The notes beneath the pieces are model-generated. The model did not search any database. It was not told where the DNA came from and was given only the letters and a program-made list of their open reading frames with translations. DNA of 63,218 nucleotides, counting the filler, from Reclinomonas americana ATCC 50394 (taxonomy: Eukaryota), in assembly GCA_048213135.1 (NCBI GenBank). It is 8 parts of 4 records of this genome, joined end to end, with 100 filler letters (N's around TTAATTAATTAA, not from the genome) between each part and the next. Parts side by side here need not be neighbours in the genome. Positions count along the whole stretch, not along the records: positions 1 to 11,586 come from PS015292.1; positions 11,687 to 25,975 come from PS015292.1; positions 26,076 to 29,772 come from PS015292.1; positions 29,873 to 33,085 come from PS015293.1; positions 33,186 to 48,490 come from PS015293.1; positions 48,591 to 55,350 come from PS015294.1; positions 55,451 to 61,237 come from PS015294.1; positions 61,338 to 63,218 come from PS015296.1. One strand, written 5' to 3'. Positions 1 to 63,218 of this stretch are shown here, in pieces. The position numbers and the translations under genes were made by a program. Within the stretch, counting starts at the first letter, position 1; every line of letters starts with the position of its first letter.

Positions 1-631
1 TCGATCGATCCACGCCTGCAACACAGTGGTGAGAGAGCAATCACATGCAAATCTCCGCGCAGTTTAAACGCAACTCTCATTGCTGTGGTGAAGTAGTACG
101 TGGCCTCTGCGCGACGCACTTGCAGTGGCGCAACACTCTCGCCCACCGCCGGCAGTGCTGCTCTCATGTGAGACACAGAGAGAGAGCTCAGTGAGACGAG
201 ATTGTGACGCAACAGGCAATGTACTCGGTCTGCCACGTGTCCTTGGACTCCTCCTCCTGTGCTCCACGCGCGCGCGCGTGTGTGTTGTGTGAGTAGTCCA
301 TTGTATCTGTGTGTGTGTGTGTGGCTATTACCTCTCGATCGACTTCGTCTTCCTCAATGGGTCGCCGATCAAACCCGAGCGGACATCGCGCCCCACTGCT
401 TCCCTCCGCCTCCGCCGGAGCTGGAGCTGAAGCTGCCACAGCACTGGCACTATCCACATCATCTGTGGCCGCAGTCGTGTCTGCGCCTCTGCCCACAGGG
501 CATGTCGCCGCGGAGATGGCCTTGCTCTCCTCCGCAACCTCTGCGACAGGGGCATCAACCACTGCAGCAGTCTCCTGTTGCTGTTGCTGCTGTTGCTGCT
601 GCAGCGCGCGATGATAAGGGCACCTGTCCAT
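1..631 (-). CDS. Unknown protein with N-terminal Cys-Pro (heme-regulatory-like) motifs and polyQ; 3' end outside the window
   Basis: ATG 631 gives MDRCPYHRALQQQ..ATCPV..ARCPLGF. A GTAATA intron plus GTTGCGT introns at 158-213 and 16-74 keep the frame open (..EYIASLPAVGES..TTAMR/AWIDR). Confidence 0.6.
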
Positions 632-768
632 TGTGTGCGTGCGTGTGATTATGCGCGCGAGGACAAACGAATGGACAGTCTGCGCGTGCTCGCATCCGGA
701 TATCTGCGCAACTATCTTTGTGAGAGACGCACACACACTTGCACACGCACACTCACGCTCGGTTTGAC

Positions 769-1994
769 ATGAGAGCGGCAGCAGTGCTTTCTCAGCTGCT
801 GCTGCTTCTGCTGCTTGTTGGCGTTGCCTCTGCAGGTAATGAATGGGTCATGTGTGTGAGTTTCTCTCACTCTCACACTCACACTCACTCACTCTCTCAC
901 ACACACACGCAACAGCGAGGTCAGCGGAGCAAACGTATCCGTGTGCGTATGCGGCACCGTTAGTGTCTCTGGCGCCCAGTGAGCAGCTGTTCTTCACATG
1001 TCGCGAGGCAAAGACCAGTCCGCAGGCACCTGCGGTGTCGGTTCTTGTCTCTCCACGAGGTCAGCGCGCACACGCGCACTCTCTCTCTCTCTCTCTCTCT
1101 CTCCTCTGTGCACTGCTCATTCCGCGAGGGCCACGCAGATGTGGATATGACGGAGACGGTGGAGGCGTTGATTTGCCGCGGTGAACAGTGCGTGCACAGT
1201 GGCGCGTTTGGTCGTGATGGACTCGCGTGGCACGATGTGGGCATGCAGTTGGGCGCAGGCAAGGGCGACCAGTACACGCTGCAGGTGCGGCACACGGGTC
1301 ACTCGATGGATGCGGTGTCGTTTGCTCTGTTGTTCGAGGTGAAGGATCCGACGGCGGCGGCGGTCGACGAGGAGGATGCCGAGTCGGAGCACAGTTTGGA
1401 GGAGGATGATATGGAGGATTGGGNNNNNNNNNNNNNNNNNNNNNNNNNNNNNNNNNNNNNNNNNNNNNNNNNNNNNNNNNNNNNNNNNNNNNNNNNNNNN
1501 NNNNNNNNNNNNNNNNNNNNNNNNNNNNNNNNNNNNNNNNNNNNNNNNNNNNNNNNNNNNNNNNNNNNNNNNNNNNNNNNNNNNNNNNNNNNNNNNNNNN
1601 NNNNNNNNNNNNNNNNNNNNNNNNNNNNNNNNNNNNNNNNNNNNNNNNNNNNNNNNNNNNNNNNNNNNNNNNNNNNNNNNNNNNNNNNNNNNNNNNNNNN
1701 NNNNNNNNNNNNNNNNNNNNNNNNNNNNNNNNNNNNNNNNNNNNNNNNNNNNNNNNNNNNNNNNNNNNNNNNNNNNNNNNNNNNNNNNNNNNNNNNNNNN
1801 NNNNNNNNNNNNNNNNNNNNNNNNNNNNNNNNNNNNNNNNNNNNNNNNTGTTTGAGCAGATGCTGGAGACGCTGGAGACTACCGTGGCCGAGGAGGAGAG
1901 AGCGGCAGCGGCGTCGGCGGCAGCCAGTGCCGGCGATAGTGCTACGACTGTTGTTACTGACGCAGCAGCAGTGGTGGCGGCTGATGACAAGTGA
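769..1994 (+). CDS. Hypothetical secreted protein (signal peptide, acidic region), interrupted by an N-gap
   Basis: Signal peptide MRAAAVLSQLLLLLLLVGVASA. Two GT-AG introns join the frames. The ORF after the gap ends ..VAADDK*. Confidence 0.55.
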
Positions 1995-2047
1995 AACAGC
2001 TAGAAAAGAAACAAGTTGCTATTCTCTTGATTCGGTTTTCTTTTTAA

Positions 2048-2734
2048 CTAGGGTCCATTACTCTTTGCCAGCGACTCCGCGGGCATTGTCGTCGTCGCGG
2101 TTGTCGACGGCGCCATCAGCATGACGGTGCGGAACTCCTCGAAATCCACCTCGCCATCGCCATTGATATCGGCGGCAATCAGCATCTCCCGAAAGTCCTC
2201 TTCGCTCAATGCGACCTCCGCAGGCGCAGCACCGGGAGTAGCTGCTGCATTCCCAGCAGGCGCATTCGCCGCCAACAGCATACGAATGGCCGAGGCCAGC
2301 TCGCGCTCATTGATCTTTCCGCTCCCATCCGAATCAAACATGCGAAACACCGCGCGCAGATCGGCCTCCGGATCGCCCGCCTCCATCACCGCCACGATCA
2401 GCTCGCTCAACTCGCCAAACTCCACGAATCCATCGCTGTGCTGTCGCACCTCTTGAATGATCTCGTACACCTCAGGCGTCCACGATTTCAGCCCTGCGAA
2501 AGGAGGCCGTAAGCCGGCCTGTGTGTGAGGCAAAAGCGCGAGGCAGAGGACACACGCACCAAACTGCGTCAACACGTCGATCAACTGTGCACGAGAGCAT
2601 GAGAGACACACAAAGAGAGAGTGGAAGGCGAGCACTGAGCGTCGCGTAACCGCGTGTATTGTGATGCGCCCTGTGCGATCGCGGTCGTATCTGTCAAAGA
2701 TCACACGCAGCTTGCGTTGCAGTGCCTCGTCCAT
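2048..2734 (-). CDS. Calmodulin/centrin-like EF-hand protein
   Basis: EF-hand loops DRDRTGRITIH, DSDGSGKINERE and DINGDGEVDFEE. Two short GT-AG introns. Probable ATG at 2734 (MDEALQRKLRVIF). Confidence 0.85.
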   Translation of the reverse strand: MDEALQRKLRVIFDRYDRDRTGRITIHAVTRRSVLAFHSLFVCLSCSRAQLIDVLTQFGACVLCLALLPHTQAGLRPPFAGLKSWTPEVYEIIQEVRQHSDGFVEFGELSELIVAVMEAGDPEADLRAVFRMFDSDGSGKINERELASAIRMLLAANAPAGNAAATPGAAPAEVALSEEDFREMLIAADINGDGEVDFEEFRTVMLMAPSTTATTTMPAESLAKSNGP

Positions 2735-2824
2735 CTCCTTCGCTCTCTCACTGTCTGTCACTCGTCGCGCGCGAACATGACAGCATTTTCGCTCACATTT
2801 TCGTTTTGCATTGCGTCACACACG

Positions 2825-4738
2825 ATGCGGAAGAACTCGCTTCTCCTTCTCCTCTTGCTGCTGCTTGCGCTTGTGCTCAGCAGCAGCGCACGTGCTGCTC
2901 GCGACGAGGAGGAAGACGATGAGGATTTTGAGCCGCCCTCACAGGAGGAGATGCAACAGCAGTTGCAGTTTGCCATGCACACTGATGCAGCCATGAGCAC
3001 ATCGTCGCAGCCGGTGGCACCCGTGGAGAACGATGAGCGAACAGGCGCCTACATTGATGTCAAAGTAGTGTGAGTGATATGATTGATGATGACGCCTTTA
3101 AGTGACGCCTTATCCGCTCGCCTAGCGAGTGAGGCGCACATACACACACACACGCACGTGTACTGAGCGCTTGTCTTGCTTCTCAACGCACGCAGTCCGA
3201 GTGACAAGGAACGCCACGTGGCGGCCATGGTGTTCGATGAGGAGGCGCGCGAGTTGGACATTGACTGCGCGTACCTGTGCAAGCGGGCGTGCTGCAAGGC
3301 CAGTGCGGTGATTGAGGTGCCACCGGAGGGCGAGGAGGCGCTGCCGGAGCCGCCGCGTCTGCTGTGCTTTGCGGGCTGCTATCGGAATTGCACGGCTGGT
3401 GCGCCGCCAGAGCCCGAGCCGTCCGAGCCGGCGCCTGGAGTTGCGTGGCTGCTCCTGCTGGTGCTCTGGAGCGGAGATGGTGACTTATGTGTTTGTGTGT
3501 GAGTGCAGCAAGACAAGGACGCCAAGCCGCAGCGCAAGACACCAAACTCAGTCGGCAACTACCTCAAGTTCAATGGTCTGCGCCGTCGTCGCCACTTCTC
3601 TCTCACTCTCTGTGCACGCTATTGACTGCTCTGCCTCCTCCTCCGCTCTAGGTCTGAACAAGATCAGCTTTGTGACGTGGAACATTTGGGCGGTGGCCAA
3701 GTTCTATCAGGATGTGCTCGGCGGTGTCATTGTGGAGAATGCCAGCTACGACAAGTACTTTTCCGATGAGCTCTACGAGGGTCTCTTCCAGAAGGAGATC
3801 ACCGACGCGCGCATGAACCGCCAGCACCGTGCCAAGCGTGCCGTGGCCGACTTGTCGGACTTTGGCAAGGATCGCATGGCCACGCGTCTCATTAGCTTTG
3901 GTGACACGTACTTGGAGCTGGTGCAGTTTATCGGCCGTCGTCCGGCCTCGCTCACCTACACGCCGTTCCGTGCCAACTTTACGTCGCCGGGCCTGATTGG
4001 CACGGCCTACATTGGCTTCGAGGTGAAGCCGGAGGTCGATCTCGGTCGCTTCATCAACGAGTTCGAGAACGTCGCTCGCAAGCACAACTTCAACTCGGTG
4101 CGCTGCAACCGCGTGCAAGAGGTCGACGACGAGATCGACCGCATCTCCAGCGGCCGCCGCTACCCCAAGAACAACTTTTACCGCAACGCCGACGGCCCGT
4201 TCACCGGCTGGGAGGTGGCGTTCTGCAAGGGCCCCGAGGGCGAGCAGATCCAGTTCAACCAGTACAATGGCGAGTCCGGTCGTCGTCTGGCTGCCGCGTT
4301 CCCTCGGTGCGCTCTATTCTTTTTTAATGTGTACTGGTAGAGGACTCACTGCCATGTGCGTGTGCGTGCGCCCCCGACAGCTACGTGCATCAGCGCATGA
4401 GCGAGTACGCTCCGTACGAGTTCAAGGGCAAGTACCCGCCGGAGGTGGCCGACTCTGCGACCACGCTGGCCGCCGGTGCCTTTGAAGCGGAGGACGAAGC
4501 GGGTGTCAAGACGGAGCACGCTGTCAAGCCTCGCGGTGCGCGCCTGGTGTCGAAGGGTCGTGGCGGCGACGACGACGACGACGATGACGACGACGATGAT
4601 GACGACGATGACGAGGACTACGGCCGCGACGGCGCTGGCGACGATGATGACGACGACGACAGCGACGACGACGAAGACGAGCCGTCGCTGGACGTCAAGC
4701 CGCGCAGCATGGCGTCGCGCAAGCGCGAGGAGCTGTGA
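2825..4738 (+). CDS. ER-luminal VOC/glyoxalase-superfamily protein with signal peptide, Cys-rich segment, acidic tail and C-terminal REEL
   Basis: Signal peptide MRKNSLLLLLLLLLALVLSSSARA. VOC-type segments GLNKISFVTWNIWAVAKFYQDVLGG, YLELVQF and FCKGPEGEQIQF. Poly-Asp tail ending KREEL*. Four GT-AG introns. Confidence 0.7.
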
Positions 4739-4805
4739 GGCTACTCGATAGAAGAAAACGGCACCGATCGTGCGCGCAGTAAAAACAGCGTCACCTTGCC
4801 GCGTT

Positions 4806-5519
4806 TTACTTTTCGTGGCACTGCTGCTGCTGCTGCCTCCTCTGGCGCTTCTCCAATCGCTTCTCCAGTTGTTCCATGCGCGCCTCAATGATACTGCGCA
4901 GCACCGCCGCCGGCGTGCGCACTCCCTTCACCTGTCGGTACGACGCTCGTCGGCGCTTATAGTCTGGCTCTCCCGCACGACGTGACGCGCCTGCCTCCCC
5001 CCGCTCCTCTCCCTCCCAGTCATCATCATCCTCCTCATCGTCTTCTGGCGGAGGCGGGGGCGGAGGTGGTGGCGGCGGAGGCAGTGGTTCCGCCCGACGA
5101 AGCACCCAACGCAAGTCCAACCGCGCCTCCATCGCCGCCACGCGCATCTCCAGTGGCTCTCCCACCACCTCCCAACACCGTTCCCACACATCCCGCAGCG
5201 CCTGCGCCACCTCCGTCACCTGCCCCACATACTCCGACAGACACCTCGCCCGCGCCTCCCCAAACGCAGTCGCCAACACGCGACAATGCTCCACTCGCAC
5301 CGGCAATCGCTGCATCAGCGCACACACCTGCGCAGCGAGCGTCGACACGTACTTGTTGTCACTGCTCTCTCGCGCAGGCAGCATGCGCAAGAGTGCGTGT
5401 CGTGCACGCGCCTCCGCGGCCTCCTTTGTGCGCAGTGCAGCCAGTGGAGGAGGCACCTCTGCGCCTTCACAGCCTGCCTCCAGACGCATCAGTGACTGCA
5501 GTGGCGCTCTCGACGACAT
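4806..5519 (-). CDS. U11/U12 snRNP 48K (SNRNP48)-like protein, apparently lacking the N-terminal CHHC zinc finger
   Basis: Single-exon 237-aa ORF. The C-terminal DYKRRRASYRQVKGVRTPAAVLRSIIEARMEQL resembles the conserved DYKRRRxSYR..(R/K)..V(I/L)..(I/V)I..xMEE block of animal and plant U11-48K (recognised from memory). Confidence 0.55.
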   Translation of the reverse strand: MSSRAPLQSLMRLEAGCEGAEVPPPLAALRTKEAAEARARHALLRMLPARESSDNKYVSTLAAQVCALMQRLPVRVEHCRVLATAFGEARARCLSEYVGQVTEVAQALRDVWERCWEVVGEPLEMRVAAMEARLDLRWVLRRAEPLPPPPPPPPPPPPEDDEEDDDDWEGEERGEAGASRRAGEPDYKRRRASYRQVKGVRTPAAVLRSIIEARMEQLEKRLEKRQRRQQQQQCHEK

Positions 5520-5573
5520 TGAATATGTCAGTTAGTTGCCCTGCGTCCTGTCTCCGTCTCTTGTGGCACATGA

Positions 5574-8500
5574 ATGAGCGCGGAGGAATGGTGGCAGGCC
5601 AGTGGCGAGAGTGTGCTTCAGCGTGTGACAGAGGGCGTCAATGAGACAGCGACACGCATCGCTGCGTTTGAGGAGCACTCGTGGCGCGCACTGGTCATGC
5701 AGCGTGTGGAGAAGGTATGGTGTCACCATGCGCGTGGAAGCATGCTGTGGGCAAGTGTGTCAACGCGTGCGACAGGTGCTGCAGGAGTGGCGGGAACCCG
5801 TCTTGTCTGTGGACCAGGTGTATGCGGAGATTGTGTGGGAGACTTGTCGCGAATTGTTGCCGGCGCAGCTCGGCGTGTTGCGGGCGGAGCGTGAGGCCGA
5901 GCAGCGGGTACATGTTCTTTTGTGACTCTCCTCTGTTGTGTATGCGCTGGCTCTGATCGGGGGATCGTGGCGCAGGCTGTGGAGGTGCATCTGTGGCCTC
6001 GCCTGCGCCAATGGGCGCGAGAGACTGGCGTTGTTGAATCGTCGCCACTGGACGAGGTGAAGCAAGTGGTGATGGCGACGGTGGGCGATCCAGTGGCCGA
6101 GCTGCGGTGCGTGTGTGTGCTTGCGGATACAGGAGGAGTGACCCTCAACAGACAAGCAGGGCACGAGTGGATGCCGCTCGTCGGGCGCACTTCCAGAGCA
6201 GTTTTCCCGAGCGTGCGGCGCAGCAGGAGCAGCAGGCTCGTGCAGTGCGTCTTGCACGCTTTCAGCACCTGACGAGTGCAGTCGACGAGCAGCACGAGGC
6301 GCGACATTCGGTGCTGGAGTATGTGCGGCGTTGGGATGCACTCAGCGAGGTGTGCTTTGCGCGCGGTGCTCGTCGTGTGCGACACACCGCGCTCATCAGT
6401 GCTGCAGTGGGAGCGTGAGGAGCTGTCCGGAGAAGTCAGTGTGTGGCAGTCTGCACGGCGCCAGCAGCTGTGGGCACAACTGGCGACAGAGGAGGCTGCA
6501 TGGAGGGGCGGCTGGGACGCAGGTGGTGAGTGCCACGACGACGGCTGGGCGTGCGATACAAGCTGACAGCTTTCGACACAGTGCCGCACTTGTACAAGCT
6601 TGCGTTGGAGACTGCGCGTGTTGCTTCGCGCGTGCTGGAAAGAATCGAGGCACCGCCACGATCGTCACTCGCTGCACTCTCTGCCACGTGTATGCCGTCG
6701 CCACCGTGGTTGCAGATGCTGGCGGGTGCGTGCATGTCGCTGACCATGCCCTCCTTCGTCGTCATGCATCTCTGCCTCCTGTTTGCTTGCTAACCTGCAG
6801 TGGTGGCAGATCTGCGTCGTCTGTGGCGCAGTCAGCAACCGCTCCCCCTCGGCGAGCCTGCGTCATCGGCTGTTCCGGCCGCCGAGATGACCGCCGAACT
6901 CGTGCTGCTCACCGATTTGAGTGGTTTCGTCGCATTCGGTGTTGCGATTGGTCTCTCCTGGGATGATAGTACTCATTGCGGAAGCGATGCAGACCGACCA
7001 TCCTCGCCCTTCCGTTCCTTGCTGGCACTTACACTTGCTGCGCTGCCGTGGGATGCGAGCAGTGGTGTGACGGAGGCACTCGGCACCCTTCTCGCCCGCG
7101 ATGCGCTTGCCTGTCACACCACATTGCAGTGGGCCGAAGAGCAGCTGTCGCCCGCCATGGTTACCCACGCTGGATGCTGGTGCGTTGCCGTGTTGAGCAG
7201 TCTGCACGCAGTGCGCGCTGATGGTCACACCCGCTATTGCAGGCCGCTCGTACGCGCGCAGCTGCGCGCTGTGGATTTCACGCATCGGTGGCGTGCCAGC
7301 TTCACCTCTCATCGTGTCGAGTCGACGCATGTGCGGCGGTTGTTTGCCGCCGGGAATGTGGACTCCTCGATTCCGGCACGCCTCTGGCTGACTGGTCGCC
7401 GGCGCCTTTGTCGCGCTGCACTACAAGTGGAGGCCGCACGCCGGCGAGTGGCCGCCTCTGCTCTTCTCACTGGAGTGCGACCGGTGCGTGCCGAGCTGCA
7501 GCTGCACACCAGTGTGCTGGCACACCGAGCGACCGCCAAAACCTGTCGCTCCGCCCTCCGTCGCCTGCAGCCGTTGTGTGCGTCGCCGTCGATGTTCAGA
7601 GTGCGTCTCGTCCTCGCGACCAGCTGCTGTGCCGAGAATCCCCTCACCAACTTGTGCAGGGCTTGCTGCTGGCCGTTGCGTTGGTGTGTCGGCTAGTTGC
7701 ATTGCGCAACTCTGTGATGGACACGAGTCGTGACGTGCTGCATGCTGTGACGCAGTCGGTGAGTACTTTGTCATGGGCGTTGCGCCACGAGTAGTGTGGC
7801 GTCTCACAAAATGTACACAGGGCGATTCGGTCAACGCCAGTGCACGGCAAGCACTGGAACTGGTGCTGGCCGATGACGAGGAGCGCTTTCACGTGCAGGT
7901 ACAGGAAGCCGTCGAGTGCTCGCTTCCGTCACTGCTGGACCACACACTGCGCTGGTACGTCCGTCCACAGCGGCGCCCACACGTAATCTTCCCCCCATTT
8001 GTCAAAAGAATCGCACATGCAGTGTCGAGTCGCTGGCTCAAGTGGCACACACGCGTCGTGTGGCGTGGACGCTGGCGGTGTGTTTCCTGCAGGAACTGTT
8101 GGACTGGTGGAAAGAGGGCGGTCTGCGTGCACGACACGTAGTTCCTTGTGCGCATCGCTTCAGTGTTGCACTGGCGGATGTGTTGAGCCATCGGCAGAGG
8201 CCTCGACTGCTGTCTGTTGAACTACGTATGCCTCTCTCTCTTGTCGACGACATGGCTCCGTGGACAGCCGTGGTCGACGAGTGTCTGCTCTTGTTGAAAC
8301 CGTCGCGCATTGCTGGGTGAGTGTGTGTGGGGAGGTGACTTCCCTACCTCGTTGTATCGCCGACACGAAGTCGCTTGTGCAGTGATCGTCTGGACGTGCA
8401 TCGATGTTTTCTGCCGGCTTCATCAGCGGTCGCATTGCGCCGCCTCTTTCGCGCACTGATGGGTGTGGTGTCCACGTACTTTGTGGTGCGTGTTCCGGAA

Positions 8501-9227
8501 CCAGAGGCGACAAGCGAGCAGCTGTTGGTGCACGGCCGCGAACGTTTCTTGCCCACTGCCTTTTGGTTTGGGTGCGTCGCTGCTGTGCCTCTGGGGAGAG
8601 AGTGAAGAAGCAACAAGCTAACGTGCACTCTCATTATAGACATGCACCGGTGGTGCGGCAATGGCTGGAAGAACGAACGGAACGGAGTGTGGACGATGGA
8701 GGCGGCGACCGTGAGATGGACAGGCGTGCTCTTGCTGATGCGCGGCGCGTGTCGGCCGCGGTACGCGATCACTGTGGTCGAATTTTGCATCGAGCGCACC
8801 GCGCTGTGGGTGATCGCCTCGCCGCATTCTGTCGGGATATCGTGCGTGCTCCCCAGTTCTTGTTGTGTTGCTTGGTTTGTGTGCTCCGACGACTCAAACC
8901 CACCACCACGGGCAGCTGACTCGCGGACGACGATTTGTCAACCGAGCCGAGTTTGAGCTGGCCGTGCATGCCGACGTGTGGCAACCGGCGGCCACCATGC
9001 TGACGGTGATCTGGAGGGAGGAGTGCCACCGGCTGGTGGGATCGCTGGTGCTGCAGGTGACGCCCACCGACAATCGCCTGTGGCCGGGTCCACACACGGT
9101 GAAGTGGAAGCAGGAGGGTGAAAATGCCGACACGGAGGGCGAAATGGTCAGCATGGTCACCGCCACGCCTCTGCCTGTGTCACTCGCGTCACGGATCATG
9201 GCGAGAACACTGTTGGCTAATCAATAA
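5574..9227 (+). CDS. Large multi-exon hypothetical protein
   Basis: Chain of + strand ORF segments (MSAEEWWQ.., ..ARTLLANQ*) separated by GT..AG stretches. No family recognised; exon structure only approximate. Confidence 0.4.
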
Positions 9228-9271
9228 TGATAATGCATAACAATAAGTTAATAAAGTGTTTGTTTTGCTGT

Positions 9272-9766
9272 TTACCACATCGACCCGTCTTGCTCGACCC
9301 CGACAGTAAAGGCACGACTCCGCGCGTCCTCCAGAATGAAGCAACGCAACACAATCTCAGGCAAGCAGCGCTCGACCTCTGCCTCCTCCACGTAGAACAC
9401 GGGTAACATATCTTGCACGGCTTCGCAGGCGAGCTGCGCAGTGGACACCTCACGCCGCGAGGCGCCCACGACCGAGAACCACATGCGTACGCAACAATCG
9501 CTGCATCCAAACACAATCGCATGCCCGTCCGAGGTGACGGCGACAGACGACACCGTGCCCGCCCACATGAACTCGCGAACCTGCATGGCGGCAGCCACCG
9601 ACCACACTCGCACGCTACCGTCGTTGCCGGCGCTGACAAGAAGGTCGCTGTCGGCCGTGAACGCCAGCGATGTCACCTCAAACAGATGACCCACGAGAAG
9701 GCCTCGTACCGCTTCCGGGTCTCGCCTCGGTCTCGCATTCACCGTGGTGAAGCCAGTAAACGCGCT
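9272..9766 (-). CDS. WD40-repeat protein, 3' part
   Basis: LVGHLFEVTSLAFTADSDLLVSAGNDGSVRVW and VSSVAVTSDGHAIVFGCSDCCVRMW. 5' end falls in an N-gap. Confidence 0.8.
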   Translation of the reverse strand, partial: SAFTGFTTVNARPRRDPEAVRGLLVGHLFEVTSLAFTADSDLLVSAGNDGSVRVWSVAAAMQVREFMWAGTVSSVAVTSDGHAIVFGCSDCCVRMWFSVVGASRREVSTAQLACEAVQDMLPVFYVEEAEVERCLPEIVLRCFILEDARSRAFTVGVEQDGSMW

Positions 9767-10279
9767 ANNNNNNNNNNNNNNNNNNNNNNNNNNNNNNNNN
9801 NNNNNNNNNNNNNNNNNNNNNNNNNNNNNNNNNNNNNNNNNNNNNNNNNNNNNNNNNNNNNNNNNNNNNNNNNNNNNNNNNNNNNNNNNNNNNNNNNNNN
9901 NNNNNNNNNNNNNNNNNNNNNNNNNNNNNNNNNNNNNNNNNNNNNNNNNNNNNNNNNNNNNNNNNNNNNNNNNNNNNNNNNNNNNNNNNNNNNNNNNNNN
10001 NNNNNNNNNNNNNNNNNNNNNNNNNNNNNNNNNNNNNNNNNNNNNNNNNNNNNNNNNNNNNNNNNNNNNNNNNNNNNNNNNNNNNNNNNNNNNNNNNNNN
10101 NNNNNNNNNNNNNNNNNNNNNNNNNNNNNNNNNNNNNNNNNNNNNNNNNNNNNNNNNNNNNNNNNNNNNNNNNNNNNNNNNNNNNNNNNNNNNNNNNNNN
10201 NNNNNNNNNACTCAGTGAGTTGCCGATGCACGCCAACATGCATATACACATAGGTTTAGAGCAGAAGATGTGTGAAACA

Positions 10280-11586
10280 CACCGGATGTAAGAGTCGGAG
10301 ACGAGAGCAGTGTTGCTGAGGCAGTGCCCGTGGACACAAAGCCAGTGTAACAGATCTTGTACGTCTGCGACGTGAGGGAGCTGCCCACTGGCAAACCAAT
10401 CCCACCAACAGTGATGATCATGCGGCGATTCGGTCCGCCGTCATTCGATGCATATGCATAGCTGTCCATGATCACTTGCCGCGGGCCAGTCGATGTGTAC
10501 ACATTCGCTGTGTCACTGCACGTGTCTACTCAGAGGAAACAAACACCAGTAAGTAGAGCAATCGACAATACCGGCAGCAACTATTACAATGCACGCACTT
10601 TGTGTGAACATGATCGTGTCGGTCGTGCGCAGGCCAGTTCCGGTGCTGATCGCCAACGACAGAGAGGTGAGCAAAAGTGAGGACGAGCAAAGCACCTCAG
10701 ACATCTCTCTGCACTCGTGCAACGCAACAGAGTGAGCACAGCGCCAATATCCAACGTCGGAATGCTGGTGGGGGCGAAGCCCGTCAGCACCGCAGCACCT
10801 GCTCACACAGAACAATCAGTTGTCGACCTAGCTGGTATGGAAGTAATGTGGGAGAAACGCACTGACGACGGCCAGTGAGGGTGACGACAGCACCAACGAC
10901 GGCAGGTCGCTGCTGACTTGCAGGCACACGTAGTACGGCGAGCCGGCAGGATCCAGTCCAGTACCGCCGATGAATGCCGTCAACTCGGTGCGCTGCGGGT
11001 TCGTTTTCACGATGTCTGTCGCTTTGGCAGCGACAGTTGCGCACGTAGATGACGTCGAGAATTGCACCACGTCGGTGGGGTTCAGGTACAGGCCCTGTGA
11101 GTCAAATATCGTGGGAAGTGAGTTCCGCGCAGAGTAAGAGCTAGGCAACGCTCGTGGCACGCGAACCTTAACAATCACGGCCGCCATCGGATCCAAGCCG
11201 GTGATAGCGGGTGGCAGAAGGACCGAGATGCTGACCAGGCGCAGCTTCGTGGTGCCCACTTGCCTGTGCGGATGCAACCACACGCGCGCACACGCATGGT
11301 ACACACACACACGCACGCAGAGAGAGACAGAGAAAGCGAGAGAGAGTGAGAGGGAGGGAAAGAGAGAGAGGGAGAGAGAGAGAGAGAGAGAGATGTCAAG
11401 CTCGGCAGAACGCAAACAAACAGCAAGCAGAGGACGCAACGTCACAGATCCACCGCCGGGTCCAGAGCACACGTAGTATTCGCCAGCCGTAACGCTGGTG
11501 AGCTTGACATAGTGCTCCGTTGAAGTGCCAGACGCACCTGGCCCCCACCGAGAGTGAGAAGACAAGGGCTGACGCACTTGAACACC
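10280..11586 (-). CDS. Fragment of a repetitive, probably extracellular beta-rich protein (YxVC/YKIC repeats)
   Basis: Repeated units such as GLYLNPTDVVQFSTSSTC..GSPYYVC..LSSPSL and GTGLRTTDTIMFTQSAC..YKIC..LSSPTL. GTTGCGT introns at 11264-11440 and 10646-10728 restore the frame. Both ends lie in gaps. Confidence 0.5.
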
Positions 11587-11630
11587 NNNNNNNNNNNNNN
11601 NNNNNNNNNNNNNNNNNNNNNNNNNNNNNN

Positions 11631-11642
11631 TTAATTAATTAA
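11631..11642. other. Artificial assembly spacer TTAATTAATTAA within a 100-bp N block (also at 26020, 29817, 33130, 48535, 55395, 61282)
   Basis: The identical six-frame-stop 12-mer sits in the centre of N runs. Confidence 0.97.
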
Positions 11643-11686
11643 NNNNNNNNNNNNNNNNNNNNNNNNNNNNNNNNNNNNNNNNNNNN

Positions 11687-12320
11687 TACTTGTCAACGCT
11701 ACTCATCGACAGCAGCCTCACGTTCCCCTCGGCGTCACCCGTCGCAATGTGCCGCCCGTCGGGAGCCACAGCCAGACTCCACACGGGCGCAGTGCACTCC
11801 CGAAACTCATGCACACGCACTCCGCTCTCCAGCAACCACACACACACAGTGTTGTCTCCACTGGCGCTCACAATGTGCTCCCCGTCGGGCGTCACCGCCA
11901 CCGCATGCACCCAGTCCGCGTGTCCACGAAGACAGCGCACCTCCTCTCCCGATCTCGTCGACCACACCCGCACAGTCTCATCGACACTGCCGCTGACAAT
12001 GTGGCGTCCATCGGGCGACACTGCCACCGACAACACCGGCAACCAGTGACACTTGTGCGTCGACCACAGGTGCTGCCCGCTCGCCAAGTCCCACACATGC
12101 ACTGCAGTGTCTGTGCCGCCGCCCACCACACACACTCCGTCGGGTGTCACCGCCAGTGCGCGGATCATGCAGATGGTCTCCATCTGCTGCACCTCGCATG
12201 CCGTCCGTGCACTCCACACGCGCACAGTGCTGTCGTGACCACTGCTGACAAGATGTTCATTGTCAGGGGTGATGACCACCGACAAGACGGTGGCTTGGTG
12301 GCCACGCAGTGCGTGTGCAT
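11687..12320 (-). CDS. WD40-repeat protein fragment
   Basis: About five WD40 repeats, e.g. LRGHQATVLSVVITPDNEHLVSSGHDSTVRVW and LRGHADWVHAVAVTPDGEHIVSASGDNTVCVW. Confidence 0.88.
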
Positions 12321-12735
12321 GCTGTGTGGGAAGGGGAGAGAGGGAGAGGGAGAGTGAGGCGCAGGATGAGCGAATGCACGATGTGGTGTGTGNNNNNNNN
12401 NNNNNNNNNNNNNNNNNNNNNNNNNNNNNNNNNNNNNNNNNNNNNNNNNNNNNNNNNNNNNNNNNNNNNNNNNNNNNNNNNNNNNNNNNNNNNNNNNNNN
12501 NNNNNNNNNNNNNNNNNNNNNNNNNNNNNNNNNNNNNNNNNNNNNNNNNNNNNNNNNNNNNNNNNNNNNNNNNNNNNNNNNNNNNNNNNNNNNNNNNNNN
12601 NNNNNNNNNNNNNNNNNNNNNNNNNNNNNNNNNNNNNNNNNNNNNNNNNNNNNNNNNNNNNNNNNNNNNNNNNNNNNNNNNNNNNNNNNNNNNNNNNNNN
12701 NNNNNNNNNNNNNNNNNNNNNNNNNNNNNNNNNNN

Positions 12736-12957
12736 TTTCGGCGTGCAACTCACCAGCATTTTGAAGAGGGAGTGAAATTTGAACGTTGGGAAATCATGGA
12801 CGAGGAGAGAAGACAACGGCGAATGCGACTTGCTCAGTTCCGTCTCCCTTTCTCCCTCTCTTCCCCTCTCTCTCATGCTGATGAGTTCCCTCACACAGAA
12901 CACACCTGGCGGTGAACGAGATTCACATGGAGCTCTTGCGAGAACAAAAGGTACCAT

Positions 12958-12989
<32 letters not shown>

Positions 12990-13738
12990 CATCCTCTCTC
13001 ACACTCTGCTCACACTCGCTCACAGGAGGGCCTGCTCGTTCTCCAACACCTGACACTCTCGCCTTCGAGTCCAGCACCATCGTCAGTGTCGCCCTCCTCA
13101 GCACCGCAATATCGACCACATCAGCAGAGTGTGTCACCTGCAGCCGCATTCACCACTGCCGCAGCACGGCAGTCACCGTTTGTTGGTTTGTGTATGCTGT
13201 GTGTGTCGTTTACGGGCGCACACTCATGTCGCTGAAAATCGCGACAGAATCATCATCAGCGACAACGACAGCAACAACAACAACACCAACAGCAACAGGA
13301 GATCGACCGTGGCATCGACTGCACATTGTTCCACCAGCCTACGCCTCGCCACCACAACCTCCCGTGCTATCGCCACTGCTCCTGGCCTCACTATCACCGC
13401 CACCGCCACTGCCACCACCGCCGCCACCACCGCCACCAGCAGCACAGCCGCTCATGTCGTCGGCGTTTCGTGTGGTGCGACCAGTGGGACTTGCGCCTGC
13501 ACCGGCGCTCGGTGGTGTGGCGTTCTCCGACCCACATCCAGTCACGCGACCTCCATCCACCACGTCGTGGCTCTCGTCGACATCGTCTTCGGGGTATGCA
13601 TCGTCGGCGTCGTCAATGCTCGGTTCGTTGTCGTCGTCGGTGGCGACGCCAGTGGCGTACTCAACTGGCCCGCGCTCCGTGCCGTCCAACCTCACTCCCA
13701 CAAGTCGATTCCTGTCCGCGGCCACCACGCCACCGTGA
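12736..13738 (+). CDS. Partial low-complexity Ser/Pro-rich hypothetical protein
   Basis: Exons FERWEIMDEERRQRRMRLAQ/THLAVNEIHMELLREQK/EGLL.. joined by GTTCCGT and GTACCA introns. Frame of the last exon is uncertain. Confidence 0.35.
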
Positions 13739-13809
13739 CACGTATGTCTTTGAATGCGGAACTAGCGTTTCGCTCTGTTGTAGTTCTCTGATTTATAAAT
13801 AAGGAGTTA

Positions 13810-16342
13810 TTATCGGTGTTGTTCCTGCTGTTTGTGACCCACGATGTCGACTGACGCCGGCAACGGTAATGACGACGATGGTTTGAGAGGTTCCGCTGCG
13901 AGATCCTTGTCGGCAGGCGTCGAGGCGCCCGCAGCCGCCAGACGCCGTAATATGATCAGCAGATAGACCAGGAACGGGAAGGCGAAGAGCATAAAGATGG
14001 GGCACAGCAGCAGCAGACTGCAGTGAGAGTGACAATTGATGAGAAGTGAGGGCAATGAGGCTCATTGTCGCCGACGTGCAACGTACCATGTGGAGCTCAC
14101 TCCCTGCGCGACGCACACATAACACAACAAATTGGTGTGCGGAGCGACGAGGAAACGGCGAAAAGGAGAGCACCCGATTCGTTACCTTGCCTGTCATGGT
14201 GGAATAGGCGAACGACACGGCCGAGATGCCGAGGTAGGTGACCATGGAGTAGAAACCCATCTGTGTGTGTTCGTTTGTGAGCGACAGCGGTGGCGTCGTC
14301 GCATGTGCACATGCAAGCACACGCACCAGCTCGCCCTTCTTGCCTACTGGCGCCAGCTTGCTCATCAGCCCGCGAGACACGCTGGCGTTCCACGAGTACA
14401 AGAAACCGCAGAAGAGCGCGCACGACAGGACGAGTGGGTACGGCCAGTGTTCGCGCATGCCAATGTACATCAGCACAAAGGTGAGGACAAAGAGCACGTT
14501 CTGCAGCAGCAGGATGATGACTTCGTTGGCCTGCGGAGGATGCCTTGGTGAGTGAGGCAACAACGAAGAAATTACGAGTAGAGCACATTACCTTTTTGAA
14601 GAACTGCTCAAAAATGATGCCGACAAAGACGCCAGTGACTGCACGCGTACATGTTAGTTCCTCACGTGTCGATTGTAGGAACCAAAAAACACCTGCTCGC
14701 TCACCCATGGCAATCTTGTAATACAGATTGAGGCGTACTTCGTCTTGCAGGCTCATCTGCATTGCAGGCGGTGGTGAATTCATCTGCAGATAAAGTGCAC
14801 ACAAAACATGGCATCGACTCACCATGTACACCTCGATGAACAGCGGCGTGATGTAGATGGTGAAGACGGTGCCGCCAGAGGCGTAGAACAAGTACGACAC
14901 CAGGAACACCATGGTTTCCATGTATCTGTGTGAGAGCGCGCATCGAAAGTGAGACTGGCTGCTTCATCAAGCAGGCAAAGGACATACGCACCCAGGAACT
15001 CTCTTGAACATGCTCTGCACACAATGTAAGCACCCAAGGCCGGCCGAGAAGGCATGCACGCATGTCGACGTACCTTGAGGGTGTCCCACAGCGACAGAAA
15101 CGTGACCACAGCAGCGCGTCGAAGCGAGTAGACTCGCTGGAAGGCGACAAATCCACCCTGCAAAGTGGACGTCAGAAGTGAGATAAGAAGCGCATCTACA
15201 AGCCAGCAGCGAGCCTCCTCGCACCCGTGGTCGCGACGTGCTGTCGCGCGGACTCAGGAAAGTCATGCCCGTGGCCAGCAGAGCAAAGGAGGAGAAGATG
15301 AACAACCTGCAAACACCCATGCAAACAGGAATGAGAGAGCACATTCTCGAGAATCCATCACATGAGAAAACGCACCACCAGTACTCGCGCGAGATGCCGG
15401 CCGACGGCGAAGGGATAATGTCGGCGCCAAGATCGAGCAACAGCAGGAAGCCCATGTTCAGCACAAAGCCAGTGAAGTTGCCGAGCAGTGAAATGGCCGT
15501 TCGACGACTGTGCACACGAGATCAGTTCAGGTGACCAGCGCACTTGCGCAGACGGAGGCACGCAACTGCGTCTCGAAGAAGGCGATTTGTGCGTTGTTGA
15601 GCATCACTGCCCACCTCTGTGGATTCGACACGAGTGGAGGGTGGGGTGAGTCAATCGGGAAGGAAGGAGTGAAAGAGCGGGGTATCATTCAGGCGGCGCA
15701 CCAGGAAAAACATGGCCATGATATACAGCGCCTCGTCGACATGCAACTGCGTGTGCACATCGTGCGCAGTGGCAGCGGCCATGAACGAAAAGGTGACGCC
15801 GACACCGGTGAATGCGGTGATCATCTGCAACGGCACGAAACACATGATGGTGTGAACCACACAGCAGCTGTCTGTCATTCCCTGCCCAGCCAACTCACCA
15901 GCGTCACATAGATTGTCTGCGACAGATCCGCCACACCACCCAAGTACGGCAGCAGAATGGCGGAGATGAGCGTCGTAATGGTGTTCATGCGACTGAAGGA
16001 GGCCGAGTACTGCTCCTTGGGCACGAGACTCTCCAAAATCTGAATGATCACACGCATGCACAACAAACAATCAATGACCGTGGTGCATTCTCGTGCGCTG
16101 GCATTCTTCTTCACCTTTGGAAAGAGCGCGCTAAAGACCACCGTATTGAGCACGTTGAAGCACACATTGAAGGAGACCCAGCCAATCACTGAGCGATCAC
16201 ACGCCCAACATCTCCGACTGCGACGCTGCTGCACGCTTGGTGTCTCACCCTCTGTCGACGATGCAGGCAACAGTGGCTGCTGTTCGCCAACAGGGACCAC
16301 GGTGGAGGCCTCGTCGGCAGTGTTGATTGCGGCCTTGTGCAT
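13810..16342 (-). CDS. MFS transporter, Atg22/UMF1-like (vacuolar/lysosomal)
   Basis: Many TM segments. Motifs PYLGGVAD and SRGLMSKLAPVGKKGELMGFYS. N-terminal EQQPLL dileucine sorting motif. Multiple GT-AG introns. Confidence 0.75.
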
Positions 16343-16662
16343 CGGATTGTGAGGAACGCGAAGGAGCAGGACCGATGAATGAACGGCGGTGTTTTGTTGC
16401 AACAACAGCAGCAACAGCAACTATGATTGCTTGTAGCACACAAGCGTGTAATGTCTTGGCGATCATGAAGCACTGCAGAGCATTGCGAGCTGCGACGTTT
16501 CGACGTCGACGTCGAGATCGGAGAAGCGCACCTCCTTGTTGTCATCTTTTGTTTCCCACGCCATGGCGTGCGTTACAGCCACCTTCTGTAGACCCTACAA
16601 GTGGAAAACAAGCAACAGCTGGCGTGTTGGCGTCGTTCATTCATGTCCTGCAAACTTCCAAT

Positions 16663-19600
16663 ATGGCGTCGGAGCAAGGAGGGTGTGGCGCCTCTTGCAA
16701 GTCTGGCATCGCTGGTCTCATCGTCCGCCTCGTCTCCTGTTGCTGCTGTCGCCAACCTGTCGCTGTTGCGTCGCAATCTCTGCTGTCGTAGTGCGCGACT
16801 CTCACTCACTCACTCACTCGTGGTCAAGTGCAGGATGGCGATTTCGTGGTCGATGGCCTCCGCAACGACGATGTGACGATCCTGTACGACGAGTGGGGCG
16901 TGCCGCACATTCGCGCTGCAAGTGTGCACGATGCAATTTTTGCGCAGGTGTGTCTCCGTGCATGCATCCCTCTCTCGCTCTGCCTCTCTTTGTTCACACA
17001 TCGTGAGCAGGGATGGTGTGTGGCGCGCGATCGCCAGTGGCAGTTGATGCTGCTGCGTGCGGTTGCTCGAGGTGTGCTTGGCTTGGTGTAAATCGCGGAG
17101 CATGCATCTCTTTGGTCTCATGCATTGCAGGTCGTGTATGCGAGATTGCTGGTCCGAAAGCGCTTACGGCCGACAAGATCGCGCGCACCGTCGGCTTTGT
17201 GCGACTCGGGCAGTCGGATGTGGCGCACTGGAGCGCGGATTCGCTCGAGTACAGCACCGCGTACGTGGCGGGTGTGAATGCGTATGCCACGTCGGCGGCG
17301 TACAAGCGGCCGGTGGAGAGCACGCTGGCGCACATGGGCGACATGCGTGACGACTTGTACACGGTCGAGGATCTGGCGGCCCTCTCGCGGCTCTTCACGT
17401 TCCAGATGAATACTGGCTGGTACGAGCCCATTCTGCGATCGCTGATCGCGCAGCATGCGCCGAATGCATACATTCGGGACGAGGTCTCGGATATTCGGCG
17501 TCCAGATGGTGCCCGCATTCCGTACTCGTGTCCACCAGGTACAGTCGCACACCCAAGAGAGACATGCTTCCTTTCTGTACATTTCTTTGTGGATGACCAT
17601 CCGCTGCGTTGTTTCCATGATGGCAGACTTCGACATGAAGACTGTGGACCCTGACGACATTATGTGCATGATCAATGGACCCTTTATGGCGAGTGGCCAG
17701 GGCTCCAACTGGTGCGTTTTTTTGGCCTCCCATTTCTCGCTTGCCGTGTGTGTCATATATGGACTGACTCGCCACACTCGTCCAGGTGGGTGGTGCACGG
17801 CAGCCTCACAAGTACGGGTGCGCCGTTGCTGGCTGGTGACCCGCACCTGGCCATCATGCTGCCGGGAATTTGGTACGAGTGCCACTTGCAGGCGGCTGAA
17901 CCGCCGCTGAATGTCGCCGGTGTCAGCTTCCCCGGCACCGCCGGCATTGTGATTGGACACAATGAGAACTGCGCGTGGTCCATCACGCTGGCCTACCTCG
18001 ACTGTGCCGATGTGGTGCGGTACGATATCAGCACCGACGAGGGACGGAGCGCGGCCAATGTCCAGGAGTGGGACGAGGAGATTGTAGTCAAGGGCGCTCC
18101 GAATGTGGTGCACGTTGCGTCCGCCACTCACATTCCGCGCCGACGTTGCTCCGCCCGAGACGAAAATTTCTCATGTGAGCGCGCACAGAAAGTACGCCGC
18201 ACTCACGACGGCCCTGTCCTTGGCGACTTGTTTCTGCCGGAGAAGAAGGAGAACGAGCTGCTGGCGTTCCGTTCTCCCATGTTCTTCACTGTGGAAGAAT
18301 GTTGCGTGACCGCGTGTGATGCTTTACTTCCTCCACTTTTTGAATAACGTGAGCCCTCTTTTCCCTCTGGTGGCATGCAGTGCGAAACCTACCGTATGCC
18401 ACCGACGTGCCGCATGTCGATCACCGCGATGGTGCGACGGTGTTGAAAGTGGCCTCCGCCGACGAGGTGGCGATCACGGAGCCGAACTTGATTATGAACC
18501 TGAATTTCGCCAAGAACCTGGCGGAAGTCTACCGTGCGCTCCGCAGTGTGCCGGTGCCCATCAACCTCAATTTCGGCTGCATCGACCGTACGAGTATCGG
18601 CTACTTTGTGGTCGGCTGTGTACCCATTCGTTGCGGTCCGTTTGCCGACATTCTGGACGGCACTCGAGCGGACAGTCGGTGGAAAGGATTCATCCCGGTG
18701 GCAGAGATGCCGTACGCGATCAACCCAGCATGGTGTGGCGCAACACGACGACTCGTCTTCCCATCGCGATGATCTCTCATTCGTCGCTCACGTACACACA
18801 CGCACAGCGGCTATTTGATCTCTGCAAACCACAAGATCGTGTCCCACGACACCTACGCATACGCCCCTGATCTGGGCAACGTCTTCCTGAATGGCCGTTG
18901 CGTGTCCAGAGTTTCTTGCGACAGGCTGTTAACACTATGCTAATATCGCTCGGCAACAGACCGCGCCAAGCGCATCCAGCAGCTATTGTGCGAGCTGACT
19001 CACGACGGTCGCAAAATTACTCCGGGGGACATGCAGGCCATGCAGAGCGATGTCAAGGTGTTGTCTTTGTGTGCATCGCCGTTTCTTGAAGGCGTTCAAC
19101 TCACGGCGGTGCTTTTGGTAGACCACGGCTGGTGCGCTGCTGCAAGACGCCATTGCGCCGCTGCGACAAGATATGGAAAGCGGCGACCTCAGTGCACTGG
19201 CACGTGACGCCCTCGCCCGCTTCCTTGCCTGGGATCACGTGCTCGATACCGAGTCGATCGGTGGCTGCATTTATGAGGTGTTCCGCGCTCGACTTGTGCG
19301 CAACCTCCTCGAGTCGGTGTTGACGGAGCACATTGCGGATCGCATGCTCGGCGATCCTGTGGTGCCGAAGTTCAAGCCAGCATGTTGCGTCACTTTCATC
19401 GATTCACGCACTGCATTTTCCTCATGGCGAAATACAAACAAAACACAGCCGGCTTCAACTCAAACGAGATCCACTTGCTGCTGGAACTGATTCGCGACGA
19501 GTCGCAGGTGGTACAGACCGCCGGCGGATTGCACCACGTACTCTGCAAGAGCATGGAGGACTCGGTGGAGTATCTGCGCCGTCGTCTCGGTCCAAACATC

Positions 19601-20255
19601 AACAAGTGGAAGTGGGGCGCGGTGCATCAGCTGACGTACTCGCACGGCATGGGCGACGTTGTGCGCACCTTTAACCGCGGACCATATCCAGTTGGCGGAG
19701 TTGCGTTTTTTCCCGGGCCTCTTCTCCCCCAGGCAGGGCGCTTCCTAAACAGCTGGCGGTGTGCGGCGGCAGGATGGCGATACTATCAACATGACCTTCA
19801 TGTGTGCCCATCACGACTTTGCCGCTGGCATGTTTGCACCTTCGTACCGCATCGTTGTCGACATTAGCCATGCAACTGCACAGTCAGTGCTTCCCGCCGG
19901 GCAGGTGTGTCTCGCCACTGCAGTCTTGTTGTCTGCCTGTGTCTGTGCTCTGACTTGTCGTCATTCTGCGACAGTCTGGAGCGCGTGGAACCACGGTTAG
20001 TCAACCGGCGTCTGCCTCTCTGTTTTCATGCTTGCTAATATTATCTCGTGTGTGCTTGTGTGTCTCGCGCAGCACTACGATGATCAAAGTTACACGATGC
20101 AACTGCCCAGGCGCGCATCGCCCACTCACCTATTCTTGTTTGCAGTTCCGCTGTATCTTCGCGGAGACCTTCGCTCGGGACCACTTCGCAGCGGTGCTGA
20201 ACTGGCCACCACCACTCAGCACACCATGCGACTCCTCCACAGCGATCACAAATGA
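16663..20255 (+). CDS. Penicillin acylase / acyl-homoserine-lactone acylase family Ntn-hydrolase (peptidase S45)
   Basis: ILYDEWGVPHIRA, AQGWCVARDRQWQ, beta-chain start GSNWWVVHG (Ser nucleophile at 17704-17706), LLAGDPHL, LPGIWYE, ISANHK, WKWGAVH, GGDGDTIN, PSYRIVVD, GQSG..HYDDQ. About 15 GT-AG introns. Confidence 0.92.
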
Positions 20256-20439
20256 GAGGATTGTTTGTTGCTGCTGTACTGATGAAGTGTTCAAGTCTTG
20301 TTGCACGCACTCCGTTCCGTCGCTCTCAACCTGCGGCTGCTACCATCAGGTCCGAGTTCTCCACGATGGAGACATCGCCGACAGCGCCATTGTTGGCATG
20401 CAGACAGCTATCCACCAGGGTCTGTCTTCAACCCCACTG

Positions 20440-21734
20440 TCACCGGTGCTGGCCGTCGCGTGCATGCACGTGCGTGTGGCGCAGAAACTCGAGATACTCA
20501 AACACTTCAGCGGCATTGCGCGTACCCACTCGCTGTGCGAGCGCCTCGAGATCAATCGGCTGCTCTCGGCGACTGTCGCTTCCGCGTCGTTGAGCACAAA
20601 ACACCATCATGAGCCGCTGATGCTCGTCGGCAGTCCACGGACGATCCGGTGGCGGCACCTGCAGGAACCACCACCACCACACTGTGTAAAACATAGAGAA
20701 TAGCCCATTCTCTCACGCACACAGCGATGCACGCAACCGCCGACTGCATGTGCGCCTGCAGTTGTCTGCCAGTCTGCTCCACTTTCTGCAGGCCAAAGAG
20801 AGGTCACGCACAGGCGACAGAGAGTTAGTGAATGCAGCTCTCCTCCGCACCTGCATGTCGACGCCCAGCACCACAGGTGCATCACGCTGCGAGTCGGCCA
20901 CCGCCACCAGCGGCAACAATCCGTCTTGGATCACTTGATGATAGCTGTTCATACATGCATGTTCATCAGCAGTGCTCTACGACACACACACACACACACA
21001 GCAAGTGGCCGCACCGAAACGCCTCTGCCAGGTGGCCGCGCTGCAGCAGCGCCGCGAATGCATTCAACAACAAGTCGTTCTCCGCGAGGATCTGTGCTGG
21101 TGTGTGAGAGGTCGCATTCACAAACAGCGGCTTGTGTGCGTGCACACGCAGCACTGTCAATGTCGCGCGGATCCTCTACGAACGGAGCAGCAGCTGAAGC
21201 AGACGACGACGAAGCAGAAGGGGGGTCCTTTCTTGGCTCACTCATGCAACACTGAGAAGAAGGTGTCCTTTGCCGTCCGTGCGTCTTTACTTACGTGTGA
21301 TGATGATGGATGTGGTGGTGGTGCTGGTGGCATGGTAACCTCGGGCGCACGCGCATCGGATCCTCCTCTTCTCCGTCACCGGCACAGCCACACCCACTGC
21401 CTGTCGCAGTGACTTGTGGTGGCGCCTCGAGCACTCGAGCGAATGCACGCCACACGCACTCTTGCATGGCGTCCACGTGTGCGGCAGCGTGCTCCGGAGG
21501 CGCCTTGCCCCACAGCTTGCTCTCCACCAACCGTCGCTTCTTCTTGCTGAGAGTGAGTGTGGTGCCCGACGACTGCTGACAGCTGCGCACAAACAGCTGC
21601 GCCTGGGCCTCGCTCGCCACTCCCGGCACCTCCAGGGCCACGATCGACGCACAGGCCACCTCAAACATGTCGTCGGGAGGAAAGCAGCACGGACAGCCGG
21701 CCGGATGTGGCTCGTCGCGCTCGCTGCTCAACAT
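20440..21734 (-). CDS. SSXT (SS18/GIF N-terminal) domain protein with a C-terminal Myb/SANT-like domain
   Basis: Spliced QILAENDLLLNAFAALLQRGHLAEAFRYHQVIQDGLLPLVAVADSQ resembles SSXT. The last exon RPWTADEHQRLM..LEALAQRVGTRNAAEVFEYLEFL is SANT-like. N-terminal splicing is not fully resolved. Confidence 0.55.
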
Positions 21735-21810
21735 TACGGAGGATTGATTTGCAGCAGGACACACCAACCTCGCTCCGTGACCTTCGTTGTCATCAACAGT
21801 ACATCATTTT

Positions 21811-24800
21811 TTACGAGTGCGGTGGTGGGGGTGATGCGGCAACTTGCGATGGCAATTGCGCCGCCCCTGTGTGTGTCGGTGGTTGTCGATAGTGTACAAA
21901 ACTGGAGGAAGCCGACGCCGGAAGTGATGTGCGTCCAAACGATGCCGCACCGGATCCGCCAGGCACTGGCGACTGACGCGAGGCGGCAGCCAGATCCGCC
22001 GTGGACGATTCGTACAAGCCAACGGCGACGCCGTTGCGAATGCGACCAGTGAGCAAGAAGCCCTTGACGGTACCGGTGCTGCTGCTCTTCGCCTCCACTG
22101 TTCGCTCGTCAAAGGCGTACTTGGAGTGCACGAGATCGTACGTCGCCTGGCTCACTTGTATCTGCATCGGTTCTCCGCCAGACTCCATGTACGACGCCAT
22201 GTTGACCGTGTCTGAGGGGAGGGGAGAGGGCGCCTCAGTTCTGCGTGCACATCTGACGAAGATGACAGAAATCTCCGCATACCTCCCCACATATCCCACT
22301 GGAATCGCTTTCGTCCAATGACACCGGCCGTCACCGGACCGGTATGGATACCCACTCGGATCTGCACGTGTGACCACACCACATTCCAGTCAGCACGCGA
22401 TGCAGACAACGCCTGCTGTAATGCAGCTGACGCACCGACAAGAAATTCTCGTATGCAATGGTAATGTAGCCGAGAGCGGCCTCGATGAGATCGACGGCAG
22501 CATGCGCCGCTCCCACCGAGTCCAACGCCTGGAGTCCGCAACATGCCATGTACGAGTCACCGATGGTTTTCACCTTGGTGACGTTGTACTGGCCCGAAAT
22601 CTCGTCAAACATCGAGAACAACGTGTCCAGCATCTCCACCAGCTCAATCGACGAAATCGTGGACGACAGCTCCGTGAAACCTGCAGTTGCACCGAGTTGA
22701 GTCGGTCGCACTACTCATACATGAACTCTTCAGGATCATTGCTCTCACCGACAATGTCCAAGAACAACACCGAGGCAAACTCGTGGATCTCGGCCAGAGG
22801 TCGATCATTGCTGTGCACTTGCAACTGTGCGGCCACATGACTTGGCAGAATGTTCAGCAACAGCTCGTGCGACTTGTGCTTCTCCTCCTCCAGTTGCTTC
22901 TCCCGCTGCAGCTCTTTAGTGCGATCTCGGAAGAAGCACGTGAACACTGGAACTTGGCCGATGTAACCGAAGTGGAATGACACCTGAGAAAGAGAGTAGC
23001 GTTGGCGAGACTGAGAGATTTGGCCAATGCAACAACGCAAGAAATAGAACAACTCACCCACGCCAGAAACGTGGAGTATTTGCTTGCTTGCACTTGGGTG
23101 TCGCCATCATCGTTCCATATCTCGCGGTCACCCATCACGTCACGGTCACTGTCAGCAGCACCGTTGTCACTGTCCACCAGTGAGCGGAACGTGTCCCATC
23201 GGACGCATGTCATCTGCGCGTGAAACGCTCGGCAGGTCAGTAGACTTGGTCGAGCCCGACCTCGCCCACGAAAATACAAGAACGCAACTTGTCGCTCAAA
23301 TGCACGCGACCGCCGACGACTCTTCAGAAACTCTTGCACCTCCAAGCGTATTTCGTTGAGACTGCGCTCGTCAAACACTTGCTTCATCTGTTGGAGATGT
23401 GGAGGAGTCATGAGCAAAGTACGCGCACACGCTGTCAGCGAGGCCACGCACCCCGTCTCCCAACAGTCGTGCGGCGGGCAGACCAATCATGGTCTCTGCA
23501 GACTTGTTCAGCTGCCGCACGCAGCCGTGCTGATCAAACTCCATGAAGCCATCCGCGGCGGTACTGAGCACTGTCAGCATTTTCTGCTGCTTCTCAGTGA
23601 CCTTTCTGTCGAGTTCCTTGCGGAAAGCGCGAGAGTCGTCGGCCAGGAACGCATGTATCTCGGGCACTGAGTCTATCACCGGCAGCGGAAGCTCCAGCAA
23701 CATGTGTGACACACGATGCACCTACGCAGGCACGTCAGTGTCAGAAACTGTGCGGGTAGCGGCAGTCGACGCACCTCTTCGCACAGCTCGGAGATAATAT
23801 GTCGCCACAAGAACCAGTAGAGCGCGGGCAGCAAGCAGATGGAGATCACGAGGTGTACGATGCTGGCCGTGACAAACCAGAATGTTGCCGGCACATACAT
23901 CTGTCGACGCGAAGGGCGCGGCGGTGAGAAGACTTGACAAGCGGTGAGAGACTACTTGATGGAGCATCTCACACCTTGACGTACACGGTGTAAGCCTTGT
24001 TGTATATGGCCAGAAAAATTTGCAGCACGCCAACTGCGCGCACGAGTCAGTCGAAGCACTTCCCCACCACCACTTTAGCCATGCACAACGTACCCAGGCC
24101 CTGCCACTCGGGAAGTAAAGACAGCTTTTTGCCTCGCAGAGGGTTCTGCGCATTGAGAGTTGCTGCAAGTGACAGTGCAACACGCATTGTGGTGTCGAGA
24201 TTGTTGGGCACGGTGCACGGCGACAAGGACGGATCCCAGCAGTCGCCGACGAGGATCTTGCATGCACCCAGTTGATGAGCATTACGATGCGACAACAGAA
24301 GGAGGAGGATACCACATGCAGCGCAACATTGTCCAAGTCGGCGCTTCGACGGAGAAGCCCAGTGCCACCACTCCGATACAAGTAGATGTTCCAAAAGTTG
24401 CGAACTGTTTCGATTGCTCTGACACTTGTTGCACTGCATCGGAATTAGTTTCGAAGTGCAGCTGTGAAAGAACCACGGCGACGCAACGTGGCATCGGCTG
24501 CAGGGACCCGTTCGTTGAAGGCCTGTTGGACGAACGAATCTACCAAATCCGACATCGCCACACCGAGTGCCTGCACATGAAAGTCGTTGCGTCAAAAACA
24601 ATTACCAATCCACAAACGAAACTGCCAGAGACAGACAGTCAGACTGACCGTCAAGTTCAGCGCGTCATCCGATAGAACGTCTTCCAGTTTCGTGTACGTC
24701 ACCGCAATAATAACCCAGCACGCAAGGCAAATAGCCACAAACGTCACAGTGATGAGCAGCGCTCGAATCAGCTTTCTGCGAATGCTGCTACTTCGGTCAC

Positions 24801-27800
24801 CTGTGGTGTATTCGTGGTTAATGCGTCTATGTCGTGTACGATGACGCTCGACAGCAGCCAGCCTCCTCACCCTCACGAACGGCGTCGGAGCACGGCAATC
24901 CAACAGTCTGCACGTGCGACGTGTATTTGGATCGAGTGCGGGTGCGGACACGACGCACGACGCTTTTCGGCAGTTTAGAGAACAGAAACAAGAAGCTGAA
25001 TACCACACAGTCCAACTCGGTGAGGAATCGATAAAGAGACATTGAGAAAAGCGGCAGTGCGCTGGTAACTTTGTGCGCTCGCTAACAGCACGGTAAAATG
25101 CTGGGATTGTGAATACCGCCAGCAGGAGCATCACAAAGACGCCGAGACACACAACCACCACCGTGAAACTGATGATTCGTGTTTTCAACGTCGCTTGCAA
25201 CTCCTGCAACAAGAGTGCGAATCAGATGAAGACGAATCACCATTAGGCGGCTACGCCTGTCAGCGTTATTACCTGTTGGAATTCCGAGCCGCGACCGAGC
25301 ACTGTCGTGTTGATCGTGTGCGTGTTGTCCATCACATATCGCAACGCCGTGTAACATGAAACAAATGGCACAGTGTTGCCGCCATAGATGCACTGCGCAC
25401 AGCACACAACGGATGGTCACGATCCGTCTGGCCGCAAACAACCAGACTAAACAAATAGAAACACGCACCCCTTGAATTGTGGCGAACGCATCAGCGGCCT
25501 CGCCAATCACGTCCAATATGTTGCGATCGGCAGTGAACGAGGCCTGGTCCTTTGGGCTGCCTGCCGAGTACCGCATGTTACAAGTCGTTTGCAAGAGTAG
25601 ATTTCTAACCGAATCCTCTTCGTACACCAGTGGTGTCCACATCTTGAGAATGGAAAACGCCTGCATTTGCAATGTCACCTTTGAAACTGCAGCTGATGCA
25701 CACTCAAAGCCACAAATATGGACGCACCTGTGCTCCTGATTGCACAACCATGCCAGCTAGGGCTTGATTGGCGGGACTTGTGAAATCGAATCCTGAGGGC
25801 GTAGTGACGATTTCTGTCATTGTGTTCGTAGCCGCACCTGCATCAGATATCAGGAAAGAATGAGCGTCAGCTCATGGCTTGTGCTACGCAGTTCGCTCAA
25901 CAGACACTCACCGTACTGTGCCAACGTGGACCACACAAGGATCCAGTGATATCTCGCCAAGCTTCTCACATTAAGNNNNNNNNNNNNNNNNNNNNNNNNN
26001 NNNNNNNNNNNNNNNNNNNTTAATTAATTAANNNNNNNNNNNNNNNNNNNNNNNNNNNNNNNNNNNNNNNNNNNNGCTTTGCTACACCAAAGCCACTCAC
26101 AGCCGCAGTGAGCGCGGCACCTGGAGAACCCGCAAGTGGCGACGTCGCAGTCGCCATCAGTGCCGGCGAGGAGTCCGATGCGTGCTCGCTCTTGGGGCTC
26201 AGTATGCCTCCAGGAGCGGCCAGCAGCGGAGTGGAGACGCCTACTGGGCACGCCTCATCGCCGCCGTCTCCGCCGTCTCCGCAGTCATCCTCGTCGTCAT
26301 CCACATGGACTTCAGGGGGCTGACTTGCCCAGCTCGCATCCAATTCTGTCAGCCGGTACTCGTTGTCTTCATGAGCTCCGTCCTCTCGGGCAGGCAATCG
26401 CGGTTGTGCATCGTTCTGACGTCCAAGCACCACTGGTAGATGCTGCAGCTGGCGAGCGAGCCACTCCGTGTCGCTCTCACCAGTTTCGGCTTCCGCATTC
26501 GCCGCAACGGGCGAACCGATCATCGGCGGACTCCACGACGCACCGCCTACGATTGGCCGTCGGGTCTGCACAGGCGGCAAGCTGCGCACGTGGGTTGACG
26601 CCGAGGGGCGCCGCTCAGAGGGATCAGCCGCATCAGGCATGGACCCGCGTCGCTCCATTGACTCTGCAGCGGCACCAGGTAGTGCCGCCTGATGCATCTG
26701 CTCTGGGATAGGTGGCAGTGGCGGTAGCGACTGGTCGTGCGTGACGTATTCTTCGCTTAGCGCCCCACCGGCCAGTGATTCGACTTCGCTGGCAGCGCTC
26801 TGCAGCATGCCAGGCAGTCTCGAGTCCGCGTGCGGTGCTCTGCCGGCCGCTGCGTTACTGTGTCGAGTGAAGGCGGGATTCAGCGACGGAGCAAGACGAT
26901 GAAAGACGATGATGGCCTTGTACGCAACTCTTGTCGCCTTGCGGTGCCGTTGCGGCGGGTTCGACCACGGCCTCGCCGCTTGTCACGCTTCAGGTGCGAC
27001 TCGGCTGCCGATTCTTCCTCAATGCAATCGGCGTGACGCGCAACGAGTTTGGCGCTGAACGAACTGCGCAGAGTGCCGTGAGCAACCAGAAAAACACAGC
27101 TACAAAGCTGGTGGACGCAACTCGTGGTCAATCTCATCTAGATACTTGGCGTACGCTCGCAGTACGATTGTTGAACCAGAAGCGTCGCGCAGCAATCCGT
27201 CGAGCAGCTTCCGCGATTGTGAACCATAGAGTGCTGCGCGTACAGCAATAAACAGTGGTCAACCGTGAGAAACAAGAACTGTATCCCTGCCGACGCGACA
27301 AAACTCTCACGCACCGAGCTTGCGTGTCACTTCGGTCATGCGATCCTCGTCGGCGTTATTGTGTGCCAAGAGATTCCAAAACTCCGTCATCAGCGACAGC
27401 AGTTGACCTTGAAGCTGCTTGGTCACCGCCACACGCTGTCGCACCGATTGCTCGAGCGATTGCGCCTCTGTAGTCGTGGCCAAGCGCTGCAATCGGTACG
27501 AACGAGCGAAAAAGTTGTAGTCCAGCGCCGACGAGACTGGGACGTCACTGAGCAGCTGCATGTATATCATCAACTAACAATGAGGAACAAGAACTGTGTG
27601 CACAGCTCACACGGTATCTGCAGAAACCGAACCGATAGCAACTTGGCGTCCACGGCGTAACGACTGTGCGGATCGGCAATCTCGTCCAAGTACTGAACTT
27701 GCAGCAAGTGGAGCGAGAAGGAGGCAGGGTAATGGTGTAGCGCGTGCGCGAATACGGCGCGTACGGCTGCCGGGTCCATCGTGGCCAGCGAGAAACGCAG

Positions 27801-29306
27801 GCGCAGTTCCAGCTCCAACTCCGACTGCGCGTCCTCCACAAAGAGTCGACAAAAGCCATCGTCGTCTTGTGTAACAACTTTGTCTTCCCATGCTTGCGGC
27901 GCCTCGCTATCGGGTACCTGCAAAGGGCGCACGCGCCCACTCCTCTGCGACCGCGGCGTCACTCACTCGCACCAACGTGCACCAGCGAGCATGCTCAACA
28001 CGTACCGTTGCGGTTAAACAAAAGGTGCTGATGGCGAGACGCCGCAGTACACCGCGTTCCCTCAACCTGATTAGCAGTGGTGCCACCTGCATGATGGGGA
28101 ACAGAGTGTACATGGGTCTTTCGATGGAGTAGCGTGCTCGGAGTGTATGCAAGTGTACGCAACGAGTAGCGCCGCCACTACGGCAGCCCCTTGTGCCAGC
28201 GGTTGCCACAAGCTCAGCGCAATACCCGAGAAGAACTGATGGGTAAACACCGCGGCCGCCAGCATGTTGGATGCCGAGTAGGCAAAGGGGAGAGTGCGCG
28301 AACTGCGAGTATGTGGTGATGGTCAGCCAACACGCATCACCATGGCAGCCACAACACGACGCAACGTATATATGGCACCCAGGGCGCCACAGATGATCAA
28401 GCAGGCCGCCTGTGACATCATACAAAAAAGGTGAGCAACAACAGGCGTCGACACGTGTGTCTCTTTGAGGCACTCACCGTCGCTCCGCTGCCACCTTGCA
28501 CCAGCTGGATCATGGAGCCTGCCGTGATGAGCTCCGCAACAAGCATCCACACAAGCACACGGCTTTGTGTCGGCACGTTGAAGAAGCCAGTGGGCAGTGC
28601 AGTGCGTCGCTGCATAAGTAGGGCGAAAACGGGCAGACCGAAGAACTGCAACGGGAGCATGCCGCCGACGAGCAAGCCCAGCGCGAGATACCACAACCAG
28701 GCAGATGATGCGGCATGCGCGGCCGACAGAATCACCGTCAACGAAAGAGAGAGGACCAGTGGCCAGATGGCGAACGCCACAGGTAGACCAATCGCCAGCA
28801 GATCGATAACCAATCGGGCACCGATCAACTCCATGCGAATGGCACGTCGCAAGGCGATCACAGTGAGCACCACACACAGGATTCCGGCCACCAGCACACA
28901 CACGCCGAGTGCAACGCTCAGCATCGTCACCGCCTGCAACGACATCACGAGCGAGGTCTCGAAGCGCGGCAGCAGCCACCATGACGACAGAACGAACACG
29001 AGTGACATGTGCACTGCCACACTGGCCGCCACGATCCATGAGGGGCGCTGTGTGTGGCACCGTCTGCGCGCAAGTGGCAGAGAGTGGTGAGCCAGGCACA
29101 GAGATTCGACGAGACAACAGAGAAGGCGGACCTTGTCTGCCTCCACACGACCTCCTCGATGGCCTCGCGGAATCCAGGCGCACTTTCACAGTCATCCACG
29201 CCAATGACAGCTGTTGGACAAGAGCACTGTGAGACGCATGTGTGTTGAGGGAAACGTGGAGGGGAGCGAACGCACGATGCAGTGGCCGGCCAACTGCCGT
29301 TTCCAT
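21811..29306 (-). CDS. TmcB/TmcC-like multi-pass membrane protein with PAS domain and class III adenylate cyclase domain (spans an assembly spacer)
   Basis: TM region with LPFAYSASN. TmcC-type [24 protein letters not shown] and [49 protein letters not shown]. Cyclase [55 protein letters not shown]. Continuity across the spacer at 25976-26075 is inferred. Confidence 0.8.
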
Positions 29307-29355
29307 CTCGCAAACCGCGTGAAAAAAATCTAATATCGCGCACATACAACCGTTT

Positions 29356-30342
29356 CTATTTGAACGTTATGGGTCGTCGTCGGTCGAGTTCGTCGAGCAG
29401 CACGCGACGATCGTGTACGTAGTGGTATCGGCATTGGTCGTCTGAGAAGCGCCATGCGCGCCCAATACGCCACGCATCGCGCGCACGAAGCCACTCCAAC
29501 GCGGCCGACTCATTCGGCGGCGGCGACACGAGCTCCTGTTCGCGATGACCACTGAGCAACTGGCGCACAATGGCCGCGGCCGCTGCTTCGCCCTCCTCAT
29601 CAGGGCAGTCACTGATCGCCGTGACAGCGGCGCTGGCCGGCTGCGACTGTGCGATCGTCACCACCGCTCGCAGCGAGATCCACGGACCGAATGTGGGGTG
29701 AATGCAGAGACCTGCGTGCGCGTGTGGGTGGGAGGTGAGCATGCATGCAGTGCAACAAGTGAGGGCATGTACNNNNNNNNNNNNNNNNNNNNNNNNNNNN
29801 NNNNNNNNNNNNNNNNTTAATTAATTAANNNNNNNNNNNNNNNNNNNNNNNNNNNNNNNNNNNNNNNNNNNNACCACCTGTGGACTGCGAGTAATACGCC
29901 AAGCCGCTGACATGCGCCGCGGTGCGTGCGGAGAACGCCTGCGCCGCCGGTCGCACCACATGCGCATACCGCACCTGCAGCGCATCACCACCACGTGCTG
30001 ACGTCGACACTGCGTGCTCCACAAACGCGTCCAGTGGATGCCGCGTCTGCGCAATCCACTGCGCGCCACGCTCACGACAAAACGCCACAAAGTGCGGCCA
30101 CATGGCGCGTGTGTTACCCACCTGTGGCTGTCATCATCAGCAGTGAAAGCGAGAGTGAGAGAGGATCATGAGCGAACCAGCACGTGCTGTTTCGAATTCT
30201 CCGGCAACGCATACGCGGCGGCCACTGCGGCCGGAGCGTGTCTCCGTAGCTCCGCATTGTACTGCACCGCGCAGAACGGAGCACACAGGTCCATTCCGTG
30301 CGAGGCCAGTCGCTTGCCGAGCGCACTCGCAGAGTTGTTCAT
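29356..30342 (-). CDS. MMACHC: MMACHC/CblC-like cobalamin-processing protein
   Basis: VGNTRAMWPHF..HPLDAFVE..AAHVSGLAYY..LCIHPTFGPWISLRAVV. The gene continues on both sides of the spacer at about 29773-29872. Confidence 0.8.
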
Positions 30343-30376
30343 GCTTTCAATTAAAAAAAGGCTTTTTCTCTTTTTG

Positions 30377-31864
30377 ATGGCACACCGGTGTGATTGTCGC
30401 AGTCGCCTGGCGAATCCAGTGCACACCTCAGCGTCGCGAGTGCAAGTCTCTGAGTTGTGCCGAGCGAAGCAATGGGTCCGAACCATGACGTCACACTGTC
30501 CCCGACTGTCCCGCTGCCAGCCGCTGCAACAACAAGTGAGTGCGCTGCGTGTCTGTGTGTCTGTTTGCGTGTGCATGTGTGTGTATATCATGCGATGCCT
30601 TGTGCGTGGGGCATGTTTTCGCGCGTGTTTGTGTGTTGTGCGTGACATGGGCAAACGTGGACATGCACCATGACAGCTCACTCTTGCTTGCTTGTCTGCA
30701 CACACGCACAGTATGTCATCGCCACCACCACCACCGCCTCCTGCANNNNNNNNNNNNNNNNNNNNNNNNNNNNNNNNNNNNNNNNNNNNNNNNNNNNNNN
30801 NNNNNNNNNNNNNNNNNNNNNNNNNNNNNNNNNNNNNNNNNNNNNNNNNNNNNNNNNNNNNNNNNNNNNNNNNNNNNNNNNNNNNNNNNNNNNNNNNNNN
30901 NNNNNNNNNNNNNNNNNNNNNNNNNNNNNNNNNNNNNNNNNNNNNNNNNNNNNNNNNNNNNNNNNNNNNNNNNNNNNNNNNNNNNNNNNNNNNNNNNNNN
31001 NNNNNNNNNNNNAGAGAGAGAGAGAGACAGGCAAGTTAGGGGAACCTGTTGAAGGAACGAAAGATGGGTACGACAGATTGACCGAGCGAGTGAATGGAAG
31101 GGAGAGAATGCAAGCAACAATGTAACAGAAATGGAGACAGAGACGACAGATGGAGGCAGAAAAGAGAGGGCGAAGACAACGGAGATGGATAGATGCAGGA
31201 GACGCAGACGAGTACAAGAGAGATGGTGGGCGGGAGTGAAAGAAGGCTGGCGAGTGAGGAAAGAGTTAGAATCGTCCGTACTGTGACGGAGACACGCAAA
31301 TGTACAATTAAACAACGACAGCAAGGAAGGGAGGTGAGCTAGTACGGGAGAGACGGAAGCCGAGAAGGCGACTGGAACCAATCGTGAGAGAGAGAGAGAT
31401 GGAGGGAGGGAGTAGGAATTCATTCAAGTGAGGGAAAAGCTTGAATGTGTCTGAGAGAGAATTACGGAGGAGACAGATGGCGGGGTGGGGAGAAATCAAG
31501 CAAGCACGAACGTGAGATGGACGAAAGAACGAGGAGGAGACAGAGCTTACAAAAGACAACAGATGTACAGAAAACGAGGGAGAGAGGGGAGGAGAGACAT
31601 CAGGAGAGTGAGAATGTGGGTTGCAGGGAAAGCGAGCGAGAGTATGGGTATGTTTTCAGTTGCTGACTCGCTGTTGTTGACAGACCACCGCGCAAGCGCA
31701 CTCGTCGCTCGCCCTCGTACTCGTCGGCGTCGTCACGCTCGCGATCCATGTCGTCGAGCCGAAGCCGCTCTCCGTTGCGTCCCAGTTGCCTGCTTTAAAG
31801 AAGCGATGCGCTATGGCTTGCTCATCCTCTTTGTCTCATTGCACGCAGACCGCCAAAGAAATAA
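30377..31864 (+). CDS. Protein with an Arg/Ser-rich C-terminus (SR-like), middle part in an N-gap
   Basis: Exon PPRKRTRRSPSYSSASSRSRSMSSSRSRSP, then GTTGCGT intron 31774-31848, then PPKK*. Upstream exon MSSPPPPPPPA. Start codon uncertain. Confidence 0.5.
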
Positions 31865-32163
31865 GATGCCGTGCGACGCCCGCTCTCTCTCTTTCTCGAC
31901 CTTTCCTTTTCCCCCCTTGTGCGAGGTACTGTTGCTATTGATCCCCATCTCCACACCCTCCTTTGTCTTTTGTTTTTTCCCTTCTGGTCGTTGTTGTTGT
32001 TGGTTGTCGTCGTCGTCGTCGTCGTGTTGGAGCGATCTCTCATTGCAATAAAGTGTGTGAAGGCGGGAGAGAGAGGACATGTATGCTTTGTCACCACCAC
32101 CACCATGTGTGTGTGTTTTTACCAGCATCACGACAATGGAAATGGAGAAACGAGTGGGAGGCT

Positions 32164-33205
32164 CTAGCGGTTGCCTGCACTCATCATGGCGTGCTGGAGG
32201 GCTTGGAAGGTGTTCTGGATGTCCATGAGCTGCGGAAAGGGGAACAGTAAGAGAAGGGTGCCGCGAAGCGGGCAGTGGAGAAGCACAACAAAGACAGAGA
32301 TGCAGAGAACCCCAGCAAGGACGCGCGCGCGCGCACGAGAGAGAGATCAACAGAAGAGTGCGATAACCTGGAAGTGGAGGAGGGGAAGACAAGCGATGGA
32401 AAGGACAGAAGAACGATGAGCAAAAAAGAAGCGAAGAAGACGAGAAGAAAGAGTCGCATGTGAGGCGTGTGCGAGGAAGAATTGCCAAAGGAGAGAAGGA
32501 GAGAACGCAGCAGCGGAGAAGGGGAGGATGCGAGAGGAGAGAATTGAGTTGCATGTGAAGCATTGCGGAAAGAAGAACCACAGAGGAGGGGAGAAGATGC
32601 ACCAAGAGAAGAAGGAGAGAGCGGCGCAAGGAAGTGCAAACAGAGAAGCGGAGGATGCGAGGGAGAGAAATGAACTGCAGAGATGTGAGGCGGTGAGAAG
32701 CAGCATGAAAGAGGGGAGAGAAGAAGTAATAAGCAACGGAAGGAGAGAGGTGAAACGAAGAGCAGACAGGAAATGGAGAAAGAGAGCTGCAGAAATGTGA
32801 GGTGGTGAGAAGCAGCATGAAAGGGGGGAAAGAAGAAGCAACAAGAAAGGGAAGGAGAGAGGCGAAACGAACACCAAACAGGAAATGGAGAAAGAGGGCT
32901 GCAGAGATGTGAGGCGGTGAAAGGGAGGAAGAGAAGAAATAGAGAGGCGAAGAAGAAAATGCACACCGAGAGAAGAGAGAAAGGACGGCAGAAGCAACGC
33001 AGGAACGGAAGAAGAAGAAGAAGAAAATGCACACCGAGAGAAGAGAGAAAGGACGGCGAAGCAACACAGGAACGGAAGATGAAGANNNNNNNNNNNNNNN
33101 NNNNNNNNNNNNNNNNNNNNNNNNNNNNNTTAATTAATTAANNNNNNNNNNNNNNNNNNNNNNNNNNNNNNNNNNNNNNNNNNNNCACACACACACACAC
33201 ACACA

Positions 33206-33254
<49 letters not shown>

Positions 33255-33264
33255 GCGACACACA

Positions 33265-33321
<57 letters not shown>

Positions 33322-33585
33322 CTCTCTCTCTCTCTTACAGACAAGTCATTTGCTCATTGTTCTCCTCACGCAACAGCCTTGACCATGATATTCTCCTGCT
33401 CTTGCGTCTCCAGTCGTATGCGGTTGCTCAACAACTGCCCAATCTCTACAACACACAAAACGCGTGTGTGAGAGAAGGCCATGCACGCACGTGATCACTG
33501 TGTGTGACACACCCTTTTCCAGCTCGCGCAACCGTCGCAGCTCGTCCTCGCCCGCCTTCTGCAACTGCATCAACTCGGCCGCCAT
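32164..33585 (-). CDS. PFDN6: Prefoldin subunit 6 (beta type); central exons lost in the spacer gap
   Basis: MAAELMQLQKAGEDELRRLRELEK/EIGQLLSNRIRLETQEQENIMVKA matches the PFD6 pattern RQKLEAQLTENxxVK. Probable last exon LMDIQNTFQALQHAMMSAGNR*. Confidence 0.65.
32660..33085. repeat. Degenerate purine-rich tandem repeats (about 115-120 bp and about 70 bp units) in a long intron
   Basis: Three copies of CTGCAGA(G/A)ATGTGAGG(C/T)GGTGA and two copies of GAAGAAGAAAATGCACACCGAGAGAAGAGAGAAAGGACGGC. Confidence 0.7.
33186..33333. repeat. Compound (CA)n/(CT)n microsatellite
   Basis: Visible dinucleotide runs. Confidence 0.95.
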
Positions 33586-33653
33586 TCTCTCTTATGCACA
33601 CACACAAACAACACACACAAACACCAATCGACTGACTTAGTGTGTTTTGCTCA

Positions 33654-34224
33654 ATGGACGACGACTGGTGCGACGATGGTGGCGACGATGAGCATGAGCG
33701 ACACTTGCGCGTAGTCGCCGAGCGAGCAGCTGAGGTAGTCACACACACTCTCTTCTCCTTCTTCTTCCACTGCTCACTGAATTGTTTTTGCAGAATGCGT
33801 TTGTCGATGGTGCGGATGCTGGGCGACAACTGGGCGCACAGGAGGGCTTTGAGGCGGGTTTTCCAGTGGGCGCACGCGCGGGGTATCGCGTGGGTCGGCT
33901 CCGAGGCAATGCCGCGTTGCGTGTTGCTTGGAGGAGGTGACAACTCTTCCTGTCAATCGGTGCTCACTCTGTGTGCTCAGTGCCTTGCGATTGCTTCGTG
34001 CTGGTGGTGGTGGTGGTGGTGAGGAGGAGGTTGATGCGTTGGTGCAGACGACGGGTAAGCGGAATCCGCGGTTATTGCCGCCTGCGATGCTGCAGGCGTT
34101 GGCGGCGGGCAGTGGTGGTGAGGCGGATGAGGGAGGAGGAGATGGTAGTTTGCGCGTGTTTTACACGGAGCTGCGGGAGCGTGTGGATGCGTTGTTGGAG
34201 CGGAGTGGGGTGAAGCCGGAGTGA
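33654..34224 (+). CDS. YAE1: Yae1-like protein (GxxxG-repeat Yae1_N domain; Fe-S/ABCE1 maturation)
   Basis: AFVDGADAGRQLGAQEGFEAGFPVGARAGYRVGRLRG. Two introns, one with a GTAGTC donor and one GTTGCGT (33916-33980). Confidence 0.7.
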
Positions 34225-34649
34225 AGGGTAGAGGTGGATGGGGAAATAGGGGAAGCTGCAAGGAACAACCCGAAGGCAGGGCGAGTCAACAAGCTCGAAA
34301 CGATGATCAACGAGGGGAACGCAACGCACAAATGCACGGATCACAGTGACTACTGCAGAACAACGGATACTCGAGCACACAACAAGATCGCAACAAGCAC
34401 AAGAGGTGTGGTGTGAGTCCCTCAGGCGCGATGATCAAGGAGGGGAACAGGCACAAGCTCGAGTACCCCACGAAGATCAGGCAGCGGGAATGGAGCAGAA
34501 CGATGAAACGCAAGGAGGAACCAGCACGAACGGAGGTACGAGCTGGGGTCCTTCGCCAACAAGCTAATCAGCAGGGACAGAAATGGAGCAGAACGACGGA
34601 ACGAAGAGTAGAAGAAGCCAGGATGCTCAAGGCTCATCCCCAGGCGCAG

Positions 34650-35350
34650 ATAGAATGAGAGCTGCCAAAGTGCTTCACCGAGAACCAAGGAAACACGGAT
34701 ACGCCACGAAGAACACCAAGTGAGCTCATCAACAGGCGAAGGAAGAATGCATGTGTACTCCAAAGCGCAACCCAAGTCCATCTCCGAGAACGAAAGAAGG
34801 AAGGATACGCGACAAAGAGCACCAAGGGAGCTCATCTCCAGGTAAAGGAAGAATGCATCTGCATTCAGCGAGCCAGCCAGAGTGCTACACCAAGAAGCAA
34901 GAAAAGAGAACCCACAAAGAATGACATGATGCAAAGAACACCAACAGAGCTCGTCTCCAGGCAAAGGAAGAATGCATCTGCATTCAGCGAGCGAAACTCA
35001 GCCAGAGTGCTTCGCCAAGAACCAAGGAAACAAGGATCCAACACAAAGAACACCAGGTGAGTTCATCAGGAGGAATGCATGTGCACTCCACGAGAGGCAC
35101 GAAACGCAAGCCAAGACCTTCACCAAGAACAAAGACAACGAAGAAGAGCTCATCTCCAGGTGCAAGAACGATGCATACACTCAGCGTGTGACACGAGAGT
35201 GCTCAGACCGAGGCCCTCGCCAAGAACAAAGGAAACAAGGATCCAGCGCAAAGAACACCAAGAGTGCTCATCTGATCAGCAGTCCAAAGGGAAATGCACC
35301 AGTCCATCCCCAAGAACAAAGGCACAAAGAACACGAAGAAGAACTCATCA
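34650..35350. repeat. Degenerate intergenic tandem repeat, about 110-bp unit, about 6 copies
   Basis: Recurring core GAACACCAA..GAGCTCATC..CAGG..AAGGAAGAATGCAT(C/G)TG near 34711, 34817, 34936, 35048, 35145 and 35253. Confidence 0.75.
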
Positions 35351-35467
35351 ATAGAAGCCCCAGACTGCCACACTCAGCTCAGCCCACTCACTGCGAGAAC
35401 AAACACACACACATTGTTTCGTTTTGCACTAACATCGCGGACTAATCATCATTACGCATTCTCCGCC

Positions 35468-35876
35468 TCACAACATTGTGCAACACCGCGGCTCCTCCAC
35501 ATACACCGTCGGCTGCCCGCTGACGAGCGGCGTCCCGGCGCTCACCGGCACCGCCGACACGCCCTGATAGTACACCGGCTGTGTGGCGTACCCCGGAGTG
35601 CCATACACCACCGTCTGCCGCGGCCGCGAGCTTGCCGCCACCACCGCGCCCGCAATCAGCGCCTCGCCGAGCAGCACTTCACCGGCGCTTAGTCCGCCGT
35701 GGTGGTGGTGGTGGTGACCGTGGTGATGGTGGTGGCCCCACCCGCCGTGGTCATGATGGTGGTGGTGTCCGTGGTGGTGGTGGTGGTGCCCGTGTCTGTG
35801 TGAGGCAGAGAGAGATGAGAGGCAGCGGCGGTGGAGAGAGAGAGAGAGAGAGAGAGAGAGGCAACGCGCACGTCAT
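35468..35876 (-). CDS. Small His-rich protein with a hydrophobic segment and a C-terminal CAAX box (CCTML)
   Basis: ATG 35876, intron 35796-35871 (GTGCGC..CAG). Protein MTHGHHHHHHGHHHHHDHGGWGHHHHHGHHHHHHGGLSAGEVLLGEALIAGAVVAASSRP..EEPRCCTML*. Confidence 0.65.
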
Positions 35877-36994
35877 TCTCCGTGCAGGTGCAATGGTGAG
35901 CAGCTTTCGTTCATCAAGCGGTCGGTGGAAATCCTTCGCGCTCTTGGCTTGGCTATGCGACAAACATGTACTATGAAGAGATCGCGAGCGAAGCGGATCG
36001 GTCAAGGGAATACGGATCCTTGTCCACCTTAGTGCACATAGGCTCATGTTGTGAGAACAGATCAGAAGAGAGCAGAAGAGCAGCGAGAACGGCAAGAGGA
36101 GAGTGCGAGTGACAGGTGAGATAGAGCAGAAGCGATTGCTGCGCATGCGGTGCGAATCCTTCGCGCGCGCGATCGCAGCTTCTAGCAAATAGGAGGACCA
36201 TGTGGATAGAACTGATCACAAGAGAAGAGACAGCAAGAACAGAGGAAAGCGCGAGTGATTGGTGTGAAGAAGGATCTTGAGAGGAGAGTTTGAGCAGCGA
36301 GAGAGGAAGAGCTGGCGAAGGAGTCGTCGCACCCGTCGTTGCTGTGCACAGCGGCTGCGATGATCACTTTGTGCACTTCAAAAATCTCGCGCGCAATCAT
36401 GCTCTCCGATATATATCGGCGCACATCTTCGCGCTTTGTGCATCACCCGCTCTGTGTGTGACACCGTTGACTCGTGACCGTCGTCACGCTGTCAAGACGA
36501 GCTCCGACGCAGCGTCGGAGAAACACCGAGAGAGGCAACCACTGACTGTCGCGCCAATGAAAAAAAAAACAGAACGCAGCGTGCGCGTGCATGAGAGTGT
36601 GCGTGTGTCAATGTGTGCAGAGTCAGTGTGTGTGTGTGTGTGTGGTGCAACACTGGCGGGAGACTGCGGAAAAGCGGACGGAGTGTGTGAGTTTTCTGAG
36701 GTGCATTTCCATGGCATTTTGGTCGCAAGTTGGAGGCACGTTGCGCGGCGTGTCGGGACGGAATTTAGCCTATTTCACACTTTTTTGCAAGAGGTTTGTG
36801 CGCCGACCCCACTACCCACACACTCCCACTTTACTTTTGCTGCACGCGTGCATTGGCGATTCTCTCTCCCCCTTCTTCTCCACTTTGTTAGTGTGCGTGT
36901 TGTCTCTTCTTTTTTTGTTTGCGTGTGTGTTGTGAGGGTTTGCCATGCTCACCTTCGCGCCTCCCTCCTCGCTTTTGTGCTGCAGAATCGCACC

Positions 36995-38758
<1,764 letters not shown>

Positions 38759-38924
38759 TCTGGAATGTAATCTGCGAAAAATTGTTTACCCTTCTCTCGA
38801 GCTCGCTGTCACATGTTTCTACAAAGTCTGCAAAGAAAAAAGAAGGCACAAACCGGCTCGCGTCAAGTGTAACGATCGCGATTGTCCGCTCTCCCAATCA
38901 TCGTCCATTGTCGTCACGATAATA

Positions 38925-41900
38925 ATGAGTGCCGCTGCCGGCGCTCGCTCGTCGACGCCATCGCACCAGCATGCGGTTGCGGGCGATCTGCACGCACTAT
39001 ACATTGCGGTGTGCAAGCAACTCGGTGCCTGCCCCATCTCCAGCGTGCTGCGCGACATTCTGGACGCCGAGCAGAATGGAGGTCGAGTGCTGCCAGCGCT
39101 GCGCATCGTGCCGCCTCGCGACTCTCCCTCCTCCTCCTCCTCCTCCTCGATGATGCCTGTCGTCGGTGGCAGCTCACCGCAGGCGTGCCTGAGTGTGAGC
39201 GAGAAGAGTCTGCTGGCGGCTCTCATCTTTGCAGAGGAGGTCGGGGCGTCGAGCGTTCGCGGCACAGCAGTGCTGCGATGGTGCAGTCTCGTAGAGCGTC
39301 ACGCCGTTGTGTTAAGTCGTGCGCTGTGTCCATCCCTGTCGGCCACCGTCGAAGGTGCGTGCGTGTGCGCGCAAGTGTATTGCGTCTGCATTTGCAGACA
39401 CGTCGATTGTTGTGTGTGCGTGTGTGTGTGTGCGTGTGCGTGTGTGTGTGCTCTGCAAGCAGATGCACCGCTCCCGTGGCTGTCGAATCTGTCGCTGGCC
39501 GGCAACCACATTGGCGATCGAGGCGTGTTGGCACTGTGTGGCGCGTTGGAGCGGGGTGGTGTGGCGGCGCGTACGCTGCGAGTGCTTGACCTCAGTGAGA
39601 ATGGCCTGTCGGATCTGGGTGCGTGTCAGTTGGTAGTCATGCGATGTGGAGGGAGGAGTTCATGTGCTCATCGATGATGATTCGTCAGGCGCACTGCACT
39701 TGGCGTCGTTGCTGCTGCACAATCGCACGCTGGAGACGCTCATCTTGCGTGCCACCACTCGGGAATCGTCAGGAATCGAACTGCACAATCATCAGGTGGC
39801 GCCGCTCACCGACGCCAGTCTCTACTTCCAGGTTCGCCCGACCAGCATGTGCTCTATTCCCTCATTCTCCACGTCACTCACGCACCATTCGTTGCCTGGT
39901 GCAGGGTGCAGCGGCGCTGGAGCAATTCGTGCACCTGCTGCCGCCTCACGCTCGTGTGCTGCTTAACGAACCACGGATGCGCACAAGGCAGCGCCACGGT
40001 GCCTCCTCAAACCGCATCACCGATCTCGGTGAGTTGTTGATATTCTCTCACGCTCATCACCCGCGTCTTCTTCTCATGCCCGAGATCGCAGGTGCCTGCG
40101 CGCTTCTCTCATGCATTGGCCTCCGCTTTAGCGGCGGTGCACCACCACAGCCGCCCTTCTTCCCCACGAATGCGTTCTTTGAGTACCCCGATCCCAGTGT
40201 GCGACGAGTGCAGCCAGTGGCCTCGTCGGCCGACCTCGGTCTCTTGGATGTCGATCTGGTGGGAAACGTGTTGACCGAGAAGAGTTTCTTTGCATTGTGT
40301 CAGAGTTGCGTGGGAGCGATTCGTTTCTTGTGTGTGTGTGGTGGCAGTGTTGTGTGTGTGACACGCAAGTGTGGCTCCGGCAGAGTTGTCGGAGAGTGTG
40401 CGCATTCGACGTTTCGGCATGACGCTGTTTGAGCACGGCAAGTGTCGGTGTTCGTGGGAGGTGGCGTCGACGGTGGCCGAGGCCATTCGGTACAATTTGC
40501 ACGTGGAGCATGTGGATCTCGGCGATGTGGTCATGGAGGATCCGGTGGCGGCGGGAATCGCCCGGCATCGGTGGCTCTACTGGCGTAGTTTGTCGCGGTG
40601 AGTACCGTGTAGCATAGCATCGCACGGCAGAGTTGCTGATCGTGATGATTATGCGTGCAGTGACGATGGTTACGCCGACGATGGTGGCTTTCGGTTCCCC
40701 GTCGGATCACCGAGCAGTTACTTGCCGTACGCCGCGCAGCGCTCACGCTCTGCTCCGCGGTCCTTTTCGCCAGCCGATATGGCTCTCCCGCATCGCTCGC
40801 GAAATCCACCACCCTTGCAGCAGCAGTCGCCGCAGCCGCAGCCGCACCAGCACACTCGCTCGTCGTTGTCACCCACTGCGCGGTTACGCTACGATCGAAG
40901 GCATTTGCTGCCGGCGGCTGCCTACAACCTGGGCTCCGATGTCAAGAGTGATGTGTGGGAGAGATCTCGAGGGCGCTCCATGTCCACAGGACGCAGCACT
41001 TCTGTGTTGCGGCAGCGGCGGCGGCTGAGTACGGGTGCGTCGGCAGAGGCCGCTGCGTACGCGGCACCACTGCCGTCGTCCACGGTGACATCTCGCTGGT
41101 CCAACGTGCGTTAATGTTGTTCTCTTTGTCAATCCCCATGCCGTTGTGCGCTGACATCGTCTTTCCATGGTGTCATCACACAGTTTGACCTCTCGTCACA
41201 AGGCGTGGGGGAGTCCGTGTCGAATTTGACCGCACTCACCGCCGAGGCGTTGAAGATTGTCGCGGAAACACTGAGACGAGCCGCCACCGAGTTCAAGGTT
41301 CCGTATATCACTCCCGTCTTTGCTTGCCTGATCTCACCGCAGAGTGCAGGGTATTCTGGCCGACAAGTTGCACGTGCACCATGTGGATCCAGAAGACCGC
41401 GTACACGAGGGTGTTGTCATGTCGCGCTCCGAGAAGCGTGAGACGCTGATCGACACGTGCTTGCGGAGAGAGTGGTTGCTGAACAAGGTGACACGCGAGT
41501 GGATCTGCATGCATTGCGTGCAATGAGAGCTCATTTTTTCTCTCTCTCTCTGGTAGGTGTGCGAGTTTGTGGGCGAGCAGGGCTCGGTGATCTCGTCGTT
41601 CCTGGACAACTTTTCGCACACATTACAAGGCTTCCCGCGACAGATCGGTTTGTTCTTGTTTGCCTGCGACGGTGACTGTTCTGTGTGACTGACTCACCGC
41701 GTTCACGTGCGCAGAGGAGCTCATGCAGCTTCGAGAAAACGTTCGGGACTTTGATTCGCTGCTGCGGAGCGCCGAGCGCAAGTTCCGTCGCCTGCGGCAC
41801 GCACTAGAGGAGGAGGCATCGCAAGACGACAGCGAGGAGAGGGTAATTGACGATGAAGTGACATCGAGTTTCGTTGCACTGGAGAGTTTGTGCGTGCAGG

Positions 41901-43903
41901 TGCAATAATGACTGACATTTTCCCGTCTTTGATGCGACAGTGAGCTCCGAGCGACGTGGATCGACCGATGCTGTGCGCGACATTTTAGAGCGACGAAAAT
42001 CACCAGGCACCAAGGTCTGGTTGGGACGAAGAGTGTGCGTGCATTCATATTGTGTTTGTGCTGACGATGACGTTGCAGCGCGGCACTGTGACGAGTCCGG
42101 TTCTGGCCAATGGTGGTGTTCTCGAGCGGCTGATGAATGGCAACGGTGATACCATCGATGATGGAGTCGTACACTCGGCACCGGTGTCGCCGAGTTCACG
42201 AAATCAGTTGTCGAGTGCCAGCGATCCGCCTCTGTCGTCGTTTGGTTCGCGGCGCTCGCCTGGAGGCTCCGAAGCATCGTCGACAAAAGGATACCCTCCA
42301 CCACCGCCAAAGCCAGCAGTGAACGCACAGCCGGCGAAGCCGGCCAGCTCAGTGGCGGCCGCCATCGCTGCTGTGTCTGTGTCGTCACCGCCGTCGGTGA
42401 ATGATGGCGGCGATGGCTTCGTGTCGCCTCTGTATGCGTCGGCACTGTTGCAGAGCAGCGATTCGGGTGCGCGGCGACCGCGACCCGTGCACATGTTGCG
42501 ACAGGAGGAACCGCGAGTGGCACCACCGACGTTGTTGGTGGTGGATGCCGACGGCTCGTATGTGGAAGGCTTGCCGGCGCTCGATTCGATCGGCCCTGGT
42601 GGTGGTCTGGGCGCCGGAGGTGCGGTGAACACGGCGAGCATCATGGATCAGTTGTCGAGTGGCCGCGACTCACCGCCGCTTTCCGACGCGTCCAACGCGT
42701 CGCTGGCTGGCGACCCACTGTCGGAGATGTCGCCACCGCGGCTCCCAGCGCCAGTTGCTCGTGGTGGACGGCGAGACGATTCGTCGTCGATTGCCTCGGC
42801 ACTGTCGTCCATGGCTCTCAATGCCGTGAGCGTGCCACAGTCGGGCTCCTCTGCCTCTCGTGTCTCGGCACCGCGACCGATATCGGCCAGCGCCACTGCG
42901 AGCCTGGCTGTGGACTCGTTGCCGCCGCACCTTGGCACCTCGTCGTCGCTCTCGTCGGCCGGTGCTGCCGCCTCTGGCCACCCGGTACCGTCAAAGCCCA
43001 GTGACCCCGTGGACGCCTCACCTGATCCGTCGCTGCGGTCGGACGCGGTGGGCGTGTACGACATGGCGCCGGCGACGATGAACATTGACGTGCGTGGAGA
43101 GAGACCACTGGTGAGCTGCCATGTCGCTGACTATTCTTCTGCACAGGAGCTTGAACGCACACTTCCTGCCTTTGTTCCGGGAGGCATGCTGGATTACTAC
43201 GTCAACGGGCCTGCACCTGCAGGGCACTTCCGCGAGGCGGTGGTCACGGTGCAGAGCTTCGCACCGTCGACCCCCGTCGACGGAACGTATTCACCGTACG
43301 CCCCACTGCCGCTGCCAGCGACACCTGTGACGTACGAATCGCCGCATAGTCCGCCACCGTTGCCGGTGAGCCCGCCGCTGCAGCCCGTCAGTCCACCGCC
43401 GTTGAGTCCGACGAGTGGCCGACCTGCGACCACCATCCCTTCGATGTCCATGTCGTTTGCGGCTGCCAACCGCACCTCGTCGTCGTCGTCGCCTCTCAGC
43501 AGCTTCGCCATGTTTGCTCTGGGCTCGTCGGCAGTACAGCCGCAGTCGTTTGCACAACAACAACAACAACAACAACAACCACAGAAGCAACCGGCGCCGC
43601 AGCCGGAACCAGAGCCGGAGCCTGAGCCTGAGCCGGAGCCAGTGGTGGCGCCGGTCGACGAGAAACCACCGTACACCGAGTGGGATGCCATTATCACCGC
43701 CGATGGTGAGCAATACTTTTACAATGCTGCGAACGACGAGACGGCGTGGGTGATTCCGCCGGGAGGAGGTGAGTGCGAGGACTGAGAGTGTGAGTTCTAC
43801 TGGTGGCTGACGTGACTCGGCAGTGTACACGGGGCGAGATGTTGTGCTGGGTACAGTGGATGGCGGCGACGCCGGCGCCAATGCCACTGTTGTACCGCCA
43901 TAG
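38925..43903 (+). CDS. RNI-like leucine-rich-repeat protein with a long Ser/Pro-rich region and a C-terminal WW domain
   Basis: LRRs LSNLSLAGNHIGDRGVLALC and LRVLDLSENGLSDLG. WW domain PPYTEWDAIITADGEQYFYNAANDETAWVIP. GT-AG introns link the frames, so a single gene is likely but not certain. Confidence 0.65.
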
Positions 43904-44104
43904 AATGCTAAGAAAAAATCCGATTCTTTTTATCTTTAGGGGATACTGTTTTAATGCAAAATGTGTTGCTGGCTCTTCTTTTTTTTCCCCAATGCCTCGC
44001 ACTCAGTTCGCGTGTTTTTTTGGTTCTTGCAGCTCGTGGCTACAGACGTGACAGAGAGAGTGGCATATCGGGGGGAGGGGAGAGGGAAAGCGTGTGTGGC
44101 TGTC

Positions 44105-46308
<2,204 letters not shown>

Positions 46309-46408
46309 GCTGGCGGAAGGATAACAGTGAGGGAGAGGACACACCGTTGATTGCTTGTTTATTCAAACTTCCAAGTGGGCTCCGGGCCTCGCATGTGCGC
46401 GCGTACTG

Positions 46409-48398
46409 CTATTGCGGTTTGGAAAAGAGCTTCTTCATCAGTGGGAACACCTCGGCCACACCACCGAACTGCATCGCAAAACGTCAATCCTTGCAAATGC
46501 ACAGCGACGTTCACAAAAAGTGAGAGCAAACACACGCACCACCGGGAAGTTGACGAGAAGGCCACGCTTCTCATAGTACTCGATGACGGGTGCGGTTTCT
46601 GTCTCGTAGATCTCCACTCGACGCTCAATGACTTCGGGGCGGTCGTCGGCACGCTGCAGCAGGGAGTTGTGCTTTCCGCACTTGTCGCACACGTTTTCGA
46701 CCTTTGGCAGCAGTGGTGGCATGAAGATGGAGCCCTCGCGGATCTCGCACACGTTGTAGTTGGCACCGCAGTTGGAGCACACGCGACGGCCGGCCTGCAT
46801 GCGAGGTGAGCGAAGGAGATGAGGGAGAGAGGGAGAGGGAGAGGAAGAGGGACGAACCAATTTGCGAATGATAATGGAGCGATCCTGCTGCAGATTGAGA
46901 ACCAGGTCGATCTGCGTGTGCGCCTTGTCGAGGCCCTCGGCTTGCGTCACTGTGCGGGGGCAGCCGTCGAGGAGCCAGCTGCGAAAGAGGAGAGGTGTGA
47001 GCAAAGGGACAGGGAGGGAGGGAGAGGGAAAGGGAGAGGGAAAGGGAAAGGGAAAGGGAGAGGGAGAGGGAAAGGGAGGAACAGAGAAGAGATAGAAAGA
47101 AGTACAGCGGTGAGGAGTCTCGAGTTTCTGCTGCGACGGAACGCACAAGACAGGAGCCAGAAGATAGAGGAGGAAGCGTGATGAATTGATACGCACAGTG
47201 GTGAAAAATCACCTGAAACGTCCACGCAGAACAGCGGCAAGAAAAGAGACAGCGTGCCAAGGAACTGAGACACACGAGGCAGAGGAGAATGGGCGAGAGC
47301 TGCATAATGACGGCGAGAGAGAGGGAGCCAGGAGTGAGATCGGCGGTCGAACCCAGCGCTCTGAAGACACGAGAAGAAAGAGAGGAATGCATGGAGCAGA
47401 GAGAGAAGGAGAGAAAAATGCACAACAGTGCACTCACAAAGAATGAGTCGCGCTTCCCAACAACACAGTGGGCGTCGCTGAACGGTGAGATGCGTTTCAG
47501 AAGTGAGGACCACAAGCACAAGCGAGGTGGGGCACGACAGACAGCGATCTACCCCAGACGCAACCAATGAGAGAGAGGAGAGAAAGAAGAGCACATCGGT
47601 GACAAGTCTTCCTTTCGAGCAGTGAGGGATCCACACACAAGCGATGGAGAATGCTTGACAGACAACGATCCACCACAAACGCAACCAACTAGAGAGAGGA
47701 GGAGAGAGCAAGAAGAACACTGAGCAGAGTAGCGGCAAGTGCGCAGTGAAGAAGCGAGAGAAATGCACGACAGAACGATCCACCACAAACCCAATCGATT
47801 AGAGAGAGTGGAGAGAGAACGCGACAAGTCTTGCAGTGGTGCATCAAAAGCGAGGTGGGATGCACGACAGACAGCGACCCGCCAATGAGAGAGACGCAGA
47901 GAAGCAACGAGAGAGACAGCGTCACTGTAAGAAACAGTGATGCAGCACAAGAATGCAGCCAATGCCCTGTGAGAGCGCAACGAAGAGCCTCCTTTCTCTG
48001 CTTCCCCCATCATCCCTTCCCCTCTCCCGTGCCACCACCAAAATAACAAACCCATTGCGCTCCTTGCCCAGCCGCTGCACCACCAATCCCAACACCGTCG
48101 CATCATCCACCAGCTCACCAGCCTCCGACTTGGCGCGAATCCGCTTACCCAACTGGTGCACCGAAGCGAAACATGATAGAAAGAGAGAAGAGGCGAGAAG
48201 AGACAGGATTCAGCTGACGTCTTTCGCACACAGTCTGGCAAAACACGAGACAGAGACAGAGAGAAACAGCAAGAAATGAGCATGAAATACAGACCTCTGT
48301 GCCAGCCTTGACTTCTGCACGAATCAAATCGCCAGCCGCAATGTGCGGCACCTGCAGCAGCTCACCAAGACGCGCAGCATACGTGCCCTTACCCACAC
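46409..48398 (-). CDS. ADK: Adenylate kinase (long Cys4 LID type), 5' end in the spacer gap
   Basis: GVGKGTYA, HIAAGDLIRAEV, GELVDD, WLLDGCPRT, GRRVCSNCG..CDKCG, QRADD. TAG stop at 46409. Confidence 0.93.
47515..47900. repeat. Degenerate repeats inside the ~1.07-kb adenylate kinase intron
   Basis: AAGCGAGGTGGG..GCACGACAGACAGCGA occurs twice, ACGATCCACCACAAAC twice, and CCAA(T/C)..AGAGAGAG several times. Confidence 0.6.
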
Positions 48399-48439
48399 CT
48401 AATGATGGCATGCACATGAGAGAGACAAAGAGAGAGACA

Positions 48440-48479
<40 letters not shown>

Positions 48480-48590
48480 ACGACACGAGGNNNNNNNNNN
48501 NNNNNNNNNNNNNNNNNNNNNNNNNNNNNNNNNNTTAATTAATTAANNNNNNNNNNNNNNNNNNNNNNNNNNNNNNNNNNNNNNNNNNNN

Positions 48591-50283
48591 GGGACGTGCT
48601 GACACACGACGAGCAGAAGCATCTGGGTGAGTGCTTTGCCTTTGCGCGTTGCTCGTGCTCTGTCACGTCAACCGACCGCTTCTTCGCAGCGCTGCAGAAG
48701 CAGAATGGCCCCAAGAACAGCACCCCCACCGAGGGCGAGGCGGTGAATGTGGTTCACGCCTCGACGCAGTACGAACTGGAGTCGCCGTTGCGTGCCACTT
48801 TCTTTCTCGGTACCTTGCTGTCTGTCTGCCTCTGTGTTAAATCATGCGCAGTGCGGTCATGGTCCTGCAACAAATGCTGGAGCACATCTTGCAACTCATC
48901 ACCCACGAGGCGAGCGACGTGAAGATTGCGGCCTTGCGATGCGTTGCACACGGCGCACGTCTGAACATTATCCCTCCGGCCAAGGTGTGTATGTTTGTGT
49001 GAGTGTGTGCCTTGTCGGCAGCCCTCTTCTGCGTGCCTCTGATGATGGTCGTTGATGCAGCCGGTGCGCTATGTGCTTGCTGTCATGTTTGACGCCAGTA
49101 GCGAGGTAGTGTCGTTGGCCGCCAGCACGCTGAAGAGCTTGCGCTCCGACGCCGTGTTGCCGCTCGACTTTGTGCAAGGCATTGTGCTTGGATTCGTGCA
49201 GAAAGCCGAGATGCTGCGCGACGACTCTCATCGCGAGGCGGTACTGTGTTCTCCCTGCGCTTTCCTTCGCCCCCCTCTCTCTCTTATGCTGACACATTGT
49301 TTGCAACAGATGATGCGACGTGTGCGTGACGGATACCAGCAGGCCTACAGAACACACATGAAGCAGCTCATGACCAAACGTCGTGTGCTGACCGGCGTAG
49401 CTGCGCAAATCCGCGACTGTCTCTCCTCCGTGCGCACATCGACGTCGACGGCCACTGCTTCAGCGGCGTCTGCGGCAGCAGGTTCCGCAGCGGCGGGGAG
49501 CAGTCGCGTACGGCGGGATGCGCTGCTGGTAATCTCGACGAGTGAGCGACGCGTACAGTTGGCGTGTTTCCTGCTGGAGGTGTTTGGCAATTTTGACTTC
49601 GAGAAGGAGGCCGAGGTCACGCACTTTATGCAGGTGCCGTTCAATGTCTTCTCTCTCTGTCCCTTTTCTCTGCACGCTTGTTTTCTTGCCGATCTCAACG
49701 TCCGTGCCAGGAACTCACCAAAACCACGGTGACACTCGGAGTGGGCGTGTCGGCCGAGTTGTTGCGGATTCTTGGGCGAGCCCACGTGCCGGAAGAGTAC
49801 AACGCCGATGTTGCGTGCGATTACGAGCGTGCGCATTCAATCTGCAGCGATGTATGTGTTGCTGACACCACGCGACAGGGCGAAGTCATTGGTGGCGCGG
49901 CGGAGCAGATGGTGGTGACGCACTTGTCGGAGCTGCCTGTGGAGAGACGGCAGCAAGCCGGTTCGTGTGTGCTGGTGGCCATGCTGTGCTGATTGCAGCT
50001 CACGCAATAATATTTTTGTTCACACAGAGGAGTTGTTGCAAGATGGCCACATTGTGTGTGCTGCCGTGCTGTGCATCGCACACCTCACGGCCAAGTATGG
50101 TCTTGATGTGCGCTCGGTCGTGGACAGTGCGCAGATTGGCGACGTGTCTGGGCAAGCCTCGGCCTCCAACGACGGAAGCCGGGCCGCCTGCATCGTATCG
50201 CGCGTGGTGTTGGAGCGGCTGGCCGCGCAGGCTGCTGCCCGTCTGCGCGCTCCCACTTTTGCAGAGAGCGCAGAAAAGGTGTG

Positions 50284-50370
<87 letters not shown>

Positions 50371-51108
50371 TAGGTAGGTAGGTGGTGTGTGTGTGTTGTT
50401 ATTACGTTACGTTCGTTCGGTCGGTCGGTACGTAGGTAGGTAGGTCGGTCGGTGGTCGGGTAGGGTACGGGTACGGTNNNNNNNNNNNNNNNNNNNNNNN
50501 NNNNNNNNNNNNNNNNNNNNNNNNNNNNNNNNNNNNNNNNNNNNNNNNNNNNNNNNNNNNNNNNNNNNNNNNNNNNNNNNNNNNNNNNNNNNNNNNNNNN
50601 NNNNNNNNNNNNNNNNNNNNNNNNNNNNNNNNNNNNNNNNNNNNNNNNNNNNNNNNNNNNNNNNNNNNNNNNNNNNNNNNNNNNNNNNNNNNNNNNNNNN
50701 NNNNNNNNNNNNNNNNNNNNNNNNNNNNNNNNNNNNNNNNNNNNNNNNNNNNNNNNNNNNNNNNNNNNNNNNNNNNNNNNNNNNNNNNNNNNNNNNNNNN
50801 NNNNNNNNNNNNNNNNNNNNNNNNNNNNNNNNNNNNNNNNNNNNNNNNNNNNNNNNNNNNNNNNNNNNNNNNNNNNNNNNNNNNNNNNNNNNNNNNNNNN
50901 NNNNNNNNNNNNNNNNNNNNNNNNNNNNNNNNNNNNNNNNNNNNNNNNNNNNNNNNNNNNNNNNNNNNNNNNNNNNNNNNNNNNNNNNNNNNNNNNNNNC
51001 GGCCGGGTCCGGCGGACGGTCGTACGGTGTCCGTCCGGTCCGTCGGTCGGTCCGCCCGTTACCGTTCGTTACGTACGTAGGACGGACGACGGAAGGTAAG
51101 GTAGGTAG

Positions 51109-51200
<92 letters not shown>

Positions 51201-51825
51201 GGGTGAGGGTGGATGTATGTGTGTATTTACATTTCTGCGGTGCAGTTGGAATCGGTGCTGGAGGGTGGCATACCGGCGGCTGTCAAGGTCGCCAAAGCGC
51301 AGCAGGGGCGGGGTGCAGGAGGCGGTGGAACGCGTGGTCGTCGTTATGTCCACTGCAGTCGCTGCACCTGCTCTGTGCGCGGCTTGTACTGACGGCGTTT
51401 GATGCAGGAGGAGGAGGAGGAGGCGGTGGTGGTGGTGGTGGTGGCGGTCGTGGCGCTGCAGTCAGTCGGAAGCGACCGCGCAAACAAGAGGTCAGCTCGG
51501 AGGAGTCGGCGTCAAGTGAGAGCGAGCCGATGGACAGCACGAGCGAAGCAGCGTCATCATCGTCCTCTGCACCCACCAGCAGCAGCAGTGCCACCTCGTC
51601 CTCTGAGGCGGCCGAGCCGCCGCCGCGCAAGGCTCGGAAAGCAGTCCGACGTAAATTCAAGGTGCGAGTAGAGATTTACTGCCACTCTCTGGTCGAGACG
51701 TGCTGACGCGATCTGTCTCTCTGCTGCACGTGCAGGCCCAAGTGGTCACCTCTGATTCCGAGTCAGGCACGGATGACGATGACGACGACGACGACGACGA
51801 CGACATTATGGACTCGTCGCACTAA
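48591..51825 (+). CDS. NIPBL: Cohesin loader NIPBL/Scc2, C-terminal (Nipped-B_C) part
   Basis: VLQQMLEHILQLITHEASDVKIAALRCVAHGARLNIIPPAKPVRYVLAVMFD, KRRVLTGV, FLLEVFGNFDFEKEAEVTHFMQEL and LTAKYGL parallel the Nipped-B C-terminal HEAT region. Basic/acidic tail. N-terminus missing. Confidence 0.65.
50287..51198. repeat. (GT)n microsatellites flanking an N-gap
   Basis: Long GT runs at about 50287-50369 and 51111-51198. Confidence 0.9.
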
Positions 51826-51939
51826 TGAAGACTTGTTAATGCTAGGAAGCGTGCCTCCACATCGCCGTCTCAGTACACGCGACGACACCACGACACCACT
51901 GCCAACGATAGCCCACAGCATGATGAGAGAGAGAGAGGT

Positions 51940-52567
51940 AATCGTCAACCACACTACAAAGCAACTCAAACCTTGGTCGCACAGGTTGCCCGGGTGGAAC
52001 GGACGCTCCTTCACCACCAGTAGGTAGCCTGTGTGCACACAAACAACCCCCCCAGAGAGAGAGCGTCAGAACCCACAAAGGCAGACCCACGGCAACACAC
52101 TGACCTGCCGACACGGCATGGATCACCGCCACAAACTCCCGCGCACGAGTGACAAAGACGGCGGTCTCGTGCGACTGCCGCACCAGCGAGAAGTGCATGC
52201 CTTGGGAGCCCAGTTGGAAGCCGCCAAGATGCGTGGCACTGAGATCCTCTGCGTGCGTGGGAGTGAGTGGGCGGGAAAAACGATGCACGGTCGGGAGAGA
52301 GACAACACCCACTCAACTCTGCACCTCGCCATCCTCCACGGCGGCACCGCCGTCGGCAAACACGCTCTCGAATGCCAGCGGCACCGCCAGTTGCTCAGCG
52401 TTGACTCGCCACGCCGAGTCGGAACACTCCTGCTCCACCACTCGTCCGGAGGGAGTGAGCAAGCATGCCAGCAGCAGGTGCTGATCGCTGCACAGCGACG
52501 ACAGTGAAGGAGGTGACGATGCCGACGCCGGTGCCGAGGATGCGGCGGAGTGAGTGGCAGCGCTCAT
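51940..52567 (-). CDS. Divergent profilin-like protein
   Basis: LACLLTPSGRV..GGFQLGSQGMHFSLVRQSHETAVFVTRAREFVAVIHAVSA/GYLLVVKERPFHPGNL follows a profilin-like pattern. 3' end uncertain. Confidence 0.4.
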
Positions 52568-52617
52568 TACAGGCAACTGAAAAGAGATAAGCAGGACAAC
52601 AAAATCGATTGTGGTTT

Positions 52618-55310
52618 TCACTCCATGTTGAACTTCATGGGATGTTGCGGTGAGCGGCTGCTGTTGGTCCGTGACGACGACGAGGAGCGTGAGCTCCGCA
52701 TGCTGCTCGCCCCACTATGTGGTCGTGACATCTGCCGACTGCCTGGTCGCGGCTGCTGCTGCTGCTCCGGATCCATGATCAGCGACAACGAGTCCACCGC
52801 GACCCGCTCGTCGGATCCGCCCTCGAAGAGGGCGGCGATCTCGGGCGACAACTCCAAACCACGGACAAGCACCGGATGCAGCGTCGTGGGATTGGGCAAC
52901 TGGTACGTGCGGAGGACCTTGGGCAACTGCGGTACGATGCGCAAGTGCGCTGCGAACCGCACGAGGCTGGTGGTGAGCGTGTAATGCCACAGCTCGTCGA
53001 GCTCGTGCGCGCGCATCAAACTGCGCATGAATGGAGCTGAGCGGAAGGCAGCCGACGGACTGTGTCTGTCGTGGCCCCCGGCATTCGAGCTTCCCATGTA
53101 GGAGTGCGCGGCTTGCAGTCGACGATCTCGTTGCACGGCGGACGCGTGTTCGCGGTGCTCCACCTTCCATTGACTGTGCTGCTGGCGGAATTCGCGTGCC
53201 CACTGTCGCACCAGTGCCGCAAAGTACGCCGCCGACCCTGCCACGTAGCTGTGTGCGTCGCCGGCGGAGGCGCGATGAGCAGAGAGGGCGTGAGAAAAGG
53301 ACAGGACTCACGTCTGGACGCAACCAAATCATGCCCTTGGAGATGGCGGCTCGGAATTCGCCCAAGAAGCGCTCCTCGATAGTTACCCGGCGCAGCTTCT
53401 TGCGCTGCTCTCCCGTGACTGCAGTGGCGGCCGCGGTTTGGGCGGCCACCACTTGCGCCTCGACCGAATCGGAGATGGCCAACTGGCGTGCCGTGCAGTG
53501 CGAAAAGTGACGCTCCCACTGCAGGCCAAGCAGCCGCGGTCGCGTGCGTCTGACCAGCAGGAACGACCGGGTCCACCGTTGGCACTTGACGACTGTGAAC
53601 GCGACACATATTGGCATGGCAGGTCAGGCAGGGGTGGTGTTCGAAGGGGAAAACTCCGACACACACCTCGCGTGACAAACTGGCGTGCGGTGCGCACAAA
53701 CCGGCCAGCCTCATACAAAGACTTGAGCACGGCGCGGGCTCGCACCAGCAACCTTCTCTTGCGCATGATGCGCCACGCAAGTGACATGTGCAGTGTGTGA
53801 CTGCGCGCGGTGGAGAAGAGCATGGTCAGTGAGTCTTCGTCATTTGCAGAGATGCAGAATGCGCGCTGCGCACCGCGACAAGACTCGCGCCAGGGTGACT
53901 CGTCTCCGGTGCACGCGCAAGCGGTACACGGCCGAGATGCAGTTGGCGATGGTCATCGACGCCCATTGGAATCGGGCTTCGATGACCCGGCGCTTCCGAT
54001 TCTCCACCAAAAAGTCTCGAACGTACAGCATGCGGTTGATGAGGTTCACAAACTGGATGTCGAAGTCAGCGCACGACGTTGAGACACCAGAGACCGAAGC
54101 AGAAAAGATACTCACGTGTAGCCAGTACATCTGGCGCTTGCTCTCCATCACGCTGTTGAGCTGCGCGTGGCGAACAGTGCACAAGTGAGATTTCCTGCTT
54201 TCGTTCGTTCTGCATATCCACAAACCAGCTGCTCACGACGCTCTGCAGCCTATGTCATGCACAGCCAAGACACAATCACTCGGTGAGACGCATGCTACGA
54301 AGGGAACGCGAGTGTCCTACGTCGGCGCACTCACCTCTGCCGCTCGTATCTCGTCCTCGGTCAACATTTCCTCCTTTCGCTGCATGCGCTGCGCATCGTA
54401 CTCCTCTTTTCTTCGCCACGCCTCGGCCAGCTGCTGATCCTCGATCTCGCGCTGTGTGCGCATGTATGGCGTCAGTGAGGAGGCGAGCAAGAGAAGAAAA
54501 CATCAACGCAACTCGCTCGCGAATGGCATCCACGACAAAGTCCCACGTGCGCTCTCCTGCCTCTTTCCGATTCTCTACTGGGTACACATGCGTGCAGGCA
54601 GCCAGCTTCAGGCGACGCTCTTCTGCCAGCTCGCGCTCGTACACGGCCGTGCGCGCCAGAAGCTCCTTGTACTCGTGAGGTTCCCGATAGACCGCCAGCT
54701 GCTCCTCCGTGTGCTTCACCACACCGACGGTGCTGACGTTGCGTATCGGCACCGACCGCCTTCGCTGGCGCTTGACTGGCGGAGTCGGCAGCGACAAGTC
54801 CTCGCGATCGGTTCCGCTGCCGACGGCAGTGGTGTCGGCCTGTGGTGCCGCACGTCCTGCCGGCGTCGGAGACGATCCAGCCAGCTGTTGCTGCAGCTCT
54901 TGGCATTCTGCGCAGCAGGTGGGTGAGACAGAAGGAATAGGGAAAGAGAGAGAAGGCCGAAGGAGAACCTTGAGCGCTTGTCACCAGGGTCTGGAACAGT
55001 CGATCGAATGAGTCGCTGCCGGCGGCTGTCGCTCTTGCTTTTGAACTCAGTCCGCCACCACCACCACCAGCACCACCATGGCCACTTACGATGCCCGCGA
55101 GGGACCCGAATGGACTGGTAACAGGTCTACCGGCTCTGCGCATTGCTGCTGCCGCCTTGGGCGATCCACCTTCGAGGAACACAATCGGTGGCAGCAATGG
55201 CGGCAGCGCTGTCGGCGGCTCGGCGGAAAACACTTGGTTTGCCTTTTCCACTGCTGGCGACATGATGCTGGTTGCGGGTTTTCCCAGTCGAGTGCCTTGG
55301 GGAGGTGTCT
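52618..55310 (-). CDS. Multi-exon hypothetical basic helical protein with IQ-like segments
   Basis: Spliced segments IREREREIEDQQLAEAW.., VVKCQRWTRSFLLVRRTRPRLLGLQW. GTTGCGT intron at 54452-54512. 5' end in a spacer. Confidence 0.45.
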
Positions 55311-55497
55311 CGGTGAGAAGGAAGAAAGAGAGAGAAAGGCGAGAGAGGAANNNNNNNNNNNNNNNNNNNNNNNNNNNNNNNNNNNNNNNNNNNNTTAATT
55401 AATTAANNNNNNNNNNNNNNNNNNNNNNNNNNNNNNNNNNNNNNNNNNNNCGCTGCTTCATGTGCACCTGACTTTTTCTTTTTGGTGGGTGTGATAG

Positions 55498-58186
55498 TGG
55501 CCTACTTTACGTGCCGCAATGCCGTCGAGTCGGTGAATGCGGCCATTGCCACCAACTACGACGGTGCGGAGATGGGCGGCGACTTGCAGCTCAATCCGGC
55601 CAAGGGCACCGTGGTGTTCGCCTCTGGCCGGCAGGGCTGGGGATTCTCGATTCCGCAGTTTGCTGCGCTGTGGATCGACAAGTTCCCCGACATGACGGTG
55701 GAGGAGCTCTCGTTTCGTGGCTGCTTGTGTCTTCGCTGCTTTTGTGTGTTTGCATGCACTGATTGTCCGTCGCAGAGAACGCTTCTGGGGCGATCATTTC
55801 TACGATGCTCGCACCAAGGTACTTGCATACAAAGTGATGTGTGTGTGTTACCGTGGTCGTGATCTTGCTCCTCACTGTGTCCTTTTGCCGGCAGACGTGG
55901 CTGACGACTCCGGAAACCGCCGACGGTCGCCAACTGAAGCGCGCTTGCGTGCAGTTTGTGCTCGAGCCCGTGTTCCAAATATGCCAGGAGGCCGAGTCTG
56001 GTGCCACACTCGAATCTCTGGCGTCCAAGCTGTCGCGCTTTGGTGTGACTTTCACACCGGAAGAGCACCGCGCCCCTCCTACAGGCCGTGACCTTGTGCG
56101 CAAGTGAGTTGTCTTGTGTCGGGCAGTGATCGGAATACTGTGGGTGTGTGTGCTCATCGTGCCCACAACGCACAGAGTCATGAACCGCTGGCTGCCGGTG
56201 CCGCGCGCCATCATCGACATGGTCATCCGTCACCTACCGTCGCCGGTGGAGGCGCAGCGTTATGTTGCGTCTTGTGGCAGCTTCTCGTGCGTGTGTGCCG
56301 CCATCATGCAACTCACACGTGATTGCAAACGACACGCAGCGAGCGGAAATTCTGTACAGTGGACCGCCCGACGACCAAGTGAGTGGACAGTGACTCTCTC
56401 TCTCTCCTCACTCTTCTCTTCTCAAGATCGCCTTCTGCGTTCACAGTACTGCGAAGCCATTCGGCGTTGCGACCCTGACGGACCGTTGGTGGTCTACGTG
56501 TCCAAGATGGTGCCGACAACGTGAGTCGTTTTGCTCCAGCTGCACTCAGATTGCAGCGATTGTGGTACAAACTGTGCATCTCCCGACAATGCAGTGACCG
56601 CGGCCGTTTCTACGCTTTCGGCCGTGTGTTCTCTGGCACCGTGCGCAGCGGACAGCGTGTGCGCATCATCACCACCGACGAGGGCGGCTCGGAACCGATG
56701 GTGAAGAGCGTGCAGCGCACCGTCATGTTTATCGGTACGTGACAGTCTTCCTCTCTACTCATTGCTTGCTGTGTTGCTGATGCGAGTGTCGATGCGTGCG
56801 CACAGGCCGGAGTGCCGCCTCGGTCGACGACATGCCCGCCGGCACCACGGTGGCCATGTCCGGCATCGACAAGTACCTGGTCAAGACGGGCACGCTGGTG
56901 GACGAGTCGAGCGTCGACGCGCATCCGCTGGTCGACATGAAGTACACGGTGGCGCCGGTGGTGTGCGTCGCCGTGCAGACCAAGAATGCCTCCGATCTGC
57001 CGACCCTGGTGGAAGGCCTCCGCCGCCTGTGCAAGGGCGACCCGCTGGTGCGCTACTACGTCGACCGCGAGAGCCAGCAGAACATTCTCGCCGGTGCCGG
57101 CGAGCTGCACATCGAAATCTGCCTCGACGACTTGCGCACCGACTACGCACCCAACATCGAGATTGTGGTGTCGGAGCCCGTGGTGGCCTACCGCGAAACC
57201 GTGCTGGGCGAGAGCACCGAAGTGTGTCTGGCGAAGAGCGCCAACAAGCTCAACCGCATCTACATGCGCGCCTCGCCGCTGGCGCAAGAACTCGTCACCG
57301 AGCTCGATCGCGGCACACTCGACGTGGGCCAGGACGCCCGCAGCCGAGCGCGCCACCTGATCGATCGCCACAACTGGGCGCCCGAGGAGGCTCGCCAGGT
57401 GTGGGGCTTTGCTCCCGAGTCGGGCCAGGGCGCCAAGACCTGCGCACTTGTCGACATGACTCGAGCCGTGCAGTACCTTCGTTGCGTCGCTGTACACGTG
57501 GACAGAAGTGGTGGTGTCGAGTAGCATGCAGGCTGACATTCTATGCAGACGAATCGCGCGAAATGATCGTGTCGGCGTTCCAGGAGACCACCGCCGCCGG
57601 CATGCTGTGCTCCGAGCCCATGTATGGCGTCCGGTTTGATCTCATGGACGCCAAGCTGCACGCCGAGAGCGCCCACCGCAACGGCCACCAGCTCGGCGCC
57701 GCCACCGGACGGTGCATGAAGGCGGCCATGTACACCGCGTCGCCTCGCCTGCTGGAGCCTGTCTACGAGTGCGAAGTGACGTGTGCCACGGAGTCCATTG
57801 GCGGCGTGTACTCGACACTTGCACGCCGACGCGGAGCCGTGTTCGCCGAGGAGTCCGGCGGTGGCGACACCACAGTTGTGCGCGCCCATCTGCCGGTGGC
57901 CGAGTCCTTTGGCTTCTCGCGCGACCTCGGCGCCGCCACCAGCGGCAGTGCGTCACCCCAGATGATGTTCAGTCACTGGCAGGTGATCAACGACGACCCG
58001 CTGGAGGCCGGCACCACGTCGAACCGCATCGTGCTGGCCATTCGCGAACGCAAGGGTCTCGGAGCCGAAATCCCTCGTTGCGTCGACGTCGTTGCACACC
58101 TGCGGACTTTCACGCGCACCCTCTACCTAGTACTGACCTTTTACATCCTTCGCACAGCGCTGAATCGGTACCTGGACCGTCTCTGA
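55498..58186 (+). CDS. EEF2: Divergent eukaryotic elongation factor 2 (eEF2) homolog; N-terminal G1-G4 region in the spacer gap
   Basis: [117 protein letters not shown]. Nine introns visible. Confidence 0.93.
56264..56339 (+). other. Representative spliceosomal intron of the /GTTGCGT donor class
   Basis: Removing it restores the conserved eEF2 AQRY|RAE, fixing the boundary as TAT/GTTGCGT...CAG/CGA. Confidence 0.9.
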
Positions 58187-58891
58187 GACCTCGCAGATCG
58201 ACTTGCCTTTCGTCACGATCACGAATCCTTCGTTCCTTTCCTTTCATTCTCCCTCCCTATCTTCCTTTCTTTCTCTCCGTTTTTTTCCGCAGCTGCAGCA
58301 GTAGAGCTTTTTCCTCCGTTGTTTTGTTTCCTTTTGTGTTTTGCGTCATCGCTCTGGAGCTTGTTTCGAGCTCCGGCGTGTATCGATTGAAGTGTGGTGT
58401 TTTGTTGCGAAAGAGAATCAAACAGTATCTGAATATCAGCCGACAGCACAAAACTCCGTCAGTTGCCACTCCAGGGTTAAACCACTGGACAGAAACGATC
58501 GCGAAGACGGCTCGTCGCGATCCTGCATGATCTACCAATATTGATTCATTTAATTTGTGCCATTCGCCGCAATCATTCGTCTTCTGATCTACAGCCTCCT
58601 GCAGTGAGCTCCCTTTTGTCGTCTTGTACCCGGACGCTGCGCCGATTCATCCCTCCGACAGAAGCGCACTGATGAATTCATGAAGACTGATTCACGTGCA
58701 GGTGCCTAAGTTCTACCGTGCTCGTTTTTGGAATCGCACATCCACAGGGACGTTTCTTCGAGCTTCCATATTCCCTCTCTCGCCAGTTTATACCGACCTC
58801 GCTAATATTCCTTTCCCACTCCACTTTCTCCCTCCTACCTGAGAGCAGAAATACCTTTGAATTCCCCTTTAAATTGTTGCTTTCCCTGCTC

Positions 58892-59839
58892 ATGAAATCG
58901 ACAACTCTTCTTTGTCTCGTGGCCATGGTGGCATGTCTGGCGATCAGCGCCAACGCGCAGGTGACCATCCAGACCCTGCGCGCCGCTGGCGGTTACAACC
59001 CGTGGAGCAGGTCAGTCCCATAGCTCTCCTGCACACCAACGCGTCTCACACCATACATCATCCAGTGTCGACCCAACCTGTCCGGCGGGCACTGTGATCG
59101 AGGTGGTCAAGGCATACATTCAGGGATGCACGCAAGGTGCGTTTCGCACTCCTGCTTGTCGTATGTTGACAGTTTTTCCGAGTATACGCACACCCTTCCA
59201 GCCGATGGTTGCCACAGCAATGTTGCCACGACTGCCTGCAGCGCGGTCAACGACGTCACCAGCAATGCCAAGACGCAGGCTCTCAACGGGCAGCGTCTCG
59301 GGTGGCTGCACTTGGAGGACTTTGAGGTGAGCCCACGATAATCATCATCAATCATCGGTGGACAACTGACACTCGACACACACACGCACAAAACACAGTC
59401 GCCTTCCGCTCCGTGCACCCCCTTCCGCGTGCTGTGGTTCCAGTACAAGTGCGTCCCTCCGCCGCCACCAGTCTGCTCGGCCACCAAGACCTACCAGGCG
59501 TGCGGTGGCTGGAGTGTCGATCTGAGCTGCCCGAGCAACACCAAGATCGTCATCACCAGGGCGTTTGTGACGGGCGCCACAGTCACCGACGGCTGCTACG
59601 GCAACGTGGCGAACCCGCAGAGTGTGTGCGCCGAGGTCATCAACTACACCACTGGCGCCAATGCACTCTGCAACAACCAGAGCGCCTGCTGGCTGCGCGT
59701 GGAGAACTTTGAGGGTGCTCCGTTCACTGGCCGCTATGCCACCTGCTGGAACCACCAGACCAGCGCCGGCGCCCTGGGCAACGGCACTGGCAATGTCGGC
59801 TTCCGTGTACTCGCGGTGGAGTACGTGTGCTGCCACTGA
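58892..59839 (+). CDS. Secreted tandem SUEL (rhamnose/galactose-binding lectin)-like protein
   Basis: Signal peptide, then two Cys-rich units such as ACGGWSVDLSCPSNTKIVITRAF..C..CNNQSACWLRV..FRVLAVEYVC. Confidence 0.65.
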
Positions 59840-60177
59840 GCGGCCGCGGAGAGGAAACGCGAAAGAATGAAGATCAATCACTGCACGAAAATTCATCCAA
59901 TCCGTTTTGTGTCGAGGTGCGAGAGAAGAGAGAAAGTCACTCGTCGGTATGTGTTTCCTCCGCACACACACACTCATCGCGACAGTCCGCGTGTGTCGCT
60001 CCTCCTTTGTGTCTCTCTGTTTCTCTTTGCATGTGGTACGCCGCAGTCGCACTGTTTGTTGTTGTAGTGCAGAGGCATGCATTAACTGTTCGTCATGCGC
60101 GTGCCACCAACTGTCGCTCACACACTCGTGCTCACACACACCTTCGCAGCCTGTGCCTGTGTGCGTGTATATAAACG

Positions 60178-62651
60178 ATGCAAAAGGCTCGACAACTGGC
60201 CTCGGCCGAGGCCGAGAGTGTCATTGCTGCGGCCTTTGGAGGCAGTGCCAAGAAACTCGGACTGGTGTCCGCTCCTGGCGACGATGCTCTCGCCAAGCAG
60301 GCGAAGCAGCAGGCCAGCAAGGCGGGACCCACAATGCAGTCGATAGCACCACCAGCCGACAAGAAGGAGGACAAGGTGGCGACCAGTTGCGTCGCCACGT
60401 TTTTCCCGTTCGATGCACGCGCCCGCACCCTTTTTTTGCTCACGCACACGCACAGAGGCGGGTGGCGCGCTGGACTCGAGCGGAGAGGAGGAGGAGGACT
60501 CGATGTTTGACTCGGACGACCTCGACATTGACGCGCTGGAGGGCGAACTGGATCTGGTGCGTGCTGATTTGATGTTGTATTCGCGTATTCCTGCTGCAGC
60601 TCAGCGGTGTGTGTGTGGCTCACGAATCTGCAAACATGATAGGATGGTGACGATGGAGTCGATTATGCCAATAGCAGCGATCTGCGGGAACTGTTGGGAT
60701 CACCGTCGCAGCCGAACTCGCCAGTGCCTGCAGAGGAGGCCGACAACGCGCCGGGAGCGGGGACCATGCCGAGTTCGCTGGCCGCCAGTCCCTTCAACTA
60801 CGACTCGCACGAGCTGGGAATCACACCAATCTCCACCCCGGCCCCGAACGTGGAGAAGCCGGCGATTGTGCCTCGCTTGTCGTTGGCCGGCGGTATCGCG
60901 ATGATGAATGCGTCGCCGCTGACCGTGTCGCAGCCGCCGCAGTCGGCCTCCATGTCGCCGGTGAAGTTTGCGTCGGCGACCGTCACACCGATTGACGACG
61001 ACATGGGCTTCGACGGCAATGGCACACCAGCGTTCATCCACGAGGCGGAGATGCCCAGGGCGACCGCCGCCTCTGTATCACCACCCGCCACGGTGACCGC
61101 GAACGACAACCCCGCACCGCCGGCGAGACCAGCCAGCAATGGCGCAGCGGACAAGCCAGCCAAGGCCACCACCGTCACCGACTCGGTCGATGAGAAGCTC
61201 AAGGCTCAACGCAAGGTACGCGTGCGCACACGCAGCANNNNNNNNNNNNNNNNNNNNNNNNNNNNNNNNNNNNNNNNNNNNTTAATTAATTAANNNNNNN
61301 NNNNNNNNNNNNNNNNNNNNNNNNNNNNNNNNNNNNNGTCTGTCTGTCTGTCTGTCTGTCTGTTTGTATTCTGTCTGCCTCCGTGTCTCTTTCTCCTTTG
61401 CTCTCTTTCTCTCTTTCTGAGTCTGCCTGTCTGTCTGTCAGTCTGTCTGTCTGTCAGTCAGTCAGTCTGTCTGCCTCTCTGTTTTCTGCCTCCGTCTGTG
61501 TGCCTGTCCCTTATCTAGTGTCTTTCTTTCTCTTTGTCTGTCTGCATTCTATCTTTCTGTCTCCTTCTCTCTTTCTTGCTTTCTTTCTCTCTTTCTTTAA
61601 TGTCTGTCTTTCTGTCTGTCTGTCTCTCTCTTACAAGCTCTATCACGAGTGAGTGTTTGTGTATGAAGCTTCGGCGCAAGTCTGTTGGTCACTCCTCCGC
61701 GTCTCACTCTCTTGCGCGCGCAACAGGGCAAGTTGCTGGCACAACTAGCGCAAATCCGTGACAATGTATCCTCGCTCTGCGTCAATGGCTTCTTTGTGGA
61801 CGACACGTACTCGTCGGTGTTGGTCGACGAGATGATGATGGTCCGTCGGTGGAGCTTGCCGTGAAGCCGTTTCACGATAATAATCAATTGCTGGTTGTGA
61901 ATCGCAGGACTTTCAACAACTGGAGACCGTGAGCAAGCAGCTGGCGGCCGAGTTGGCGTACATGAAATCGCACACGGACCGCATCGCCACCATGCGCACG
62001 AGCTTCGACACGCAGCGTCAGATGTACAAGGGCTACTTGGCTAACGCCAGCAATGTCAGGTAGGTGTCAGAGTCCCGCAATGCGGAAGAGGAGAGACTGA
62101 CCTGTGTTTGTACAGCGCCGGTTCATCGTCATCTCTGGGCTCCGCCGACGCCGCCACCGCCTCCAGCACCGCCTCCAACGAGATCACGTCGTTTGTGTAT
62201 GCGCGCTCGTTGCATCGACTGGAGCGGAAAAAGGTGCTGGTGGACTACGATGTGCCCATGTCGAATTCACAGTTGCGCAACAATATGTATGCATGCAGCT
62301 CTGTCACACCACCGTGCTCATCCCGCCCGCCCGCCTGCCTGTCACAGGAAAAAGAAGCTCATGGCCGAAATCAGCCCCGGTGAAGGCGGTGTGTTTACCG
62401 TACTGATCACGCAGGCGCGTGGAAGTAGCGCTGGCAGTAGTTCGGCGGCGGCCACGCAGCTGCAGTCACCGTCGTCGTCGGCGGCGACAAGTAGCAAGAG
62501 TGAGGTGGTGACCCACTTCGATTTTGATTTCTCAGAGCTGGTGGCGCTGGCGCACACTGCCAGTCGTGACACGGTGGTGCGCATGGAGGGGTTGTGTTTT
62601 GCCGTGCATGCGTTGGTGGCGTTGATCAACAGGAAGTTTTATGAGAGGTAG
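60178..62651 (+). CDS. RasGAP_C (IQGAP/RasGAP C-terminal) domain protein; centre in the spacer gap
   Basis: IRDNVSSLCVNG..DTYSSVLVDEMMMDF..QRQMYKGYL..LERKKVL..EISPGEGGVFTV..FAVHALVALINRKFY. Linkage of the low-complexity 5' part (60178-61237) across the spacer is inferred. Confidence 0.65.
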
Positions 62652-63218
62652 ATGAGGAGATGATGGGAGTGTAATGGAGGGTTTGCAAGAGTGGTGAGCA
62701 GTGGGGGAAGGGGGGGGGGGGGTTAGATCGCAGTTCTCTTGAAGCTCCGAGACAATCGCAGTTGACGATGCACCCAACGTTGCCCAGTTCTCTGACACTC
62801 CCTTCTCCTCCCTTCACCACTCCTTCTCCTCCCTTCACATCACGACTTGTCACCTTTTCGTCTTGCTGTTCGGATCAACGAATCTTCATTTCTCTCTCCT
62901 CTTCGTTTCTTGCATCACGCAGCGTGCGTGTGTGTGTGGAACAGCAACAACCAAGACACTCACAAATAGCCTCTCGTCCTCCTCCTCCTCCTCCTCCTCC
63001 TCCGCGCCCTCCCTCAACGACAACAACAACAACTCCGTCGCTTCCAATGTCTGCCTCTTCTCCGTGCGACGACGAGAAAGCAGACATGATGCTCATCGAC
63101 AGCAAGCAGCATGTGACGACGACGATGATGATGATGCATTCATCCTCTGCCTCCATCAATATCCACGATGATGATGATGAGGATGAGATGAAGAAGAAGA
63201 GCGCATCGGGGTCTTCTG

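Follow-up and report, generated by a model that had tools for sequence, protein, structure and literature searches.

Exon-side and intron-side ('left-handed' and 'right-handed') classes of 5' splice site are tied to LUC7 proteins, and in U12-type introns the intronic donor motif is long and invariant while no particular last exon base is preferred. In human cells, Roca and Krainer reportedly described in 2009 a +1-shifted register of pairing between the 5' splice site and U1, in which the +1 G takes the slot of the exonic -1 G, position +2 is mismatched, the cut falls at the GT and no exon G is needed; a register with a bulge at +2/+3 is likewise said to have been described by Roca et al. in 2012. 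According to the available part of Tan et al. 2016 (PMC4856993), experiments in human cells have established that U1 also pairs in shifted and bulged registers, and the validated noncanonical registers together make up about 1.5% of sites; that paper cites the +1-shifted register as its reference 10 and uses oligo 5'ss-4, and its Table 3, covering 201,541 human 5' splice sites, gives 68 predicted bulge +2/+3 sites, of which curation left 54. In Ostreococcus lucimarinus, donors outside chromosome 2 are constrained to GTGCGTG, and the available part of Irimia and Roy 2008 (PMC2483917) raises snRNA changes or two spliceosomes and leaves the matter open.

The window analysed here, a stretch of 63,218 nt joined from parts of the Reclinomonas americana ATCC 50394 genome, contains introns starting with GTTGCGT, which point to an unusual mode of marking intron starts in an intron-rich eukaryote. 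A sequence-only reading had listed 30 such donors, and the observation itself is confirmed: all 30 carry exactly GTTGCGT on the strands given, 29 of them after A, C or T as claimed. Within the window the heptamer occurs 40 times, where about 14 are expected (14.6 +/- 4.0 in dinucleotide shuffles, with 0/100 shuffles reaching 40, and 13.3 under a third-order Markov model), and it is the most over-represented GT heptamer, simple-repeat words and GTGCGTG excepted. In the window, the enrichment extends neither to GTTGAGT (4 against 5.7 expected) nor to GTTGCG with A, C or G as its seventh base. String searches of the open-access literature found no description of a GTTGCGT donor class.

A gene finder self-trained on the window converged on 184 predicted introns, 27 of which, about 1 in 7 (~15%), start with a heptamer found at 0.5% of all 8054 GT sites; conversely, 27 of the 40 matches serve as donors. 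Left unspliced, 22 of these 27 would bring in a stop or shift the frame, which bears out the earlier statement that most are needed for the frame, and 25 of the 30 sites first listed are used by the gene finder. The remaining five (74, 213, 16765, 31774 and 33374) lie where there is no gene model; they have branch and CAG signals, with coding-like flanks on both sides at 213 only. When the donor model was restricted to GT, GTTGCGT ranked first, with 11/154 introns in the first training round and 22/181 under the final coding and 3' models, and the next heptamers reached at most 5. Spliced alignment to homologues, run without a donor model, fixed six junctions by homology alone, three in an eEF2-like gene (5/5 homologues) and three in a penicillin-acylase-family gene (10/10, 6/10 and 6/10); the boundaries proposed earlier, QRY/RA in eEF2 (QRY/RAEILY at 56264..56339) and GG/DGDT in the acylase, are confirmed. 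Nine larger gene models have 8-17 introns each and one probably fused model has 38, and donor classes are intermixed inside single genes. The introns are listed in Table 1.

Table 1. GTTGCGT introns, candidate sites and variant donors in the window (slash, exon/intron boundary; GF, gene finder; needed, splicing required by the frame)
Feature	Position	Strand	Donor	Evidence and remarks
eEF2-like gene	56264..56339	+	tat/GTTGCGT	phase 0; branch CTCAC; 5/5 homologues
eEF2-like gene	57481..57548	+	ttc/GTTGCGT	phase 1; branch CTGAC; 5/5 homologues
eEF2-like gene	58077..58157	+	ctc/GTTGCGT	phase 1; branch CTGAC; 5/5 homologues
eEF2-like gene, variant	55712..55775	+	ctc/GTTTCGT	5/5 homologues
Penicillin-acylase-family gene	19700..19772	+	gga/GTTGCGT	10/10 bacterial homologues; GG/DGDT gap-free
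Acylase gene	18897..18959	+	gcc/GTTGCGT	6/10 homologues; junction gap-free
Acylase gene	19384..19448	+	cat/GTTGCGT	6/10 homologues; GF
Acylase gene	18114..18188	+	cac/GTTGCGT	GF; junction gap-free vs bacterial homologues; in frame, no stop; 2/10 in homology-only alignment
Acylase gene	18301..18380	+	aat/GTTGCGT	GF; 1/10, poorly conserved region
Acylase 5' end, probable	16765..16833	+	gct/GTTGCGT	signals only; acceptor common to modelled first intron; 1/10 homologues; upstream flank not coding-like
Intron	3440..3508	+	gga/GTTGCGT	GF, needed
Intron	10646..10728	-	tct/GTTGCGT	GF, needed
Intron, 177 nt	11264..11440	-	gac/GTTGCGT	GF; in frame, no stop; weak 3' signals
Intron	15508..15566	-	gca/GTTGCGT	GF, needed
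Intron, -1 G	20659..20737	-	gcg/GTTGCGT	GF, needed
Cyclase gene	23214..23288	-	caa/GTTGCGT	GF
Intron	24434..24487	-	cac/GTTGCGT	GF, needed
Intron	26858..26928	-	aga/GTTGCGT	GF, needed
Intron	27064..27121	-	cga/GTTGCGT	GF, needed
Intron, 246 nt as modelled	27918..28163	-	ctc/GTTGCGT	GF; acceptor uncertain
Intron	28303..28365	-	tac/GTTGCGT	GF, needed
Intron	33916..33980	+	cgc/GTTGCGT	GF, needed
Intron	40305..40383	+	aga/GTTGCGT	GF, needed
Intron	48787..48851	+	gcc/GTTGCGT	GF, needed
Intron	49810..49878	+	gat/GTTGCGT	GF; in frame, no stop
Intron, -1 G	53249..53324	-	ttg/GTTGCGT	GF, needed; absent from the earlier list
Intron	54452..54512	-	cga/GTTGCGT	GF, needed
Intron	60386..60455	+	cca/GTTGCGT	GF, needed
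Doubtful donor, -1 G	47478..47685	-	GTTGCGT	GF models 208-nt intron; no coding support
Probable intron, window edge	16..74	-	aga/GTTGCGT	branch CTCAC; signals only
Probable intron	158..213	-	cct/GTTGCGT	signals and coding-like flanks in one consistent frame (+4.6, +4.3)
Possible intron	31774..31848	+	tcc/GTTGCGT	no gene model; signals only, no coding support
GTTGCGT ending short modelled exon	33368..33374	-	GTTGCGT	GA/GT microsatellites next; acceptor not found
Variant	6924..6992	+	gtg/GTTTCGT	GF
Variant	41868..41940	+	cga/GTTTCGT	GF
Variant	41298..41349	+	aag/GTTCCGT	GF
Variant	2585..2650	-	gcg/GTTACGC	GF
Variant	24146..24327	-	aat/GTTGCGC	GF

The GTTGCGT introns are real, short (about 55-85 nt) and of the major (U2-type) GT-AG kind. 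Mann-Whitney comparisons with GTGCGT, GTHCGT and GTRAGT introns gave p = 0.08 for length, 0.35 for branch score, 0.28 for branch distance and 0.80 for the acceptor score, and CTCAC and CTGAC lead among the branch motifs of GTTGCGT and other introns alike, so that the U2-like branch sites first proposed hold, with CTNAY common to all classes compared. The U12-type branch motif TCCTTRAC is absent from the window (0 against 2.4 expected), and none of the 4 matches to RTATCCTY in the window starts a convincing intron. The sequence-only reading had likened an invariant donor without exonic preference to the U12 pattern and had raised a repurposed minor spliceosome. The likeness stands for the 5' end and goes no further: the donor is unlike RTATCCTT, the branch motif, the branch-to-acceptor distance, the CAG acceptor and the length are those of ordinary introns, and a share of ~15% far exceeds the 0.36% of human introns given as U12-type in the available part of PMC4856993. 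Since these ordinary 3' features come without U12 signals, the minor-spliceosome idea fails, and it is barely credible that these are U12-like introns with a diverged donor.

The last exon base covaries with donor positions +2/+3. A G at -1 precedes 3/27 GTTGCGT donors against 42/56 donors of the GTGCGT, GTACGT and GTGAGT types, and among donors with the GCGT core the ratio of G to non-G at -1 is 19/7 for GTGCGT and 3/24 for GTTGCGT (Fisher p = 5e-6); the flat-donor run gave 2/22 and 17/25, respectively (p = 6e-5). Before GTTGCGT, -1 G is even somewhat below the neutral expectation (3/27 against 8.5 expected, p = 0.014). The exon-side/intron-side trade-off linked to LUC7 is recognizable here in degenerate donors with -1 G, as in ADH5, where the homology-only alignment found 9 introns, all with -1 G and none with GTTGCGT (the G-richness had been claimed, with a count of 9/10). 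However, GTGCGT shares the intron-side core of GTTGCGT and yet has -1 G in 19/26 cases; it is thus the extra T, and not intron-side strength, that goes with the loss of -1 G.

Our leading, though tentative, reading is that GTTGCGT represents a one-base-shifted reading by an early 5' splice-site reader that also serves ordinary donors. We favour this shift because GTTGCGT equals G/GTGCGT save for the second letter, cut one base earlier: a single footprint, G-[G/T]-T-G-C-G-T, fits both. The early reader, in all likelihood the U1 snRNP, would dock on these seven letters whichever form is present, and the catalytic spliceosome would then cleave at the GT, which lies after the first G (the last exon base) when the second place holds a G and before it (intron base +1) when it holds a T. 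The exon end would be free because the +1 G of the intron occupies the slot normally taken by the exonic -1 G, and the heptamer would be nearly invariant because the shift imposes a mismatch at +2, so that all other footprint positions must match. In favour of the shift count the reality of the introns (by homology and in the GT-only run), the 3' machinery shared with ordinary introns and the -1 covariation. Furthermore, GGTGCGT taken in two registers covers 89/184 donors with at most 1 mismatch (GGTGAGT, 54), and the most variable position of the GTT class is +4 (5/9 near-variants), as +3 is in ordinary donors.

The shift resembles, and has a precedent in, the human +1-shifted register; the latter, however, was established experimentally, while that of GTTGCGT is read from sequence, and we infer both the identity of the early reader and its register. 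Human noncanonical registers have an A-rich consensus and account for about 1.5% of sites (PMC4856993, in part), whereas a single heptamer accounts for ~15% of predicted introns here and has a C where canonical U1 wants an A. The Ostreococcus lucimarinus introns in the available part of PMC2483917 share the G/C-rich GTGCGTG core, which is also the commonest ordinary heptamer here (15/26 GTGCGT-type donors), together with CTGAC-type branches, CGCAG-like acceptors and two intron kinds in one genome; they differ in being sparse outside chromosome 2, whereas genes here have many introns with the classes mixed within genes, and a GTT-shifted class is not mentioned in that part of the paper.

Pairing with U1 counts against the shift. 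In silico, with RNA only and with pseudouridine and proteins outside the model, mean pairing to the canonical U1 5' end is -1.0 kcal/mol for GTTGCGT, the weakest of all donor classes, against -5.6 for GTGCGT, -9.3 for GTRAGT and -4.6 for degenerate donors. GTTGAGT, expected to match canonical U1 better, is used as a donor once against 27 times for GTTGCGT, and +5 is C in 27/28 of these donors, whereas C fills the corresponding position in 66/151 ordinary donors (p = 3e-9). Moreover, a GTGCGT donor that lacks -1 G should pair no worse than a shifted one but is rarer (7 against 24), so that the shift leaves the abundance of the class unexplained, and it does not predict the below-neutral -1 G. 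An altered snRNA, either a second U1 or a sole U1 changed at two central positions of its 5' end, is therefore a live rival, although an unlikely one: pairing with +1 to +7 (or TGCGT), it would make the most invariant donor, now the poorest match to canonical U1, a near-perfect or perfect match without help from the exon. Model duplexes reach -10.2 kcal/mol for a 5' end complementary to GTTGCGT without exon pairing, and with G-C at the two central positions -6.2 for GTTGCGT against -1.6 for GTTGAGT; ordinary donors, too, have C more often than any other base at +4 (66/151). Against it, three homology-proven GTGAGT donors of the eEF2-like gene lack -1 G and would be poor partners for an altered U1 on its own (predicted -2.8 to -5.7), which makes a second U1 species necessary; the tolerance at +4, like that at +3 of ordinary donors, fits one common reader; and the 5' end of U1 is, to our knowledge, conserved almost universally. 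GTGCGTG-using O. lucimarinus is, moreover, reported alongside single-copy spliceosomal RNAs in O. tauri (PMC2483917, available part). Less probable still is that U1 is canonical and that a lineage-specific protein, in the U1 snRNP or as an intronic splicing activator, reads TGCGT and recruits the spliceosome. Such a reader would account for a motif that is fixed despite near-zero pairing and for the GCGT core common to the GTGCGT class, with the similar, unexplained GTGCGTG of Ostreococcus as a parallel (PMC2483917, in part), but a protein site needs neither a nucleotide-exact distance to the cut nor the -1 covariation, and no candidate factor can be named.

It is improbable that nothing special is involved, with GTTGCGT being one donor among those tolerated and its frequency owed to mutation bias, to inheritance from an old intron family or to mistakes in the gene models. 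The sample is indeed 63 kb, 21 of the 27 introns rest on the ab initio model, and its known errors include the fusion of separate genes and an incorrect 3' end for the acylase; however, the enrichment is strand- and position-specific, six junctions are homology-proven and the -1 covariation is strong whether the donor model was trained or flat. A sequence family was not found, with pairwise scores among GTTGCGT introns equal to those of other introns and of shuffles, consistent with the earlier remark that nothing is shared beyond 7 nt. A shade less probable is the bulged register that the sequence-only reading had offered, in which canonical U1 pairs with G+1 and T+2, bulges one T and resumes at GCGT. 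GTTGCGT is indeed GTGCGT plus one T, the +2/+3 bulge is a validated human register (PMC4856993, in part), and single GTAGCGT and GTCGCGT donors occur, both with non-G at -1. But -1 would face an unchanged U1 base and the bulge has a cost, which predicts a -1 G frequency no lower than that of GTGCGT (19/26), where 3/27 is seen; the inserted base is almost only T (27, against one A and one C); and predicted stability is near zero. The human class has 54-68 members among 201,541 sites (PMC4856993, in part), the class here 27 among 184. Overall, the earlier interpretation is partly supported: the +1-shifted register and a variant U1, both of which it had named, are the two likeliest readings here.

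Its suggestion that the class is actively gained is weak. The acylase introns are probably post-transfer, since every named homologue among the 120 matches listed is bacterial or metagenomic, but this applies equally to the other donor classes of the gene, and the GTTGCGT share does not differ significantly among genes with at least 8 introns (chi-square p = 0.22). The variants reported earlier are present in gene models, GTTTCGT three times and GTTCCGT and GTTACGC once each, with GTTGCGC (n=1) as a further one. Beyond the 30 listed sites, 10 GTTGCGT matches lie at -913, +7675, -9350, -9495, +24586, -34325, -47564, -47685, -53324 and +54738. The donor at 47685 sits in a diverged ~120-nt repeat, and that at 47564 belongs to the second copy.

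Counting both strands, the window contains 40 copies of the heptamer GTTGCGT, against 14.6 +/- 4.0 in dinucleotide shuffles (none of 100 shuffles reached 40) and 13.3 expected from a third-order Markov model, and it is the top over-represented heptamer beginning with GT there, simple-repeat words and GTGCGTG aside. The sequence-only reading, which had taken GTTGCGT for a second class of 5' splice site, is borne out in the window as to its enrichment over other GT heptamers, and its 30 donor coordinates are all exact matches. GTTGCGA, GTTGCGC and GTTGCGG showed no enrichment in the window counts, indicating that the final T matters, and neither did GTTGAGT (4 observed, 5.7 expected).

The window is eukaryotic nuclear DNA of 63,218 bases, with a G+C content of 49-59% and 3,349 bases masked as N. 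A scan of 376 six-frame ORFs yielded Pfam seeds for eight genes (EF-hand, WD40, penicillin amidase, guanylate cyclase, LRR, zinc alcohol dehydrogenase, adenylate kinase and eEF2), and since the seed ORFs have 77% G+C at third codon positions, coding frames are easy to score. Genes were predicted with a purpose-written finder that scores coding sequence with a three-periodic Markov model, treats intron lengths explicitly, and uses branch and acceptor matrices that were seeded on GTTGCGT sites and later retrained on all introns. Its donor model accepted any GT at the start and was then trained iteratively, after an untrained, heavily penalized start had predicted too few introns (47). Seven rounds gave 20 gene spans and 184 introns, with visible errors in the models, among them the fusion of adenylate kinase to ADH5, the retention of an ADH5 intron, and wrong acylase ends. 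To remove circularity, we reran the finder with the final coding and 3' models and a donor term of GT only (the flat-donor run), and we mapped proteins onto the genome with a purpose-written spliced aligner in which GT/GC-AG introns carry a flat penalty and donors are not modelled.

GTTGCGT topped the predicted donor heptamers as early as training round one, in which the donor term was flat (11 of 154), and it leads again in the flat-donor run with 22 of 181 introns, the next heptamers standing at 5, although it makes up 0.5% of all 8,054 GT sites in the window. The trained census comes from this one window, and 21 of its 27 GTTGCGT junctions belong to ab initio gene models only; retention of the intron would bring a stop or a frameshift in 22 of the 27. 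For eEF2, each of five homologues led to one and the same set of nine introns, which is also the set of the gene finder, and the acylase was aligned with 10 bacterial homologues. Six GTTGCGT junctions, three in each gene, are pinned in this way by homology alone, in keeping with the earlier claim that conserved proteins fix the boundaries. Five sites of the sequence-only reading lie outside the gene models and carry branch and CAG signals, with two-sided coding-like flanks at one of them, and two of the ten further matches are used as donors. By their ends, reading frame and branch site, the GTTGCGT introns, predicted and in six cases homology-pinned, are major-type GT-AG introns.

Donor classes among the predicted introns of the window (-1 G, G as last exon base; duplex, mean energy with canonical U1 in kcal/mol)
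Donor class	Introns	-1 G	-1 G, flat-donor run	Duplex	Remark
GTTGCGT	27/184	3/27	2/22	-1.0	weakest duplex of any class
GTGCGT	26/184	19/26		-5.6	15 of 26 are GTGCGTG, the commonest ordinary heptamer
GT[AG]AGT	20/184	14/20		-9.3
GT[ACT]CGT	10/184	9/10		-5.1
other GTNNGT	18/184
GTTNCG[TC] variants	6/184				GTTTCGT 3, GTTCCGT, GTTACGC, GTTGCGC
heterogeneous donors	77/184				some surely mispredicted
degenerate donors				-4.6
GTGCGT and GT[AG]AGT together			17/25
all donors other than GTTGCGT		114/157

GTTGAGT, GTAGCGT and GTCGCGT are each used once as a donor among the 184 predicted introns, and in the 151 non-GTT donors C at +4 outnumbers A (66 versus 39). The GTTGCGT share is 5/13 in the acylase model, 3/11 in eEF2 and 0/15 in the gene at 5.6-9.2 kb, without a significant difference across genes with at least eight introns (p = 0.22).

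GTTGCGT donors have no preference for G at -1, the last exon base, in comparison with the three ordinary strong classes (GTGCGT, GT[ACT]CGT and GT[AG]AGT; 42/56 together, Fisher p = 4.7e-8) or with all other donors (p = 1.5e-9), and the difference persists in the flat-donor comparison (p = 6e-5). The deficit was not created by the trained donor model, because that model favors -1 G everywhere. The sequence-only reading went further, stating that the class avoids -1 G. The lack of preference is firm, and active avoidance is suggestive: codon-position composition gives a neutral expectation of 8.5/27, a modest deficit (p = 0.014), and the list of the sequence-only reading, which was picked by eye, has -1 G in 1/30 (p = 0.0002). 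The bases flanking GTTGCGT introns show no preference on either side. In ADH5, mapped by homology alone, all nine introns follow a G and none begins with GTTGCGT.

The 3' halves of these introns are ordinary. Compared with the ordinary strong classes, GTTGCGT introns do not differ in branch score (p = 0.35) or acceptor score (p = 0.80), and the medians for length (71 versus 67 nt, p = 0.08) and branch-to-acceptor distance (23 versus 21.5 nt, p = 0.28) are close. Their branch sites are U2-like, as had been noted: CTCAC (6/27) and CTGAC (6/27) lead in both groups, followed in the GTTGCGT introns by GTGAC (3/27). All 27 end in CAG, as do 171 of the 184 predicted introns, with ACACAG, GCACAG and GCGCAG as frequent forms; pairing of the donor with the acceptor end of its own intron was rejected, an ACGCAG acceptor being present in 1 of 27. 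The earlier suggestion of repurposed minor-spliceosome parts finds no support in these ordinary 3' halves or in the U12 motifs: the U12 branch TCCTTRAC has no match in the window, and none of the four matches to the U12 donor RTATCCTY heads a convincing intron or is related to the GTTGCGT class, which differs from U12-type introns both in lacking their RTATCCTT donor and in lacking their branch motif. No snRNA gene, with U11, U12, U4atac and U6atac included, was found in the window at Rfam gathering scores, the sole match at E <= 1 being to snoZ178, a weak C/D-box snoRNA-like hit (25 bits, E = 0.7) in the unusually long last intron of ADH5 (416 nt), which could represent a snoRNA hosted by the intron or a chance match.

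That the introns share no sequence past the heptamer, as first noticed by eye, agrees with the 276 pairwise comparisons of 24 of them (mean local score 13.0, maximum 23), which score like shuffles (12.2, maximum 28) and like cross-class pairs (13.0). This lack of similarity speaks against an origin as introner-like mobile introns or by target duplication. The penicillin-acylase-family (Ntn hydrolase) gene has at least 13 spliceosomal introns, and every name given among the 120 homologue matches listed is bacterial or metagenomic (at most 58% identity, one exon). It was likely transferred from a bacterium to a eukaryote and gained its introns later; if so, its introns postdate the transfer whatever their donor class. 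In this gene the last exon base is G before the homology-mapped non-GTT donors and T, C or A before the GTTGCGT donors. The proposal that the class is being actively gained is weak: the acylase, if transferred, shows that GTTGCGT donors can arise de novo, and preferential gain is not implied, since the gained introns would span every class.

Genes, GTTGCGT sites and other elements of the window
Feature	Position	Strand	Remark
acylase gene	16379-20150	+
acylase GTTGCGT intron	19700	+	10/10 homologues; gap-free join in multiple alignment
acylase GTTGCGT intron	18897	+	6/10; gap-free join
acylase GTTGCGT intron	19384	+	6/10
acylase GTTGCGT intron	18114	+	2/10, poorly conserved stretch in spliced alignment; gap-free join
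acylase GTTGCGT intron	18301	+	1/10, poorly conserved stretch
acylase GTTGCGT intron	16765	+	1/10, poorly conserved stretch; outside gene models
eEF2-like gene	55451-58186	+
eEF2 GTTGCGT introns	56264, 57481, 58077	+	homology-mapped
eEF2 GTTTCGT intron	55712	+	homology-mapped
GTTGCGT site outside gene models	213		coding-like flanks on both sides
GTTGCGT sites outside gene models	74, 31774, 33374
further GTTGCGT match, used as donor	53324
further GTTGCGT match, used as donor	47685		doubtful; -1 G, in ~120-nt repeat
GTTGCGT site	47564		-1 G, in ~120-nt repeat
further GTTGCGT matches	24586, 54738		antisense to genes
RTATCCTY match	24305	-	within modelled intron without U12 branch
RTATCCTY match	61766	+	coding
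~120-nt repeat	47400-47820	-	three diverged copies
snoZ178 match	44465-44560	-
polyubiquitin gene	36995-38755	+
polyubiquitin GTGAGT intron	37050-37135	+	in first repeat
microsatellites	33190-33370
probably fused gene model	20329-30342	-	2,009 residues, 38 introns

The last five bases of the heptamer point to a way in which it may be read, TGCGT at +3 to +7 of GTTGCGT being identical to +2 to +6 of GTGCGT. Read from the exon G, an ordinary site gives G-G-T-G-C-G-T, and GTTGCGT read from its own first base gives G-T-T-G-C-G-T, so that the two differ at the second letter only, with GTTGCGT cut one base earlier; in either register, 89/184 donors match GGTGCGT with at most one mismatch, versus 54/184 for GGTGAGT. 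The pattern resembles a +1-shifted register of U1 pairing, in which the +1 G would fill the slot of the -1 G and the exon end would be left free; because a mismatch at +2 would be built into the shift, the remaining positions of the heptamer would have to match. The original work on shifted and bulged U1 registers is reportedly that of Roca and colleagues. Tan et al. (2016, PMC4856993) describe the +1-shifted register as well as one-nucleotide bulges at human sites, and GTTGCGT is like the former in having no need of -1 G and in copying ordinary +2 to +6 with TGCGT. The sequence-only reading had instead treated the bulge and the shift as one, GTTGCGT being GTGCGT with an extra T. A simple bulged T fails to account for the loss of -1 G, because the exon base would still lie opposite the same U1 base and its help should be needed more: among donors with a GCGT core, GTGCGT has 19 G and 7 non-G and GTTGCGT has 3 G and 24 non-G (p = 5e-6).

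A shifted register on an unchanged U1 meets its own difficulties. Duplex energies were computed with a canonical U1 5' end (the 11-mer of Table 2 in PMC4856993), which may not be the organism's own, and with an RNA-only model that ignores pseudouridine and proteins; in the canonical register GTTGCGT pairs far more weakly than GTGCGT and GT[AG]AGT (-1.0 versus -5.6 to -9.3), and in any register its in-silico duplex, on the same terms, is near zero. Canonical U1 would favor A, not C, at +5 of a shifted site, and C is found there in 27/28 GTTG[N]GT donors, versus 66/151 at the equivalent ordinary position (p = 3e-9). Moreover, -1 non-G GTGCGT donors are rarer than -1 non-G GTTGCGT donors (7 versus 24), though their pairing is expected to be at least equal. 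Model duplexes with an altered or second U1 reach -6.2 to -10.2 kcal/mol for GTTGCGT and just -1.6 to -4.5 for GTTGAGT. Based on the weak pairing, the C at +5 and the scarcity of -1 non-G GTGCGT, we suggest that either the central positions of the reader pair G-C here, in an altered or second U1, or GCGT is read by something besides U1 RNA. The more specific reading, a 5' splice-site reader unlike the near-universal U1 5' end, be it an additional U1 complementary to the whole of GTTGCGT or a U1 with two central changes pairing TGCGT, strikes us as rather unlikely; were it true, individual genes in an intron-rich genome would mix two donor grammars, exon-G-dependent and exon-independent, and nature would offer an example of U1 and donor sites co-evolving.

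It has long been asked how a single U1 snRNP can recognize donors that differ in their thousands. If GTTGCGT is a displaced heptamer, a genome would have it as its most frequent donor, offering a natural system for register choice, for the role of the exon-final G, and for the contribution of U1 versus later cleavage-site choice. In practice, about 1 intron in 7 here will be mis-annotated by gene finders and splice-site scorers built around G at +5 and -1. According to the text of PMC4856993, validated non-canonical registers account for ∼1.5% of sites in humans, 54-68 of 201,541 sites fall in the +2/+3 bulge class, and U12-type introns make up 0.36%; in contrast to this small minority of non-canonical registers, GTTGCGT heads ∼15% of the predicted introns, and the novelty would lie in one exact heptamer starting such a share through a displaced register or a second reader. 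A comparable case is that of Ostreococcus lucimarinus, whose introns outside chromosome 2 are given an "atypical consensus GTGCGTG" in the text of Irimia and Roy (2008, PMC2483917), the heptamer that is also the commonest ordinary one here; these authors raised changed snRNAs or two spliceosomes and deemed a single spliceosome likelier. Theirs was the sole relevant paper among the matches listed for GTGCGTG in open-access text on introns and splicing. The matches listed from open-access PMC and bioRxiv text, in which figure logos are not text-searchable, include no description of GTTGCGT or GUUGCGU as a donor, and a lineage-specific report may exist.

Several other features of the window deserve mention. 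The eEF2-like gene is unusually divergent (best identity 53-54% over a 233-residue exon, and ∼42% to one homologue in domains IV-V), perhaps because it is a paralogue or because its lineage evolves fast; masked bases separate it from its N-terminal part, which lies upstream. The few organisms named among the matches listed for the exon are unrelated eukaryotes, mostly protists. The ∼120-nt repeat, situated where the adenylate kinase gene has a long non-coding stretch, consists of copies that each start with CTCTCTCT...TTG followed by GTTGCGT or GTTTGTG, and it holds two of the four -1 G GTTGCGT sites; Tandem Repeats Finder reported no repeat at 47.2-48.1 kb, and the copies are visible by eye. 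Long GA, GT and CT microsatellites occur in many introns and also between genes, and GTGTGTG is present 251 times in the window versus 58 expected. The repeats of the polyubiquitin gene differ by several substitutions from the top database matches (identity 95% at best), and no extra residue stands between them. Finally, the long minus-strand model, with a class III nucleotidyl cyclase domain and an HNOBA-like segment at its end and an N-terminal part that, judged by eye, may be MMACHC-like, probably fuses at least two genes.
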